Of a stretch of 40,595 nt of DNA, positions 1 to 40,595 are shown one piece after another (positions within the stretch are counted from its first letter, which is position 1; each line of letters begins with the position of its first letter). The position numbers and the translations under genes were made by a program. Source of the DNA: a virus (lineage: Duplodnaviria; Heunggongvirae; Uroviricota; Caudoviricetes). The DNA lies in the IMG/VR virus record IMGVR_UViG_2541047967_000005, positions 1 through 40,595 of that record, one strand, 5' to 3'. The notes beneath the pieces were generated by a model, which worked only from the letters and a program-made list of their open reading frames with translations, was not told the origin of the DNA and did no database searches.

Positions 1-516
1 ATGAAATTAAAAAAATGTCTTCTGCCTGTGGCAATGTTAGCGTCATTTACTCTGGCAGGATGCCAGTCAAATGCTGATGATCATGCCGCCGATGTTTATC
101 AAACCGATCAACTGAATACCAAACAAGAAACTAAAACCGTTAATATTATTTCCATTCTTCCCGCAAAAGTTGCCGTAGACAACGCCCAAAATAAACGGAA
201 CGCACAAGCCTTCGGCGCGCTTATTGGCGCTGTCGCTGGCGGTGTTATCGGCCACAACGTCGGGTCTGGCAGCAATTCCGGAACGACAGCAGGTGCAGTT
301 GGCGGCGGAGCTGTTGGCGCAGCAGCGGGTTCTATGGTGAATGATAAAACCTTAGTGGAAGGTGTTTCTTTAACATATAAGGAAGGCACCAAAGTGTATA
401 CCTCCACCCAGGTGGGTAAAGAGTGCCAGTTTACGACAGGTTTAGCCGTTGTTATTACCACGACGTATAACGAAACGCGTATTCAGCCAAATACCAAATG
501 TCCTGAAAAGAGCTAA
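1..516 (+). CDS. Glycine-zipper outer-membrane lipoprotein (SlyB/YcfJ-like); host-flanking or cargo
   Basis: ATG at position 1; lipobox LAGC after a signal peptide; Gly-rich zipper (GALIGAVAGGVIGHNVG...) resembling the YcfJ/SlyB family; stop at 514-516. Confidence 0.55.
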   Translation: MKLKKCLLPVAMLASFTLAGCQSNADDHAADVYQTDQLNTKQETKTVNIISILPAKVAVDNAQNKRNAQAFGALIGAVAGGVIGHNVGSGSNSGTTAGAVGGGAVGAAAGSMVNDKTLVEGVSLTYKEGTKVYTSTQVGKECQFTTGLAVVITTTYNETRIQPNTKCPEKS

Positions 517-531
517 TAATCAGGAGGAGTC

Positions 532-1071
532 ATGAAGAAAGTTTTTCTTTGCGCCATCTTAGCCTCCTTAAGCTATCCGGCTATCGCCTCATCATTGCAG
601 GATCAACTCTCGGCTGTCGCAGAAGCGGAACAGCAAGGTAAAAATGAAGAGCAAAGGCAGCATGACGAATGGGTCGCGGAGCGCAACAGGGAAATCCAGC
701 AAGAGAAGCAACGTCGCGCAAACGCCCAGGCCGCGGCTAATAAAAGAGCGGCAACGGCAGCAGCGAATAAGAAAGCTCGTCAGGATAAACTGGACGCCGA
801 AGCCACTGCGGACAAAAAACGCGATCAAAGTTATGAAGATGAGCTACGTAGCTTAGAGATTCAGAAGCAAAAACTGGCGCTGGCGAAAGAAGAAGCCCGC
901 GTTAAGCGCGAAAACGAATTTATCGATCAGGAACTGAAGCACAAAGCTGCGCAAACCGATGTGGTGCAATCTGAAGCTGACGCAAACAGAAATATGACTG
1001 AAGGCGGTCGCGATCTGATGAAAAGCGTGGGTAAAGCAGAAGAGAACAAATCGGACAGCTGGTTTAACTAA
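532..1071 (+). CDS. Secreted coiled-coil protein of unknown function, co-transcribed with the upstream lipoprotein
   Basis: Strong RBS caggaggag 6 nt upstream of ATG 532; N-terminal signal peptide (MKKVFLCAILASLSYPAIA); charged Q/E/K/R/A-rich coiled-coil-like body. Confidence 0.55.
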   Translation: MKKVFLCAILASLSYPAIASSLQDQLSAVAEAEQQGKNEEQRQHDEWVAERNREIQQEKQRRANAQAAANKRAATAAANKKARQDKLDAEATADKKRDQSYEDELRSLEIQKQKLALAKEEARVKRENEFIDQELKHKAAQTDVVQSEADANRNMTEGGRDLMKSVGKAEENKSDSWFN

Positions 1072-1115
1072 GCGATGTCAGTAACTTCAAGCCTATGATT
1101 CGTGAGTATAAAAAA

Positions 1116-1142
1116 CCCTCTGTAGTAACAGAGGGTTTTGTT
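1116..1142. terminator. Rho-independent terminator downstream of the 532-1071 gene
   Basis: Stem ccctctg / cagaggg with 6-nt loop followed by tttt; A-run on the 5' side allows bidirectional use. Confidence 0.6.
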
Positions 1143-1171
1143 CATTCATAGTACAGGGTTCAAATCATTCC

Positions 1172-1208
1172 CACTCAATTATTTACGGACACCATAACTA
1201 ATTGAGTG
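1172..1208. repeat. Perfect 10-bp inverted repeat with 17-bp spacer at the left prophage boundary
   Basis: cactcaatta ... taattgagtg, exact reverse complements; position verified against the TTG-initiated ORF at 1202. Confidence 0.5.
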
Positions 1209-1289
1209 ATAACATTTTTCCAAAGATGAATTTTTCTCGTACCGTTTTATATACCGTCACCGGAAATCAGTACCATGAAAAATGCCATG

Positions 1290-1772
1290 CTATCTGGTCA
1301 GTGTGTCGTACTGTTTTTCGCAGACTCTTCCGGCTTCGGCTGCCCGGTCAGCATACTCTGCCAGTTGTCTGTTTCTCTCGAGAGATTTGCTGAGCACGTC
1401 GGCAAGCAAAACTCCGGTGTCTGCGGCTGACGTCCCAGCGCCGACAATGGCGTTATACTGCCTGAGCTGCTCACGGATGGCAAAGAGTTGTTGCTGCAAC
1501 CGGCCAGCGCGAGCGGCAGCATCAAGAGCATCATTGCGCGCCTGGTCGATCCTCTGCTGAGCTTCACGTTCATTGGCCACTTTCTCCTGTTCGTAGTACT
1601 GACGAACTTTGTCTTCTTCGGCTTTGCGGTCTTCTTCCGCCTGCGCATACCCGGCATCGTACTGGCGACTGCCGTGTATATTCCAGGAAACCACTCCGAC
1701 GATGAACAGAGCAGCAAGCATCAACACAATAAGCATCTGTTTCCAATATGCTTTTACGAATGCCCAGATCAT
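1290..1772 (-). CDS. Rz-like i-spanin
   Basis: N-terminal transmembrane segment then long charged coiled coil; start overlaps the endolysin stop (ATGA); last gene of the lysis cassette. Confidence 0.7.
   Translation of the reverse strand: MIWAFVKAYWKQMLIVLMLAALFIVGVVSWNIHGSRQYDAGYAQAEEDRKAEEDKVRQYYEQEKVANEREAQQRIDQARNDALDAAARAGRLQQQLFAIREQLRQYNAIVGAGTSAADTGVLLADVLSKSLERNRQLAEYADRAAEAGRVCEKQYDTLTR
1298..1534 (-). CDS. Rz1-like o-spanin lipoprotein embedded in the +1 frame of Rz
   Basis: Internal start MMLLMLPLALAGC with lipobox LAGC; Pro-containing mature part; lies entirely inside the Rz gene, the classic embedded Rz/Rz1 architecture. Confidence 0.55.
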   Translation of the reverse strand: MMLLMLPLALAGCSNNSLPSVSSSGSITPLSALGRQPQTPEFCLPTCSANLSRETDNWQSMLTGQPKPEESAKNSTTH

Positions 1773-2398
1773 ATAGCCAGCACCTTACTGGCAGTGACGT
1801 ACCGCGCGCGCCGGTCGTCGATGCCGTTCCGGCCACCATTGATAATCAGAGTTACACGTGCAATATCGCCGGTATACTTCATGCATCCTTTGCTGGCAAA
1901 GAACCACGCCGCGCTACGAGCCGCGTATTCGTCCTGCGCCAGCAGTTCAGGACTCTCCAGCAGGTCAACCTTAAGACCGTTTCCACAGTCACGATAGTTA
2001 TTCAAACCGGTAATCTGGATAAGTCCGCGACCACGGTAATTCCAGCCATCACCAGAGGCATTGTTACCCATGCGTTTGCTGTACACCAGATTTGCGATCG
2101 CGCGCTGGCGCTCGAGTGGCAATGGTGGCTCACCAGCACGGCGGCCCAGTGCGTTAGCCTGTCCCTGGGTGAGACGCCCAGCCCGAACGAAGTTAGCCAG
2201 TCCGGTGACGCTGTAGTTGAAATTTTCCTGCAACCGGTTGAAGCCACCAGACTCATGCCCGACCTGAGCAATAAACATTGCCTGATCTTCGGGTTTGCTG
2301 ATACCAAACTCTTTCATCGCAGAAGTTATATGCGAGAACCAGCGTGCGGCCAGCGCCTCGCTAATACCAGCAGCTCGCTGGAATTGTTTAATCTCCAT
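1769..2398 (-). CDS. Endolysin, glycoside hydrolase family 19 (chitinase-like lysozyme)
   Basis: Internal ATG (MEIKQF...) chosen over the long track ORF; GH19 signature NYRGRGLIQITGLNNY plus AAWFF motif; sits between holin-like and Rz genes. Confidence 0.8.
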   Translation of the reverse strand: MEIKQFQRAAGISEALAARWFSHITSAMKEFGISKPEDQAMFIAQVGHESGGFNRLQENFNYSVTGLANFVRAGRLTQGQANALGRRAGEPPLPLERQRAIANLVYSKRMGNNASGDGWNYRGRGLIQITGLNNYRDCGNGLKVDLLESPELLAQDEYAARSAAWFFASKGCMKYTGDIARVTLIINGGRNGIDDRRARYVTASKVLAI

Positions 2399-2696
2399 GT
2401 TTAGACCTCGATATTTTGAAAATATGAACAACGTTACCGCGTGTTTTAATAACCGCGGCAAGCATGACAGCGTTGATAATGACCTCAGATAAATCCACAG
2501 CCATTGGCGTGCGTAACCAGATTGCATAGACGACACGAACAGGAATACTTGCCGCAGCAACAATAAGGAAATAAGCAAGCCACCCTCCCCATCTTCGATG
2601 TTGAGAGCCGTTACGCCGGAATGTGACAACGCGAATTGCTATGCCAGTACAAATAACTGCATTGGTGATAAGCAAAAAAAACTCATGCGTTACCAT
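2388..2696 (-). CDS. Holin-like / antiholin-like small membrane protein
   Basis: 102 aa with 2-3 hydrophobic helices and charged C-terminus; RBS ggggag upstream; overlaps the endolysin start. Confidence 0.45.
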   Translation of the reverse strand: MVTHEFFLLITNAVICTGIAIRVVTFRRNGSQHRRWGGWLAYFLIVAAASIPVRVVYAIWLRTPMAVDLSEVIINAVMLAAVIKTRGNVVHIFKISRSKHGD

Positions 2697-3087
2697 CGTC
2701 TTTTCTCCCCGGAATTAACTCGCGTGGATTATCGGAACGGTGATAGAGCCAGATGCCAATACGCACGGCGACAATTGCTGACACGAATGCGCCTGCAGAG
2801 AAAACAATCCCTTTTTCAAAAGAGTCCTGCGTGATGGTAGGGATCAGGCTGGCTATGCCGATAAGAATTGATGCTGCTGGTTTGTAAAAGAGAAGGCCGC
2901 AAAGAAAGCTGAGCATCGACAGGAGCACCCGGCGACGGATGGGGTACTCTACTGCAGAGGTAACAAAAATTACCGCCCCAGCCAAAGCCCCTAAAGCAAC
3001 CTCCGGAGGGACACCTGCAATAACCGCAGCAAGAGAACTAACACTAAGCCACTGATTTGAAGTTTCATTGGTTAGTTGGAATGACAT
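2683..3087 (-). CDS. Putative holin (multi-pass membrane protein)
   Basis: 134 aa, 3-4 predicted TM helices, immediately upstream of the holin-like and endolysin genes on the same strand. Confidence 0.45.
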   Translation of the reverse strand: MSFQLTNETSNQWLSVSSLAAVIAGVPPEVALGALAGAVIFVTSAVEYPIRRRVLLSMLSFLCGLLFYKPAASILIGIASLIPTITQDSFEKGIVFSAGAFVSAIVAVRIGIWLYHRSDNPRELIPGRKDDGNA

Positions 3088-3159
3088 AACGAAACCCGTT
3101 TATTTGCAAACACCCTGCTTCAGGAAAAGTATACCGCGCAACAACACACCATTTACGGT

Positions 3160-5622
3160 TCAATTCCCTGTTAATTGCAAAACTTGCTCTTCCAGCTTTT
3201 TAACCCTGCGTCTCATCATCGCAGATTCCAGAATCAGAGCCTCTTCATAACGGATACCGTAACATTCACCAGCCTCGACGGCTTCGCGTACCAGAACCTT
3301 TGTCTGTATAAGTGGGTAAACTCCTGCAGAATGCTCTTCTTCCGTCACATCCCTGTATTCTGCCGGGGTCTCATTCCACTTGTCATAACAGATAAATGCC
3401 AGTCGTGACACATCTATGCCTTCATTCTGAAATACACTGATAACATGCTGCGCAACTGCACCAAAGTGCCATCTTGCTCCGTCTTTACCTTTCACTTCGA
3501 TCCTGTCAAGGTACTGGTATGAAACCCATTCCACTCTTTCCCATGCGTCCAGTATTTTCTCATCAATAACCTCTGGAGCAGTCTTGAAACGCGCATCGGA
3601 CAGCACCGTAAACGCTGACTGGGTAAATCCCCCCGACCATGCACGACCAGCCAACCCAAGAGAATAAGTATTCGTTGTCGATGGTGTCATGGCTGAATCA
3701 GAAAACTGTATATATTCTGAATTTCCAGTAGATATTCGAATATTTCCATTTATTAGCGACATAGTGCCTTTAGTATTATCACTATTGAATAATTTCAATT
3801 GCGAACTTATACCGCCTCCCACAGCCAGAGATACATCGCCTTCAGCAAGCATTCTGAATTTATCTGCAGAAACAAGCGTCTGGTTAGCAAGGTTAAAATA
3901 TTTAACCCACCATTCAAAACGCCCTGACATAGTCCCAACGTACTGACCAAGCGCAGGGACGTGAACAACATTGCTATTTGTAGTGCCGTCTATACTGGAA
4001 ATACCAGTCACCGCTGATGCAGAACTCAGAATATTATTTCTGTCACCCGGATGTTTAATTTCAACAAAGTTCCTGATACACCCTTCCTCGAAGGTAACCA
4101 CGCCGGAAGAACTATACATGGGGAATATTGACGCATAATTACTGCGTGCAGCATCTAAGAAACGAATGGTTGTAGATGCCTGCAGATCTCCTGATTCATT
4201 TTTCCCATCACACCCAGTCATTAGAATATTACTGGCAATATTATTATTTCCCTGAACGGTGACGCCGTGCGCCTGCTTTGCGTCCGATTCAGAGTAATCA
4301 ACCAGCACATCCGAAATCAGGTTACCAGTCCCCTTGCCAACAACTACTGCGGCGTATTTTGGGTTGTTAGCCATTACACTGCTAATGATATTATTCGTTG
4401 GGGCAGTTTCCGTCTCAGTTCCATTGTAAACAACGTGCTGACACTCTTCACCAATAACATTGCTGACAATGTTATATTTTGCTGCTGTTTTAAGTTCCAC
4501 TGCACCAAACTGAGGATAATTTCTGGCTATCACACCATCAATTAGCGTATTTTGCGATGAATCAAAAAGCACACAACCTGCTTTTTTATTATTTGCGAAC
4601 CCTAAATACTCTCCTCTTATATCTCTAACAATGTAACCTGACGGAATACCATTATCCGGATAAGCGATCAAGCTAAATCCTGGTCCTCGCGTATTTGTAA
4701 ATCTGATATTTTTAACCGATACATCATGGCCACCTGAAAATGACACCTGGTGTCCCTGCACACTATCATCTGATTTATTTCCCATAATTGTTAGCGTACT
4801 AAGCATGCCACCATCGGGCATGTTAAAAACCAGATGATTACCATCTCTGTCATACTGTTTTATCGTTCCCCCACCTGTTCCGTACAAGCCACAACGTGAA
4901 AGAGAAACTAAAGATGTATTGAATACCCCTTCCGGAACAAAAACACTGCTAAACGAATGTAATGATTTTGTAAAAGCATCCTTGTTATCATTTAAGATTC
5001 CATTTTGAGCTCCAAAATCCTTAATGCTGACACCATCACGCATCTTATCCTGGAACGTTCTGTATACCGCTCCAGAACCATACTGAATAAACCAACCAAA
5101 ACCACCAATAACTCCGGCGATTGCAGCATCGACATAATTACGCATTGAGCGATTATTTACAGCGTCCTGCTCAAGTGATGGATCGGCAAGGTTAGATATT
5201 CTGTTTTGCTTTGCATCGTAATATTTTGCAAGCAAAGATGGTTTCATCAATGCACGTCTGAACCACCCAAAACATCGCTGGATCAGCATCGTCAGGTAGT
5301 CAAATGCATCCTCATGAACTTCGGGGAAAAATTTTCCCTGATTGCGAAGATCAGTCTCCTGCACCACATCAAGCACACGCTCTATCGTGATTCGCCAGCC
5401 AGCAGCAAGCGGCGACGGAAGAACCACTGCACCGCCACTATAAGTTCCCGCCCCTGTTACCGTATAACCAGCATCCAGCACTAGTTTTGTAACGTTACCG
5501 TTAAGGTCAGACACCTGAACAACCAGGTCGGATTTTTTGAAAATACGGAAGGTATACGGAAATGATGTCGTAACGCCGTTACCTGTGTATTCGTTGTGGT
5601 CAACTTCGGTTGAGACCGTCAT
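3160..5622 (-). CDS. Tailspike / tail fiber with T7 gp17-like N-terminal anchor, central beta-helix domain and C-terminal S74 intramolecular chaperone
   Basis: N-terminus (YTGNGVTTSFPYTF ... RISNLADPSLEQDAV) resembles T7-type tail fiber N-domains; C-terminal ~146 aa (SDARFKTAPEVIDEKILDAWERV ... HFGAVAQHV ... coiled-coil tail) matches the endosialidase-chaperone S74 pattern; RBS ggag upstream. Confidence 0.8.
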   Translation of the reverse strand: MTVSTEVDHNEYTGNGVTTSFPYTFRIFKKSDLVVQVSDLNGNVTKLVLDAGYTVTGAGTYSGGAVVLPSPLAAGWRITIERVLDVVQETDLRNQGKFFPEVHEDAFDYLTMLIQRCFGWFRRALMKPSLLAKYYDAKQNRISNLADPSLEQDAVNNRSMRNYVDAAIAGVIGGFGWFIQYGSGAVYRTFQDKMRDGVSIKDFGAQNGILNDNKDAFTKSLHSFSSVFVPEGVFNTSLVSLSRCGLYGTGGGTIKQYDRDGNHLVFNMPDGGMLSTLTIMGNKSDDSVQGHQVSFSGGHDVSVKNIRFTNTRGPGFSLIAYPDNGIPSGYIVRDIRGEYLGFANNKKAGCVLFDSSQNTLIDGVIARNYPQFGAVELKTAAKYNIVSNVIGEECQHVVYNGTETETAPTNNIISSVMANNPKYAAVVVGKGTGNLISDVLVDYSESDAKQAHGVTVQGNNNIASNILMTGCDGKNESGDLQASTTIRFLDAARSNYASIFPMYSSSGVVTFEEGCIRNFVEIKHPGDRNNILSSASAVTGISSIDGTTNSNVVHVPALGQYVGTMSGRFEWWVKYFNLANQTLVSADKFRMLAEGDVSLAVGGGISSQLKLFNSDNTKGTMSLINGNIRISTGNSEYIQFSDSAMTPSTTNTYSLGLAGRAWSGGFTQSAFTVLSDARFKTAPEVIDEKILDAWERVEWVSYQYLDRIEVKGKDGARWHFGAVAQHVISVFQNEGIDVSRLAFICYDKWNETPAEYRDVTEEEHSAGVYPLIQTKVLVREAVEAGECYGIRYEEALILESAMMRRRVKKLEEQVLQLTGN

Positions 5623-5726
5623 GTTAAATCTCCAGATAGTCGCAGCACCCGTTGCGCCGCATATCTGGTTATTCTATTACCCAAAAAACCATATATGGAT
5701 AGAAAGACTGTGAATATGAATAGATA

Positions 5727-5741
5727 TTACCTTTCAGGTAA
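5727..5741. promoter_or_regulatory. Operator-like palindrome TTACC-N5-GGTAA
   Basis: ttacctttcaggtaa; upstream of the LexA box and the 5819 gene; same 16-mer as at 25185-25200. Confidence 0.5.
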
Positions 5742-5778
5742 TTTGCAAAACGTGCTGGATAGCAAACAAATTATTTGC

Positions 5779-5798
5779 TACTGTATAAATATACAGTT
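5779..5798 (+). promoter_or_regulatory. LexA (SOS) box overlapping the promoter of the downstream small gene
   Basis: tactgtataaatatacagtt: CTGT-N8-ACAG with AT-rich spacer, close to the E. coli consensus TACTGTATATATATACAGTA; contains a -10-like tataaa. Confidence 0.75.
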
Positions 5799-5818
5799 AT
5801 TGCATGGAGAAGATTAAG

Positions 5819-6076
5819 ATGCAGCAGTATCACTATCCACTGGAAGAGGGATTTACCGAAAGGATTCACACGCCGGGAGGCGTCAGGTCACTGGTGGAGG
5901 GATCGCACTTGATGAAATTACTCCGGGATCTCGATAAGGATGGATTTAATGTCGATGGCCCACTTGCCGAACTGACTGCACTGATTAACTACGTCACCAG
6001 CTCACAGATGTCTATGCAGGATCTGCAAACACATCTCGACTATTGTGCCGAACAATTACGAAAACAAACCAGATAA
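5819..6076 (+). CDS. Small SOS-regulated anti-repressor-like protein (C-domain paralogue of the Bro proteins)
   Basis: RBS ggagaag 8 nt upstream of ATG 5819 (the track ORF starts at 5804, inside the RBS); C-terminal motif AELTALINYV ... DLQTHLDY parallels AELTTMFCYIV ... DIQTHAEY of both Bro-N proteins; LexA box directly upstream. Confidence 0.6.
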   Translation: MQQYHYPLEEGFTERIHTPGGVRSLVEGSHLMKLLRDLDKDGFNVDGPLAELTALINYVTSSQMSMQDLQTHLDYCAEQLRKQTR

Positions 6077-6212
6077 GATTTGAAATTACCAATAGGAGTG
6101 CTTATATTTACCTTTGCAGTAAATTTACATCGCACTCCTCTTGTGCCATAGTAATCGGGCACTGGCAAAATCCAGTGCCGGGATTGGCGTCCCGGGTTAC
6201 TAAGTGGCGCAT

Positions 6213-6235
6213 ACCACGCCAGACGTGGTTTTTTT
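6213..6235 (+). terminator. Rho-independent terminator inside the Bro1 leader
   Basis: ccacg ccaga cgtgg followed by seven T; a matching hairpin plus T-run sits at the mirrored position upstream of Bro2. Confidence 0.6.
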
Positions 6236-6391
6236 ATGCGTTAAGCACAGCTATATCCGAATTATGGTGGGCTGGGCAGGGGTCCGAAAGGACGCCGGTA
6301 CCACTTAGGCCGGTACGCCAACCTTGTCCAGTTCACCACCAGTAATTGGCGTTGCGGTGGTGATTAAAATCACTAAGTGGAGATAACCACC

Positions 6392-7102
6392 ATGGCTAAT
6401 GCTCAAACTGCCATCTTCAAATTTGAATCTGTTAACCCTATCCGTTCCATCATTATCGATGGCCAACCATGGTTTGTAGCCCAAGACGTTTGTAGTGCGC
6501 TGCGTATCCAAAACGTCACCCAAGCACTTGAAAAACTGGATGATGATGAAAGGTCTATGTTCAACATAGGGCATGAACATCGTGCAATTTTTGACAGCCG
6601 AGTAAAAGAGATCAACATTATCTCCGAGTCAGGCCTCTACACACTGATCCTCCGCTGCCGCGACGCAGTGACACCAGGCACTATCCCCTACCGCTTTCGT
6701 AAATGGGTTACAGGTGAGGTTCTTCCTCAGATCCGCCGCACCGGAAGTTACATTAAAAACTCGCTCCCGCAGGAAGAACGCATAAAGATGGTTGCCGACC
6801 AGGTAGCCAACGCCACGGCGTCAGCAGTAATGCAGGCGATGAAGATAGAGAACAAAACCTACAGCGCCCCACTGAAGCCCGGCTACCGCAGCCTGATTCA
6901 TTCGCCGTCTGGTGTTCTCGGCCTGACGGAGAACTCACTGCTGATGAATCTGCTGAACCAGTTACAGGAAGACGGGCACGATGTATCGGGCGCGGCGGCG
7001 GAGCTGACCACCATGTTCTGCTACATCGTCGGTGTGAGCAAATGCCTGCGTGATATCCAGACCCACGCGGAGTACATCAACGACAAAGCAGGATTCTTCT
7101 GA
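6392..7102 (+). CDS. Bro-N domain anti-repressor-like protein (paralogue 1)
   Basis: RBS ggag 9 nt upstream of ATG 6392; Bro-N pattern (IFKFESVNPIRSIIIDGQPWFVAQDVCSAL); C-terminal 158 aa identical to the 8373-9059 product. Confidence 0.75.
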   Translation: MANAQTAIFKFESVNPIRSIIIDGQPWFVAQDVCSALRIQNVTQALEKLDDDERSMFNIGHEHRAIFDSRVKEINIISESGLYTLILRCRDAVTPGTIPYRFRKWVTGEVLPQIRRTGSYIKNSLPQEERIKMVADQVANATASAVMQAMKIENKTYSAPLKPGYRSLIHSPSGVLGLTENSLLMNLLNQLQEDGHDVSGAAAELTTMFCYIVGVSKCLRDIQTHAEYINDKAGFF

Positions 7103-7174
7103 CGGGCGGCGGCACAGGGATGTGCCTTTAAATAATTCTGTACAGATTGCAGACCGGGGGTGAATAGCGTACTA

Positions 7175-7189
7175 TTACCTTAAAGGTAA
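7175..7189. promoter_or_regulatory. Operator-like palindrome TTACC-N5-GGTAA upstream of the cargo cassette
   Basis: ttaccttaaaggtaa, about 45 nt upstream of the 7232 start. Confidence 0.5.
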
Positions 7190-7231
7190 ACCTGTTTTTA
7201 TTTTATACCTGTAACTTACCGGAGATTAAAG

Positions 7232-7558
7232 ATGACAAAACTTGGATTCGTGATGAGAGGTCCGGTAAGAAGCGGAACTCATGCAAAGCGTAGCAAGAGT
7301 CGTATTTTTACTGGTAAGGTTGTAGCACGTAAATCAGCTATTGGCTCGTTCAATAGTGAAAATGCGGCATTGCGCCATATTTTTATCAGCACAAAGCCAA
7401 GAGCATCCGCTGATGTGCATACAATGTCTATTCCTATCACAAAGAATATCAAGCGGATAAAAAAGCTCTCATCTGCAGAATCAAAAGAGATATCTTTCCG
7501 CCAGCTTAACTCATTAGAAACGCATATGAAGGAAGAGGAATTCGATGTTTTTGAGTGA
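7232..7558 (+). CDS. Basic 108-aa protein of unknown function; first gene of the low-GC two-gene cassette (candidate antitoxin/immunity partner)
   Basis: RBS ggag 7 nt upstream; Lys/Arg-rich N-terminus, acidic C-terminus (EEEFDVFE); AT-rich with AGA codons; 3' end overlaps the next gene by 14 nt. Confidence 0.5.
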   Translation: MTKLGFVMRGPVRSGTHAKRSKSRIFTGKVVARKSAIGSFNSENAALRHIFISTKPRASADVHTMSIPITKNIKRIKKLSSAESKEISFRQLNSLETHMKEEEFDVFE

Positions 7559-8057
7559 GTATAGCGGGAAGGTTATACCTACTGGTGAGTTTAAAACTGA
7601 TGACTTTCTGATTTCGCTAAAAGATGCTTTTAAACAACACTGGCGTCATGGTCATCATCCTGATCTGGGAAAAGATACTCTTTTTGAAAGACCAGACGAA
7701 GTATTAGGCTTCCATCTCAGAAAGGTTCATGTCAATATTGGTGAATATGCATCATATTCATACTCATGTACTGAACAGTGTTGGGATGAGTGGTCATATG
7801 GATTGATTGATGAACAAGGAAATTACAGGCCAAAACCAACCAGTAACGCATATCTCATATATGCAGTCAATGAAATAAGAGATGCAGCCTTACTAGCTTA
7901 TTGGGACCCGCCCGCACACACCAAAGCTAACGCAAAAGTTTGGATGGATTCCGTATTGAATTTCACAAAATTATTTCATGAACGAACGAATACAGCTCCA
8001 CTTAGTAGAAATGTTTATCCGTGGGATTATTCGTACAAATCCAAAAAGCCTGCATAG
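7545..8057 (+). CDS. 170-aa protein of unknown function; second gene of the cassette (candidate toxin/effector, possibly YafO-like)
   Basis: Strong RBS ggaagagga upstream of ATG 7545; translationally coupled to the upstream ORF; low GC; motifs (LFERPDEVLGFHL ... AYLIYAV ... ALLAYWDPPAH) loosely recall YafO-family toxins from memory, not verified. Confidence 0.5.
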   Translation: MFLSEYSGKVIPTGEFKTDDFLISLKDAFKQHWRHGHHPDLGKDTLFERPDEVLGFHLRKVHVNIGEYASYSYSCTEQCWDEWSYGLIDEQGNYRPKPTSNAYLIYAVNEIRDAALLAYWDPPAHTKANAKVWMDSVLNFTKLFHERTNTAPLSRNVYPWDYSYKSKKPA

Positions 8058-8138
8058 TAGTTTTTTATGGACGAAACAAAAGTCAGTGCTACACTCATTG
8101 ACGCCACATTGAGGTGGCTTATAGATGGAAATTTCACA

Positions 8139-8300
8139 ATGAAAAAAGCATTTGCTGCACTGTTCGTTTTGTTGTCTCTGGTAGCTTCAACTCAGGCCTT
8201 TGCCGGTCGTTGTCAGCACGACAGCGACACTGCTGCTGACGGCTCCCGCTGCGGTGGGCGTTCTGCGGATTCCCGCCCTGGCGGCGGTGGCATTCGTTAA
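8139..8300 (+). CDS. Small secreted Cys/Gly/Arg-rich peptide (~53 aa precursor), unknown function
   Basis: Internal ATG followed by a signal peptide (MKKAFAALFVLLSLVASTQAFA) and ~31-aa mature part; weak RBS, so the call is tentative; the track ORF starts at 8067. Confidence 0.35.
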   Translation: MKKAFAALFVLLSLVASTQAFAGRCQHDSDTAADGSRCGGRSADSRPGGGGIR

Positions 8301-8306
8301 AAACAA

Positions 8307-8322
8307 GGCCGCGAAAGCGGCC
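8307..8322. terminator. Bidirectional hairpin terminator between the convergent cassette and Bro2
   Basis: ggccgc gaaa gcggcc (GNRA loop); A-run upstream on plus equals T-run on minus; terminates Bro2 on the minus strand. Confidence 0.55.
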
Positions 8323-8323
8323 T

Positions 8324-8335
8324 GTGACATGTCAC
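8324..8335. repeat. 12-bp palindrome GTGACATGTCAC (copy 1 of 3)
   Basis: Exact palindrome immediately next to the bidirectional terminator, in the unique segment between the inverted-repeat arms. Confidence 0.7.
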
Positions 8336-8372
8336 GATAGTTTCGTTTTGCACATCCCTGTGCCGCCGCCCG

Positions 8373-9059
8373 TCAGAAGAACCCTGCCTTGTCGTTGATG
8401 TACTCCGCGTGCGTCTGGATATCACGCAGGCATTTGCTCACACCAACGATGTAGCAGAACATGGTGGTCAGCTCCGCCGCCGCGCCCGATACATCGTGCC
8501 CGTCTTCCTGTAACTGGTTCAGCAGATTCATCAGCAGTGAGTTCTCCGTCAGGCCGAGAACACCCGACGGAGAATGAATCAGGCTGCGGTAGCCGGGCTT
8601 CAGTGGGGCACTGTAGGTTTTGTTCTCTATCTTCATCGCCTGCATTACTGCTGACGCCGTGGCGTTGGCTACCTGGTCGGCAACCATCTTTATGCGTTCT
8701 TCCTGCGGGAGCGAGTTTTTAATGTAACTTCCGGTGCGGCGGATCTGAGGAAGAACCTCACCCGTAACCCATTTACGAAAGCGGTAGGGGATAGTGCCTG
8801 GTGTCACCGCATCGCGGCAGCGGAGGATCAGTGTGTAGAGGCCTGACTCGTTGATAATATTGGTTTCGCCTTGACGGCCTAAGTTAAATTTAGCCCTTTC
8901 ATCATCATCAAGAGATTTTATTGACATAGTGGGGTTTGTCAGTTGAAGAGCTTTAATAACGTCTTTGGCAACAAACCAAGGATTTCCATCAATAACAATG
9001 GCTCGAATGGTTGCCTCTGATTCAAAATGAAAAACAGATGGGGTTACGTTAGCAGTCAT
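8373..9059 (-). CDS. Bro-N domain anti-repressor-like protein (paralogue 2)
   Basis: Internal ATG (MTANVTPSVFHFESE...) with RBS aggtga; Bro-N pattern (IDGNPWFVAKDVIKAL); C-terminal 158 aa identical to Bro1. Confidence 0.75.
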   Translation of the reverse strand: MTANVTPSVFHFESEATIRAIVIDGNPWFVAKDVIKALQLTNPTMSIKSLDDDERAKFNLGRQGETNIINESGLYTLILRCRDAVTPGTIPYRFRKWVTGEVLPQIRRTGSYIKNSLPQEERIKMVADQVANATASAVMQAMKIENKTYSAPLKPGYRSLIHSPSGVLGLTENSLLMNLLNQLQEDGHDVSGAAAELTTMFCYIVGVSKCLRDIQTHAEYINDKAGFF

Positions 9060-9325
9060 AGTGATCACCTTTGTAGTTAGGTTAATCACCACTACCGACG
9101 CCAATCGGTTGGTGGTGAACTGTGCAGGGTTGGCGTAACCGGCTACAAAGGACCCGGCGCACCTTTCGGTGCCCCCACACAGCCCACCATAGAATAGGTG
9201 CGCTTTACACATAAAAAAACCGCTTATGCGGCATATGTGCCTCTGTAGTAACCCAGGACGCCAATCCCGGCACTGGATTTTGCCAGTGCCTGATTACTAT
9301 GGCACAAGAGGAGTGCGATGTAAAT

Positions 9326-9340
9326 TTACCGAAAAGGTAA
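9326..9340. promoter_or_regulatory. Operator-like palindrome TTACC-N5-GGTAA upstream of the Bro2 leader
   Basis: ttaccgaaaaggtaa; the mirrored site in the left arm (6108-6122, ttacctttgcagtaa) has one mismatch. Confidence 0.5.
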
Positions 9341-9487
9341 TGATAAACGCTAAGAAATATTAAAATCAACCATATTTGGTTAATGCGTATAAAAGAGCCA
9401 GCAGCGAGAAATTGTGCCGCGACGTAAAATAACGAGCATCTGCTGGCTTACAACCAGCGATGTTTCAAATTTGTCACTATTATCAAC

Positions 9488-9841
9488 GTGCCATTCCACG
9501 GCGCAGAACTTTATGTTGTCAATCACAACGGAGAACCGTACACCCCAATGAAACCTATCGTTGAAGGCATGGGTATGGATTGGGCTTCACAGTTTACGAA
9601 AATGAAGCAGCGGTTTAAAACCTGCATTGTGAAAATCACAATGCAGCTTCCTGGGGATGAACAGCGCCGTGAGATTATTTGTTTGGCACTTCGCAAACTT
9701 GCTGGCTGGTTGCAAACCATCAGCCCTAACAAAGTCCGCCCTGAAATCCGCGAAAGTATTGAAACATCAACCGTGTCGATATCGACACGGTTGATTATGA
9801 CGGTAACTTATTGCCGTGTGTCCTATTTCTCCCACCACTAA
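9488..9841 (+). pseudogene. Remnant of a P22 Ant-type anti-repressor (N-terminal domain only)
   Basis: GTG start with no RBS; FHGAELYVVNHNGEPYTPMKPIVEGMGMDW ... LRKLAGWLQTISPNKVRPEIRE resembles the Ant N-terminal domain, then degenerates and stops after ~117 codons; no C-terminal domain in any frame. Confidence 0.45.
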
Positions 9842-10138
9842 CTAATTATATTTGTCTTTAAAAATCTCATGGAATGATTGAGAGTAAGACTTTCCATACT
9901 TCAAATAACATTCTTCATCCAACTTTCTTAATGAACTTCGAACCTGTTCGTGGCATACAGCAAAAAAAACAAGTCCGCCGCCTATTAATACCCCTATTGA
10001 TATTGGGTTCGCAACATCCCATAAAAAATCGGCTAACAGAGCAAATACCCCACCGCCGCCAATAAATGCCCCTATAGCTCGGTTCGTTTTAGCTTGCTCA
10101 TAGCGTCTCTCTAACTCACTAAACTCTTTAATATCCAT
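9842..10138 (-). CDS. Small two-TM membrane protein; candidate superinfection-exclusion protein at a sieA-like position
   Basis: RBS agaggtg upstream of ATG; two Gly-rich hydrophobic segments; AT-rich; directly downstream of the ejection-protein genes and upstream of the anti-repressor region. Confidence 0.4.
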   Translation of the reverse strand: MDIKEFSELERRYEQAKTNRAIGAFIGGGGVFALLADFLWDVANPISIGVLIGGGLVFFAVCHEQVRSSLRKLDEECYLKYGKSYSQSFHEIFKDKYN

Positions 10139-10156
10139 ATAAGCACCTCTATAAAA

Positions 10157-13100
10157 TTACTTCATCACCGGATCCACCTGGTTTATTAGTGGCGCAATCC
10201 AGAACAGGTTATTGCCGGGTATCAGGGTTCGGACATTATGCACAATACGATCACCGGCATCACCATTCAACACTCCTGAGGTCACATCAATGATGCTATC
10301 CGCAAGACCAAATGACGGTCCGAATAGAGATCCTACGAATCCACGACTGGCATACCTGGACTGTGTGCCAGTGCCAAATAAAGCCCCCAGCCCAACAGCA
10401 CCACCAGTCGCCTTTTCAGCCATGTTGTTATATTCCATCAATGGCCCAAGAATACCGGATCTATCTATACCCTCAAGCACCAGCTTCTCTGGTGACCAGT
10501 CAACATTTTTCCCTTTCGATGCTTCTTTAAGCGCATAGACCAGTGAGCCAAGAGCAATCTGAAATGCAGTGCCATAATAAAATTGCGCAGTTCCTTCCTG
10601 TAACCCACCAAGTAGCGCACGGTTGTATGAAGCCGTTGTGAATGATTTAAACTGAAATATCGTTCGCCCCATTGGAGTACTCGCCCATAAAGGTGTGTCA
10701 CCAATACCGGGGGTGATGATAGTGTTATTAACGTCTTTCAGAACCGCTGACTGGAATACTCCGGCAACGTACTGATCGTCCCATTTATCAAAGTTACCAA
10801 TGTGCCATCCATCAATTACCTCACCATGTTTCTCGAACTCACTGCGAATACGCGCAGCCATATTGTCGTTGATACCGAGTTTTGCCAGGCGGCGTGCAGG
10901 AAATGCACCGGACAAAATACCGTCTGAAATAACCATTCCGTTCATGGATTTGTTTATGTCATTAAAGCGATCCATGAGTGTCAGCTTGCCGAAGGCATCA
11001 GTAATTCGCTCCATTCCGGCTTCGACTGCTGTTGTCCTGGAAGAGCTGTCAACAAGATCACCAATTGCACGAGAGCGTGAATGCAGTACAGTTTCCAGTC
11101 CGATACCCATCTTCAACATCTCTTCTTTGCTGGCCTTAAATGCCGGTGATTGGGATATCTGAGAAGCATAGCCTTTCATGGTGTTACGGAAACCATTAAC
11201 CATAACCCCTCTGGCCAGATCTGGAATAGCTGATACTGTCATTCCACCGAGTTTGGTCGTGAAGTTCACATCCCGCAGAAAAGCGCCAGCACGAACAAAA
11301 AACGAAGACGGATCATCAGGCATCCCATATGTACCAACAAGACGATCGCGTAATGCTGTTATGTCTCTGAGATCATTTGCTCTTGATTTTGAAAGTCTGG
11401 ACTGTTCTTTCCGTAATTCCTTTTCGTACTTTCGCATTAATGAATCGAGTTTACCCTGAGGAACAACTTCACCATTGCTCTCATAACGTGCTTTCAGATT
11501 TGCCACACTTTCGTCATATTTCGCCTTTATTTTTTCAGGCACTTCCCGTAACAGACTGTCATATTCGTCCTCAATTAATTGCAGACGCTCAGTCATAGTT
11601 CGTTTGCCAAATGTTCTCGTCAACTCAATTTCTGCTGCCGCTTCACGGATATGACGTTGCAGCACGTAATTCACATCACTTTCAAGATAATCCCTGATAA
11701 GACTATCAGGAACATTTAATGTTCTTTCTTTCGTACTACCTGCGGCTTTTACAGAAAATACGCTGACAAAATCCTGTGGAACCTTAGCACCAGTAATTTT
11801 ATTAATTACGATATCTGCTGCAATTTCAGCATCCTCAGGAACCAGTGTTTTATTTCCTCTCGACCACCAGTCAACCAAAATACGTCGAAATTTATCGCGT
11901 TCACTGATTATTTTTCCAACTTTATATATGCGTGGGAAATAGCTTGCCTGGCCTAATGCTTTCAGTTCTTCATCTGGCGGCAATAAACCAAGCTTTTGCA
12001 TTTCAACTTTCACCCGATTTAATACAGTTCGCATCGCCTGCGCCGTTTCCTGAACAACAGGATTAGCATGCACATCACCGCTTCGCATAGCATTCCCAAC
12101 CTGCTGACGAAATGAATCAAAACTCATGTCACCACCATCAGCTTTATACTTTGCGTATGCCTGTTTATTTCCGACAACAACAGCAGCTTCTTCACGCTGC
12201 CATCCACGTGTACGGGTTTCTACAGCTACCGGTGTTTCAATCCCCCTTTCATTTCCTTTAAGGGTGAAATTATTTTCGGCTAACTCCAGCGTTGTTTTTC
12301 GCACCGTCTTGGACGGAGACTCCATTAACCTTGTCAAAGGAGTAAGATAGCTCCCTGCTTTCCATGCAGCCTTTCCACCCCACCCACCGGAAACAGGGGT
12401 TAAATCATCCAGAGTCGCTGTATCAATTTTCATAGCACCAACACTACCACCATCGGAAAGCGAAGCGGCAGCCCTGTCAGTCGCTGATGTAATGCTCATA
12501 TTATCAAGAGCATCAGCAACCTCACGTGTGGCTGCAGCCCGGACGGATGGCGAAAGCGCAACACCAGCACTGGCAAACACGCCGCTCATCATCGCACCCG
12601 CTGCAACGTGAGCGGCACTTTCACCCCATGAGCGTGTTATTTGCTGATTATTCAGTACAACCTCGCTTAATGCTGTACCGGCAGCACCAATCGCAATCTG
12701 TGAGCCAATACGCGCCAGTGCCCCTCCTTGAGCACCTGGGATAAACATTGACGCAACAGTAACCGGGTCAAAAAGCATCGCTGTTGCACTGGCAATTCCA
12801 CCAGCTAAGCCTGCTTCAGAGATAAAACGCCGATCTTCATTTTCATCATCTATCTGCTGCTTAATCCACGCCGTTTCCTCTGGCGATCGGGAATCTGCAA
12901 ATTTCGCCCCCCAGTATTCATAACCGTGCAACTCATTTTTATCAGCATATGGGTTATAACCCTCGACCGGTTCAAACTGTCTGGCAGGACGGAAAAAACC
13001 AGCCAGAATATTGTTCTGTCGTATTGCTGCGGCAAGCAATGAAGGCTCTTTGGGACGAGGTTCAGGGTTCTTACCTTCTGGCGGATGCACATCAAAACTC

Positions 13101-13180
13101 TGTTCATCAGGTTCAGGAATGGCGAGACCAGCAGAAATAAATCCGTTATTGTTTGATTCAGATACAGGATAGAACGGCAT
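10157..13180 (-). CDS. Large internal virion / DNA-ejection protein (1007 aa)
   Basis: Last and largest of three consecutive internal-protein genes of a podovirus-type structural operon; RBS gaggat upstream. Confidence 0.55.
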   Translation of the reverse strand: MPFYPVSESNNNGFISAGLAIPEPDEQSFDVHPPEGKNPEPRPKEPSLLAAAIRQNNILAGFFRPARQFEPVEGYNPYADKNELHGYEYWGAKFADSRSPEETAWIKQQIDDENEDRRFISEAGLAGGIASATAMLFDPVTVASMFIPGAQGGALARIGSQIAIGAAGTALSEVVLNNQQITRSWGESAAHVAAGAMMSGVFASAGVALSPSVRAAATREVADALDNMSITSATDRAAASLSDGGSVGAMKIDTATLDDLTPVSGGWGGKAAWKAGSYLTPLTRLMESPSKTVRKTTLELAENNFTLKGNERGIETPVAVETRTRGWQREEAAVVVGNKQAYAKYKADGGDMSFDSFRQQVGNAMRSGDVHANPVVQETAQAMRTVLNRVKVEMQKLGLLPPDEELKALGQASYFPRIYKVGKIISERDKFRRILVDWWSRGNKTLVPEDAEIAADIVINKITGAKVPQDFVSVFSVKAAGSTKERTLNVPDSLIRDYLESDVNYVLQRHIREAAAEIELTRTFGKRTMTERLQLIEDEYDSLLREVPEKIKAKYDESVANLKARYESNGEVVPQGKLDSLMRKYEKELRKEQSRLSKSRANDLRDITALRDRLVGTYGMPDDPSSFFVRAGAFLRDVNFTTKLGGMTVSAIPDLARGVMVNGFRNTMKGYASQISQSPAFKASKEEMLKMGIGLETVLHSRSRAIGDLVDSSSRTTAVEAGMERITDAFGKLTLMDRFNDINKSMNGMVISDGILSGAFPARRLAKLGINDNMAARIRSEFEKHGEVIDGWHIGNFDKWDDQYVAGVFQSAVLKDVNNTIITPGIGDTPLWASTPMGRTIFQFKSFTTASYNRALLGGLQEGTAQFYYGTAFQIALGSLVYALKEASKGKNVDWSPEKLVLEGIDRSGILGPLMEYNNMAEKATGGAVGLGALFGTGTQSRYASRGFVGSLFGPSFGLADSIIDVTSGVLNGDAGDRIVHNVRTLIPGNNLFWIAPLINQVDPVMK

Positions 13181-13191
13181 TATTTAGATCC

Positions 13192-15888
13192 TCACGAAAA
13201 GTAATCTTTAAATTTGTCCATACGTTCGTTATGCAGGCGCTGATACTGCTCATCCAGAGCGCGATGCTTGTCTTTGAAGTTTCGTATAGCCTGTCCACGC
13301 ATAATTTCTTCCTGCTCGTGCTGCTCCCGTTCCTGCTGCATTTTCTTATAAGGTTCCCAATCTTCTAGTGATGGCCCCCAGCGCATCTGTCTTCCATGCT
13401 TGTCATAAAATAAATCATCCCTCGTAATACCATTTTTATCTTTTGTTCTGATCACAACTGAATAAAGCTTATCTCTCGGAGTTGATAAGTCAGGAACGAG
13501 AATCAACTCACCTCCAACCAGTGAGCGTGGCTTATTCAGTCCCAATGCACCAGCCTCAGTTGAAGGTCGGTTAAATGAAGGAGCCGGTTTATGTAAGTCA
13601 TCGCCATACATGATTTTTTCTTTTTCAGCCTTCCATTGCGCTGCAATCCAGCCTGACGGCCCATATTGATAAAGCGCCTCCGGTGCATATTTCATAAACT
13701 GTGCTTCCCCGTTGACCTCGCTGATACTCCAGGTGCGGGCTATCTGCTGGTTGGTCATTTGCTTCGCTACGTCAGCGTTACCACCAGCAAGGCGATAGTT
13801 AACGTCATACAGCATCTGATAGTCATTGCGAAAGAGCGCTGCTTCCGGCGTCTGGTCATCCGCAGACGGATCCCAGCGAAGCCAATGAGCCATATTGCTG
13901 ACAGCAGAATTGGCTGCGCTGTCACGCTCTTTTTTGTATTCTCTTGTACTCTGAACAGATGAGAGCTGCGCCCTTAGTGCATCTGTCTGGTTGTATGTCT
14001 TACTCTGCGCTTCCACAATAGCAGCATCAGAAGACATCCCTGCATCAGTTAGTTGCTTAACAGTCAGATAAAAACCCTGCATATCCTTCGGCATATTTCC
14101 AATAGATGCATTGTCTGTTTCATATAACCGACTAAACAGTTCCGCCGCATTTTTAACCACTTCCTGATTGCTGGATCGGGATACTGCTGAAAGCTGCGTG
14201 ATGACCTGCGAAGGCATTATGCCAGTCTGAGCCACAAGCCGAACAACCCCATCATGAGTGGAGGCATCATTAATACGAAAGTTCTGCGCCATTTCTGTGT
14301 AATCAGCAGCTTTCTGCATTGACTTGTTGCTTGGGTCTAATTTTTCACCTATTGTCAGCGCCTCATTGAATCTGCGTGAATCCCGTTGCGCCTGAATTGC
14401 TTCATTTGATCTCTGAAGCAATGCAGACAATTTTCCGTAAGCATCGAGTTTTAACGCATAGTGAGGATCGTTAACCTCAGGCTTCACTTTCTGCATTTCT
14501 TCTTGCTGCTGAGAAGGAGGCAAATACTGAATTGCCTGGAATATTCTCGCGTTATCAATCGCTATATCCAGTTGATTGATTATTTTATCTGCGTTTTTTC
14601 CATACCCCCTGATGATGGTCTCCTGAGCCGGTATATAATCTGGAACCTCACCGTTATATAGCTGGGCCATGGTGTTATTAATAGCTGGCTCAAGCTGTTC
14701 TAATATTAACTTCCTTTGCTTTTCTATCTGACTATTAGCAAGGTTATCTATTTGATAAATAGTCAGCGGATCCATTCCAGTTTTATTTTTTCTATATCGG
14801 GAAAGCCACCCTTGTGTTTCTGATGGAAGATTTCGGATAAATTCTTCTTCTGATATTTCACCTTTACGTGGATCACCGACTTTGGCGATCAGTTTATCCA
14901 CGTTACCCATCCCCCAGTTATATGCTGCTCCGGTCAATATTTCGGAACCGTACTTACCATACAGTTGATTTACATAGTCACTGGCGAGCATTTCATGCTG
15001 TTGTTCGTCCGTAGGGTTGTATTCAACGCCACGTTTGGCCGCCAGTTCTTTCCCTGTGCCCGGCATTAACTGGTATTTCCCCTGGGCCCTCTCTCCAGAA
15101 GATGTTTTCGGTCCTTCAAGAATACTACCATCAGGATTAAAATGACGATCACCTGATTCAACAAGGCGTATGGCACGCATGTCCATGCCTCCAGAATCAT
15201 TTTTCTGAAACTGACCATTTAACCATCCTTCCGGATTAGCAGCGGCATAATTCTTCGCCCGCATTTCTGTGGCACTGCGATCATCACTTTCTATTTCTTC
15301 CAGAATGCGTTCTTGTGACCATCCCCTGGCTGCTCCATATCTGGCAATGGCTACCATTCTGGAATTTCTGGCTAAAGTGGCAGTTTGCGGGTCATTCCAG
15401 GCATCCGCTTCATTTTGTATCCATAATTTTCTCGTTGCCTGATATTGCTCATCTTCATAGGCATTTGTCTGCCCTATCTCATGTCTGAGAACTCCAGTAC
15501 TGAACTGAATTTTCTGTGTTCTGGCTTGTTGCAAAAACATATTTCTTGCTGCTTCATCAGTCAATGAAGCAGCTATTTCTTCCACATCCTGATCAAATCC
15601 AGATATGTACTCTTGCCCCTTACCAATCGCATTTTTGCCTTGTTGTGCATAAAAACCGGTTTGAGGGTTATAAAGACGTTCATTGCTGCGCTGATTAAGC
15701 TGAAGGATGGCATCCTGAGACAATGCAACATTCGCTTTCTGCCTGGCTTCACCATATGCCACCGCATACTGATCTGCGACATTCGCCAGCACCTGACCTG
15801 CTTGAGGAACATCGAAGGTTTGAAAACCACCGGTTTGCACACCACGACTTTGCACCTGGCGTCCGGATGTAGTAGGAACAACAGGCAT
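13192..15888 (-). CDS. Internal virion protein with lytic transglycosylase (SLT) domain (898 aa)
   Basis: SLT motifs in residues ~225-330: catalytic-type VESG, GKYQLMPGTGKELA, AYNWGMGNV. Confidence 0.7.
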   Translation of the reverse strand: MPVVPTTSGRQVQSRGVQTGGFQTFDVPQAGQVLANVADQYAVAYGEARQKANVALSQDAILQLNQRSNERLYNPQTGFYAQQGKNAIGKGQEYISGFDQDVEEIAASLTDEAARNMFLQQARTQKIQFSTGVLRHEIGQTNAYEDEQYQATRKLWIQNEADAWNDPQTATLARNSRMVAIARYGAARGWSQERILEEIESDDRSATEMRAKNYAAANPEGWLNGQFQKNDSGGMDMRAIRLVESGDRHFNPDGSILEGPKTSSGERAQGKYQLMPGTGKELAAKRGVEYNPTDEQQHEMLASDYVNQLYGKYGSEILTGAAYNWGMGNVDKLIAKVGDPRKGEISEEEFIRNLPSETQGWLSRYRKNKTGMDPLTIYQIDNLANSQIEKQRKLILEQLEPAINNTMAQLYNGEVPDYIPAQETIIRGYGKNADKIINQLDIAIDNARIFQAIQYLPPSQQQEEMQKVKPEVNDPHYALKLDAYGKLSALLQRSNEAIQAQRDSRRFNEALTIGEKLDPSNKSMQKAADYTEMAQNFRINDASTHDGVVRLVAQTGIMPSQVITQLSAVSRSSNQEVVKNAAELFSRLYETDNASIGNMPKDMQGFYLTVKQLTDAGMSSDAAIVEAQSKTYNQTDALRAQLSSVQSTREYKKERDSAANSAVSNMAHWLRWDPSADDQTPEAALFRNDYQMLYDVNYRLAGGNADVAKQMTNQQIARTWSISEVNGEAQFMKYAPEALYQYGPSGWIAAQWKAEKEKIMYGDDLHKPAPSFNRPSTEAGALGLNKPRSLVGGELILVPDLSTPRDKLYSVVIRTKDKNGITRDDLFYDKHGRQMRWGPSLEDWEPYKKMQQEREQHEQEEIMRGQAIRNFKDKHRALDEQYQRLHNERMDKFKDYFS

Positions 15889-16454
15889 CAGTAACCTCCT
15901 ATTTTGAATCGGGAGTCAGAATTCATAAAACCTGAGTTAGATAACATTGGCGTGTTTCCTTGCTTACTAATCGGATTGATACTTCCGCTACCCAACTTAT
16001 ATGCACCGTATGCTTTTAGTGGTGCCGTTAACAAAGTGCTGGTCATCGATGATTTAGCAGCCGACTGAGCAGCAGCCCCCTGTGCCTGAGCATTCATTCC
16101 CTGAACCTGATACCCATATGCCTCACGCTGAGCATTATTCACTGTCGTTAACGCATCAAGAGTGCCGAACTGAGCATTATCCGCAAAAACGTCAAGAGCT
16201 GTTCCGCTACTTAATTCCGCACCGGTAGCCCCCATAGTGGCCGCCGCAGTGCCTGAGCGTTGACGCATTTCACGACGACGCTGATCCGCTTCAATATTCC
16301 CACGATTGATTGAATCCTGTGCCTGAGCTTCAGCAATTTCAGCATTCCGATCAGCTATGGCTGACTGGTATTTTGCCTGCTTGCTCTGGCTGTACATTGA
16401 CGCGGCTGTGGATGCCACTGTGACGGCAACCAAAGCGATGGCTGGGTTACACAT
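15888..16454 (-). CDS. Internal virion protein (188 aa)
   Basis: Ala/Gln-rich protein between the tubular-protein genes and the large internal proteins; 1-nt overlap with the upstream gene. Confidence 0.45.
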   Translation of the reverse strand: MCNPAIALVAVTVASTAASMYSQSKQAKYQSAIADRNAEIAEAQAQDSINRGNIEADQRRREMRQRSGTAAATMGATGAELSSGTALDVFADNAQFGTLDALTTVNNAQREAYGYQVQGMNAQAQGAAAQSAAKSSMTSTLLTAPLKAYGAYKLGSGSINPISKQGNTPMLSNSGFMNSDSRFKIGGY

Positions 16455-16918
16455 TATTTTCTCTCCATGTGAAATCTGTGGAAATTAAGACCAAGAGCAC
16501 CATAAGGCGCGGCTTCTTCAAGCCTGAATCCAAGCCAGTGCAGCCATGCTTTGGCAACATGGTTTCGCTCGTCGACATAGTTTTCCAGGCGCGGATAAAC
16601 TGCCAGCATCTGCTGCAATACAGGGCGGCAGTGGCGAAGAAATGTCTTCTGATATTTTTCGATGCGGCTGGTTCCGACCAGCCAGGGCGTACCATTGCCA
16701 CCGATCATTGACGCCGGAGATACGCCAAACATGGTTACCAGTTCTCCGTTCGCAAATCCTGACCAGGCCATAGTCGCAGTACGCAGACCAACACGCAGCG
16801 CATCTTCGGTAGTCATCAGTGATACCGCATACAGTTCGTCAATATCAGCCTGACGAACATCCGGCAAAATCATCTGAAGATGCTCTTCGGTAGCGGGAAT
16901 AATTTGAACATCGATCAT
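16454..16918 (-). CDS. Virion structural protein, unknown role (154 aa)
   Basis: In-operon ORF with tight coupling to neighbours. Confidence 0.4.
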   Translation of the reverse strand: MIDVQIIPATEEHLQMILPDVRQADIDELYAVSLMTTEDALRVGLRTATMAWSGFANGELVTMFGVSPASMIGGNGTPWLVGTSRIEKYQKTFLRHCRPVLQQMLAVYPRLENYVDERNHVAKAWLHWLGFRLEEAAPYGALGLNFHRFHMERK

Positions 16919-19389
16919 CAGAATCCCCCAACAGTAAGGCGAGGAATAACGGCAAGAACAGACAGCGGCAACGGGTCAAGCTGACGGATTTTTACACGTC
17001 CGTTTTTGCCCCAGTTACTGTCCAGTTTCACTTCTACTTTTCCGGTAGCATCATCAACAGGATCATCGTAGAACTCGAATTCACGCTGTGGATATTCGTA
17101 CCATTTACCGCCGGGCGTAGTCGCCCAGATGCCGCGACTGGCATTCACAACCAGAGTAACGGACGGGATCACCTGTTTTTTGTCCAGCAGCGTTTCCTGT
17201 CCGCTAATGTTGATATCCAGTGTTTCGAATTCAGCAGTTATTGGCAGGCCGATGTGCACTACAGCCCCCGGAGATTCCAGCGTGACGGCACCTCCGGAAA
17301 CAACTTTCTGTGGTTCCACGTTCGCATCAGAGAGAATGTTTACGGTCTGGCCTTCAAGATGAGACAGGCCTCCAAATGTCCGGCGCGCCATCTGCCAGTT
17401 CGTGGTGGCCACATTCCTGAGGGATGATGGGACGTTCCTGTTAGGACGAACCACTACAGCGGTATTGCTGGTTACAGAAATAATGTCGCAACGTAATTCT
17501 TTTGACACTTCATCGCCAGTATCAGGATCAGTTCCGGTATAAGGGAATTGTAGTTGCGCACCGACATCACTACTGGTGAAGTACGCACCACCAGAAATAC
17601 TGATTGTATATTCCGCGCGGTAATCCCATTCACCAGAACCACCAGTGATGGTCATCGTTCTGTCAGACGTATTTCTTCCATCATAGCTAAGGCCAGAATC
17701 AACAAAGAAAGCATCTTCATCGCTGGTAAATAAACGGCTGGACAGTCGCTCGATGTATCTCACTGTTTGCCCGTTAACGGTTCGGTTAACGACGAAATAC
17801 ACCGCATCTTCATTTCCTTCGCTGATACTGCATGTGCTTTCATATTTTCCGGTACTGGATTGTGGTGCCCATGCAAAAACCTGCTGATCACGCAAATAGG
17901 TCATCACCAGTAATTTACCGTCATCACGAATGCAGAAGGCGCTGGAGTAAGGGACAATAGAGAAGCACCAGTCAACAATACTGTGCTTCTGAAAAAGATG
18001 ATTGGCAAGGATAGTAAGGTCGTTCCCCTGATAGCCGTCAACATCGAATGAGTAGGCCAGATCACGGACAACACTGCCTTTCTCCTGGACGAACAGAGCA
18101 ATATTCGCCACGGCAATTGGTGGGACATTGCTCGAGCCATTTGATCCCTGAGAGCTGAATGCAAATGATGATGGGGTAAGCACTTTGTTCTGGTCGCCAG
18201 TGATGACGTACTCACCTCCGGAAGTCAGCGCCACCAGCGAACCAACATCAATCAGGTGACGGATCTCATTAACCTGACGCCCGGCATAGGTGTAGATAAT
18301 TCTGTCGTCATCCTGCGTAGGATTGCTTTTGCCAAAATCCTTATAATCCCCGGTACGGCTGACCCAGATAGTCTGAGGGAACGCAGTCGATGCGGCGAAG
18401 TAAAGACGTTGTTGATAATAAACAACAGTGCCAGGATAACCATTAACACTGTTCCAGGCATATTTAGCCCATTTATAGCTGGCATTATCCTCGCCAACTA
18501 CCTGCGAAGGGATATAGGAAATCACCTCGGCAGTTGCAGTAGTTCCATTTGCAGCAGTGATACGGGCAATGCCAAAACCACTGTGCAGATATTCCCACTC
18601 AATGCCAGTATCATCATCACCGGATCCGCCCCAGCCATCCCATGATGTGCCTTCTGTATGCGAAGGGCGCAAAGTGCCTGTTTTGCCTACTGTAACGGCG
18701 CGATAGTAGTTACTGTCTGCACGGCGAATATCGCCAATTGACGTACTCTTACTGGTTTCCCATACCGGCACAGAATCCACTGCAGGCTGTTCCAGATAGA
18801 ACAATTTGCCTACCTGCTCCGCGCCAAAAATAGAGGCGCTTGCCGTTAACGTAATTGTCCCGGTGCTGGCGCTGGCATAAACCGTCACTGACTCGTCAAT
18901 ATTGATATCTTCAAATGGTCCGTTCTTCGTTACCACATCAACCAGTTGCCAGTTGTCATGCGCATAGCGACGCAACTCTTTCGGCGGGTATGCCGGATGA
19001 ACAAGCGTAAGCACGTCGGCGCTTTGCGTGAATTTAATTCGGAACAGATCGGCTTCAGTATATGGCGTGGCAATTTCATAAATAACATTGCTGCTGTTCA
19101 GCACCAACGCACCATCTTTGATAACGCGCATGTACTGGTGTCCGAACTCCAGAGCATAGGTCTGAACCGTCGAGAACTGGAACGGGATCAGGCGGCATTT
19201 CCGATTTGGGTATTTGGCGGCACCGACAAAACGCGTACCAGGTCGATTCTCAACGCCGCCATACTGCCGCACGATAAAGTTATCGCACTTGCGCAATGCC
19301 ACCTGGTACTTCGCCATGTCGATACGACCGTACAACGACGGTCCAATCTCACCACCGGCAAAGCTGGGCTGGATCCAACTGATAGCCAT
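16918..19389 (-). CDS. Tail tubular protein B-like / nozzle protein (823 aa)
   Basis: Size and position (after a ~200-aa gene, before internal proteins) match the T7 gp11/gp12 arrangement. Confidence 0.55.
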   Translation of the reverse strand: MAISWIQPSFAGGEIGPSLYGRIDMAKYQVALRKCDNFIVRQYGGVENRPGTRFVGAAKYPNRKCRLIPFQFSTVQTYALEFGHQYMRVIKDGALVLNSSNVIYEIATPYTEADLFRIKFTQSADVLTLVHPAYPPKELRRYAHDNWQLVDVVTKNGPFEDINIDESVTVYASASTGTITLTASASIFGAEQVGKLFYLEQPAVDSVPVWETSKSTSIGDIRRADSNYYRAVTVGKTGTLRPSHTEGTSWDGWGGSGDDDTGIEWEYLHSGFGIARITAANGTTATAEVISYIPSQVVGEDNASYKWAKYAWNSVNGYPGTVVYYQQRLYFAASTAFPQTIWVSRTGDYKDFGKSNPTQDDDRIIYTYAGRQVNEIRHLIDVGSLVALTSGGEYVITGDQNKVLTPSSFAFSSQGSNGSSNVPPIAVANIALFVQEKGSVVRDLAYSFDVDGYQGNDLTILANHLFQKHSIVDWCFSIVPYSSAFCIRDDGKLLVMTYLRDQQVFAWAPQSSTGKYESTCSISEGNEDAVYFVVNRTVNGQTVRYIERLSSRLFTSDEDAFFVDSGLSYDGRNTSDRTMTITGGSGEWDYRAEYTISISGGAYFTSSDVGAQLQFPYTGTDPDTGDEVSKELRCDIISVTSNTAVVVRPNRNVPSSLRNVATTNWQMARRTFGGLSHLEGQTVNILSDANVEPQKVVSGGAVTLESPGAVVHIGLPITAEFETLDINISGQETLLDKKQVIPSVTLVVNASRGIWATTPGGKWYEYPQREFEFYDDPVDDATGKVEVKLDSNWGKNGRVKIRQLDPLPLSVLAVIPRLTVGGF

Positions 19390-19997
19390 CAGGACAACCT
19401 CGCAATGGTAAACTCGTCAACCGGTGGCTGTGGTTCCTGTGATTCATTCTGGCTATGCGAGCCAGCACTAAGAATCACGCGATTGTACATATTGAGGGCA
19501 AACGTACCGAGGTCTGCATTCCCAGTCAGCGCCATGTTAATAGCTGCCGCAAGACGCCAGGCCAACGCCTCCATAAAAATGGCATCAAACATGTTCACAT
19601 CTGTAACGCGAGAGACATACTTGAGCCATGCCTGAGGCTGGTCTGTGTAGATCAACTTTCCTGTTCCGTTGGTGTCTGCACCAACTTCGTACTGAACGCG
19701 CATTGCTGCTGTTGGATTGCGTACACCAGGAAGCATAATTTCAGTAATGCGCAGACAATCTGACGGGTACTGGTACGCATATTCCCAGTCAGGCGGTGGA
19801 TTGCTCGTATCTGCAAGCGCCACGCGTTTGGTAGCAAAGTTCCAGTCAAAATCAGAAAGCACAGTATCACGGCAGGCCTCAAAGTGCAGCGAACATTCCC
19901 CCGCTTCCTTGCTGGCTTCCGTCAGGCTGTTAATGCTGCGGCTGTTGCCAATATTGGACAGCGCACGATTACAGATCTCTACTACAGAGGCCATCAC
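19389..19997 (-). CDS. Tail tubular protein A-like / adaptor (202 aa)
   Basis: Size and synteny with T7 gp11; overlaps its neighbours. Confidence 0.5.
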   Translation of the reverse strand: MMASVVEICNRALSNIGNSRSINSLTEASKEAGECSLHFEACRDTVLSDFDWNFATKRVALADTSNPPPDWEYAYQYPSDCLRITEIMLPGVRNPTAAMRVQYEVGADTNGTGKLIYTDQPQAWLKYVSRVTDVNMFDAIFMEALAWRLAAAINMALTGNADLGTFALNMYNRVILSAGSHSQNESQEPQPPVDEFTIARLS

Positions 19998-20323
19998 TCA
20001 CCTCCGTTACCGTACAGAGTTTCAGCCGCTGATTTTTCTACATCCCCGGAAACAGGAGCGATCGCCATATCAGTGATCTGCAGATCGGCGCTGCGATTAA
20101 CGCCATCGTCAGTTTCTCTGGCAGACAGGCCTCGAATAACAGCCTTTGCAGTTATCATCACTTCCGTTCCGACGCCCTTAGGTTGCGCCTTCAGCTTATT
20201 CAATGTGTCGTTATTCAGCGTGATGCACAGCCCCCACGGGTATTCATCGCGAGTTCTGGTTTCTCCGCTCTCATCCTGGTAGCTGTCAGTGCCGGTTTTG
20301 AGGTTTACGAGTTCCATATACAC
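19994..20323 (-). CDS. Small virion protein (109 aa), possible head-tail connector component
   Basis: In-operon ORF overlapping the downstream gene by 4 nt. Confidence 0.4.
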   Translation of the reverse strand: MYMELVNLKTGTDSYQDESGETRTRDEYPWGLCITLNNDTLNKLKAQPKGVGTEVMITAKAVIRGLSARETDDGVNRSADLQITDMAIAPVSGDVEKSAAETLYGNGGE

Positions 20324-20367
20324 TCCTGCAATAAAGGGGCCGAAGCCCCTTGTCTGATCCGCGAGGC

Positions 20368-20712
20368 TTACACGCCCAGTTCTTTACGCTTATCTGCGAT
20401 CTTCTCGCGGAGCGTTTCGGCTTTGGCGTTATGGTGTGGCTTCTGGTTAAAGAGCAATTCGTACTCTTCACGGAGCTTATCCAGTTCACCATCATCTGAC
20501 ACATCGTTGATGATTTTGGTGCTGGTTGCTGCCATTGACACCTTTCCTGCAACTTTTGCTTTTGCCTGTCTGGCTGCATCGTTAACAGGTTCCAGTGCGC
20601 TACCAGGCTCACCTTCGTATTCGATTTCTGCCCCCTCCGGCCACAGAGTGTTATGGATATGAGAGAGGCGCAGAACGCGGTATCTTGGTTTCTCACCTGA
20701 CATCAATATCAC
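20368..20712 (-). CDS. Small virion protein (114 aa)
   Basis: In-operon ORF between decoration-like and connector-like genes. Confidence 0.4.
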   Translation of the reverse strand: MILMSGEKPRYRVLRLSHIHNTLWPEGAEIEYEGEPGSALEPVNDAARQAKAKVAGKVSMAATSTKIINDVSDDGELDKLREEYELLFNQKPHHNAKAETLREKIADKRKELGV

Positions 20713-20713
20713 C

Positions 20714-21151
20714 TTAACCAGTTACTTTTGAGCGGATCGGATACGGCGTATTGGCATCAACATCCAGACTGATACCCGCAGTGAATTTGCCGGCCGTTAG
20801 TGGGCCAGTTGCGACGGAGTAGTTAACACGCAGATATCGCTGAACACCGGCAGGCACCTTTGCAGAAACAACTCGTTTACCTGCTGTCAGGGTATCCTTT
20901 GCCAGTGCGCCACTATCATAAATAGTGGACCATGAGCTGTTATTCTCACTCGTCTGCAACTGGATGTTTACAGTTTCCTCACCACTTGCCGTGGCGGCTT
21001 CGTTAACCAGCACCCAAAACTCAAGCGGATAACCCACGCCGATATCACGACGTTTTCCGTCAATTGGACCGAGATCGATTACGTCAGTAGAAGCCGCGGT
21101 ATTCGTAACCGCCTGAGCTTCGGAGAACATCAACAGTTTGTCGGTGATCAT
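20714..21151 (-). CDS. Putative capsid decoration / accessory protein (145 aa)
   Basis: Small beta-rich protein encoded directly after the major capsid gene. Confidence 0.4.
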   Translation of the reverse strand: MITDKLLMFSEAQAVTNTAASTDVIDLGPIDGKRRDIGVGYPLEFWVLVNEAATASGEETVNIQLQTSENNSSWSTIYDSGALAKDTLTAGKRVVSAKVPAGVQRYLRVNYSVATGPLTAGKFTAGISLDVDANTPYPIRSKVTG

Positions 21152-21202
21152 CTTCTTTCTCCATTAGTGGGTCTGTTACGACCCACAGGTTAATAACAGG
21201 CG

Positions 21203-22195
21203 TTACACCACGCGGGCTTCTGTTTCCAGAAGCGCATCAGTTTCACGGATTGGTACACCACGGAATGAAGTCCACCACTCGCCTTCTGTCTCTTTTACGC
21301 TGATCGCCAGAGATGTTTTCTCCAGAGATTGCAGATCAAGAGCCTGGCCTACAGTGCGGTTCATGTAGAACACCGGGCGACCCATGCCACGATTTGGAAT
21401 GCGATGCAGTGCTTTAACCATCAACTTCGCAATATTTGCGGCAGAGGAAGGTTCTGAAAGATTGCTGACATCGATGTTTGCAATGCGAACAACATAACGC
21501 CAGTCACGCAGAGCAAGTCCGTTGTCCCATTTGTAATGGGTACGGTAGCCTTCGTACTTGCCGCCATTCGCATCTTCCAGTGTCACCTGGCCTTTATCTT
21601 CCATCTGGATGCCAGCCTTCTGCCCTTTCGGGAAGATGCCATGCACGGTGTTTTCGCCCCACACCACTAACCAGATTGAGGTGTTATCTGTACTCGTGCC
21701 ACCAGCATCAATGATGTTCTGAGCATTACCCGCAGACAGGCTGGAATAGCGGGAGGACAGTCCCATAAACTGCTGAGGGTTAACGCTGGAATCACCATAA
21801 AACAGTGTCTGCGCCATCTGCTGATTCATCGCTTCAATAAATGCGCGGTCTTCAGACAGGCGGAATTCGGCAGTATTACCGTTCAGATCAGCCAGTGACT
21901 TATCGACTTCAGCATAGGTTTCCAGCATGCCAACGGAATCGGTTACCTGCACTGTGGTTGATTTGCTTGGCTGTACGCCATAGTTCAGCAAACGCCAGGT
22001 AGCTGAAGGTAAACCAGAACGAATGGTGGTTCGGTGTCCGGTAGGAAGGTTCCCTTCGACAAAAGGCATATCCTGAAGGATCGGGTTTGTTTGACCGAGA
22101 AGCTCGATAATCTTATCGACTTTCCCGTTTGGATCGACGCGCTTACCCCAGTCAGCCAGCGTTAGCGCAGTTAAGCCTTTAACAGCCATTGTCAT
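21203..22195 (-). CDS. Major capsid protein (HK97 fold, 330 aa)
   Basis: Size, position after the scaffold gene, strong RBS agagaggaa; composition typical of podoviral coat proteins. Confidence 0.7.
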   Translation of the reverse strand: MTMAVKGLTALTLADWGKRVDPNGKVDKIIELLGQTNPILQDMPFVEGNLPTGHRTTIRSGLPSATWRLLNYGVQPSKSTTVQVTDSVGMLETYAEVDKSLADLNGNTAEFRLSEDRAFIEAMNQQMAQTLFYGDSSVNPQQFMGLSSRYSSLSAGNAQNIIDAGGTSTDNTSIWLVVWGENTVHGIFPKGQKAGIQMEDKGQVTLEDANGGKYEGYRTHYKWDNGLALRDWRYVVRIANIDVSNLSEPSSAANIAKLMVKALHRIPNRGMGRPVFYMNRTVGQALDLQSLEKTSLAISVKETEGEWWTSFRGVPIRETDALLETEARVV

Positions 22196-22203
22196 TTCCT
22201 CTC

Positions 22204-22899
22204 TTATTTGCCATAGAGCACTTCGGCCGCACTACGCTGGCCTTCATTACCACCGGTGACCATGCCATCTTCAGACATCGCCTTTCCGATTCTCACGAAC
22301 GTTTTGACCAGATCAGGGTGATTACCCAGCCCGGTGGTGTTCAGATATTCTTTGAGTTCAGGTGTCCCGAACTGGTCAAGCGCACGCTGTGCGACGCTAA
22401 GGTTAGAAATCAACTTGCCGCCACCGATTTCTTTGTCAGCTTTTACATCCGCAGCCCACTGCTCGGTTGTTTTCTGCCAGGCTTCTGCCTGGCGCTGCTG
22501 AACACCTGCCAGAATCTTCGGATAAGCATCAACCAGCTTTTGCGCTTGCTCGTTGGTCAGGTTAAGTTCTCGCGCCACCGGCTCGAATTCCTTCAACGCT
22601 TCTGTATCCAGCTCTACGCCTTCGGCAGCCTGAAACTCGTACTTCTCAGGCGCACCCTCTGGTTTATCGCCGTCCTTTTTTTCACCCTGCTTATCGTTTT
22701 CAGGCTTTTTGTCATCAGCAGGTTTATCGCCATCAGCAACAGGTTGTGGCTTATCACCTTCCGGTTGTGATGGATCACCAACTGGAGCAGGGTTATCACC
22801 TGCAGGCGCTGACGGTTCTGACGCAGCCGGAGCTGCTCCACCATCGACTGGTTGCTCATTGCAAAGACGGCGATACAGCAAACGCTCAAATAAATTCAT
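22204..22899 (-). CDS. Scaffolding protein
   Basis: Internal ATG with RBS aggag (the track ORF starts at GTG 22905); Pro/Ala/Asp/Lys-rich N-terminal region then helical C-terminus; between portal and capsid genes. Confidence 0.6.
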   Translation of the reverse strand: MNLFERLLYRRLCNEQPVDGGAAPAASEPSAPAGDNPAPVGDPSQPEGDKPQPVADGDKPADDKKPENDKQGEKKDGDKPEGAPEKYEFQAAEGVELDTEALKEFEPVARELNLTNEQAQKLVDAYPKILAGVQQRQAEAWQKTTEQWAADVKADKEIGGGKLISNLSVAQRALDQFGTPELKEYLNTTGLGNHPDLVKTFVRIGKAMSEDGMVTGGNEGQRSAAEVLYGK

Positions 22900-22901
22900 G
22901 A

Positions 22902-23198
22902 TCACTCCTGTTCACTGGCCTCTTTGGCCATCTTCAAATACTGTTCAGGGCAATGCGCCATAACGCGCTGAAACAGTTCCAGCGCCAGATTGCGTTGCCC
23001 CTCATTAAATGCCATTGCCATAGCGTCCATCGGTGAGATAGCGGAAAACACACGGCCTTTCTCCAGCACCGACCAGACAACGCGACGCCCCTGTTCACTG
23101 CTCATGACAAAGCAAATGTCATCAATTTCACGCTGTGCCATGTCACGTTGCTTACGGGCGTTTTCTTCTTTCAGTTGATCGTCTTCGTAATCTGTCAT
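22902..23198 (-). CDS. Small acidic head-assembly-associated protein (98 aa)
   Basis: ORF coupled to the portal stop and scaffold start. Confidence 0.4.
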   Translation of the reverse strand: MTDYEDDQLKEENARKQRDMAQREIDDICFVMSSEQGRRVVWSVLEKGRVFSAISPMDAMAMAFNEGQRNLALELFQRVMAHCPEQYLKMAKEASEQE

Positions 23199-24874
23199 TG
23201 TGATTGCCCACCCTGACCACTAACTGCATTCGCCATAGCTGACAAAACACTCGGATCCGAAGTTTTAGCTTCGCTTAGCGTCTTGGCACCCTGTGCCGCC
23301 GCCATCCCCATCGCCATCATTTGTTGCTGCTGTTGTTGCTGTGCCCGTTGCTGGCGAGCCTGCTCAACCTGTTCCTGCGGAACAATGACGGTTGGAGACA
23401 CTCCGGACATATCAGCGAATGCATCGATCGCCTGATCAACGTTGAGTTTGTCGAGAGCTTCTGGTTTCGCTTGCGCAAGTTGACCAATGAAGTTGACCGT
23501 AGACGCCAGACTGGACAGGCCGATAGACTTCTGCGCCTGAGCCATGACGGAAATGTATTCGACCTTCAGGGGCATACCTTCCATCACGTCAGGCGGTGGC
23601 GGCAGCATGTTTTTACGCACCATCATCGAGAAAGCGCGGTCAATGAGAGGATTAAGACATTCGTCGTTCAGACGCTCCAGAACCGGCCCCAACATCAGAA
23701 GTTTTTCTTCTTTCATTTCGATCACCGCTTCAACAGGCATCGAGCGGGTATTGATGTTCTGCAACATCATGAACAGATCGACAAAGTAGGCGCTGTTAAT
23801 GATTTGACGGGTGTCCTGAATGTCTGCCACCAAATCTGCTGTACTGGGGTTAACCAGATAAGCAGGCCTGAAACCATCCTGACCAGTAATCAGATCGATA
23901 TACGTGATGTCGCCAGGAAGAAGGGAGGCACGCTGATTCTTGAGGGAAGTCGGAGCAACCATCGGCGGATTGGTGGCTTTATCAATCAACTGCGACTTGC
24001 GCTTCTGGAGAAGCTGCAATGCCTTAACAGGTCCAAGCGCCAGCATACCCGGGCATGATGATCCATAAACATCTTCGCCGTTAACTTCCCAGCGCGGAGC
24101 CATAATTGGAAACTCATCGAATCCGGACTCACGCAACAACTTGTCGTTATCGCCACCAACCTCGTAATAAACCGATTTGAATGGCTTGTTCTTGCTATCC
24201 AGCTTCGATGTATCGCGGTCAATGTTCGGGTAAACCGAATGCATCACTTCAATCCACTTCTCGTAGGTTCCGCTTTCCCACATGCTTTTTACGGATTCGC
24301 TGACGTTATTTAGCCCGAACTCCTGAACAAGCTGACGAACAGTCATAGAGAACTTGCGAAAACAGGTGTCCACACTGCCACGAGGTGAGTTAGCCAGGTA
24401 GTAACTGCCTATCGGGAATGGCATTGTGCGAATGATGTCCTCGTCATCCTCCAGCACTGCCATTGCACCAGTGCTGTATGTGCCGAGGCTTCCGTATAAC
24501 TGCGGCAGCGACTGATAGAGATTCGACTTATTGAACATATCGTTCATGCGGTTCTGCACCGCCTCAAGCCACAACTTAACAGGGCCATAATCCATCATTT
24601 CAGGATCTGGCGTAGCCAGGCGAAACCACGGACGCGCGGGGCTTGTGATGCCTGACATCATGCCGCTGGCGAGAGTGCGCGCCGCCATAGTCCCGGTCGA
24701 ATCAATAATGCGTGTATTGCGTCGATCGTTACGGTTGACCTCAGAAGTCAGAAAGCGGGAACCACGCGGGTTGATGTAATCACTCAACTCGCGCCAGTGC
24801 GGCTCGAACGACTGACGCTCGCTTTCAAGTTGTGCGAACTGTTTGTTCAATCGCTCTTTAGTTGTTTCCGCCAT
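23195..24874 (-). CDS. Portal protein (559 aa)
   Basis: Size and position; RBS ggag upstream; C-terminal Gln/Ala-rich tail. Confidence 0.7.
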   Translation of the reverse strand: MAETTKERLNKQFAQLESERQSFEPHWRELSDYINPRGSRFLTSEVNRNDRRNTRIIDSTGTMAARTLASGMMSGITSPARPWFRLATPDPEMMDYGPVKLWLEAVQNRMNDMFNKSNLYQSLPQLYGSLGTYSTGAMAVLEDDEDIIRTMPFPIGSYYLANSPRGSVDTCFRKFSMTVRQLVQEFGLNNVSESVKSMWESGTYEKWIEVMHSVYPNIDRDTSKLDSKNKPFKSVYYEVGGDNDKLLRESGFDEFPIMAPRWEVNGEDVYGSSCPGMLALGPVKALQLLQKRKSQLIDKATNPPMVAPTSLKNQRASLLPGDITYIDLITGQDGFRPAYLVNPSTADLVADIQDTRQIINSAYFVDLFMMLQNINTRSMPVEAVIEMKEEKLLMLGPVLERLNDECLNPLIDRAFSMMVRKNMLPPPPDVMEGMPLKVEYISVMAQAQKSIGLSSLASTVNFIGQLAQAKPEALDKLNVDQAIDAFADMSGVSPTVIVPQEQVEQARQQRAQQQQQQQMMAMGMAAAQGAKTLSEAKTSDPSVLSAMANAVSGQGGQSQ

Positions 24875-24888
24875 TTCAATGACTCCGG

Positions 24889-25095
24889 TTACTGACCAAG
24901 CAGCGTTTTACCGCTGGTATTAGCAGTTGATGTGTCGCCCTGAGAACCGGTAAGCAGCGTAGAACTACGACCAGCAGCAGCGCGACGGCGACGAGTTTCT
25001 TCGTCGCGGGCATCAACAACGGCGGCATCCTGCTCCTGTGGTGCTGCCTGAACTTCTGGTGTTGCAGGCACTGATGGTGAGCTACCCATGCACAT
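24889..25095 (-). CDS. Small hydrophilic protein (68 aa) upstream of portal
   Basis: RBS ggag 8 nt upstream; its initiation region (cggagtcattgatatg) is nearly the same as the portal one (cggagtcattgaaatg). Confidence 0.4.
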   Translation of the reverse strand: MCMGSSPSVPATPEVQAAPQEQDAAVVDARDEETRRRRAAAGRSSTLLTGSQGDTSTANTSGKTLLGQ

Positions 25096-25163
25096 ATCAA
25101 TGACTCCGTACGCAATTAAATTATTACCAATTTAACCACATATGATTTATTTATCGTAGACAG

Positions 25164-25200
25164 TTGACATTTAACGCGCGAATTATTACCTTTCAGGTAA
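25164..25200 (+). promoter_or_regulatory. Candidate promoter (-35 TTGACA) with operator-like palindrome TTACC-N5-GGTAA
   Basis: ttgaca at 25164-25169; ttacctttcaggtaa at 25186-25200; lies in a 400-bp non-coding region upstream of the tRNA. Confidence 0.4.
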
Positions 25201-25522
25201 CCAAAGAGTTCATTCCGGTTACTAACCTGACTGGCTTGTCGTTAAATTGAACAGGTGGAGTGAGCTTTTATTTTGAGCAGTACGGCGTATGGCACATGCG
25301 CCGATAGCGGTCTGGATGCGTTTAAGGGGCACCCTCCCTGGCTGTGGCAAACGAACCAGGTAGCCGGAATGTGCAAGTCGAGCGGTTTTATTCCGCGCAC
25401 GGGGATTCACCATCCCGGCGATTCGGTGTGACGCCTCGGAAGAGACGAGGGTACAACGATGAGAGCATTTATGGAGCCGCGACAAAGTGTGGCGCCTTAA
25501 CAGGCTAAGTGCTCTCAGCGTT

Positions 25523-25599
25523 GTGGCATTAGCTCAGTTGGACAGAGCAACCGCCTTCTAAGCGGTTGGTCGCAGGTTCGAATCCTGCATGCCACGCCA
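25523..25599 (+). tRNA. tRNA-Arg (anticodon UCU), argU-like
   Basis: 77 nt folded by hand: 7-bp acceptor stem gtggcat/atgccac, D stem gctc/gagc, anticodon stem accgc/gcggt with loop cttctaa (TCT), T arm gcagg-ttcgaat-cctgc, 3' GCCA. Confidence 0.85.
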
Positions 25600-25642
25600 G
25601 AATCACGCCTAAGGACCGTGATGCCAGAAGTTCCAGGTGCTT

Positions 25643-25684
25643 GGCGGTGATGGTTTCCCTTGAAGGACTATCACCGCCCTTTTT
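25643..25684 (+). terminator. Hairpin plus T-run downstream of the tRNA
   Basis: 9-bp stem ggcggtgat / atcaccgcc with an 18-nt loop, then ctttttac. Confidence 0.45.
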
Positions 25685-25762
25685 ACAGCAGGACGCCATT
25701 GCGATGACTTCATGCTGTAAACCAGTACAGCCACGGAAGGCATAACTCATTGCTTCCAGTTC

Positions 25763-25786
25763 GCCCGGTTCGCCGGGCATTTTTTT
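25763..25786 (+). terminator. Strong rho-independent terminator immediately upstream of the moron RBS
   Basis: gcccgg ttcg ccgggc followed by seven T; ends 12 nt before ATG 25798. Confidence 0.6.
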
Positions 25787-25797
25787 AAGGTGAGATT

Positions 25798-26220
25798 ATG
25801 AAAACAGCCGACATGCTAGCTAAATATCTAAATGAATGGCCGTGCAAATATGTACGCATTGTTCAGGGTGATGACTCAATTTTTTATGGTGTTTTTGCAG
25901 GAAATGAAATGCTTTGTGAAGCAATTCCAGGTGAGCGACTTGCCGGGTTAACGCTTAGCGATGACCATGGAATAGGAGTTACTTGCCATGACTGGATTTC
26001 AGCGCAGAAAACTGAAATGGAAAAAGGCAATGTGTTTGATATTTCTCGCGCTGTATACGCCAAAGAAAAAAGTGATGATGATTACATGCGCGAAAACTTA
26101 TACAACATGAAGTTACAATGCCTGGCTGAAGTGCTTAGTAAAAGATCTTTACTTGATGTGGTTGGTGCTGAGCAGGACGCCAAGGCAATCAACGCCGCAT
26201 TCGATAAAATAACCTTCTAA
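25798..26220 (+). CDS. Moron protein of unknown function (140 aa), encoded opposite to the structural operon
   Basis: RBS aaggtgag; sits between terL and the portal region on the opposite strand, next to the tRNA-Arg; own downstream terminator. Confidence 0.55.
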   Translation: MKTADMLAKYLNEWPCKYVRIVQGDDSIFYGVFAGNEMLCEAIPGERLAGLTLSDDHGIGVTCHDWISAQKTEMEKGNVFDISRAVYAKEKSDDDYMRENLYNMKLQCLAEVLSKRSLLDVVGAEQDAKAINAAFDKITF

Positions 26221-26224
26221 CGCC

Positions 26225-26236
26225 GTGACATGTCAC
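26225..26236. repeat. 12-bp palindrome GTGACATGTCAC (copy 2 of 3)
   Basis: Exact palindrome 4 nt before the moron terminator hairpin, just beyond the terL stop. Confidence 0.7.
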
Positions 26237-26240
26237 AATC

Positions 26241-26265
26241 AGCCCGCCGATTCGCGGGCTTTTTT
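26241..26265 (+). terminator. Rho-independent terminator of the moron gene
   Basis: agcccgc cgattc gcgggct followed by ttttt; overlaps the terL stop codon. Confidence 0.6.
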
Positions 26266-27739
26266 ATGCAAAAGGATCATAGTCTGTGATGGCTTTGCCT
26301 TGCTGGTTCTGCTGCCCAGGAATTCGCAGACGCTTCGACACAGGGAAAGCAAACGTCAGCAGTAGCGCATCGCCTTTACCCGGCGAACGCCCAAGCCGCT
26401 CCTTGATATCTTCCTTCGGTTCGATAACGATTTTACCGTCCACACGAACTTTGTACTCTGCTGCCGACAGGTCGTCCGCTGTTTCCTGGTCATCCAGCAT
26501 GCCGCCGAGCCTCAGCCATGTCTTGCATGAGTTGAACATCTCCCCACGCTTGTTGAGCATCTGCGGGTCAGTAGACGCGCCACCGAACGGAACAAGTTGC
26601 CATGTACGACCCCAGCCGTCACCGATTGACTTCAAACCGGTTCCGTAACCGAAGTCGATGAACACCGCGTCAGCCTGATACTGGTCTTCAAAGTCAGCGA
26701 TACGCTTCGCCATAATCAGATCGTCGGTAGTCTTGTTGCCAGTCCACAGCACCTTACTGTGTAGCCCCTGCCGCAGGTATATCACAGCGTCATCAACGCC
26801 GGAGTATGCCGGGTCAACGCCGATTATCACCGGAGCATGTGCAACCTGCGCAGCGGTTACCACCCGTTTCATTGCCTCGTCAGTAAGACCGGTAGGGATA
26901 AACTGCAATTCAGATGCATCAGGGAATATGCCGCGCACACGGATTTTAACGAAGTCGCTATCTTCCCCGTAGTCATCAACCCATTTCTGCAACTGCTGTT
27001 TGTTAGTGCCTTCCACCGTCCGGCTGTCAATCTGCGCAGTTTTCCAGCGGTGTTTATATTTGCGGAAACATTCGCGGAAACGCCCGGTGTTACGTGTAGG
27101 GTTTCCGAACGCTACCCAGATAATCTCAGTGTCTTCGTCCGTAAGCGCACCCTCAGCAACTTCCCACACCAGATCCGCAATGTTCGACGCTTCATCGAAT
27201 ACCACGATGATGCGTTTGCGCTCGTTGTGTAGTCCGGCGAACGCCTCAGTGTTGTGCTCAGACCAGGGGATTGCGTCAGCTCGCCACCGCTTGTCGTGCC
27301 CAGGGTCATTGCTGTACATCGCGGTAGCGGTACAGGTAAACCAGTCTTTCGTGATAGCAAGGTTTGACCACTTGATAATTTCCGGCCAGGTCTTCGTTCG
27401 TAGCTGGTTGTCGGTGTTGGCGGTCACCACGACCTTACAATCCTCGCAAGTGGACATGCCCCAGTTGATCAGCATTGAGATGAATGCGGATTTACCAATA
27501 CCGTGACCAGAAGCACGTGCCAGCATAAGCGGCTGATATCGCGTCTCTGGATTCTGCAGGTGATCACGTATCTCTCGGAACGCATCAGCCTGCCACTGAC
27601 GTGGGCCGGTGGCATGTGCCAGTTCAGTCCCCTCTTCCCCCCATGGGAACGCATAGAGGGCATAGCCAAGCGGATCGTGAGTGAACCCTGCAATATCCTC
27701 GATTAACTGCTCTTCAGGAGATAACGCTGTATCTGTCAC
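26264..27739 (-). CDS. Terminase large subunit
   Basis: 491 aa; Walker A-like GHGIGKS in the N-terminal ATPase region and acidic nuclease-region motifs; GTG start overlapping the terS stop (GTGA). Confidence 0.75.
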   Translation of the reverse strand: MTDTALSPEEQLIEDIAGFTHDPLGYALYAFPWGEEGTELAHATGPRQWQADAFREIRDHLQNPETRYQPLMLARASGHGIGKSAFISMLINWGMSTCEDCKVVVTANTDNQLRTKTWPEIIKWSNLAITKDWFTCTATAMYSNDPGHDKRWRADAIPWSEHNTEAFAGLHNERKRIIVVFDEASNIADLVWEVAEGALTDEDTEIIWVAFGNPTRNTGRFRECFRKYKHRWKTAQIDSRTVEGTNKQQLQKWVDDYGEDSDFVKIRVRGIFPDASELQFIPTGLTDEAMKRVVTAAQVAHAPVIIGVDPAYSGVDDAVIYLRQGLHSKVLWTGNKTTDDLIMAKRIADFEDQYQADAVFIDFGYGTGLKSIGDGWGRTWQLVPFGGASTDPQMLNKRGEMFNSCKTWLRLGGMLDDQETADDLSAAEYKVRVDGKIVIEPKEDIKERLGRSPGKGDALLLTFAFPVSKRLRIPGQQNQQGKAITDYDPFA

Positions 27740-28335
27740 TGATTGCCATCCTGACGTTCTTTCAGTCTCTTCCTGGCTGCCGCTATGCGATCAGCAATTG
27801 TCACATTCACATTAACATCCAGGCGTTCTTTGAATGCGTTGACGTCGACGTGCTTACCAATCAGTTCGAGGTTCTTCACCTTGTCAGGCCATTTAATTTT
27901 TTTGAGGATGCCAACCAGCTCTTTCTCGTCTCCACGGCCTTCGAACATGTCGGCCAGTTCGAAACCTGTCAGGTACTGCCGCCAGACCTTAGGCCATTCC
28001 GAGACCGGCTTGATGCTCATATCGTCGTTGAGAATGTCAATCACGTCCATCTGGTCGATCTCCACCAGGCGCATGAGAACGTAATCAGCACTGACGCGCA
28101 TTCGTTTGTTGCGCTCCTCCATCAACTCGGCAATCCGTTTTTGAATGCGTTCATCGCGCATCATGACACTGGCTTTAACTGCCGCTGTATTTGGGGAGAA
28201 TCCTGCGTTAATCGCTGCCTGAGTCTGGTTTTCAGGCGTTTTGATGTATGACTGGCAATAAGCCTCCTGCATTGCTGTTAGTGGCTTAAATTGCGTTGAT
28301 TTGCGTTTATAGGTTTTAGGTTCAGCAGGCATCAT
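27736..28335 (-). CDS. Terminase small subunit
   Basis: Internal ATG (MMPAEPKTYKRK...) chosen because a terminator lies upstream inside the longer track ORF; basic DNA-binding N-terminus, helical C-terminus; coupled to terL. Confidence 0.6.
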   Translation of the reverse strand: MMPAEPKTYKRKSTQFKPLTAMQEAYCQSYIKTPENQTQAAINAGFSPNTAAVKASVMMRDERIQKRIAELMEERNKRMRVSADYVLMRLVEIDQMDVIDILNDDMSIKPVSEWPKVWRQYLTGFELADMFEGRGDEKELVGILKKIKWPDKVKNLELIGKHVDVNAFKERLDVNVNVTIADRIAAARKRLKERQDGNQ

Positions 28336-28376
28336 AACCACCGTGGTAATAGTTACCGTTGTGGTAATAGTACCAT

Positions 28377-28404
28377 GCAAAATAAAGCCGCCATAGTTGG
28401 CGGC
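28377..28404 (-). terminator. Rho-independent terminator between the Cys-rich gene and terS
   Basis: Minus strand: gccgcc aactat ggcggc followed by tttatttt. Confidence 0.6.
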
Positions 28405-28445
28405 AGTATTCAAAACCCATCAAATTCATCATGCATAACCCACTC

Positions 28446-28457
28446 GTGACATGTCAC
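28446..28457. repeat. 12-bp palindrome GTGACATGTCAC (copy 3 of 3)
   Basis: Exact palindrome overlapping the stop codon of the 28454-28795 gene, about 40 nt upstream of the terminator preceding terS. Confidence 0.7.
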
Positions 28458-28795
28458 AATATTAATTTCGTTTCATGCCAGCCTTTAGTCACCCAGCATT
28501 GCGAGTCACCATTACACGGGCATGAATTCACAGGAACTCTCTCGCCGCACTTACCGCAACGTTTTCTGCTGATCGATTTTATACGCCCGTGCACGCGCGC
28601 ATCATCCTGGCGGATCAGTAACGCTATATACTCACCAAATTCGTAAGGCGCACGCCCGGGGCGACGTGTGGCACAGTTACGCTCCAGCATTTCAATTTCC
28701 TGAGCATCAAGCACAATTTCCAGCTTACGCACACCGGATTCAGCTTGTCTGGCTCTCTGAGCGGCTTTGCGCTCTGCTGCTGATTTAGCCATCAA
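28454..28795 (-). CDS. Cys-rich 113-aa protein of unknown function (possible late-gene regulator)
   Basis: C-terminal cluster CGKCGERVPVNSCPCNGDSQC; immediately upstream of the late operon. Confidence 0.35.
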   Translation of the reverse strand: MMAKSAAERKAAQRARQAESGVRKLEIVLDAQEIEMLERNCATRRPGRAPYEFGEYIALLIRQDDARVHGRIKSISRKRCGKCGERVPVNSCPCNGDSQCWVTKGWHETKLIL

Positions 28796-29066
28796 TATTC
28801 ACCTTTATCGCGAACACCTTTACCGGTTTATCGCCGAAGTGGGGATGTGTGATTGTCTTTATTTCATATCCGTCATACGGAACATCAATTCTGCGGCTGG
28901 AATCGTCGCGCTTCGGATATCCCTTTGTGATAATCAGGCGGTCATACTTACGGTTAACGAGGCGCTTATTCCAATAGTCATTACACAGGCGATACTCTTC
29001 CGTTTTCTCTCCGCGAATCATGGCATCGAAGTATTCACCTTTGACGGCAAGTTGAAGGTTAGCCAC
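28785..29066 (-). CDS. ASCH-domain protein
   Basis: GEKTEEYR fits the ASCH GxKxxExR motif; GTG start with strong RBS aggagg. Confidence 0.5.
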   Translation of the reverse strand: MANLQLAVKGEYFDAMIRGEKTEEYRLCNDYWNKRLVNRKYDRLIITKGYPKRDDSSRRIDVPYDGYEIKTITHPHFGDKPVKVFAIKVNIDG

Positions 29067-29946
29067 GGTTAACCTCCTGCGGCGGTTCTGGTAGCGGCAT
29101 CCAGTACAAGGCGTTCCCTAACCACGATAAAGTGCCGTCGCTCAACTCCACGTATTCCCCTTGTACCTGTCCTGCCATATACTCGCCGTGCTTTGAATAA
29201 ATTAAAATCCAATCATCTTGAGCGGGCATTTGCTCACTACAGCTTATCCAACCATCCGGAGTTACCGGATAGTTGCGCATTGCGACCTTTAATGCCTCAT
29301 AGAAGCAACCTTTCAGATTGTTGAACTGACGCCCATTTAGCGGGACGTGTTCAGTCAGCATGTTGTGTAATTTCCATGCCGCGTCGTTTACTTCGTTGGA
29401 TGACAGGGGAGGCAACTTGTAAGTTTGGCTTACAGGTTCGGCACCATGAAGCATGGCGTCGCTCCGCTCTATGCCATCCAGCGCGATTCGCAGTGCCTGA
29501 ATTGTGGTAATGCTATCGTTTGGGGCTATTCCATATCGCTCGAATACAGCGATATGACCGCGCATAATCTCAGGCGTAAGCTCTTTGTAAGCATAAGCAA
29601 GCGACCCTGATGCATCATCCGGCACAACCGACGCAGGCGCGGCAGCATAAACAGGAATAACGTCCGCTTGCTCTTTATTGCTTTCATCCGTTAAAGCCCA
29701 GAATAATTTCCCGGCCGGATGTTTGAAAATATAAGCAACTGGTTCTGCTTCCAGCGATGCCAGCACGATACGCGCCAGCTCACGCACAACTTCCGGCGGC
29801 GCGTAACGGTCATTCAGGTCATCCCACAGGCGTAGCATGTTATCGCTACCAGGGTGAACATCCTCGTTAGTTCCGGCCAGCGCACTAATAACCTCATCGG
29901 CTGCTTCAATAATTTTCTGTGCCTGTTCTCTGGTAATAGTGGTCAT
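29059..29946 (-). CDS. DUF551-domain phage protein
   Basis: C-terminal WMPLPEPP hallmark of DUF551. Confidence 0.55.
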   Translation of the reverse strand: MTTITREQAQKIIEAADEVISALAGTNEDVHPGSDNMLRLWDDLNDRYAPPEVVRELARIVLASLEAEPVAYIFKHPAGKLFWALTDESNKEQADVIPVYAAAPASVVPDDASGSLAYAYKELTPEIMRGHIAVFERYGIAPNDSITTIQALRIALDGIERSDAMLHGAEPVSQTYKLPPLSSNEVNDAAWKLHNMLTEHVPLNGRQFNNLKGCFYEALKVAMRNYPVTPDGWISCSEQMPAQDDWILIYSKHGEYMAGQVQGEYVELSDGTLSWLGNALYWMPLPEPPQEVNRG

Positions 29947-29956
29947 TTGTTATGCC

Positions 29957-30154
29957 TCAATACACGAAATCTGTTTTAAATTCATGGTTACATTCTGGAC
30001 AGCATGTTTCGTAACCTTTTATTTCTTCACATGCCTGTTTAGCTCCAGAAAACTCCCAGAAATCAGCATCACAAAGCAGATCGAAATTGTGACCGCATTT
30101 TGGGCATTCGGTATCAAGTGACAGATTCCAGTAAGCAGTGGTGTTTTTATCCAT
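29957..30154 (-). CDS. Small zinc-ribbon protein (65 aa)
   Basis: Internal ATG with strong RBS aaggagag; CPKCGH ... CCPECNH; coupled to the upstream gene stop. Confidence 0.5.
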   Translation of the reverse strand: MDKNTTAYWNLSLDTECPKCGHNFDLLCDADFWEFSGAKQACEEIKGYETCCPECNHEFKTDFVY

Positions 30155-30155
30155 A

Positions 30156-30785
30156 TCACTCTCCTTTGATGCGAATGCCAGCGGCGCGCTCGGCTTTACT
30201 TTGTTCCCAAAACCACTTGTGAAGCTCCATAAGCTTTTCGTCAATCGGTGCATATTTGCGATTAAAGTAGGCCTGAGCATCTTTCTCAGATTCGTCCGGC
30301 AATTCGCCTGGGCCAAACAGTGTGTTATAAATCCATGCCAGTCCGCTCTTAGCGTCGCCAGTTGCCTGCCATTCGATAATCGCAGCCTGCATGACCAGAA
30401 TGTTTTTCCCGATTAACAGGTCCAGTTCTTTGTACCGGTTGCGGATGTATGCATTCTCGCTTTGTAATTTTGCGTTGCGCTTCTCTGCGGCTTCCAGCTC
30501 AACACGCAGCTTCCCTACCGTTAGCGCAATATCCTCGTTCTCCTGGTCACGGCGTTTGATGTATTGCTGGTTTCTTTCCAGTTCATCCAGTAATGCCAAA
30601 GCAACCTTTGGATTAAAGGCAGCAATAAATTCAGCGTTGTTTTTCAGAACGTGTTGCGCAATGGCCTGACCACTTAGTCGGACCTTATAACCACGTGCGC
30701 CACGGTGTGGTTTATATGAGTCCCAGTCTCCCCACGTTGCTTTTTCTGCCTTTTCACGCAGTGCCTGATAGTTAATCTCGCTCAC
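30156..30785 (-). CDS. Ead/Ea22-like coiled-coil protein
   Basis: N-terminus MSEINYQALREKAEKATWGDW and central coiled coil typical of lambdoid Ead/Ea22-like proteins. Confidence 0.45.
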   Translation of the reverse strand: MSEINYQALREKAEKATWGDWDSYKPHRGARGYKVRLSGQAIAQHVLKNNAEFIAAFNPKVALALLDELERNQQYIKRRDQENEDIALTVGKLRVELEAAEKRNAKLQSENAYIRNRYKELDLLIGKNILVMQAAIIEWQATGDAKSGLAWIYNTLFGPGELPDESEKDAQAYFNRKYAPIDEKLMELHKWFWEQSKAERAAGIRIKGE

Positions 30786-31006
30786 TCTTCATCCTCCAAG
30801 TCGGCAACGGCGTCCATCACATCAGAACCGCGAATAACCTCAAAAGCACGGCAGGCCATTTGAAATACCAGTTGCTCTTGCGGGTGAGGAGACTCCCAAT
30901 ATTTGAAGCCTGGGCGATGCGTGTACCCCATCATTGAATAAAAATCACCAGCAAGCTTAATCGCGGCATCGACAAGCTCTCTGTTAGTCATTCTTTTTCC
31001 GCTCAC
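30782..31006 (-). CDS. Hypothetical early-region protein (74 aa)
   Basis: ORF coupled to neighbours in the nin-like region. Confidence 0.4.
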   Translation of the reverse strand: MSGKRMTNRELVDAAIKLAGDFYSMMGYTHRPGFKYWESPHPQEQLVFQMACRAFEVIRGSDVMDAVADLEDEE

Positions 31007-31509
31007 TGGTTGCCTCCTTTGCGAAGCTGGGCGGCTAACTCATCACATATGTGCGTCAAACAACAAAGTTTGATTGCTGGATGTTCGCGCATCATCTCTA
31101 CCCCCTGCGCCCGCACTTCAGACAGGAAAGCATCGGTAGCTGGAGTTTCGCTGTGGTGTAGGGCATCGTTGATAATCATTGCAGCAACACCAGCCTGCCC
31201 TGCATCCGTGACCGACACATGCTCAAGAGTTACGGCCATTGCGTGTTTCAGTCCGGCATTCTCCACTGCCAGCGCCGAAAACTTCTCGTGTGCCAACTTA
31301 ACAGCTGCATCAGCCTGCTTAATTGACTCAATCGCTTTCTGTTGGTCTTCGGCCAGCGCATTAGCACGCACCAGTTGCACTTCCAGTTGCGTTGCCAAAT
31401 CGCTGATCAGCTTTGCCACACTACGCATATCAACGGCACCACATTCTGCTTTCAGTTCCGAAGCCATCTCATGCCCGGCGGCAACTAACCCTTTGATATT
31501 ACTTTCCAT
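31003..31509 (-). CDS. Hypothetical early-region protein (168 aa)
   Basis: ORF with ATG start verified in frame; Ala-rich helical protein. Confidence 0.45.
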   Translation of the reverse strand: MESNIKGLVAAGHEMASELKAECGAVDMRSVAKLISDLATQLEVQLVRANALAEDQQKAIESIKQADAAVKLAHEKFSALAVENAGLKHAMAVTLEHVSVTDAGQAGVAAMIINDALHHSETPATDAFLSEVRAQGVEMMREHPAIKLCCLTHICDELAAQLRKGGNQ

Positions 31510-31570
31510 CTTTACCCTCGCTTATCCACATAACTTATTGATTACATTGATAACTAAAAAGATCGTCGAT

Positions 31571-31915
31571 TCAGAACTTTTCGATGTTCCAGCCACCACC
31601 TGCTTTCTTTGGTTTAACCGTTACCCCGATGATTCGGAACGGATACTGATCTGCGGCGACTTTGGTTTTCACCCTGGCGTCGTCGGTCCAGAAACCTTTC
31701 ACTTCGTGCAGTTCCATCTCGCCGGTGGCGAGCATCACAGCAAAATCGGGCGTATAGAACGTGTTGTCAGCTAACCGCAGCTTGATACCCTCAAATCGAT
31801 ACCAGACGATTTCTCCTGCACGTTTACGCAGCTCAAGGTGCTGGCAATACGCAGATTCTGTTTTGTTCATCTGACCTGTTTTGAGTCGACCAAGAGCCTG
31901 TATCTGTTTTCTCAT
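31571..31915 (-). CDS. DUF1064-family protein (putative PD-(D/E)XK-type nuclease)
   Basis: Pattern QHLELRKRAGEI ... YTPDF ... EVKG ... YP matches DUF1064 phage proteins; RBS ggagg upstream. Confidence 0.5.
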   Translation of the reverse strand: MRKQIQALGRLKTGQMNKTESAYCQHLELRKRAGEIVWYRFEGIKLRLADNTFYTPDFAVMLATGEMELHEVKGFWTDDARVKTKVAADQYPFRIIGVTVKPKKAGGGWNIEKF

Positions 31916-31918
31916 GAT

Positions 31919-31933
31919 TTACCTCCGAGGTAA
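31919..31933. promoter_or_regulatory. TTACC-N5-GGTAA palindrome overlapping the DUF1064 RBS
   Basis: ttacctccgaggtaa; on the minus strand it contains the GGAGG Shine-Dalgarno of the 31915 start. Confidence 0.4.
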
Positions 31934-31980
31934 TTAAAAACCACATAAGACACGAAATCAATAGATTTTAGAATATTTTA

Positions 31981-31995
31981 TTACCTAACAGGTAA
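31981..31995. promoter_or_regulatory. Operator-like palindrome TTACC-N5-GGTAA
   Basis: ttacctaacaggtaa in the P-like to DUF1064 intergenic region. Confidence 0.5.
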
Positions 31996-32032
31996 TTGTC
32001 GAGGCGTAAAAAAATGCGCTATCGCGCTGGTA

Positions 32033-32818
32033 TTACTTGATAAATCCTGCCGCCTTTCCCCGCCTGTATTCCTCCATCAGCCACTGCGCCGGTGTTATTC
32101 CCCCAAGGGTGGCGGCGTTAGGCATGCACCCGAAACTTCGCCCTGGTGGATGGTAAACGTCTCTCCCTGTGTCCGGAGGCGTACTCATGGGCTCTGGCTT
32201 TGCCTGTATGCTGATCACCGGATCGGGTATCTGCTGTCCTGAAGCCACCTTTTTCGCCCAATCATCGAGCAGCCTGCGTGCGTGTTTCTCAACCTCAATC
32301 TCGCTAAGCTGGCGCTGATACATTGCACGGCGGGTATCACATACGACCCAGTACATAACCGGATGTCGCCACGGGAATCTTTCGGGACCACCAGGATATA
32401 AACTTTTTTCCTTGCTGTACCGGTGAAACTCCGCCATCACATCGTCAATGGTGACGCCAAGAACCATCTTGCTGTCTTTGCACCACTTGATAAATTGCCC
32501 TGGAGACGGCCAGAACGGAGATTCACTGGCGCGGGCGTGGCGCATACCAGCAGAAACCTGTTCACGGGTTCGGATCCCCCCTTCGGCAAACGCAGCAATC
32601 CACTGCTGTTTTGCAGCAACTTCCTGCTCTGGCGTCTTCAGGTTGGTTACCACTGCCGCCGGAAACAGTTGTTTCAGCTGTTTAAAAAGGGCATCAACAA
32701 GCCTCTCTGCTGACATGTTCACCACATTGTCATTGTTGACGTACTGATGCTCATAACCTGACATGCGAGAAAGGGCTTCTCCGTCACGGTTTTGTATCGC
32801 GGTAAAAACGTTGTTCAC
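32033..32818 (-). CDS. Lambda P-like replication protein (helicase loader)
   Basis: Strong similarity by eye to lambda P (QQWIAAFAEGGIRTREQVSAGMRHARASESPFWPSPGQFIKWCKD vs lambda RRQWVLAFRENGITTMEQVNAGMRVARRQNRPFLPSPGQFVAWCRE); GTG start with RBS gggagga, overlapping the O-like stop. Confidence 0.8.
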   Translation of the reverse strand: MNNVFTAIQNRDGEALSRMSGYEHQYVNNDNVVNMSAERLVDALFKQLKQLFPAAVVTNLKTPEQEVAAKQQWIAAFAEGGIRTREQVSAGMRHARASESPFWPSPGQFIKWCKDSKMVLGVTIDDVMAEFHRYSKEKSLYPGGPERFPWRHPVMYWVVCDTRRAMYQRQLSEIEVEKHARRLLDDWAKKVASGQQIPDPVISIQAKPEPMSTPPDTGRDVYHPPGRSFGCMPNAATLGGITPAQWLMEEYRRGKAAGFIK

Positions 32819-33630
32819 AAGAAATCCTCCCATGCTTCAGGGCTGTTCCAGTGCGGAACGTTGTTATCAGGTAATGTTGATTGCTTCTGTCTGCTAATCT
32901 GCAGCCGCCTTGCCAGCTTCTGCTCCCACTGTGCCTGATGGTATGCCTTACCCTCAGCCATCCAGTAAATTCTGAACTCTGCAAGTTCCTGTGCCGTTGG
33001 CAGACTGTCCAGGTAGATCCCCTGCAATGAGCTTTTCCGAAGAAAGTCATCTGATGGCTGCCATTGTTCATGCATGACAAATTTGCCTAATTGCCCTGGC
33101 CCACCAGGAGGAACAAAGTTATTCATCACGGCGTTGTTTGCTCCGGGGTCATGAGGCACAGAATCCCCGCTTTTTGTCCTGCTCTCCCTCTCTTGGTTAA
33201 ATGACTGGTTATATGACTGGTTCTGGATCCCGTTTTTGGGATCATTCAACATCCCGTTTTTGGGATCATTCAACATCCCGTTTTTGGGTATATTCCCGTT
33301 TTCGGGTATATTCCCGTTTTCGGGTTCATTGCCCCCCTCCCGGTTGCCTTTAATGTTCCCGTTTTTGGTTATATTAAGAGAGAAAACCCGCACTCTTTTT
33401 GTCGCTCCCTTTCTCTCTCCGGTATCTGAAATAATCCCCATTTTCATGAGCGATATAAGCCCGGCCTGCACGGTTTTTTTATTCAGGCAAGTGTCTTTAA
33501 CGAGGCGTTCTATGCTGGGGTAGCAGAGGTTATATTCATCGGCTCTGTCAGCCATCGAGAGCAGTATGAGCTTTAATGATGAGCTACCTGGATCTGTCTC
33601 CCAAGCCCAATCTGTTGCATGTCTGCTCAT
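32815..33630 (-). CDS. Replication initiator (lambda O-like arrangement) with internal iterons
   Basis: N-terminal winged-helix-like domain; repeated peptide GNIPENGNIPKNGMLNDPKNGMLNDPKNG encoded by the iteron array; RBS ggag; directly upstream of and coupled to the P-like gene. Confidence 0.65.
   Translation of the reverse strand: MSRHATDWAWETDPGSSSLKLILLSMADRADEYNLCYPSIERLVKDTCLNKKTVQAGLISLMKMGIISDTGERKGATKRVRVFSLNITKNGNIKGNREGGNEPENGNIPENGNIPKNGMLNDPKNGMLNDPKNGIQNQSYNQSFNQERESRTKSGDSVPHDPGANNAVMNNFVPPGGPGQLGKFVMHEQWQPSDDFLRKSSLQGIYLDSLPTAQELAEFRIYWMAEGKAYHQAQWEQKLARRLQISRQKQSTLPDNNVPHWNSPEAWEDFL
33227..33375. repeat. Iteron array (candidate origin of replication) inside the initiator gene
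   Basis: Six or more direct repeats with core CCCGTTTT(T/C)GG at 18-24-bp spacing; positions verified against the overlapping plus-strand track ORF. Confidence 0.7.
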
Positions 33631-33645
33631 GATTAATCTCCGCTA

Positions 33646-33846
33646 TCAGCTTGAATGTTGTGGGGAGGAATTAATCATGATCTGCTTAATCTCTGCCCTG
33701 ATGCGACGGTTTGACTCCATGGTGCACTCAACACAGTGTCCGTTGTAAACCCAGCGTTCACTGTCATGTCCGTGCTTACATGGTTTTCCGGTGTAGTAGC
33801 GTTTAAGTCCGCGCTTTGCGGCATCAATACGTGTAATGATTTCCAT
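33646..33846 (-). CDS. Small zinc-finger protein (66 aa)
   Basis: Internal ATG (MEIITR...); CKHGH ... CVEC motif; between the Cro-like and initiator genes. Confidence 0.45.
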   Translation of the reverse strand: MEIITRIDAAKRGLKRYYTGKPCKHGHDSERWVYNGHCVECTMESNRRIRAEIKQIMINSSPQHSS

Positions 33847-33926
33847 GGTAAGCCCTGTTATTAGTATTGGGATTGCGGTTATTTTGTGCTGACACAAAAA
33901 AAAGATCAACCAGATTTGGTTTTTTA

Positions 33927-33941
33927 TTACCTTTGAGGTAC
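33927..33941. promoter_or_regulatory. Operator-like palindrome, one-mismatch variant (TTACC-N5-GGTAC)
   Basis: ttacctttgaggtac between the Cro-like terminator and the replication genes. Confidence 0.35.
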
Positions 33942-33951
33942 GAATAGATAT

Positions 33952-33974
33952 GAAAAGACCGCCGGATGGCGGTC
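33952..33974 (-). terminator. Rho-independent terminator after the Cro-like gene
   Basis: Minus strand: gaccgcc atcc ggcggtc followed by tttt. Confidence 0.5.
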
Positions 33975-33996
33975 TACAGAGGGTTGTTGCCAGATA

Positions 33997-34227
33997 TCAT
34001 GAGTAGAAGAAGTATGCCAGTTCCGCTTTTGAGCGCAGCCATTGTCTTGTTTTACAGGCTTTAAAAAGCCCATTCATCAATACCTTACCTGGCATTTTGC
34101 GCTTACCTGTTAAGTGAGTCTGGATATAGTGACTCGTCGTTCCGGCTTCCTGTGCGAAGGCTTCACGCTCATCCGGAGTAAGTGCAAGCCAGTGCTTTTT
34201 GAAATCGAAATGTCCGTTATCGCTCAT
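33997..34227 (-). CDS. Cro-like / YdaS-like HTH DNA-binding protein
   Basis: 76 aa with HTH-like segment (FAQEAGTTSHYIQTHL); divergent from the repressor-like gene and first gene of the leftward replication operon. Confidence 0.45.
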   Translation of the reverse strand: MSDNGHFDFKKHWLALTPDEREAFAQEAGTTSHYIQTHLTGKRKMPGKVLMNGLFKACKTRQWLRSKAELAYFFYS

Positions 34228-34311
34228 AGCTATTGCCTGATATTTATTTCAGATAATAAATATTCACCCATAAGGTAACAAAAATCAAGGATAGTTACCT
34301 ATGGGGTGCAT

Positions 34312-34326
34312 TTACCTGTTGGGTAA
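34312..34326. promoter_or_regulatory. Operator-like palindrome TTACC-N5-GGTAA in the divergent immunity promoter region
   Basis: ttacctgttgggtaa between the Cro-like and repressor-like genes; a GGTAAC ... GTTACC pair lies just upstream (34274-34300). Confidence 0.5.
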
Positions 34327-34381
34327 TATTGCTTTAAATTGAATCATCTACTGATTCATATATGAGGCGATTTTCCAGAAA

Positions 34382-34966
34382 ATGAAAAGTATCCAGGACG
34401 TCCGCAGGCAAAATCTCAACGACTTGATCGACCGTGAATTCAATGGTGTTCAGACGCGGATGGCAGAAAAACTTGGAACTCAGGCAAATCTGGTAAACCG
34501 CTGGGCTCTTGGCAAGAAGGTTATCGGCGACCAGGTTGCGCGAAAAATTGAAGCTGCCGCCAATAAACCCCGTAACTGGCTTGATATCGATCGCTCGCTT
34601 TCTCAGGAAGGTTTTCAGCCTGTCGGCCCAAGCGACATTGGTCAGCTGGCAGCTCACAACCTGGAACGCTGGATGAGTGAAAGCCGCGACCTTTCAACTC
34701 AGGGAAAACTTCACCGCGCATCCGGCGTCGCCCAGGTGACAATAAGCCGCCTGTTAAACAATGAGGTCAGCGTTTCCATTTCCACCCTGGAGAATGTTGC
34801 ATCTGCATTCGGGCGTCACGGATATGAACTACTGATTCATCCGCATGACCCTGCGACCATCAACTATGATCGCTCGCGCTACGCATTGTTACCCGAAACC
34901 GAGAAAGCAAAGATCGAAAGTTACATTGAATTTGTCATCAACCAGAACGAAAAAAACAAACAATAA
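34382..34966 (+). CDS. Prophage repressor-like protein with two HTH segments and no LexA-type peptidase domain
   Basis: 194 aa; HTH-like segments GVQTRMAEKLGTQANLVNRWALGKK and GVAQVTISRLLNNEV; no S24 autopeptidase motifs seen; divergent from the Cro-like gene. Confidence 0.5.
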   Translation: MKSIQDVRRQNLNDLIDREFNGVQTRMAEKLGTQANLVNRWALGKKVIGDQVARKIEAAANKPRNWLDIDRSLSQEGFQPVGPSDIGQLAAHNLERWMSESRDLSTQGKLHRASGVAQVTISRLLNNEVSVSISTLENVASAFGRHGYELLIHPHDPATINYDRSRYALLPETEKAKIESYIEFVINQNEKNKQ

Positions 34967-34989
34967 AACCATATTTTTCAGTAAGTAAG

Positions 34990-35012
34990 TCGCCTTATGG
35001 CGGCTTTTTTAT
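34990..35012 (+). terminator. Short hairpin plus T-run after the repressor-like gene
   Basis: cgcc ttat ggcg followed by cttttttatt. Confidence 0.45.
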
Positions 35013-35023
35013 TGCCTATTCGA

Positions 35024-35038
35024 TTACCTAACGGGTAA
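35024..35038. promoter_or_regulatory. Operator-like palindrome TTACC-N5-GGTAA (upstream site of a pair)
   Basis: ttacctaacgggtaa, 20 nt upstream of a consensus -35. Confidence 0.5.
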
Positions 35039-35057
35039 TTTTTTTAACTCATATCTA

Positions 35058-35100
35058 TTGACATCAAACCATATACGCATAATTATTACCTCAACGGTAA
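35058..35100 (+). promoter_or_regulatory. Candidate early rightward promoter (-35 TTGACA) with operator-like palindrome over the -10/start region
   Basis: ttgaca at 35058-35063; AT-rich -10-like cataat/ataatt; ttacctcaacggtaa at 35086-35100; drives the small ORF and the RecE/RecT operon. Confidence 0.5.
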
Positions 35101-35119
35101 CAGACCGAGGTAACAAGTT

Positions 35120-35272
35120 ATGCAGTGGAAAATCATCAACGGTTGGTACTGCGTTACTGCATGCGGATTCATGAGCTGGAAGTTCCGCACCTTACAGGAA
35201 GGCATTAAGTGGGCTTTCGTCAGCAAAGAAGCTCGCGATGTGGCCAACGATAACGAGATATGGGAGGGCTGA
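35120..35272 (+). CDS. Small 50-aa protein, first gene of the early rightward operon
   Basis: RBS gagg upstream of ATG 35120; Trp/Cys-rich; below the 60-aa cutoff of the ORF track. Confidence 0.35.
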   Translation: MQWKIINGWYCVTACGFMSWKFRTLQEGIKWAFVSKEARDVANDNEIWEG

Positions 35273-35274
35273 TA

Positions 35275-35574
35275 ATGAACGTTAATCAGCAGAAAAATCT
35301 TCAAAAAATCATGCTGGCATTCGACAAGGACTACCGTCTGTCAGAACAGCTATATGACCGACAAGTTGAACTGATTGAGAGTATCCGGCTTCATCAACTG
35401 GCATCAACTTTCGACGTTGTAACAGTTAAAGGCGTTCGCCAGGAAGTACTGGAGGCCGCTAAAGACAGCCCTGAGTTCGAAGAACTAATGGATGCCTACC
35501 GGCGCGAGGCAATGGCAATTATCGCCCGCTGGGATCTGGCTGATCAGCTTGATGGGCAGAGGGACGCGGCATGA
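35275..35574 (+). CDS. Hypothetical early protein (99 aa)
   Basis: Internal ATG with RBS gggaggg; coupled (ATGA) to the downstream nuclease gene. Confidence 0.45.
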   Translation: MNVNQQKNLQKIMLAFDKDYRLSEQLYDRQVELIESIRLHQLASTFDVVTVKGVRQEVLEAAKDSPEFEELMDAYRREAMAIIARWDLADQLDGQRDAA

Positions 35575-36392
35575 AACCGGGAATTTATTTCGACATCAGC
35601 AACGAAGACTACCACGCCGGTGACGGCGTGAGTAAGTCGCAACTGGACATGGTTGCCAAGAATCCGGCGCTTCTTAAATGGGTTCAGGCAGCACCAGAAG
35701 ACGAAGAGAAAAAGTCTGCACTGGATATGGGAACCGCATTGCACTGTCTGCTTCTGGAGCCTGGAGAGTTCGACAAACGCTTCATTGTTTCACCGAAATT
35801 CGATCGTCGGACGAAACAAGGTAAAGCTGACGAAGAGGAATTTCTTCGTGATGTGGCGGATATGGGGATTACGGTACTTGATGCCGAGCAGTGGCGGAAA
35901 CTGGAGCTGATGCGTGATAGCGCAATGGCTCACCCGGCGGCACGCTGGATGCTGGAAGCACCTGGTTACTGCGAAGCATCAATGTACTGGAACGATGAAG
36001 AGACGGGGGAGTTGTGCCGAATTCGTCCAGACAAATGGCTGAACGAGCACAACGTGATCGTCGACGTGAAAAAGGTTGCAGATATGGACCGTTTTGCACG
36101 CCACATCGAGGAATTCCGCTACCACGTGCAGGACGCAATGTACCGCGAAGGCGCAATGAGGGTTACTGGTCAGCCGCATGGTTTTTTCTTTCTTGCCGTG
36201 AGCGAAAGCATTGATTGTGGTCGGTATCCGGTACGCGTGTTCGAGCTGGATGCGCAGGATGTCGATGCCGGGCACGCTCTGTTCCGCCGGGATCTGAATA
36301 CCTATCACGAATGCCGCATCAATGATGAATGGGGCGGTGTGGAAATCATTAAACGCCCTGAGTGGGCACGCAAACAGGATATGTACATATGA
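35571..36392 (+). CDS. RecE-like PD-(D/E)XK exonuclease
   Basis: Acidic/Lys nuclease motifs (IRPDKWLNEHNVIVDVKKV); immediately upstream of and coupled to RecT. Confidence 0.55.
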   Translation: MKPGIYFDISNEDYHAGDGVSKSQLDMVAKNPALLKWVQAAPEDEEKKSALDMGTALHCLLLEPGEFDKRFIVSPKFDRRTKQGKADEEEFLRDVADMGITVLDAEQWRKLELMRDSAMAHPAARWMLEAPGYCEASMYWNDEETGELCRIRPDKWLNEHNVIVDVKKVADMDRFARHIEEFRYHVQDAMYREGAMRVTGQPHGFFFLAVSESIDCGRYPVRVFELDAQDVDAGHALFRRDLNTYHECRINDEWGGVEIIKRPEWARKQDMYI

Positions 36393-37330
36393 GCAACGAC
36401 ATCGCAAACATCAACGCACCAGTAGACACAGCAATCGCTGGAACTGCTGCAACTATTTTCAGCCCAGACGGCTTGAACCAACTGATGAAATTCGCCGAGG
36501 TAATGGCGCAAAGCCGCGTAACGGTACCGGCGCACCTCGCCGGGAAACCAGCTGATTGCATGGCCGTGGCAATGCAGGCTGCGCAGTGGGGAATGAACCC
36601 GTTTGCCGTGGCTCAGAAAACCCATGTTGTGAACGGCACGCTAGGTTATGAAGCCCAATTAGTAAACGCAGTTATCTCAACGATGTCGCCAACAAAAGAT
36701 CGCATCAACTACGAGTGGTTCGGGCCGTGGGAACGCGTGATCGGTAAGTTTGTTGAGAAAACATCCAAAAACGGCAATCCATATATCGCACCAGGCTGGA
36801 CTCTAAAAGACGAAGAAGGCTGCGGTGTTCGCGTATGGGCAACCATGAAGGGCGAGGATCAACCTCGAGTGCTTGAGTTAATGCTGTCTCAAGCACAGGT
36901 AAGAAACTCCACACTTTGGGCCAGTGATCCGAAACAACAACTCGCATACCTTGCGACAAAACGCTGGTCTCGCCTGCACTGTCCTGACGTAATCATGGGC
37001 GTCTACACCCCAGACGAATTACAGGAAACGGCACCGCGCGTTGAGCGAGACATTACTCCGCAAACGACCACTGCTGCGGGAATGAACAGTCTGATCAACG
37101 CTAAACCAGCGAAAAAGCCTGATGAGCAAACGCGTAAATCGGACAGCCGTGATCCAGAAGAAATGCTGATGGCCTTTACCAGCGCAGCGATGAATTACAG
37201 CACTGTCTCCGAACTGGATAAGGCTTACAAATACATTGCACAAAAACTTTCAGATGATGACGAACTGCTGGCAAAAGCAACCGACGTTTACAGCGTTCGT
37301 CGGGAAGAATTAAACGAAACATCTATGTAA
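36389..37330 (+). CDS. recT: RecT-family single-strand annealing recombinase
   Basis: Internal ATG overlapping the RecE-like stop; RecT-like core (FAEVMAQSRVTVPAHLAGKPADCMAVAMQAAQWGMNPF). Confidence 0.65.
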   Translation: MSNDIANINAPVDTAIAGTAATIFSPDGLNQLMKFAEVMAQSRVTVPAHLAGKPADCMAVAMQAAQWGMNPFAVAQKTHVVNGTLGYEAQLVNAVISTMSPTKDRINYEWFGPWERVIGKFVEKTSKNGNPYIAPGWTLKDEEGCGVRVWATMKGEDQPRVLELMLSQAQVRNSTLWASDPKQQLAYLATKRWSRLHCPDVIMGVYTPDELQETAPRVERDITPQTTTAAGMNSLINAKPAKKPDEQTRKSDSRDPEEMLMAFTSAAMNYSTVSELDKAYKYIAQKLSDDDELLAKATDVYSVRREELNETSM

Positions 37331-37379
37331 CCACCACCGCGGCGCCACGTGCGCCGCACTGCAACCAAGAGAGGTATTC

Positions 37380-37628
37380 ATGAAAGGTGCATTAGGTAAG
37401 AAAGAACTCCTGGCGGTGGTGCCACTGTCATGGAGCACTATCGACCGTATGGAGCGCGCAGGGGAATTTCCTAAACGCTGGTATATCACCGATAAACGCT
37501 GCGCATGGAACCGTGATGAAGTTGAGCGTTGGCTTGATGAACGTCAGGCAGCAAGCCCGGCAGAGTTCCAGGGTAAAAAGCCTCCTGTTCAGCAACGTGT
37601 ATATCGTCCCGTGAGCAACGCTGCATGA
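37380..37628 (+). CDS. AlpA-family HTH regulator / excisionase-like protein
   Basis: LLAVVPLSWSTIDRMERAGEFPKRWYITDKRCAWNRDEVERW matches the AlpA pattern; near the integrase. Confidence 0.6.
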   Translation: MKGALGKKELLAVVPLSWSTIDRMERAGEFPKRWYITDKRCAWNRDEVERWLDERQAASPAEFQGKKPPVQQRVYRPVSNAA

Positions 37629-37737
37629 GTGCGCTGCTAAGGCACTGGAGCAAATGGTCAGGATGGTACTTATTCCTGGCCTCTGTTTCAGCATGGCTTT
37701 ATCTGCTGGCATTAATTTTCAGAGAGGGTTGGATTAA

Positions 37738-38037
37738 GTGAGAAAGTTAAGCCGACTTGAAAAATATCACATGAATAAGGTTTCAATGCGCAGTCCGTCA
37801 AAGATTGTCGCCGTTACTCCTGCGGCGATAGAGATCGAAAAACGCGCGATTGAAAGAGAGAAAAAAGGGCAATTCCGCATTGCCGCTCACCTTTGGCTTC
37901 AGTGTATGGATGTTGCTTCTGGTGATGTTGAACGTGCAAGGATCGCGGTTCGCAGGGACCAATGTATCACAAAAGGTAACGGCCTTCGCCGTGGCGACTA
38001 TAGCGGCATAGGATGTTGTGGGGTGGTTTATGACTAA
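37738..38037 (+). CDS. Hypothetical protein (99 aa)
   Basis: GTG start with RBS gaggg; overlaps the methyltransferase start. Confidence 0.35.
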   Translation: MRKLSRLEKYHMNKVSMRSPSKIVAVTPAAIEIEKRAIEREKKGQFRIAAHLWLQCMDVASGDVERARIAVRRDQCITKGNGLRRGDYSGIGCCGVVYD

Positions 38038-38680
38038 GAAATACACACTAATCTATGCAGATCCACCCTGGGTATACCGGGACAAAGCCGCAGATGGTAA
38101 TCGCGGTGCCGGTTTTAAATATCCGGTTATGAGTGTGCTGGATATCTGCCGCCTTCCTGTGTGGGATTTGGCCGATGAAAACTGTCTGTTGGCCATGTGG
38201 TGGGTGCCAACACAACCACTCGAAGCACTAAAAGTTGTTGAAGCCTGGGGATTCCGTCTGATGACGATGAAGGGCTTCACGTGGATAAAATGTGGTAGTC
38301 GACAACCAGATAAACTGGTTATGGGTATGGGACACATGACTCGCGCCAATAGTGAAGATTGCCTGTTTGCGGTAAAGGGAAAACTACCTACGCGCATTAA
38401 TGCAGGGATCGTTCAGTCATTTACCGCACCGCGGCTTGAGCATTCAAGAAAGCCAGATATCGTTCGTGAAAAACTTGTGCAATTATTAGGCGATGTTTCT
38501 CGCATTGAACTGTTCGCCCGCCAGACGTCTCATGGCTTCGATGTTTGGGGTAATCAGTGCGAAGACCCGGCAGTGCAACTACACCCTGGATACGCGTTGG
38601 ATATCGGCGGATTAACAAATGCATTCAGCAATGCTCCGCTGTCACCAACAGACAACCAGGGGCGGGAGCGTGCAGCATGA
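38030..38680 (+). CDS. MT-A70-family N6-adenine DNA methyltransferase (orphan)
   Basis: Catalytic DPPW motif ([10 protein letters not shown]); no adjacent restriction gene. Confidence 0.7.
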
Positions 38681-39336
38681 ACCTATATCAACGCATCAAT
38701 GGCGCTGACTGGTGCAATATCTTCGTCGTCGGCGATCTGCATGGGTGCTACACGCTGCTGATGAACGAACTCGACAAAGTTTCATTCGACCCGGCGCGCG
38801 ATTTGCTTATTTCCGTTGGTGACCTTGTTGACCGCGGCGCTGAAAACGTCGAATGCCTGGATTTGATTACTATGCCGTGGTTCCGAGCTGTTCGTGGCAA
38901 CCATGAGCAGATGATGCTGGATGCACTGGTCAACGGCGGAAGTTTCGGACATTGGATGTCAAACGGCGGTGGATGGTGGCACCAACTTGATTCTGAGCAG
39001 GATGTGCAACTCAAATACCTTCTGCCAAAGGTTACCAACCTCCCGATGATTATCGAACTGGTTACCGGCAATAAGAAGGTCGTCATCTGCCACGCAGACT
39101 ACCCGCACAACGAATACGCATTCGATAAGCCAGTACCGGAAGAAATGGTGATATGGAATCGTGAGCGGGTTAGCGACGCGCAGGACGGTATTGTCTCGGA
39201 GATAACCGGTGCCGATTTGTTCATCTTCGGTCATACGCCAGCACATCACCCACTGGTGTATGCAAACCAAATGTACATCGACACCGGCGCAGTGTTCTGC
39301 GGAAATCTGACGCTTACCAAAGTCCAGGAAGGATAG
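38677..39336 (+). CDS. Ser/Thr protein phosphatase (lambda NinI-like metallophosphoesterase)
   Basis: Internal ATG overlapping the methyltransferase stop; GDLHGCY ... GDLVDRG ... GNHE motifs. Confidence 0.7.
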
Positions 39337-39338
39337 AA

Positions 39339-40595
39339 TTATTTATTACTGTCTTCCATCCACTTCTCAAACTTCGACGGGGAGAACGGAATCAGATCCG
39401 TATGCTCCCCGTTAATCCAGGAATCAATCATATCTGCCCACTGCTGCAACATGTAGGCGCGCTGTCTGGCGTATTCCGCTTTGTTATATACGGCGCGCAC
39501 ACCTTTCTGCTCGTGTGCCAGAGCCTTTTCAATCCAGTCTGAAGGATAACCAGCCTCATGCAACAATGTACTGGCTGTACGGCGCATATCATGTACAGTA
39601 AAATCCTGAATATGCTCACCATCTTCATTTATTATTTTCACCGTTCTGTCGATCAGAGAGTTCAGCGCGGCATTAGATAATGGCTTCCGGAAATTGTAAC
39701 GACCAGGAACCAGATATTCACTTCCACCAGCGCACATCTGCAACCCGACTAATATATCCTGTGCCTGTTTAGGCAGGTAAATAACGTGCGCCCGACTTCC
39801 CTTCATGCGGTCTGAAGGAATTGTCCATGTCCATTTTTTAAAATCTATTTCATCCCACGTTGCATTGGTGAATTCTCCCTTACGAACCATGGTGATAAGC
39901 ACCAGCTTTAAAGCCATTTTCATAGTGCCCATAGCACCAATGGCATCCAGCGTGCGGAAGAACAGGCCAATTTCTTCTGGTGTCAGTGTTCGCTCTCGTG
40001 GTTTAAATATGGCGATAGACGAAGGTTTAATGTCAGCCGCAGGATTAAACAAACCATGACCACGGTCATTGGCGTGACGGTATACGCTGCTGATGATCTC
40101 CCTGGCCTGTACTGCTGTTGCCCGACCACCGCGTTCGACAATCCGGTCACACAAATCACGAACCATTGATGTGGTAATTTCAGCCATCATTTTGTTGCCA
40201 AGAACCGGAAGTATGTCACGGTCGATCACCGCCTGCTTCATTGCGCGGGTACTGTCAGCCAGGATGACGTGTTTCATATAACTGTCGGTATGTACCGCAA
40301 ACGTCTCGGCACCACGAATCTTTTTAATACCGTCACGTTTAGCCGCAGCCGGTGACTGGCCTGCTTTAAGCAGCTTCTTTGCAGCAATCAGTTCTTCTCG
40401 CGCTTCTGCCAGGATGATACCGTCACGCCCATACTGCCCGATTACCAGTGTTTCGCGGCGACCGTTGATACGGTAGTCATAGCGAAACGAGACCGTGCCT
40501 GACGTAAGCACAGCTACATACAGCCCGTCACGATCGGAGACCTTGTACAGTTTGTCCTGCGGCTTGAGGTTTTTTAATTTTGTATCGGTAAGCAC
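39339..40595 (-). CDS. P4-family tyrosine integrase, 5' end cut by the window edge
   Basis: N-terminal LTDTKLKNLKP ... pattern of P4-like integrases; C-terminal HDMRRT and AVYNKAEY catalytic region; the first codon in the window is GTG at the edge. Confidence 0.75.
   Translation of the reverse strand: MLTDTKLKNLKPQDKLYKVSDRDGLYVAVLTSGTVSFRYDYRINGRRETLVIGQYGRDGIILAEAREELIAAKKLLKAGQSPAAAKRDGIKKIRGAETFAVHTDSYMKHVILADSTRAMKQAVIDRDILPVLGNKMMAEITTSMVRDLCDRIVERGGRATAVQAREIISSVYRHANDRGHGLFNPAADIKPSSIAIFKPRERTLTPEEIGLFFRTLDAIGAMGTMKMALKLVLITMVRKGEFTNATWDEIDFKKWTWTIPSDRMKGSRAHVIYLPKQAQDILVGLQMCAGGSEYLVPGRYNFRKPLSNAALNSLIDRTVKIINEDGEHIQDFTVHDMRRTASTLLHEAGYPSDWIEKALAHEQKGVRAVYNKAEYARQRAYMLQQWADMIDSWINGEHTDLIPFSPSKFEKWMEDSNK

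Follow-up and report, generated by a model that had tools for sequence, protein, structure and literature searches.

A small membrane-protein gene behind internal virion protein D of an epsilon15-like prophage and its candidate role in superinfection exclusion

What might a small membrane protein do when its gene lies directly behind that of a protein involved in DNA delivery? The question is raised by a 98-codon open reading frame (ORF) at positions 9842..10138 of a 40,595-nucleotide stretch of viral DNA (IMG/VR record IMGVR_UViG_2541047967_000005), and "the window" here means that whole stretch. A first-pass annotation had noted the sieA-like position of this gene and proposed that its product excludes superinfecting phages or blocks their injection. 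To our knowledge, the passage of T7/epsilon15-type ejection proteins and the opening of the inner membrane are still poorly defined, and we know of no exclusion protein that targets this type of ejectosome.

The gene and its genomic setting

The window is an epsilon15/phiV10/TL-2011b-like podovirus prophage, and in related E. coli genomes the prophage of this type adjoins pdeF-yfgGHI. The ORF starts with ATG and lies on the minus strand, which had been left unstated. [quoted passage not shown] The latter is a homologue of epsilon15 gp17 and T7 gp16; the 3' end of its gene is 99% identical to the corresponding TL-2011b gene, and the protein has Gly-rich hydrophobic stretches at its C-terminus. 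IVP-D homologues at related loci also align with epsilon15 gp17, itself identified as an IVP-D (T7 gp16) homologue (PMC4819975). On the other side, a truncated P22_AR_N antirepressor gene (9488..9841, plus strand), annotated as a pseudogene by RefSeq in related genomes, is convergent with the ORF and abuts its stop codon, and Bro-N antirepressor genes lie beyond it. The map order is thus IVP-D, 98-aa ORF, antirepressor region and tailspike gene (3160..5622). The location first described, between ejection-protein genes (phrog_342, SLT, gp14) and an antirepressor region (P22_AR_N, Bro-N), is therefore correct. Two holin genes (PF16931, PF05449) are found at 2388..3087, about 7 kb from the ORF and upstream of the region where a GH19 endolysin is annotated in related genomes.

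A Shine-Dalgarno sequence, GAGGTG (10144..10149, minus strand), is located 5 nt 5' of the ATG, within the 18-nt gap between the IVP-D stop codon (10157..10159) and the ORF start. The bases directly 5' of the ATG read AGAGGTGCTTAT, and the strong ribosome-binding site had been rightly called. At 38.4%, the GC content of the ORF is below that of the window (48.5%) and of both upstream virion genes (45-46%), and its GC3 is 33% against 38-40%; the AT bias remarked on earlier is therefore real but modest.

The encoded protein has a RefSeq accession (WP_001555166.1, "hypothetical protein"), and at least 1000 E. coli contigs encode the identical 98-aa sequence, which every source names hypothetical. 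The alleles of the window, of the UTME prophages and of ST131 differ by seven synonymous and no non-synonymous changes, and comparison with a Citrobacter homologue gave a dN/dS of about 0.13, at saturated dS. The ORF is thus a genuine, uncharacterised gene kept by purifying selection. On the plus strand, a run of eight A residues at 9961-9968 falls inside it, as T8 in the codons for LVFFAV, and the database variants P0003, P0005 and P0006 look frameshifted around this run; another variant, P0002, has lost 26 residues in frame between the two IGxxIGGG repeats. Since the ORF is intact in all 38 complete E. coli genomes that have it, these four variants may be sequencing errors or cases of rare decay.

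Downstream of the gene, 46 nt past its stop codon, lies a 28-nt palindrome with a 13-bp stem (9768..9795, minus strand; folding z-score -3.1). It is probably the terminator of the late/IVP transcription unit, with a weak U-tract (UGUUUCAAUACUUU). Clear terminator hairpins follow the family gene at three related loci (L005, L007 and L009), and terminators are also present behind the genes that occupy the same slot in epsilon15 and phiV10. The 98-aa gene is the last of the internal-virion-protein transcription unit, directly behind IVP-D. The shared strand and the spacing of only 1-22 nt between IVP-D and the family gene suggest late co-transcription, possibly with translational coupling. Promoter scans of the window and of four homologous loci gave nothing consistent, in scans too insensitive to recover their controls. 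The coding strand of the 3-kb IVP-D gene gave no sigma-70-like site anywhere along its length; as the same scan also missed the known promoters of HK97 gene 15 and P22 sieA, this result says little either way. In the IVP-D region (window 10100-13300), one sigma-70-like site was counted over both strands, against 5.8 +/- 2.4 in shuffled sequence, a deficit that may stem from selection against promoters inside the late operon.

The antirepressor region has features of its own. In the truncated P22_AR_N gene (9488-9841), the domain match stops near residue 92, and the frame continues across the palindrome to within one base of the 98-aa ORF's stop codon, where it ends. As this junction is common to the UTME and ST131 prophages, a single ancestral recombination is suggested. 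The Bro-N genes at 6377..7102 (plus strand) and 8373..9212 (minus strand) together make up an inverted repeat of 518 nt with 97% complementarity (arms 6608-7125 and 8350-8867), flanked by an outer inverted pair of 106 nt (6097-6202 and 9246-9351). The repeats enclose a 1.2-kb AT-rich segment, and this layout over 6097-9351 could permit inversion or hairpin formation. Between the repeats, a 170-aa ORF (7545..8057), overlapped and preceded by a 108-aa ORF (7232..7558), gave a sub-threshold match to the YafO toxin (PF13957, E = 9.5e-4; 19.7 bits, the cutoff being 25), and in the related UTME-9 prophage a toxin of the YafO family appears in the RefSeq annotation. At window 8067-8300 and in a distant Serratia-type T7-like prophage (L029 8649-8813), at both places between the IVP-D and tailspike genes, lies the gene of a small secreted protein; its conserved pattern is a signal peptide and then ...CQH..DTA.DGSRCGGRSADSRPGG, and its counterpart in related genomes is the RefSeq hypothetical protein WP_000708858.1.

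A replaceable cassette site behind IVP-D

Synteny was examined in prophages of Citrobacter, Serratia, Cronobacter and Proteus-type hosts, in those of E. coli ST131 and on 13 IMG/VR contigs. In more than 20 contexts from six genera, the family gene lies behind an IVP-D homologue, on the same strand and 1-22 nt downstream. The sole exception is ST131, in which a gene for a 282-aa signal-peptide protein intervenes; even there, 51 nt from the 3' end of a window-type IVP-D gene persist beside the small gene as a remnant. Indeed, the window has in common with ST131-type prophages a whole cassette (9720..10207, minus strand), which comprises 69 nt of upstream sequence including that remnant, the ORF, the hairpin and the truncated ant stub, at 98-100% identity. 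The small proteins of the window and of ST131 are identical, whereas their IVP-D proteins are only 40-46% identical.

The gene is also present or absent among close relatives. It was found in 38 of 5426 complete E. coli genomes, 34 of which have the ST131-type cassette. The same IVP-D 3' end occurs in 46 E. coli genomes, and the ORF follows it in four of them (all UTME) and is absent from the other 42. The 98-aa gene is also missing from phage TL-2011b, whose IVP-D 3' end is 99% identical, and homology of the TL-2011b type ends at window 10163, four nt upstream of the IVP-D stop codon; among the matches listed, the homology of the ORF-less genomes with the same IVP-D 3' end stops at that same position. 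Horizontal acquisition, which had first been suggested by base composition, is thus borne out by a cassette that is nearly identical in prophages with divergent IVP-D and missing from 42/46 genomes.

A similar exchange was observed in Proteus-type prophages. Two loci (L009 and L031) have DNA identities of 90-100% on both flanks and of 25-57% across the slot; the last 250 residues of their IVP-D proteins are 100% identical, while the small proteins are 25% identical. Over 55 pairs, the identity of the small proteins was uncorrelated with that of IVP-D (Spearman 0.17, p = 0.21). The slot behind IVP-D is therefore a hypervariable, replaceable cassette site. The identity of its alleles is decoupled from that of IVP-D, a pattern expected of conflict or accessory genes. 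An obligate partner or chaperone of IVP-D should co-vary with it and occur in sister phages, which weakens that explanation of the linkage; with no co-variation and a gene dispensable in sister phages, an obligate structural partner of IVP-D was rejected.

The protein family, its predicted topology and other occupants of the slot

By profile comparison, the 98-aa protein belongs to phrog_21905 (E = 1.2e-67, residues 1-98 of a 98-position profile) and to no characterised family. All 19 aligned relatives match the same profile, whose members have about 100 aa, are functionally uncharacterised and are always named "hypothetical protein". An exhaustive HMMER search of 1.84 billion representatives returned 26 cluster representatives at E<=1e-3, mostly of 98-112 aa. 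Members occur in prophages of Escherichia, Citrobacter, Salmonella, Serratia, Cronobacter and Proteus, and the family has so far been seen only in prophages and viral metagenome contigs. A tblastn search with three members against 50,697 phage genome records gave no match, nor did a related-locus search in a collection with one genome per species. The ORF had no match in Pfam or NCBIfam, and no Pfam Gly-zipper family was listed at E<=1 for any phrog_21905 member. PADLOC was also silent on the ORF, but this means little because it misses P22 SieA as well. A profile search of PDB sequences with the family gave chance-level matches only (E>=0.12). Literature searches with the accession of the protein, and on epsilon15 gp18, phiV10 and Uetakevirus exclusion, found nothing on the slot behind IVP-D.

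The description of the product as a small two-helix membrane protein stands. Two Kyte-Doolittle peaks (1.7 and 2.4), split by WDVANP, mark a hydrophobic stretch at residues 21-62. The topology prediction that had been proposed was run: the N-tail holds 5 Lys and Arg residues and the C-tail 7, with none in the loop, and a two-helix hairpin with both termini in the cytoplasm (N-in/C-in) is therefore predicted. AlphaFold2 gave a poor model with 3 sequences (pLDDT 59) and a usable one with the 19-sequence alignment (pLDDT 79), in which helices span residues 3-40 (a cytoplasmic helix and TM1), 45-81 (TM2 and a cytoplasmic helix) and 89-97 (a short helix). The model suggests a membrane hairpin whose cytoplasmic extensions would form a small bundle. 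The predicted periplasmic loop has only about 6 residues, so any contact with an ejectosome would be made inside the membrane or on its cytoplasmic side. Foldseek matches in PDB and BFVD (PACSIN, AcrA, heads of alpha-pore-forming toxins) were generic helical hairpins, none at E<=0.001, and were dismissed as uninformative.

In the 19-sequence alignment, K83, Y85 and S88 are invariant, L73 is near-invariant, and D74 and C77 are conserved. These residues belong to a motif, LD..C..(Y/F)GK.Y..S..I, and the strongest conservation of phrog_21905 would thus sit in the predicted cytoplasmic C-tail. As for the Gly-rich helices noted earlier, the GGG of helix 2 is indeed conserved (13-17 of the 19 members), whereas the glycine run of helix 1 is not a feature of the family.

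Other phages carry other small genes at this place. Epsilon15 gp18 (64 aa, phrog 29212; L008 19326-19520) and phiV10 p21 (46 aa, phrog 7892; L022 5346-5486) are two-helix membrane proteins whose genes, like the 98-aa gene, lie on the IVP-D strand, 0-9 nt behind IVP-D, and are followed by a terminator. Beyond this terminator come a convergent small gene or an antirepressor gene and then the tailspike gene. Neither protein has detectable similarity to the 98-aa protein (they fall in different PHROGs, and hhalign against gp18 was negative), and both are shorter and do not have the conserved cytoplasmic tail of phrog_21905. Because epsilon15 and phiV10 have such unrelated proteins there, small membrane proteins behind IVP-D appear to be general in Uetakevirus-type phages. 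The further occupants also are envelope-directed, with signal peptides or membrane helices, and are all uncharacterised: the 282-aa signal-peptide protein of an ST131-type prophage (phrog_6118; L002 12496-13344), a 103-aa signal-peptide protein whose gene overlaps the stop codon of the family gene (L031 8288-8602), and a 99-aa multi-helix membrane protein (phrog_3075; L029 8293-8613).

In TL-2011b and the two ORF-less prophages that were inspected, the slot holds instead a convergent gene for a 175-187-aa protein of unknown function, of phrog_8033 or phrog_21690 (TL-2011b AEW24592 at L003 8420-8983; L015 3446-3973; L016 3420-3983). The orientation of these genes is sieA-like. AEW24592 has an N-terminal membrane helix and a weak TIR-like PADLOC match (ThsB, E = 0.005); a SieA-like nature of this protein was rejected after comparison with SieA.

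Candidate functions of the 98-aa protein

The comparison with P22 sieA, from which the exclusion proposal had come, shows both likeness and difference. Both genes come from temperate podoviruses, where they sit past the last ejection-protein gene and ahead of the antirepressor/tailspike region. SieA, like the predicted 98-aa product, is an integral inner-membrane protein without a signal peptide, and the best-conserved motif of the 98-aa protein is predicted to be cytoplasmic, as it is in SieA (PMC10883804). SieA uses this membrane-bound position to block ejection-protein function, escape mutations arise in gp16 and gp20, and the gene is patchy among related phages (22/66), with sequence types less than 30% identical (PMC10883804). 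The two proteins are however not homologous (BLASTP E = 7.7, hhalign probability 0.3%): SieA falls in phrog_7745, its motif FxRYPxEAxxFNK is absent from the 98-aa protein, and it has 162-164 aa and 3-4 helices instead of 98 aa and 2 helices (PMC10883804). Moreover, P22 sieA is convergent to gene 16, on the opposite strand, and has its own annotated promoter, whereas the 98-aa gene is co-oriented with IVP-D and 18 nt behind it; the ejectosomes also differ in type, being IVP-B/C/D of T7/epsilon15 in the window and gp7/20/16 in P22. The position called sieA-like thus holds for map order and does not extend to orientation.

HK97 gp15 offers another comparison. Its gene shares with the 98-aa gene a place among virion genes on the late-operon strand, a terminator behind it, a GC content unlike that of its neighbours and a patchy distribution, and its product too is a small inner-membrane protein (PMC3594210); the entry block that it confers depends on the DNA-delivery proteins of the incoming phage (PMC3594210). 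In contrast, HK97 gp15 has 62 aa, belongs to a siphovirus tail operon and has a demonstrated function from the prophage; the two are not homologous (hhalign probability 0.65%). Morons have been defined by a GC content unlike their surroundings, by presence or absence among relatives, by their own terminator and by their own promoter active in the repressed prophage (PMC3594210). For the 98-aa gene we found a GC of 38.4% against 45-46%, an absence from 42/46 genomes and, 46 nt downstream, the 13-bp stem with its weak U-tract. T4 Imm (83 aa), annotated as a small membrane protein that prevents superinfecting DNA from reaching the cytoplasm, is an early gene product of a lytic myovirus and also has no homology to the 98-aa protein (hhalign probability 2.3%).

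Taken together, the cassette behaviour, the decoupling from IVP-D and the conserved motif of the putative cytoplasmic tail lend partial support to the exclusion reading, which is plausible, with the sieA analogy extending to map order only. We tentatively propose as the best-fitting candidate that the 98-aa protein is a superinfection-exclusion (injection-blocking) factor at the inner membrane, a possibility that we place first, at well short of an even chance, because an accessory, fast-swapping membrane product tied to a DNA-delivery gene in temperate elements is the documented pattern of exclusion genes. The accessory inner-membrane protein would act against incoming T7/epsilon15-type ejectosomes. 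Its hairpin might anchor the conserved cytoplasmic bundle (L73, D74, C77, K83, Y85, S88) at the membrane, where the bundle could bind either a conserved feature of the ejectosome exit (on IVP-D or IVP-C) or a host factor required by the ejectosome; such binding would stop DNA translocation by related phages. The linkage to IVP-D would then mirror that of sieA beside P22 gene 16; the T5 llp and cor genes sit beside receptor-binding genes. The function would resemble that of P22 SieA, HK97 gp15 and T4 Imm without sequence kinship. Against this proposal, epsilon15-type lysogens already exclude their kin via O-antigen modification, according to annotations, and the IVP-D strand and 1-22 nt spacing suggest late co-transcription rather than expression from the prophage.

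A bolder version, which we regard as rather doubtful, is that the slot behind IVP-D is a dedicated, fast-swapping locus for small membrane proteins in temperate epsilon15/T7-type podoviruses, and that phrog_21905 would be the first known exclusion factor against a T7-type (gp14/15/16) ejectosome, with the K83/Y85/S88 bundle plugging or mis-assembling the channel exit. In that case, escape mutants would chart the cytoplasmic face of the ejectosome.

The same transcriptional arrangement might instead point to a protein co-translated with IVP-D as an accessory subunit of the virion or ejectosome, or as an IVP-D chaperone. Such a protein could be packaged and ejected, helping to build the inner-membrane channel, or be retained in the producer cell, shielding the Gly-rich C-terminus of IVP-D from the membrane. 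The gene is the next one after IVP-D, on its strand and 1-22 nt away, with its own Shine-Dalgarno sequence inside the IVP unit and before the terminator, and Gly-rich hydrophobic segments occur both in its product and in the IVP-D C-terminus. We nevertheless find this improbable: of the 46 E. coli prophages with this IVP-D 3' end, 42 do not have the gene, nor does TL-2011b; IVP-D C-termini at 100% identity are found with alleles at only 25%, and an allele at 100% identity with IVP-D proteins at 40-46%; and a two-helix hairpin this small should enter the membrane of the producer rather than capsids.

A late-expressed protein of lysis timing, either class II holin-like or an antiholin, is comparably unlikely. 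A small size, two helices in N-in/C-in orientation, a charged C-tail and a place in a late transcription unit would suit it, and this class II holin topology is a generic feature. Moreover, the Serratia-type gene just precedes a small-terminase-like gene, as the T7 holin gene 17.5 immediately precedes the small-terminase gene 18. Holins are highly diverse in sequence. None of the 19 phrog_21905 members matches a Pfam holin family at E<=1, and T7 gp17.5 has no similarity to the 98-aa protein (hhalign probability 0.6%). The ORF does not lie beside an endolysin gene, as a holin gene might; the window has two holins of its own (PF16931, PF05449), about 7 kb away, and other prophages have their own holin-lysozyme cassettes. 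The gene is also missing from sister phages, and so strongly conserved a cytoplasmic motif is unusual in holin tails.

Least likely is that the protein inhibits, in the inner membrane, an envelope enzyme of the host, for example one for O-antigen polymerisation, ligation or acetylation, and would thereby change the receptor of tailspike phages in a way comparable to epsilon15 gp22, D3 Iap and Gnarl. Epsilon15 does encode a small two-helix inhibitor of the alpha-polymerase, and all family members are in prophages of tailspike-bearing phages. Small phage accessory proteins that are not enzymes can alter O-antigen, possibly masking receptors on post-lysis debris, which gives this explanation a precedent (PMC12373910). 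The gene is however linked to IVP-D, whereas the conversion genes gtrABC, oac and wzy lie beyond the tailspike gene, and the 98-aa protein has no similarity to any annotated conversion protein. Its conserved part is cytoplasmic, by prediction, and common to several genera, although the host genera of the family have very different O-antigens.

To conclude, our results support the notion that a small, exchangeable membrane-protein gene occupies a slot directly behind IVP-D in epsilon15-type prophages, and tentatively favor superinfection exclusion as its function. If this function holds, the protein would be a non-homologous newcomer among known exclusion systems. A blocker of this kind would provide a small, easily expressed genetic handle on the ejection step, with escape mutations mappable in IVP-C or IVP-D, and it would explain part of the phage resistance of lineages that have the gene, which is present on at least 1000 E. 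coli contigs. If the protein is instead a helper of lysis or assembly, the finding would be an ordinary one. Either way, our study documents a hypervariable accessory slot beside IVP-D.

Follow-up and report, generated by a model that had tools for sequence, protein, structure and literature searches.

An apparently intact temperate podovirus prophage at the end of guaA, very probably of the genus Uetakevirus

Uetakevirus is a well-known group of short-tailed temperate phages of E. coli and Salmonella. The virion of its type member, epsilon15, has been solved by cryo-EM. Other described relatives include phiV10 and TL-2011b (NC_019445), the latter found as a prophage in an O103:H25 EHEC strain from an outbreak. 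Integration at guaA and the attP sequence attgagtgggaatgatt have been published for phiV10, epsilon15 and ZX5, and electron microscopy of ZX5 revealed a short tail (PMC9782041).

We analyzed a stretch of 40,595 nucleotides, referred to below as the window, in which the initial annotation had described positions 10157–34227 as a mosaic of lambda-type replication, immunity and nin genes and a T7-like or epsilon15-like podoviral morphogenesis module. Our comparisons are based on homologies, sites and gene order, and from these we infer binding, induction and ejection. We conclude that the window very probably holds a temperate podovirus prophage, apparently intact, that belongs to the genus Uetakevirus (the epsilon15/phiV10/TL-2011b group). 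It is a prophage of an already-known kind, and its "mosaic" gene layout is the ordinary Uetakevirus arrangement and no new hybrid.

Relatives and boundaries of the prophage

Whole-prophage similarity, a crude measure defined as aligned fraction multiplied by identity, is 73 for TL-2011b, 64.5 for phiV10, 33 for epsilon15, 1.5 for lambda and 0.4 for P22. At the DNA level, the region 10157–34227 matches TL-2011b with 96.9% identity across 79% of its length, and phiV10, PAS61, ZX5 and phiv142-3 with 97–98% identity over 48–65%. Among isolates in the phage collection, coverage of this region does not exceed 79%; at least 80% of it is carried by 45 complete E. coli genomes.

TL-2011b, the best overall match, shares with the window the head, tail, lysis and int genes, the tRNA-Arg and the distal internal proteins (91% identity for the SLT protein and 95% for the 1007-aa gp16-type protein). 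It differs in the initiator (46% identity over 31% of length), P (82% identical), the ea-type accessory genes, the receptor-binding part of the tailspike and the gp14-family protein (merely 57% identical); it has a DUF1382 gene in place of the window's phosphatase and carries O-acetyltransferase and Arc/Ant genes. The immunity, replication and early-left proteins are 96–100% identical to those of phiV10 (94–100% when counted over the cro-like protein, repressor, initiator, P, DUF1064 and 113-aa regulator), the products from terL to the gp13-like protein are 95–99% identical, and att, integrase and operator layout are also shared. In contrast, phiV10 has epsilon15-type gp16 and gp17 after the SLT protein where the window has a single T7-gp16-family protein, it offers almost no counterpart to 9.3–16.1 kb of the window, and it has another tailspike body and an oac gene. 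Epsilon15 resembles the window in gene order, in the families of portal, capsid gp7, staple gp10, adaptor gp11, nozzle gp12, gp13 and gp14, and in operator motif and positions. It differs in its nucleotide sequence (similarity just 33% overall), in lacking the lambda-P homologue and the tRNA-Arg, in its initiator context, in a RuvC-type resolvase where the window has DUF1064, and in gp16 and gp17 as opposed to the window's T7 gp16-type protein; its own RecE-like/RecT-like pair is non-homologous, and the window's pair has no tblastn match there.

The prophage occupies a site at the end of the host's guaA gene. The host flank (1–1071, plus strand) contains a yfgH-like lipoprotein gene (1–516) and yfgI/DUF5384 (532–1071), named from their PGAP counterparts in E. 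coli OkiPb01683, and their products are 99% identical to the ends of the TL-2011b record. The left prophage end is marked by the attL core AATCATTCCCACTCAAT at 1163–1179 (plus strand), a duplicated 3' end of guaA that was found as one exact match where 0 were expected and that is the reverse complement of the published attP. A related prophage is bounded by a 16-bp direct repeat, at yfgI and guaA. The prophage extends from the att core to the tyrosine integrase gene (39339–40595, minus strand); since both ends are accounted for, tail-tube or tape-measure genes cannot lie beyond it.

Replication, early genes and immunity

The replication module (32033–33630, minus strand) consists of an initiator with HTH_36 and DnaT domains (32815–33630) and a lambda-P-family helicase loader (32033–32833; Pfam PF06992, E 1.5e-56), which aligns with lambda P over 78% of its length at 30% identity. 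Inside the initiator gene, at 33227–33380, there are five clear iterons (A/T)CCC(A/G)AAAACGGGA and one degenerate copy. Both genes had been recognized correctly in the initial annotation, as had the divergent pair formed by the cro-like gene (33997–34227, minus strand) and the repressor gene (34382–34966, plus strand). Replication probably follows a lambda-like logic, where the initiator would bind iterons within its own gene and the lambda-P homologue would recruit the host DnaB. The likeness to the lambda O-ori-P system consists of origin iterons within the initiator gene, the P-family gene that follows it, and iterons whose inverted ends read TCCC...GGGA and whose core is AAAACG. Unlike lambda O, the initiator combines HTH_36 with a DnaT C-terminal domain and is no O homologue, and the ren, nin and Q genes are absent downstream.

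Between P and terS there are "ea-type" accessory genes (28785–31915, minus strand; Pfam and PHROG matches), namely ASCH, DUF551, a zinc-ribbon ORF, Ead/Ea22-like, p74, eae-like p168 and DUF1064. These take the place of the nin-like genes claimed initially: searches with Pfam, PHROG and tblastn found no NinB–NinH homologue between P and terS, and a NinI-like phosphatase gene (38677–39336) adjoins int. The RecE/RecT claim holds for the genes themselves, a RecE-like PD-(D/E)XK nuclease (35571–36392) and RecT (36362–37330), but not for their location, which is outside 10157–34227. They belong to the early-left operon and integration genes (35260–40595, mixed strands; Pfam, tblastn and PGAP counterparts), together with p104, AlpA/Xis-like, PerC, MT-A70 methylase, the phosphatase and the integrase. 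A conserved 113-aa Cys4 protein (28454–28795, minus strand; PHROG 536, E 2e-54) is a candidate "transcriptional regulator"; it has 611 homologues, none of them named, and its AF2 model (pLDDT 69) yielded no fold match.

The immunity core (33956–35100, both strands) comprises the cro-like gene with its terminator (33956–33975), the OR operators (34264–34326), the repressor gene with its terminator (34987–35006), and the OL operators with a promoter-like site (35024–35100). The repressor matches SPC32H Rep (PDB 5d50) over its full length (E 4e-42) and, like that protein in the SPC32H switch (PDB 5D50/5D4Z), has two HTH regions and no S24 peptidase (autocleavage) domain. The operator motif TTACC-N5-GGTAA occurs at 15 sites in the window compared to 0.58 expected, in front of nearly every operon including the late ones: at OR and OL, and before the post-replication genes, terS, the portal operon, the tailspike and the antirepressor operons. 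In epsilon15, each of the 7 curated repressor sites coincides with the same motif; phiV10 and TL-2011b keep the dispersed pattern as well. Judged by these homologies and sites, the immunity belongs to the SPC32H/epsilon15 type, in which a repressor is paired with an antirepressor and the operators are dispersed, and not to the lambda type stated initially. In lysogeny, the two-HTH repressor would bind the operators across the operons.

One could read these data as a recent or unusual hybrid of a lambdoid (siphovirus-type) early region with a podoviral late module, given the lambda-P-family protein, the iterons in the initiator gene, the divergent cro/repressor pair, a phosphatase 67% identical to lambda NinI, and patches at 28.8–31.4 kb with 92–96% DNA identity to the ea regions of Stx lambdoid phages. 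However, these patches are accessory ea genes only, the likeness to lambda is limited to P, part of Ea22 and the phosphatase (1.5% at the nucleotide level), homologues of lambda O, cI, cro, N, Q and NinB–H are all absent, and the repressor/operator system is of the SPC32H/epsilon15 type. The early genes have 94–100% protein identity to phiV10, so the early region is not newly joined from lambda; with counterparts of most of these genes in epsilon15 as well, the combination is an old one and a regular feature of the genus. A noteworthy lambda-early/podoviral-late junction is not supported, and the hybrid reading, to which we assign a very low probability, is already largely refuted.

Late region, virion proteins and lysis

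The late region of this Uetakevirus prophage opens with the small (27736–28335) and large (26264–27739; Pfam Terminase_2, PHROG 2) terminase subunits on the minus strand, which are 89–99% identical to phiV10 (terS 89%); the terminase start codon was picked by comparison with the epsilon15 annotation. The control region in front of them (28335–28457, minus strand) contains a palindrome GTGACATGTCAC, a promoter-like site, a terminator hairpin (28387–28404) and two predicted repressor operators (28335–28349 and 28353–28367). About 80 related loci conserve this region, as does epsilon15, whose annotation lists a repressor site at the equivalent of the operator position.

The head genes (19994–25095, minus strand) encode p68, the portal (23195–24874; Pfam Head-tail_con, E 3e-187), Bbp19, a scaffold-like protein of 233 aa (22204–22905), the major capsid protein (21203–22195; Pfam GP7, E 1e-148), the Bbp16 cement protein, p114 and the gp10 staple, with Pfam matches Bbp16, Bbp19 and Gp10-like among the other head genes. 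The capsid protein matches PDB 3j4u, 8cjz and 3j40 (epsilon15 gp7), and we take the Pfam family of the portal, "head to tail connecting protein", to be the T7 gp8 family. They are followed, also on the minus strand, by an adaptor/connector of 202 aa (19389–19997; PDB 8ck1_E "Connector Protein", E 3.9e-26) and a tail nozzle of 823 aa (16918–19389; PDB 8ck1_A "Tail Nozzle", E 5.8e-218), both PHROG tail proteins with 99% identity to phiV10, which correspond to the "tubular A/B-like" proteins of the initial annotation. Its late order is found on the minus strand as terS, terL, portal, Bbp19, scaffold-like, capsid, cement and staple, adaptor and nozzle, and the Pfam, PHROG and PDB matches make the module epsilon15-like with T7-family parts. 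None of the ORFs scanned matches a Q or tape-measure family, in agreement with the absence reported initially. By homology, the terminase would fill an epsilon15/BPP-1-type capsid via the T7-gp8-family portal, and the adaptor and nozzle would build a short tail. The virion should be short-tailed, as had been proposed, a view supported by the gene families and by analogy with ZX5 (PMC9782041).

The short-tailed gene set, the tailspike, the antirepressor elements (P22_AR_N) and the Ead/Eae-like genes could also suit a P22-like podovirus of the genus Lederbergvirus, the other comparison suggested. This identity is refuted, and its probability is close to nil: tblastn found no P22 structural homologues, nucleotide similarity is 0.4%, the portal falls in the T7-gp8 family and the capsid in that of epsilon15/BPP-1, and T7-type internal proteins replace P22 gp7/gp20/gp16.

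An island on the opposite strand (25523–26220, plus strand) contains a tRNA-Arg(TCT) (25523–25599; ARAGORN; Rfam tRNA, 73 bits) and a 140-aa ORF (25798–26220), each followed by a terminator-like hairpin in the terminator scan. The tRNA is common to phiV10 and TL-2011b and missing from epsilon15.

Where the initial annotation had three internal proteins and a tailspike, we find four genes for internal proteins (154, 188, 898 and 1007 aa), all on the minus strand. The first two belong to the T7 gp13 family (16454–16918; PHROG 308, which also includes T7 gp13) and the T7 gp14 family (15888–16454; Pfam T7_gp14, E 1.9e-7, above the cut-off; PHROG 418). The 898-aa protein (13192–15888; PHROG 1044/992) has an SLT lytic transglycosylase domain (Pfam SLT) and occupies the position of T7 gp15 and epsilon15 gp15; it is 91% identical to TL-2011b gp37, and just its N-terminal 28% aligns with phiV10/epsilon15 gp15. 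The 1007-aa protein (10157–13180) lacks an N-terminal lytic domain and matches PHROG 342, which includes T7 gp16 (E 1e-208; residues 22–1006 on profile positions 199–1226), as well as PDB 9vvp Gp29 and 9sfn "Internal virion protein". Its AF2 model is nearly all helical (pLDDT 82, pTM 0.76), and its 65 BFVD fold matches include no tailspike, those named by function being for the most part "internal virion protein (D)" or core proteins. The profile, model and fold matches rule out a tailspike and identify the product as a predicted gp16-type internal protein, placed in the virion by homology.

The order of adaptor, nozzle, gp13, gp14, large and very large protein is that of T7 gp11–gp16, and gp13 (PHROG 308), gp14 (Pfam T7_gp14) and gp16 (PHROG 342 and fold) fall into T7 families, with no BLAST-level similarity to T7. 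Unlike T7, the phage is temperate, bears its lytic transglycosylase domain on the gp15-position protein rather than the gp16-type protein, opens its late region with the terminase genes and lacks a phage RNA polymerase; its adaptor and nozzle also fall in PHROGs different from those of T7 gp11 and gp12.

The true tailspike (820 aa; 3160–5622, minus strand; PHROG tailspike families, E 1e-222) and the lysis genes (1290–3087) are both outside the region to which they had been assigned. The tailspike consists of a conserved Uetakevirus N-terminal anchor, a beta-helix body (weak, sub-threshold Pfam Beta_helix match) and a C-terminal S74 chaperone domain (Pfam Peptidase_S74). Its N-terminal 20% is 65–70% identical to epsilon15 gp20 and the phiV10 and TL-2011b tailspikes, and residues 185–817 resemble Kagunavirus tailspikes at about 56% identity. 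The lysis cassette (minus strand; 80–97% protein identity to phiV10 and epsilon15) has four genes: a putative holin (2683–3087) and a holin (2388–2696), with Pfam matches Phage_holin_8 and Phage_holin_3_7, a GH19 endolysin (1769–2398; Pfam Glyco_hydro_19) and an Rz-like spanin (1290–1772; Pfam DUF2514). By homology, six tailspikes would bind O-antigen, and the gp13-, gp14-, SLT/gp15- and gp16-like proteins would be ejected to form a trans-envelope channel.

Antirepressor region and induction

A consensus LexA (SOS) box, CTGTATAAATATACAG, at 5781–5796 (plus strand) is upstream of the o90/antirepressor operon, and as read from the sequence it precedes an ORF at 5804–6076 and, further downstream, a Bro-N antirepressor-like gene (6392–7102, plus strand; Pfam Bro-N, E 1e-19). 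Between the two there are an isrK-like RNA (6159–6235, plus strand; Rfam RF01394, 67.7 bits) and a C4 antisense RNA (6260–6343, plus strand; Rfam RF01695, 66 bits), both above the gathering score. Inverted copies of isrK (9213–9289; 72.2 bits), C4 (9108–9194; 79.5 bits) and the Bro-N gene (about 8373–9059; Pfam Bro-N) are found on the minus strand. The accessory region 5.6–10.2 kb is thus rearranged, with the Bro-N genes in an inverted duplication that includes a 518-nt inverted repeat, 97% complementary (6608–7125 and 8350–8867). It also carries an Ant fragment with only a P22_AR_N domain at 9488–9841.

By analogy with SPC32H, which also has antirepressor genes and a LexA box, DNA damage would remove LexA from the SOS box, the Bro-N antirepressors would be made and would inactivate the repressor, and all operons would be derepressed. 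In contrast to SPC32H, the candidate antirepressors of the window are Bro-N proteins encoded by two copies in inverted orientation; isrK/C4 RNAs precede each copy and may add further control over its expression. Given the rearranged region, inducibility of the prophage is not guaranteed.

A defective (cryptic) Uetakevirus remnant, no longer inducible or particle-forming, would fit the rearranged immI-like region, the 518-nt inverted repeats, the reduced Ant fragment and the absence from the window of the O-antigen-modifying gene that adjoins the tailspike in phiV10, epsilon15 and TL-2011b. We consider such a remnant improbable, with a small but real chance of being correct, and favor an apparently intact prophage: the structural, lysis, replication, recombination and integration genes all align full-length with isolated-phage homologues (tblastn), no frameshifts were seen in core genes, attL is intact, and the two-Bro-N arrangement is seen again in other E. 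coli genomes.

Genus membership and extent of the prophage

A megablast comparison with 50,697 phage records placed TL-2011b (NC_019445) first for the region 10157-34227, 79% of which it covers at 96.9% identity. Coverage fell to 48-65%, at 97-98% identity, for PAS61, phiv142-3, O157 typing phages 9 and 10, ZX5 and phiV10, and to 34%, at ~78%, for epsilon15. The rest of the window gave matches to the same phages, and at least 80% of the region occurs at ~97% identity in 45 complete E. coli genomes. For the whole prophage, a crude similarity measure (blastn aligned fraction multiplied by identity) gave 73.4 for TL-2011b, 64.5 for phiV10, 33.0 for epsilon15, 1.5 for lambda and 0.4 for P22. The ICTV guideline for a genus is ~70% nucleotide similarity. 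TL-2011b is classed as a Uetakevirus (PMC11522302), and accepted members of the genus differ by amounts similar to those found for the window, for example ZX5 and epsilon15, with 37% coverage and 82% identity (PMC9782041). The element is a member of a well-described genus, near-identical prophages are common in E. coli, and its gene architecture is already known, having been for years in the public genome records of epsilon15 and phiV10.

Both ends of the prophage are accounted for. The window begins with the host genes yfgH and yfgI (1-1071), followed at 1163-1179 by an exact match (0 expected) to the 17-bp att core AATCATTCCCACTCAAT, corresponding to the core attgagtgggaatgatt of Uetakevirus-type integration at the 3' end of guaA, a mode of integration that has been published together with its att core (PMC9782041). 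The P4-type integrase shares 99% identity with its phiV10 counterpart, guaA adjoins int in a related genome, and a counterpart element with PGAP annotation sits between yfgI and guaA. The window stops at the start of the integrase gene; in relatives, attR and guaA are ~190 bp away from this point. The window therefore holds all genes of the phage, which excludes tail-tube or tape-measure genes beyond it, such as would have spoken against a short-tailed virion. Positions 41360-42430 of the deposited TL-2011b record are likewise host flank, its gp54 being yfgI and its gp55 yfgH; gp55 is labelled "DNA methyltransferase" in RefSeq, versus "outer membrane lipoprotein" for the same protein in PGAP.

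The initial annotation had described a junction between lambda-type early genes and a foreign podoviral late module. The comparison does not bear this out: proteins of the immunity, replication and early-left regions are 96-100% identical to those of phiV10 (tblastn), and the similarity to lambda is the 1.5 stated for the whole prophage. Protein identity to phiV10 is 95-99% from terL to the gp13-like gene and 89% for terS, the distal internal-protein genes (10157-16454) follow TL-2011b at 57-95% identity, and the variable parts are the tailspike body, the ea-type genes and the interval 5.6-10.2 kb. These identities, taken with the similarity values, indicate a recombinant of known variants of Uetakevirus that has exchanged small patches with lambdoid phages, and the element is mosaic only in the ordinary sense of all temperate enterobacterial phages. 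The initial observations are confirmed in part. The earlier view of morphology and family is partly supported; the lambda hybrid, the nin genes and the tailspike assignment are not.

Structural genes and the tailspike

The main late genes, with four small ORFs and an opposite-strand tRNA island set apart, lie on the minus strand and start with terS (27736-28335, Terminase_2) and terL (26264-27739). They continue with the portal (23195-24874; Pfam Head-tail_con, E 3e-187), a scaffold-like protein of 233 aa (22204-22905; labelled "protease" by PHROG, with no catalytic domain found), the major capsid protein (21203-22195; PF20911 GP7, E 1e-148; PDB 3j4u, 8cjz and 3j40), a Bbp16 cement protein (20714-21151), a gp10 staple (19994-20323), an adaptor of 202 aa (19389-19997) and a nozzle of 823 aa (16918-19389). 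The adaptor and the nozzle match the Connector Protein (E 3.9e-26) and the Tail Nozzle (E 5.8e-218) of PDB entry 8CK1, so the earlier label "tubular A/B-like" was right for this pair; a literature search found no paper that mentions 8CK1 or 8CJZ. The next genes had been counted as three internal proteins. There are instead four, with products of 154 aa (PHROG 308, the T7 gp13 family), 188 aa (Pfam T7_gp14), 898 aa (SLT lytic transglycosylase domain) and 1007 aa (10157-13180, PHROG 342). The major capsid protein is nearer to that of the Bordetella phage BPP-1 (3j4u, E 7e-128) than to epsilon15 gp7 (3j40, E 1e-84).

All of the Uetakevirus structural set is present in its usual order (terS, terL, portal, gp7, gp10, gp11, gp12, gp13, gp14 and SLT), and the shared structural proteins are 89-100% identical to those of phiV10 and 36-95% identical to those of epsilon15. 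By analogy with short-tailed homologues, the virion would itself be short-tailed; such tails have been seen in ZX5 (PMC9782041) and in the cryo-EM structure of epsilon15 (PMC12391199). T7-like features are also found, namely the gp13, gp14 and gp16 core proteins (Pfam, PHROG 308 and 342, and fold hits) and the Head-tail_con portal, a family that we take to be that of the T7 gp8 portal. The single-subunit RNA polymerase of the Autographiviridae is absent from the window, where the four ORFs of at least 800 aa encode the tailspike, the nozzle, the SLT protein and the gp16-type protein. Single-sequence hhalign comparisons of window proteins with T7 gp8 and gp10-16 and with epsilon15 gp15-17 were powerless, failing even for the portal, and the only score in that set was that of the SLT protein with epsilon15 gp15.

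Placement in Lederbergvirus would call for the P22-type portal, coat, tail needle and ejection proteins; tblastn gave no hit between any structural protein and P22, and with a nucleotide similarity of 0.4% we reject this placement. Protein comparison and nucleotide similarity likewise lead us to reject placement as a lambdoid hybrid or as a siphovirus.

The 1007-aa product had been taken for the tailspike, which its profile and its fold contradict. Residues 22-1006 align with positions 199-1226 of PHROG 342 (E 1e-208), a family to which T7 gp16 belongs (1355 bits). The lytic domain of gp16 corresponds to the N-terminal part missing from the 1007-aa protein, and in the window it is found on the 898-aa protein just before. 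Exhaustive searching with HMMER yielded 4,569 representative relatives with lengths of 900-2,000 aa, and the profile built from them matches Gp29 of PDB 9vvp and the "Internal virion protein" of 9sfn, which are solved podovirus internal proteins. The AlphaFold model (pLDDT 82, pTM 0.76) is almost wholly alpha-helical. None of its 65 significant Foldseek hits in BFVD is a tailspike; where a hit is named for a function, it is in most cases an internal virion protein (D) or a core protein of T7-like and phiKMV-like phages. The BFVD library and the family profile were needed for this placement, as phmmer found nothing among PDB sequences and Foldseek of the model against the PDB gave nothing significant. 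On profile and model, the 1007-aa protein is a predicted ejection protein and not a tailspike.

The true tailspike (820 aa, 3160-5622) has an anchor at the N-terminus and an S74 chaperone domain at the C-terminus, and its beta-helix signal is weak. Its first ~20% is 65-70% identical to epsilon15 gp20 and to the tailspikes of phiV10 and TL-2011b, in line with the conserved tailspike anchor stated for Uetakevirus (PMC11522302). The receptor-binding part is ~56% identical to Kagunavirus tailspikes, and receptor-binding exchange of this kind has already been published (PMC11522302). As had been proposed, the lysis genes (1290-3087) come after the tailspike, once it is taken to be the gene at 3160-5622. 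In practical terms, the correction puts the determinant of O-antigen specificity at 3160-5622.

Within this one genus there are two distal modules, at 10157-16454 of the window versus 11998-19335 of phiV10 and 11586-19329 of epsilon15. The first module has epsilon15-type gp14, gp15, gp16 and gp17; the second has a diverged gp14 and a longer SLT protein, with just one protein, of the T7 gp16 family, in addition. By tblastn, the genes in 10157-16454 have no counterpart in phiV10 or epsilon15, where gp16 and gp17 occupy that position. If the two are non-homologous ejection/tail-hub modules, the hub and trans-envelope channel of TL-2011b-type virions would differ from the epsilon15 cryo-EM model.

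Replication, accessory genes and immunity

The proposed lambda P-like protein is confirmed as the 266-aa product of 32033-32833 (minus strand), which has the lambda P domain (PF06992, E 1.5e-56) and aligns with lambda P over 78% of its length at 30% identity (tblastn); the element thus has the P-family helicase loader of lambdoid phages. The initiator (271 aa, 32815-33630) combines an N-terminal HTH_36 domain with a C-terminal DnaT DNA-binding domain. It matches no O-family domain, nor lambda O or P22 gp18 by tblastn, and as judged from its sequence it is analogous, not homologous, to lambda O. Iterons internal to the initiator gene had been predicted and were found at 33227-33380, where the sequence (A/T)CCC(A/G)AAAACGGGA recurs at a spacing of 18-24 bp, clearly in five copies and in degenerate form in a sixth. 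They resemble the lambda iterons (ATCCCTCAAAACGAGGGA) in their TCCC...GGGA ends and AAAACG core, and with such repeats inside the initiator gene the replication logic is lambda-like. The RecE and RecT genes are present as well (the RecE-like one as DUF3799/PD-(D/E)XK); they lie at 35571-37330, outside the region 10157-34227 in which the initial annotation had listed them.

Between P and terS, Pfam and PHROG identify DUF1064, eae-like, 74-aa, Ead/Ea22-like, zinc-ribbon, DUF551, ASCH and 113-aa Cys4 genes. None of the products matches NinB-NinH of lambda or P22 (tblastn), and the nin-like genes claimed for the early region find no support. The sole Nin relative in the window, a NinI-like phosphatase that shares 67% identity with lambda NinI, adjoins int (38677-39336). 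In hundreds of Stx-converting and other lambdoid phages, DNA matches to the window are confined to ~28.8-31.4 kb, in patches of 92-96% identity, and the lambdoid counterparts of these genes (EaA, Ea22, DUF551, ASCH) sit in the early-left "ea" region of those phages.

A Cro/repressor divergent pair is present as described, with a 76-aa cro-like gene (33997-34227, minus strand; PHROG 35) opposite a 194-aa repressor gene (34382-34966, plus strand). The immunity, however, is not of the lambda type that had been assumed. The only domains found in the repressor are HTH domains, with the S24 peptidase domain absent, and the protein is a full-length homologue of SPC32H Rep (PDB 5d50, E 4e-42); a CI-type repressor with S24 autocleavage and operators only at OL/OR was not found. 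Instead, the motif TTACC-N5-GGTAA, allowing at most one mismatch, occurs 15 times in the window (0.58 expected), in about eight intergenic regions, and stands before nearly all operons, those of terS, the portal and the tailspike among them.

Putative operators lie between the divergent cro and repressor genes (34264, 34312), downstream of the repressor gene on both sides of a promoter-like site (35024, 35086), beyond the terminator of cro (33927), between P and DUF1064 (31919, 31981), immediately before terS (28335, 28353), before the portal operon (25186), before the tailspike (5727), before the two antirepressor operons (6108, 9326) and at 7175; a site with one mismatch inside the tailspike gene (5495) is possibly due to chance. 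In the GenBank record of epsilon15, seven "repressor" sites are curated, and each of them coincides with this motif. The dispersed pattern (14-15 sites) recurs in phiV10, TL-2011b and epsilon15; lambda has one site and the T7 late region none. Epsilon15 shares the operator half-sites even though its repressor is only 42% identical to that of the window.

A consensus LexA box, CTGTATAAATATACAG, forms a perfect SOS-box-like palindrome at 5781-5796 upstream of a Bro-N antirepressor-like operon, 8 bp before the 90-aa ORF that heads it. Both Bro-N genes have leaders with an isrK-like sRNA and a C4 antisense RNA (Rfam, above gathering scores), at 6159-6343 on the plus strand and 9108-9289 on the minus strand, an arrangement that is control of the P1/P7 immI type. 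The predicted immunity is the repressor/antirepressor design of SPC32H-type phages summarised in PMC7380047, and a near-identical ZX5 repressor and antirepressor provide experimental support for such a design (PMC9782041). SOS and antirepressor immunity with dispersed operators is relevant to the inducibility of such prophages in E. coli from cattle and humans.

An inverted duplication of ~1 kb (6097-7125 versus 8350-9351; core arms of 518 nt, 97% complementary) flanks a 1.2-kb cassette with a weakly YafO-toxin-like ORF (7545-8057) and a 77-aa ORF, and the arrangement with two Bro-N genes recurs in a few other E. coli genomes. A 117-aa fragment with P22_AR_N only (9488-9841, plus strand) is probably a truncated Ant. 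It is followed by a 98-aa ORF (9842-10138, minus strand) with a glycine-rich, possibly membrane-spanning hydrophobic stretch and no counterpart in TL-2011b, phiV10 or epsilon15.

Late-gene control

The statement that Q and tape-measure genes are lacking agrees with our scan, where neither family was found in any window ORF scanned; for N and Q antiterminators, a lambdoid hallmark, the scanned ORFs gave no Pfam or PHROG match and no tblastn match to those of lambda or P22. Upstream of the terS control region lies the gene of the 113-aa Cys4 protein (28454-28795). A 12-bp perfect palindrome, GTGACATGTCAC (28446-28457, minus strand), overlaps its stop codon and a promoter-like site, and is followed downstream by a strong terminator hairpin (28387-28404) and then by two putative operators that abut the terS start codon. 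This layout of palindrome, terminator and operators is kept in epsilon15 and in about 80 related loci, which for the 113-aa gene are 96-98% identical and hence informative for intergenic conservation, not for covariation.

None of the 611 homologues of the 113-aa protein is named. The protein belongs to no Pfam or NCBIfam family, nor did nine other unlabelled window proteins match NCBIfam, and its AlphaFold2 model (pLDDT 69) has no Foldseek match in the PDB. Its role may be that of a late activator or an antiterminator, possibly of a new kind, or may be unrelated to either. Any Q-type late switch may be absent from Uetakeviruses, with the prophage repressor gating the late operons directly at the dispersed operators. 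These ideas, i.e., repressor-gated late operons without a Q-type switch, a late activator or antiterminator in the 113-aa protein, and, as a separate reading, a distinct hub and channel in TL-2011b-type virions, seem to us unlikely. Two modest leads remain, the distal internal-protein module swap and the 113-aa protein with the terminator before terS, and this late-control region is the sole part of the locus where we consider that something new might turn up.

Elsewhere in the late region, a tRNA-Arg(TCT) gene (25523-25599) and a 140-aa ORF (25798-26220) lie on the opposite, plus strand, each with a terminator-like hairpin of its own. The tRNA gene is absent from epsilon15 and present in both phiV10 and TL-2011b, where it is unannotated and overlapped by a "hypothetical protein" CDS.

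Follow-up and report, generated by a model that had tools for sequence, protein, structure and literature searches.

The 400 bp that a sequence-only reading of this locus had taken for a plain leader hold a conserved structured RNA with covariation. The RNA is about 240 nt long (25283-25523, plus strand) and comprises six helices and two pseudoknots. It is the most notable item of the interval between the terminase and portal genes of the window (the whole 40,595-nucleotide stretch analyzed), itself a Uetakevirus (phiV10/epsilon15-like) prophage, and it is apparently undescribed. Our preferred reading, to which we give a probability of roughly 45%, is that the interval forms one repressor-controlled early-type unit, which yields a discrete structured RNA plus a tRNA and belongs to the standard equipment of Uetakeviruses.

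Anatomy and conservation of the structured RNA

The RNA is made up of a core and a long stem, P6. Their elements are the following.

25283-25453, plus strand: conserved RNA core, from covariation in alignments A2 (MAFFT) and A4 (CM)
25283-90/25296-303, plus strand: helix P1, from covariation
25307-08 and 25311-15 with 25356-60 and 25363-64, plus strand: helix P2, from covariation
25382-85/25393-96, plus strand: helix P3, variable, from covariation
25402-06/25412-16, plus strand: helix P4, from covariation
25434-38/25446-50, plus strand: helix P5, from covariation
25408-11/25425-28, plus strand: pseudoknot, from covariation
25292-95/25371-74, plus strand: invariant loop pairing, from alignments A2 and A4
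25454-69 with 25508-23, plus strand: P6, a 16-bp stem closing a variable tip, from compensatory stem variants across loci

Both alignments support this structure. When 44 diverse copies are aligned by MAFFT, blind to structure, 94.9% of the cells pair, compared with 23-45% when the partners are slid, and compensatory changes are seen at 13 pairs (92 cells). The covariation score was reached by none of 500 shuffles. The picture from the CM alignment, with 78 distinct copies, is similar: 90.3% of the cells pair and 17 pairs show compensatory changes. The pseudoknot covaries from C-G to A-U in 17 sequences. The single-stranded junctions are highly conserved, and the CM R1 scores the core at 132 bits (E 7e-35). 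The last G of P6 is nucleotide 1 of the tRNA, and the P6 tip ranges from 34 to 170 nt across loci. T-arm-like hairpins occur in the tip of some copies.

The abundance of G-U pairs identifies the plus strand as the RNA strand; a minus-strand RNA is ruled out, since many of these pairs would turn into A-C. A protein-coding leader was also ruled out, as there is no conserved frame or ORF and the core lengths are not multiples of 3. The IMG/VR copies were gathered by an exact 19-mer, so its conservation among them is by construction; copies derived from BLAST carry the 19-mer as well. A gapped 16-base pattern used for genome scans proved unspecific (six of 100 searched loci were real, all in Enterobacteriaceae).

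Rfam 15 returned nothing over 25283-25522 on the plus strand, even at E <= 10, and the cdtI and SPN1S versions of the RNA had no match at E <= 1. No description of the RNA was found in the literature when searched by sequence, phage name and keywords. Public records of the Uetakevirus slot annotate at most a tRNA and a hypothetical protein, never the structured RNA, and several databases have spurious 'hypothetical proteins' called across it, such as mEp460_037, Ayreon and, where the tRNA lies, phiV10 p04.

The conserved slot and its transcription unit

The tRNA and a 140-aa ORF were described earlier as plus-strand features inside minus-strand late genes. Both are confirmed, far beyond chance, between TerL and the gp3-like and portal genes.

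27736-28413, minus strand: TerS (PF03592)
26264-27739, minus strand: TerL (phrog_2)
24889-25095, minus strand: 68-aa gp3-like protein (phrog_831)
23195-24874, minus strand: portal (PF12236)

The elements placed between TerL and the gp3-like gene are these.

25164-25169, plus strand: -35 hexamer TTGACA of the sigma70-type promoter of the unit, read from the sequence
25187-25192, plus strand: -10 TACCTT, after a 17-nt spacer, read from the sequence
25186-25200, no strand: predicted repressor operator, palindrome TTACCTTTCAGGTAA, overlapping the -10 (repeat statistics; epsilon15 annotation)
25201-25282, plus strand: predicted 5' leader from the transcription start to the RNA core, placed from the promoter position; partly conserved among Uetakeviruses
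25523-25599, plus strand: tRNA-Arg, anticodon UCU, with encoded CCA (ARAGORN, tct; Rfam RF00005, 73.3 bits, gathering score 29)
25602-25622, plus strand: small hairpin AUCACG..CGUGAU after the tRNA (dG -5.9)
25643-25685, plus strand: T1, an intrinsic terminator with a 14-bp stem (25643-25678) followed by CUUUUUA (U5 tail; dG -22.8)
25686-25762, plus strand: spacer between T1 and T2, containing two hairpins; every Uetakevirus variant examined keeps it, epsilon15 among them
25763-25786, plus strand: T2, a 6-bp stem of G and C only with a UUCG loop, GCCCGG-UUCG-CCGGGC (25763-25778), and U7 (25780-25786), abutting the RBS (dG -12.7)
25787-26220, plus strand: RBS AAGGTGAG (25787-25794) and 140-aa ORF starting with ATG (25798-26220; ORF list, phrog_4846)
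26225-26236, no strand: 12-bp palindrome GTGACATGTCAC (repeat count)
26241-26265, plus strand: T3, after the cargo ORF, with a hairpin at 26241-26260 (dG -13.7) and a T-run overlapping the TerL stop codon (terminator scan)

The sequence-only reading had regarded these elements as an insert. They are not private to this phage; they occupy an ancestral slot conserved throughout the genus (phiV10, epsilon15, SPN1S, Tyrion, PAT1, BUCT711), in which the ORF alone is exchanged. In phiV10 (p03 region) and epsilon15 (gp50 region) the slot agrees with that of the window in position, orientation, promoter/operator and T2-RBS junction. The leader and tRNA of phiV10, TL-2011b and the O157 typing phages are 98% identical to those of the window, and PAS61 carries an ORF identical to the 140-aa ORF. 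The cargo of phiV10 and epsilon15 is different from the ORF of the window, being PF13876 (N4 gp49/Sf6 gp66). Epsilon15 also has no tRNA, and of the RNA only some 70 nt at the 5' end are left, whereas both are complete in the window; the RNA-tRNA module is therefore dispensable for epsilon15, a point against our preferred reading. A tRNA-Arg with a small cargo ORF is ordinary equipment in phiV10/epsilon15-type phages.

The -35 hexamer and the operator noticed earlier ahead of the tRNA are indeed present. The arrangement TTGAC(A/C)-17-TACCTT precedes the RNA in almost every Uetakevirus locus; in alignment A1 the -35 hexamer is constant and the spacer variable. The window holds 15 copies of the operator motif, TTACCN5GGTAA, where 0.58 would be expected; pairs of them stand on either side of a repressor-like gene (34382-34966), and the epsilon15 record labels the homologous site 'repressor, lysogeny'. 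That record also marks an RNase III site within the stretch homologous to the 25201-25282 leader. Since the promoter of the unit overlaps this 15-copy operator, the RNA-tRNA-ORF unit is, judging from the sequence, probably early-lytic and not a moron-type unit expressed in the lysogen.

ARAGORN finds a single tRNA in the window, with GCCA following the acceptor stem, and together with the Rfam score this bears out the proposed tRNA-Arg(UCU). A tRNA is present at the matching offset in about 30 of the 44 Uetakevirus loci. It had been suggested that the tRNA could support AGA-rich accessory genes, and such genes exist. AGA accounts for 93 of 12,632 codons (7.4/1000; the E. coli average is about 2/1000) and clusters in tail and accessory genes: the 7232-8057 cassette has 24-28/1000, and the large ORFs at 3160-5622 and 13192-15888 contain 13 and 15 AGA codons, respectively. 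This distribution is compatible with a decoding role of the tRNA.

T1 is the terminator of the RNA-tRNA module and the strongest of the region. The earlier reading did not list it as a terminator. The small hairpin after the tRNA is kept in variants with and without the tRNA. The terminator proposed just before the RBS corresponds to T2, whose hairpin ends about 10 nt ahead of the RBS; the T2-RBS junction is conserved regardless of cargo. The palindrome GTGACATGTCAC had been placed after the terminator of the ORF; it actually precedes T3, and L047 and the cargo-less variant L071 keep this order. Against an expected 0.12, the window has three exact copies of the palindrome and one near copy. 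For the T1-T2 spacer, Rfam gave a sub-threshold RyhB-like match alone (18 bits, E 1.3). The number of hits in the terminator scan is by itself near chance (4 versus 2.0 +/- 1.4 in shuffles), and the positions of T1, T2 and T3 are conserved across related phages. The scan revealed no minus-strand terminators in 24800-26600.

The 140-aa ORF, thought to have no recognizable family, matches phrog_4846 over its full length (residues 1-140 of 140, E 7.7e-87). The ORF has 111 homologs and no fold match; the family has no assigned function. Its GC content is 41% versus 52-54% in the flanks. In relatives an unrelated ORF takes this position, following the same T2-RBS junction, or the ORF is deleted: L071 retains an 8-codon cargo remnant, and in L107 T2 abuts the TerL stop. 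By sequence criteria, the ORF is a swappable low-GC foreign cargo. The term moron (in the Hendrix/Juhala sense) fits it in part, namely as an extra ORF of atypical GC between structural genes, on the opposite strand, followed by a terminator and present or absent among relatives. However, T2 rather than a promoter directly precedes the ORF, the promoter of the unit is under an operator and the slot is ancestral to the genus. No promoter-like sites were found between T1 and the ORF. Having no promoter of its own and lying behind terminators, the ORF needs read-through or antitermination to be expressed, in line with the original proposal that cargo expression is contingent on passing a terminator. 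The strong SD right after T2 across cargo types suggests that read-through is designed and not incidental, which speaks against our preferred reading.

According to our preferred reading, the unit would work as follows. With the operator at 25186-25200 freed of repressor, E. coli RNA polymerase would start near 25199 (predicted) and transcribe, in this order, a leader of ~80 nt, the pseudoknotted RNA of ~240 nt (core 25283-25453 and P6 to 25523) and tRNA-Arg(UCU). T1 would stop most transcripts, giving a primary RNA of ~490 nt. RNase P, in its established role, would part the structured RNA from the tRNA at 25522/25523. The tRNA would then serve AGA decoding in the AGA-rich tail and accessory genes, and only polymerases reading through both T1 and T2 would reach the 140-aa ORF. 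Jointly, T1, T2 and T3 would shield the convergent late operon.

Distribution of the RNA and its possible role

The RNA occurs in three unrelated groups of temperate enterobacterial phages, Uetakeviruses, N-less lambdoids and P1, each phage having a single copy. Of 5426 complete E. coli genomes, 1064 (about a fifth) carry it. In the lambdoids it is located at pL. It begins 25-60 nt past this promoter, where the operator of the phage is found; the gene that comes first does not resemble N. In cdtI-type lambdoids the operator at the RNA promoter (TGTACC-N5-GRTACA) is the same as at oR, which identifies the promoter as pL. In P1 the RNA lies between trnI and ban, within the C1-controlled ban operon. 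In all three contexts, then, the RNA is found within repressor-controlled early transcription units. The downstream genes are unrelated among the contexts, and the RNA is always co-directional with them. Nearly all non-P1 copies, the lambdoid ones included, have a sigma70-type promoter 25-240 nt upstream and a long-stem terminator past the 3' domain; the GGCGGT..ACCGCC stem of the window can be aligned with that of cdtI. In P1 the copy lacks a terminator. The cargo-less variants L071 and L107 keep the RNA, T1 and T2.

The RNA might be a leader for the processing or stability of the adjacent tRNA, with no function of its own. A rare-codon tRNA does adjoin it in two of the contexts, directly 3' in Uetakeviruses (Arg-UCU) and directly 5' in P1 (Ile-CAU). 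Nevertheless, the lambdoid copies, without exception, and about one in three Uetakevirus copies have no tRNA, and their core is kept with compensatory changes. With so many tRNA-less copies, this possibility is rejected as a general explanation; it is already largely refuted, and we regard it as very improbable.

It may also be argued that the RNA is a riboswitch-like or tRNA-sensing leader, setting passage of T1 according to a ligand or to charging state. Conserved single-stranded junctions and two pseudoknots are features of ligand-binding RNAs, and in nearly all non-P1 copies a terminator lies downstream. Yet the core and T1 are separated by a whole tRNA, or by a variable domain of 80-130 nt, plus a hairpin, so that sensor and terminator do not overlap. 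Moreover, the downstream genes differ between the three contexts, the P1 copy is not followed by a terminator and there is no riboswitch match in Rfam. A sensing role is therefore quite improbable.

The sequence-only reading itself combined a mere 400-bp leader, a functional tRNA and moron, and a Q-like antiterminator that lets polymerase pass the terminator as in Stx phages. Terminators directly ahead of the RBS of a promoterless ORF favor such a model. IsrK and C4 RNAs are also found in the window, and IsrK is tied to antiterminator control in Salmonella Gifsy-1. The Stx unit (pR'-tR'-tRNA(ileZ-argN-argO)-stx) likewise brings together a rare-codon tRNA, terminators and an accessory gene. The likeness fails on order: the window has promoter, RNA, tRNA, terminators and ORF, with the tRNA preceding the terminators and not following them, and its cargo is not a toxin. 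In addition, the promoter is early and repressor-controlled rather than late, and the presumed leader covaries strongly and occurs in phages lacking both this tRNA and this ORF. The gene ahead of TerS is an annotated transcriptional regulator (phrog_536) and not a recognized Q, and no Q antiterminator was found among the ten early-region ORFs. We consider this model improbable.

The most serious consideration is due to antitermination in cis. The RNA would be an analogue of HK022 put, folding while nascent and modifying polymerase so that it passes T1 and T2; the cargo would then depend on the RNA, and in lambdoids polymerase would be carried past the terminator between pL and the early-left genes. 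Several observations point this way. In 57 lambdoid loci the RNA comes first from pL, an N-less early-left operon (orf39/YfdQ) lies beyond the terminator and no second promoter was found. Transcription from pL meets the RNA and then its terminator before any early-left gene, which could mean that the RNA acts in cis on its own terminator. The RNA is co-directional with the following genes in every case, and the ORF in the window, with its strong RBS and no promoter, lies behind two terminators. In phage LLS, the yfbR/yfdQ/yfdP-type early-left operon has no N homolog, and a put-like mechanism has been suggested for it (PMC12315714). PutL, like the lambdoid copies of our RNA, sits just downstream of pL (PMC9378689; HK639 annotation), with the N gene absent and a terminator ahead; this likeness extends to lambdoids only.

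However, put is ~70 nt with two stem-loops, whereas the RNA studied here folds into six helices and two pseudoknots and, at 170-240 nt, is three times as large; it is present as a single copy per phage and also occurs in non-lambdoid contexts. Sequence comparison does not relate the two: the CM R1 has no match in HK022 or HK639, and local alignment with the HK639 putL-like RNA (pL leader) stays within the shuffle range. The terminator moves with the RNA as a module. The lambdoid early-left operons contain no further intrinsic terminators for about 5 kb, leaving little for processivity to act on. Finally, in the cargo-less Uetakeviruses the RNA persists together with tandem terminators that point at the late operon, and read-through there would do harm. 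The last two points led us to downgrade processive antitermination as the main model, and a put analogue now appears rather unlikely. It is likewise unlikely, to a slightly greater extent, that the RNA represents a new class of polymerase-modifying antiterminator or has another direct biochemical activity. If true, this would explain early-left expression in N-less lambdoids (cdtI, mEp460, Stx2c, ST64B/LLS-type), and in Uetakeviruses the RNA would gate whatever cargo stands behind T1/T2.

Returning to the preferred reading, the structured RNA would be the primary, independently selected product of the unit, most likely stable, discrete and early, with a protein or RNA partner in trans. The action in trans is argued by exclusion. 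Structured phage RNAs located beside tRNA genes or co-transcribed with them are known (GOLLD, ROOL, and T4 species 1 and 2, i.e. rnaC and rnaD), and some of them embed tRNA-like pieces. The RNA resembles them in its position next to a tRNA and in the T-arm-like hairpins of some P6 tips. We do not claim homology: the RNA matches neither GOLLD, ROOL nor any other Rfam family, is far smaller than GOLLD or ROOL and resides in Enterobacteriaceae hosts.

Meaning for temperate enterobacterial phages

What had been observed at this locus is confirmed, and the interpretation is partly supported. Neither the tRNA nor the cargo ORF is unusual, and little changes because of them. For the RNA we infer a function; a put-like role in cis would be the more exciting rival. 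A large and well-supported RNA is thus present, unannotated and outside Rfam, in much-studied phages (P1, Stx2-converting and other lambdoids, phiV10/epsilon15). Because it lies at pL in N-less lambdoids, the way these phages express their early genes is directly open to experimental test.

Conserved slot and exchangeable cargo

The window is a prophage of the phiV10/epsilon15 type (Uetakevirus). Over 25096-26265 it shares 98% identity with phage vB_EcoP_PAS61; for the first 700 bp of this interval the same value holds against phiV10, TL-2011b and the O157 typing phages.

Features of the locus (window coordinates, strand)
23195-24874, minus: portal gene
24889-25095, minus: 68-aa gp3-like gene
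25523-25599, plus: tRNA-Arg(UCU)
25643-25678, plus: T1, terminator-like hairpin (14 bp, dG -22.8, U5 tail), strongest of the three
25763-25778, plus: T2, terminator-like hairpin (GC-only stem, UUCG loop, U7 tract), abutting the RBS
25787-25794, plus: RBS of the cargo ORF
25798-26220, plus: 140-aa cargo ORF, flanked by minus-strand genes
26241-26260, plus: T3, terminator-like hairpin
26264-27739, minus: TerL
27736-28413, minus: TerS

The observation made in the sequence-only reading was confirmed and its interpretation partly supported. The tRNA is recognized by ARAGORN and Rfam, the ORF is real and T2 does abut its RBS; T1, however, had been missed as a terminator, and the palindrome at 26225-36, placed after the cargo terminator, actually precedes T3. 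The terminator scan found no minus-strand terminator in the interval, so the late minus-strand transcript can cross it.

The tRNA and ORF, as described there, were known before and are ordinary for the genus, not a private insertion: in 44 Uetakevirus loci the unit is found at this position, ~30 of them with tRNA-Arg. Behind the conserved T2-RBS junction, relatives differ in their ORF (PF13876, N4 gp49 / Sf6 gp66, in phiV10 and epsilon15; phrog_4846 in the window and PAS61; other families in other loci). By these comparisons the slot is ancestral and the ORF its cargo. Since epsilon15 lacks most of the structured RNA described below as well as the tRNA, the module is accessory.

The T1-T2 spacer of ~100 nt (25686-25786), which holds two hairpins and ends in T2, is conserved genus-wide, even in epsilon15 (locus L005 of our collected relatives, ~2620-2700), where the RNA core and tRNA are missing. 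It may be a small RNA in its own right; its likeness to RyhB is sub-threshold (18 bits). The 12-bp palindrome GTGACATGTCAC occurs exactly at 8324-8335, 26225-26236 and 28446-28457 and with one mismatch at 23135-23146 (0.12 expected). Of these copies, one sits immediately upstream of TerS, beside a phrog_536 regulator gene, and another right after the cargo ORF; relatives keep the palindrome even where they lack the cargo. It may bind a late regulator.

A structured RNA upstream of the tRNA

A stretch of about 245 nt ahead of the tRNA is ~80% identical to unannotated lambdoid DNA (cdtI, mEp460, Stx2c/Stx2a phages, Ayreon), and ~170 nt of this region match P1, P7 and D6. The segment 25270-25525 has a 100% identical copy in an E. 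coli chromosome. Searching IMG/VR with a 19-mer from it (25359-25377) gave hits in at least 120 contigs, which yielded 109 distinct variants. The 400 bp previously taken as a leader hold a structured RNA (25283-25523).

Proposed structure (plus strand)
25283-90 / 25296-303: P1; G-C to A-U swap in 24 sequences
25307-15 / 25356-64: P2
variable hairpin: P3
25402-06 / 25412-16: P4
25408-11 (P4 loop) / 25425-28: pseudoknot; C-G to A-U in 17 sequences
25434-38 / 25446-50: P5; conserved GAAGAGA loop
25292-95 / 25371-74: loop pairing; invariant, so covariation neither supports nor refutes it
25454-69 / 25508-23: P6; covaries, with a tip of 34-170 nt that in some copies contains T-arm-like hairpins

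In a MAFFT alignment of 44 sequences built without structural information, 94.9% of cells are paired, versus 23-45% with slid partners; 13 pairs show compensatory changes (in 92 cells), and none of 500 shuffles reached the covariation score. A covariance model retrieved 101 copies; its 78 distinct sequences gave 90.3% paired (24-39% with slid partners) and 17 pairs with compensatory change. From its frequent G-U pairs the RNA is assigned to the plus strand. There is no reading frame conserved across it, none of the three versions tested matches an Rfam family, and PGAP annotates nothing over it, though it is present in 1064 of 5426 complete E. coli genomes. The true matches of the genome scan were all in Enterobacteriaceae.

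P6 and the 3' domain are duplicated in locus L107 (~+290 to +480 from the motif), and lambdoid contig L030 has two tandem cores (3997-4152 and 4804-4957, minus) ~650 nt apart, the second without the exact 19-mer. T-arm-like hairpins (GGTTCGATTCC, GGTTCAATTCC) in P6 tips of SPN1S-type phages (L011 1680-1790) and some others suggest embedded tRNA fragments. Minus-strand 'hypothetical proteins' in public records across the tRNA or structured RNA, PhiV10p04 (L002 3434-3685) and mEp460_037 (L008 1443-1811), are probably spurious gene calls.

Probable repressor control and genomic contexts

The -35 TTGACA (25164-69) is followed at 17-nt spacing by TACCTT, which lies inside the palindrome TTACCTTTCAGGTAA (25186-25200). 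The window has 15 TTACCN5GGTAA sites (0.58 expected), including pairs on either side of a repressor-like gene (34382-34966) that resemble oL and oR around cI. The homologous site is labelled a repressor site in the epsilon15 record, and the -35 and operator, with a variable spacer, are conserved genus-wide. From these features we infer that the unit would be off in the lysogen and fire early after induction, probably as one among several repressor-controlled units scattered over the genome, as in P1. Operator sites spread over 5495-35100 (e.g. 5727, 7175, 9326, 25186, 28353, 31919, 31981, 34312, 35024, 35086), one of them inside TerS, and suggest a P1-C1-like regulon of many separate units. 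Two IsrK + C4 antisense RNA pairs (6159-6343, plus; 9108-9289, minus; Rfam 66-80 bits), each just downstream of an operator (5727, 9326), resemble two P1-immI modules within one phage.

The RNA occurs in three contexts, which share repressor-controlled early transcription, often with an adjoining tRNA. What follows it in Uetakeviruses is either tRNA-Arg, as in the window, or a different domain of several hairpins that GUUGUGG/CCACAAC closes. In lambdoid phages (57 loci) it directly follows the cI terminator; its promoter (TTGACA-16-CATAAT) holds in the spacer the TGTACC-N5-GRTACA operator also found at oR, and is thus pL. A long-stem terminator and the early-left operon (orf39, YfdQ and others) follow; this operon does not open with an N-like gene, and no second promoter was seen. 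In P1-like phages (16 loci) the core, without P6 or terminator, lies between trnI (tRNA-Ile CAU) and ban in the C1-controlled ban operon. In P1 itself (L004 269-370, 826-2486) this early operon is rich in RNA genes: upstream of the RNA it also holds three tRNAs (Asn, Thr, Ile-CAU) along with a dicF-like region.

Possible roles of the RNA and the tRNA

The RNA moves as a module of promoter, RNA, 3' domain and terminator. Cargo-less Uetakevirus variants keep it with tandem terminators pointing at the late operon, which argues that it is selected for itself and not for downstream genes. We tentatively favour a discrete trans-acting RNA (probability about 0.45), whose ends tRNA processing would define. 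A cis antiterminator like put of HK022 would account for the location at pL in lambdoids that lack N and for a promoter-less ORF with a strong RBS behind two terminators; a recent paper notes that phage LLS, with an early-left operon of this lambdoid type, has no N and may use a put-like RNA (PMC12315714). We rate this reading lower, given no homology to put, no more terminators downstream in the lambdoid operons, and the cargo-less variants. Both readings are inferred. The Stx-like arrangement proposed earlier, with Q/tR'-type antitermination into the ORF, was judged less likely than either, as were a riboswitch and an RNA serving merely as leader for the tRNA.

The suggestion that the tRNA serves AGA-rich accessory genes fits the codon usage. 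AGA averages roughly 2/1000 codons in E. coli; in a crude gene set of the window it reaches 7.4/1000, clustering in large ORFs at 3160-5622 (13 AGA) and 13192-15888 (15 AGA) and rising to 24-28/1000 in the 7232-8057 cassette, while the portal, TerL and likely capsid genes have none. This enrichment and concentration support a decoding role for tRNA-Arg in AGA-rich phage genes; helping to evade anticodon nucleases is another possible role.

Overlooked until now, the RNA is a strong candidate to define a new family of structured RNAs, and its link to the control of early genes in temperate phages of enterobacteria can be tested.
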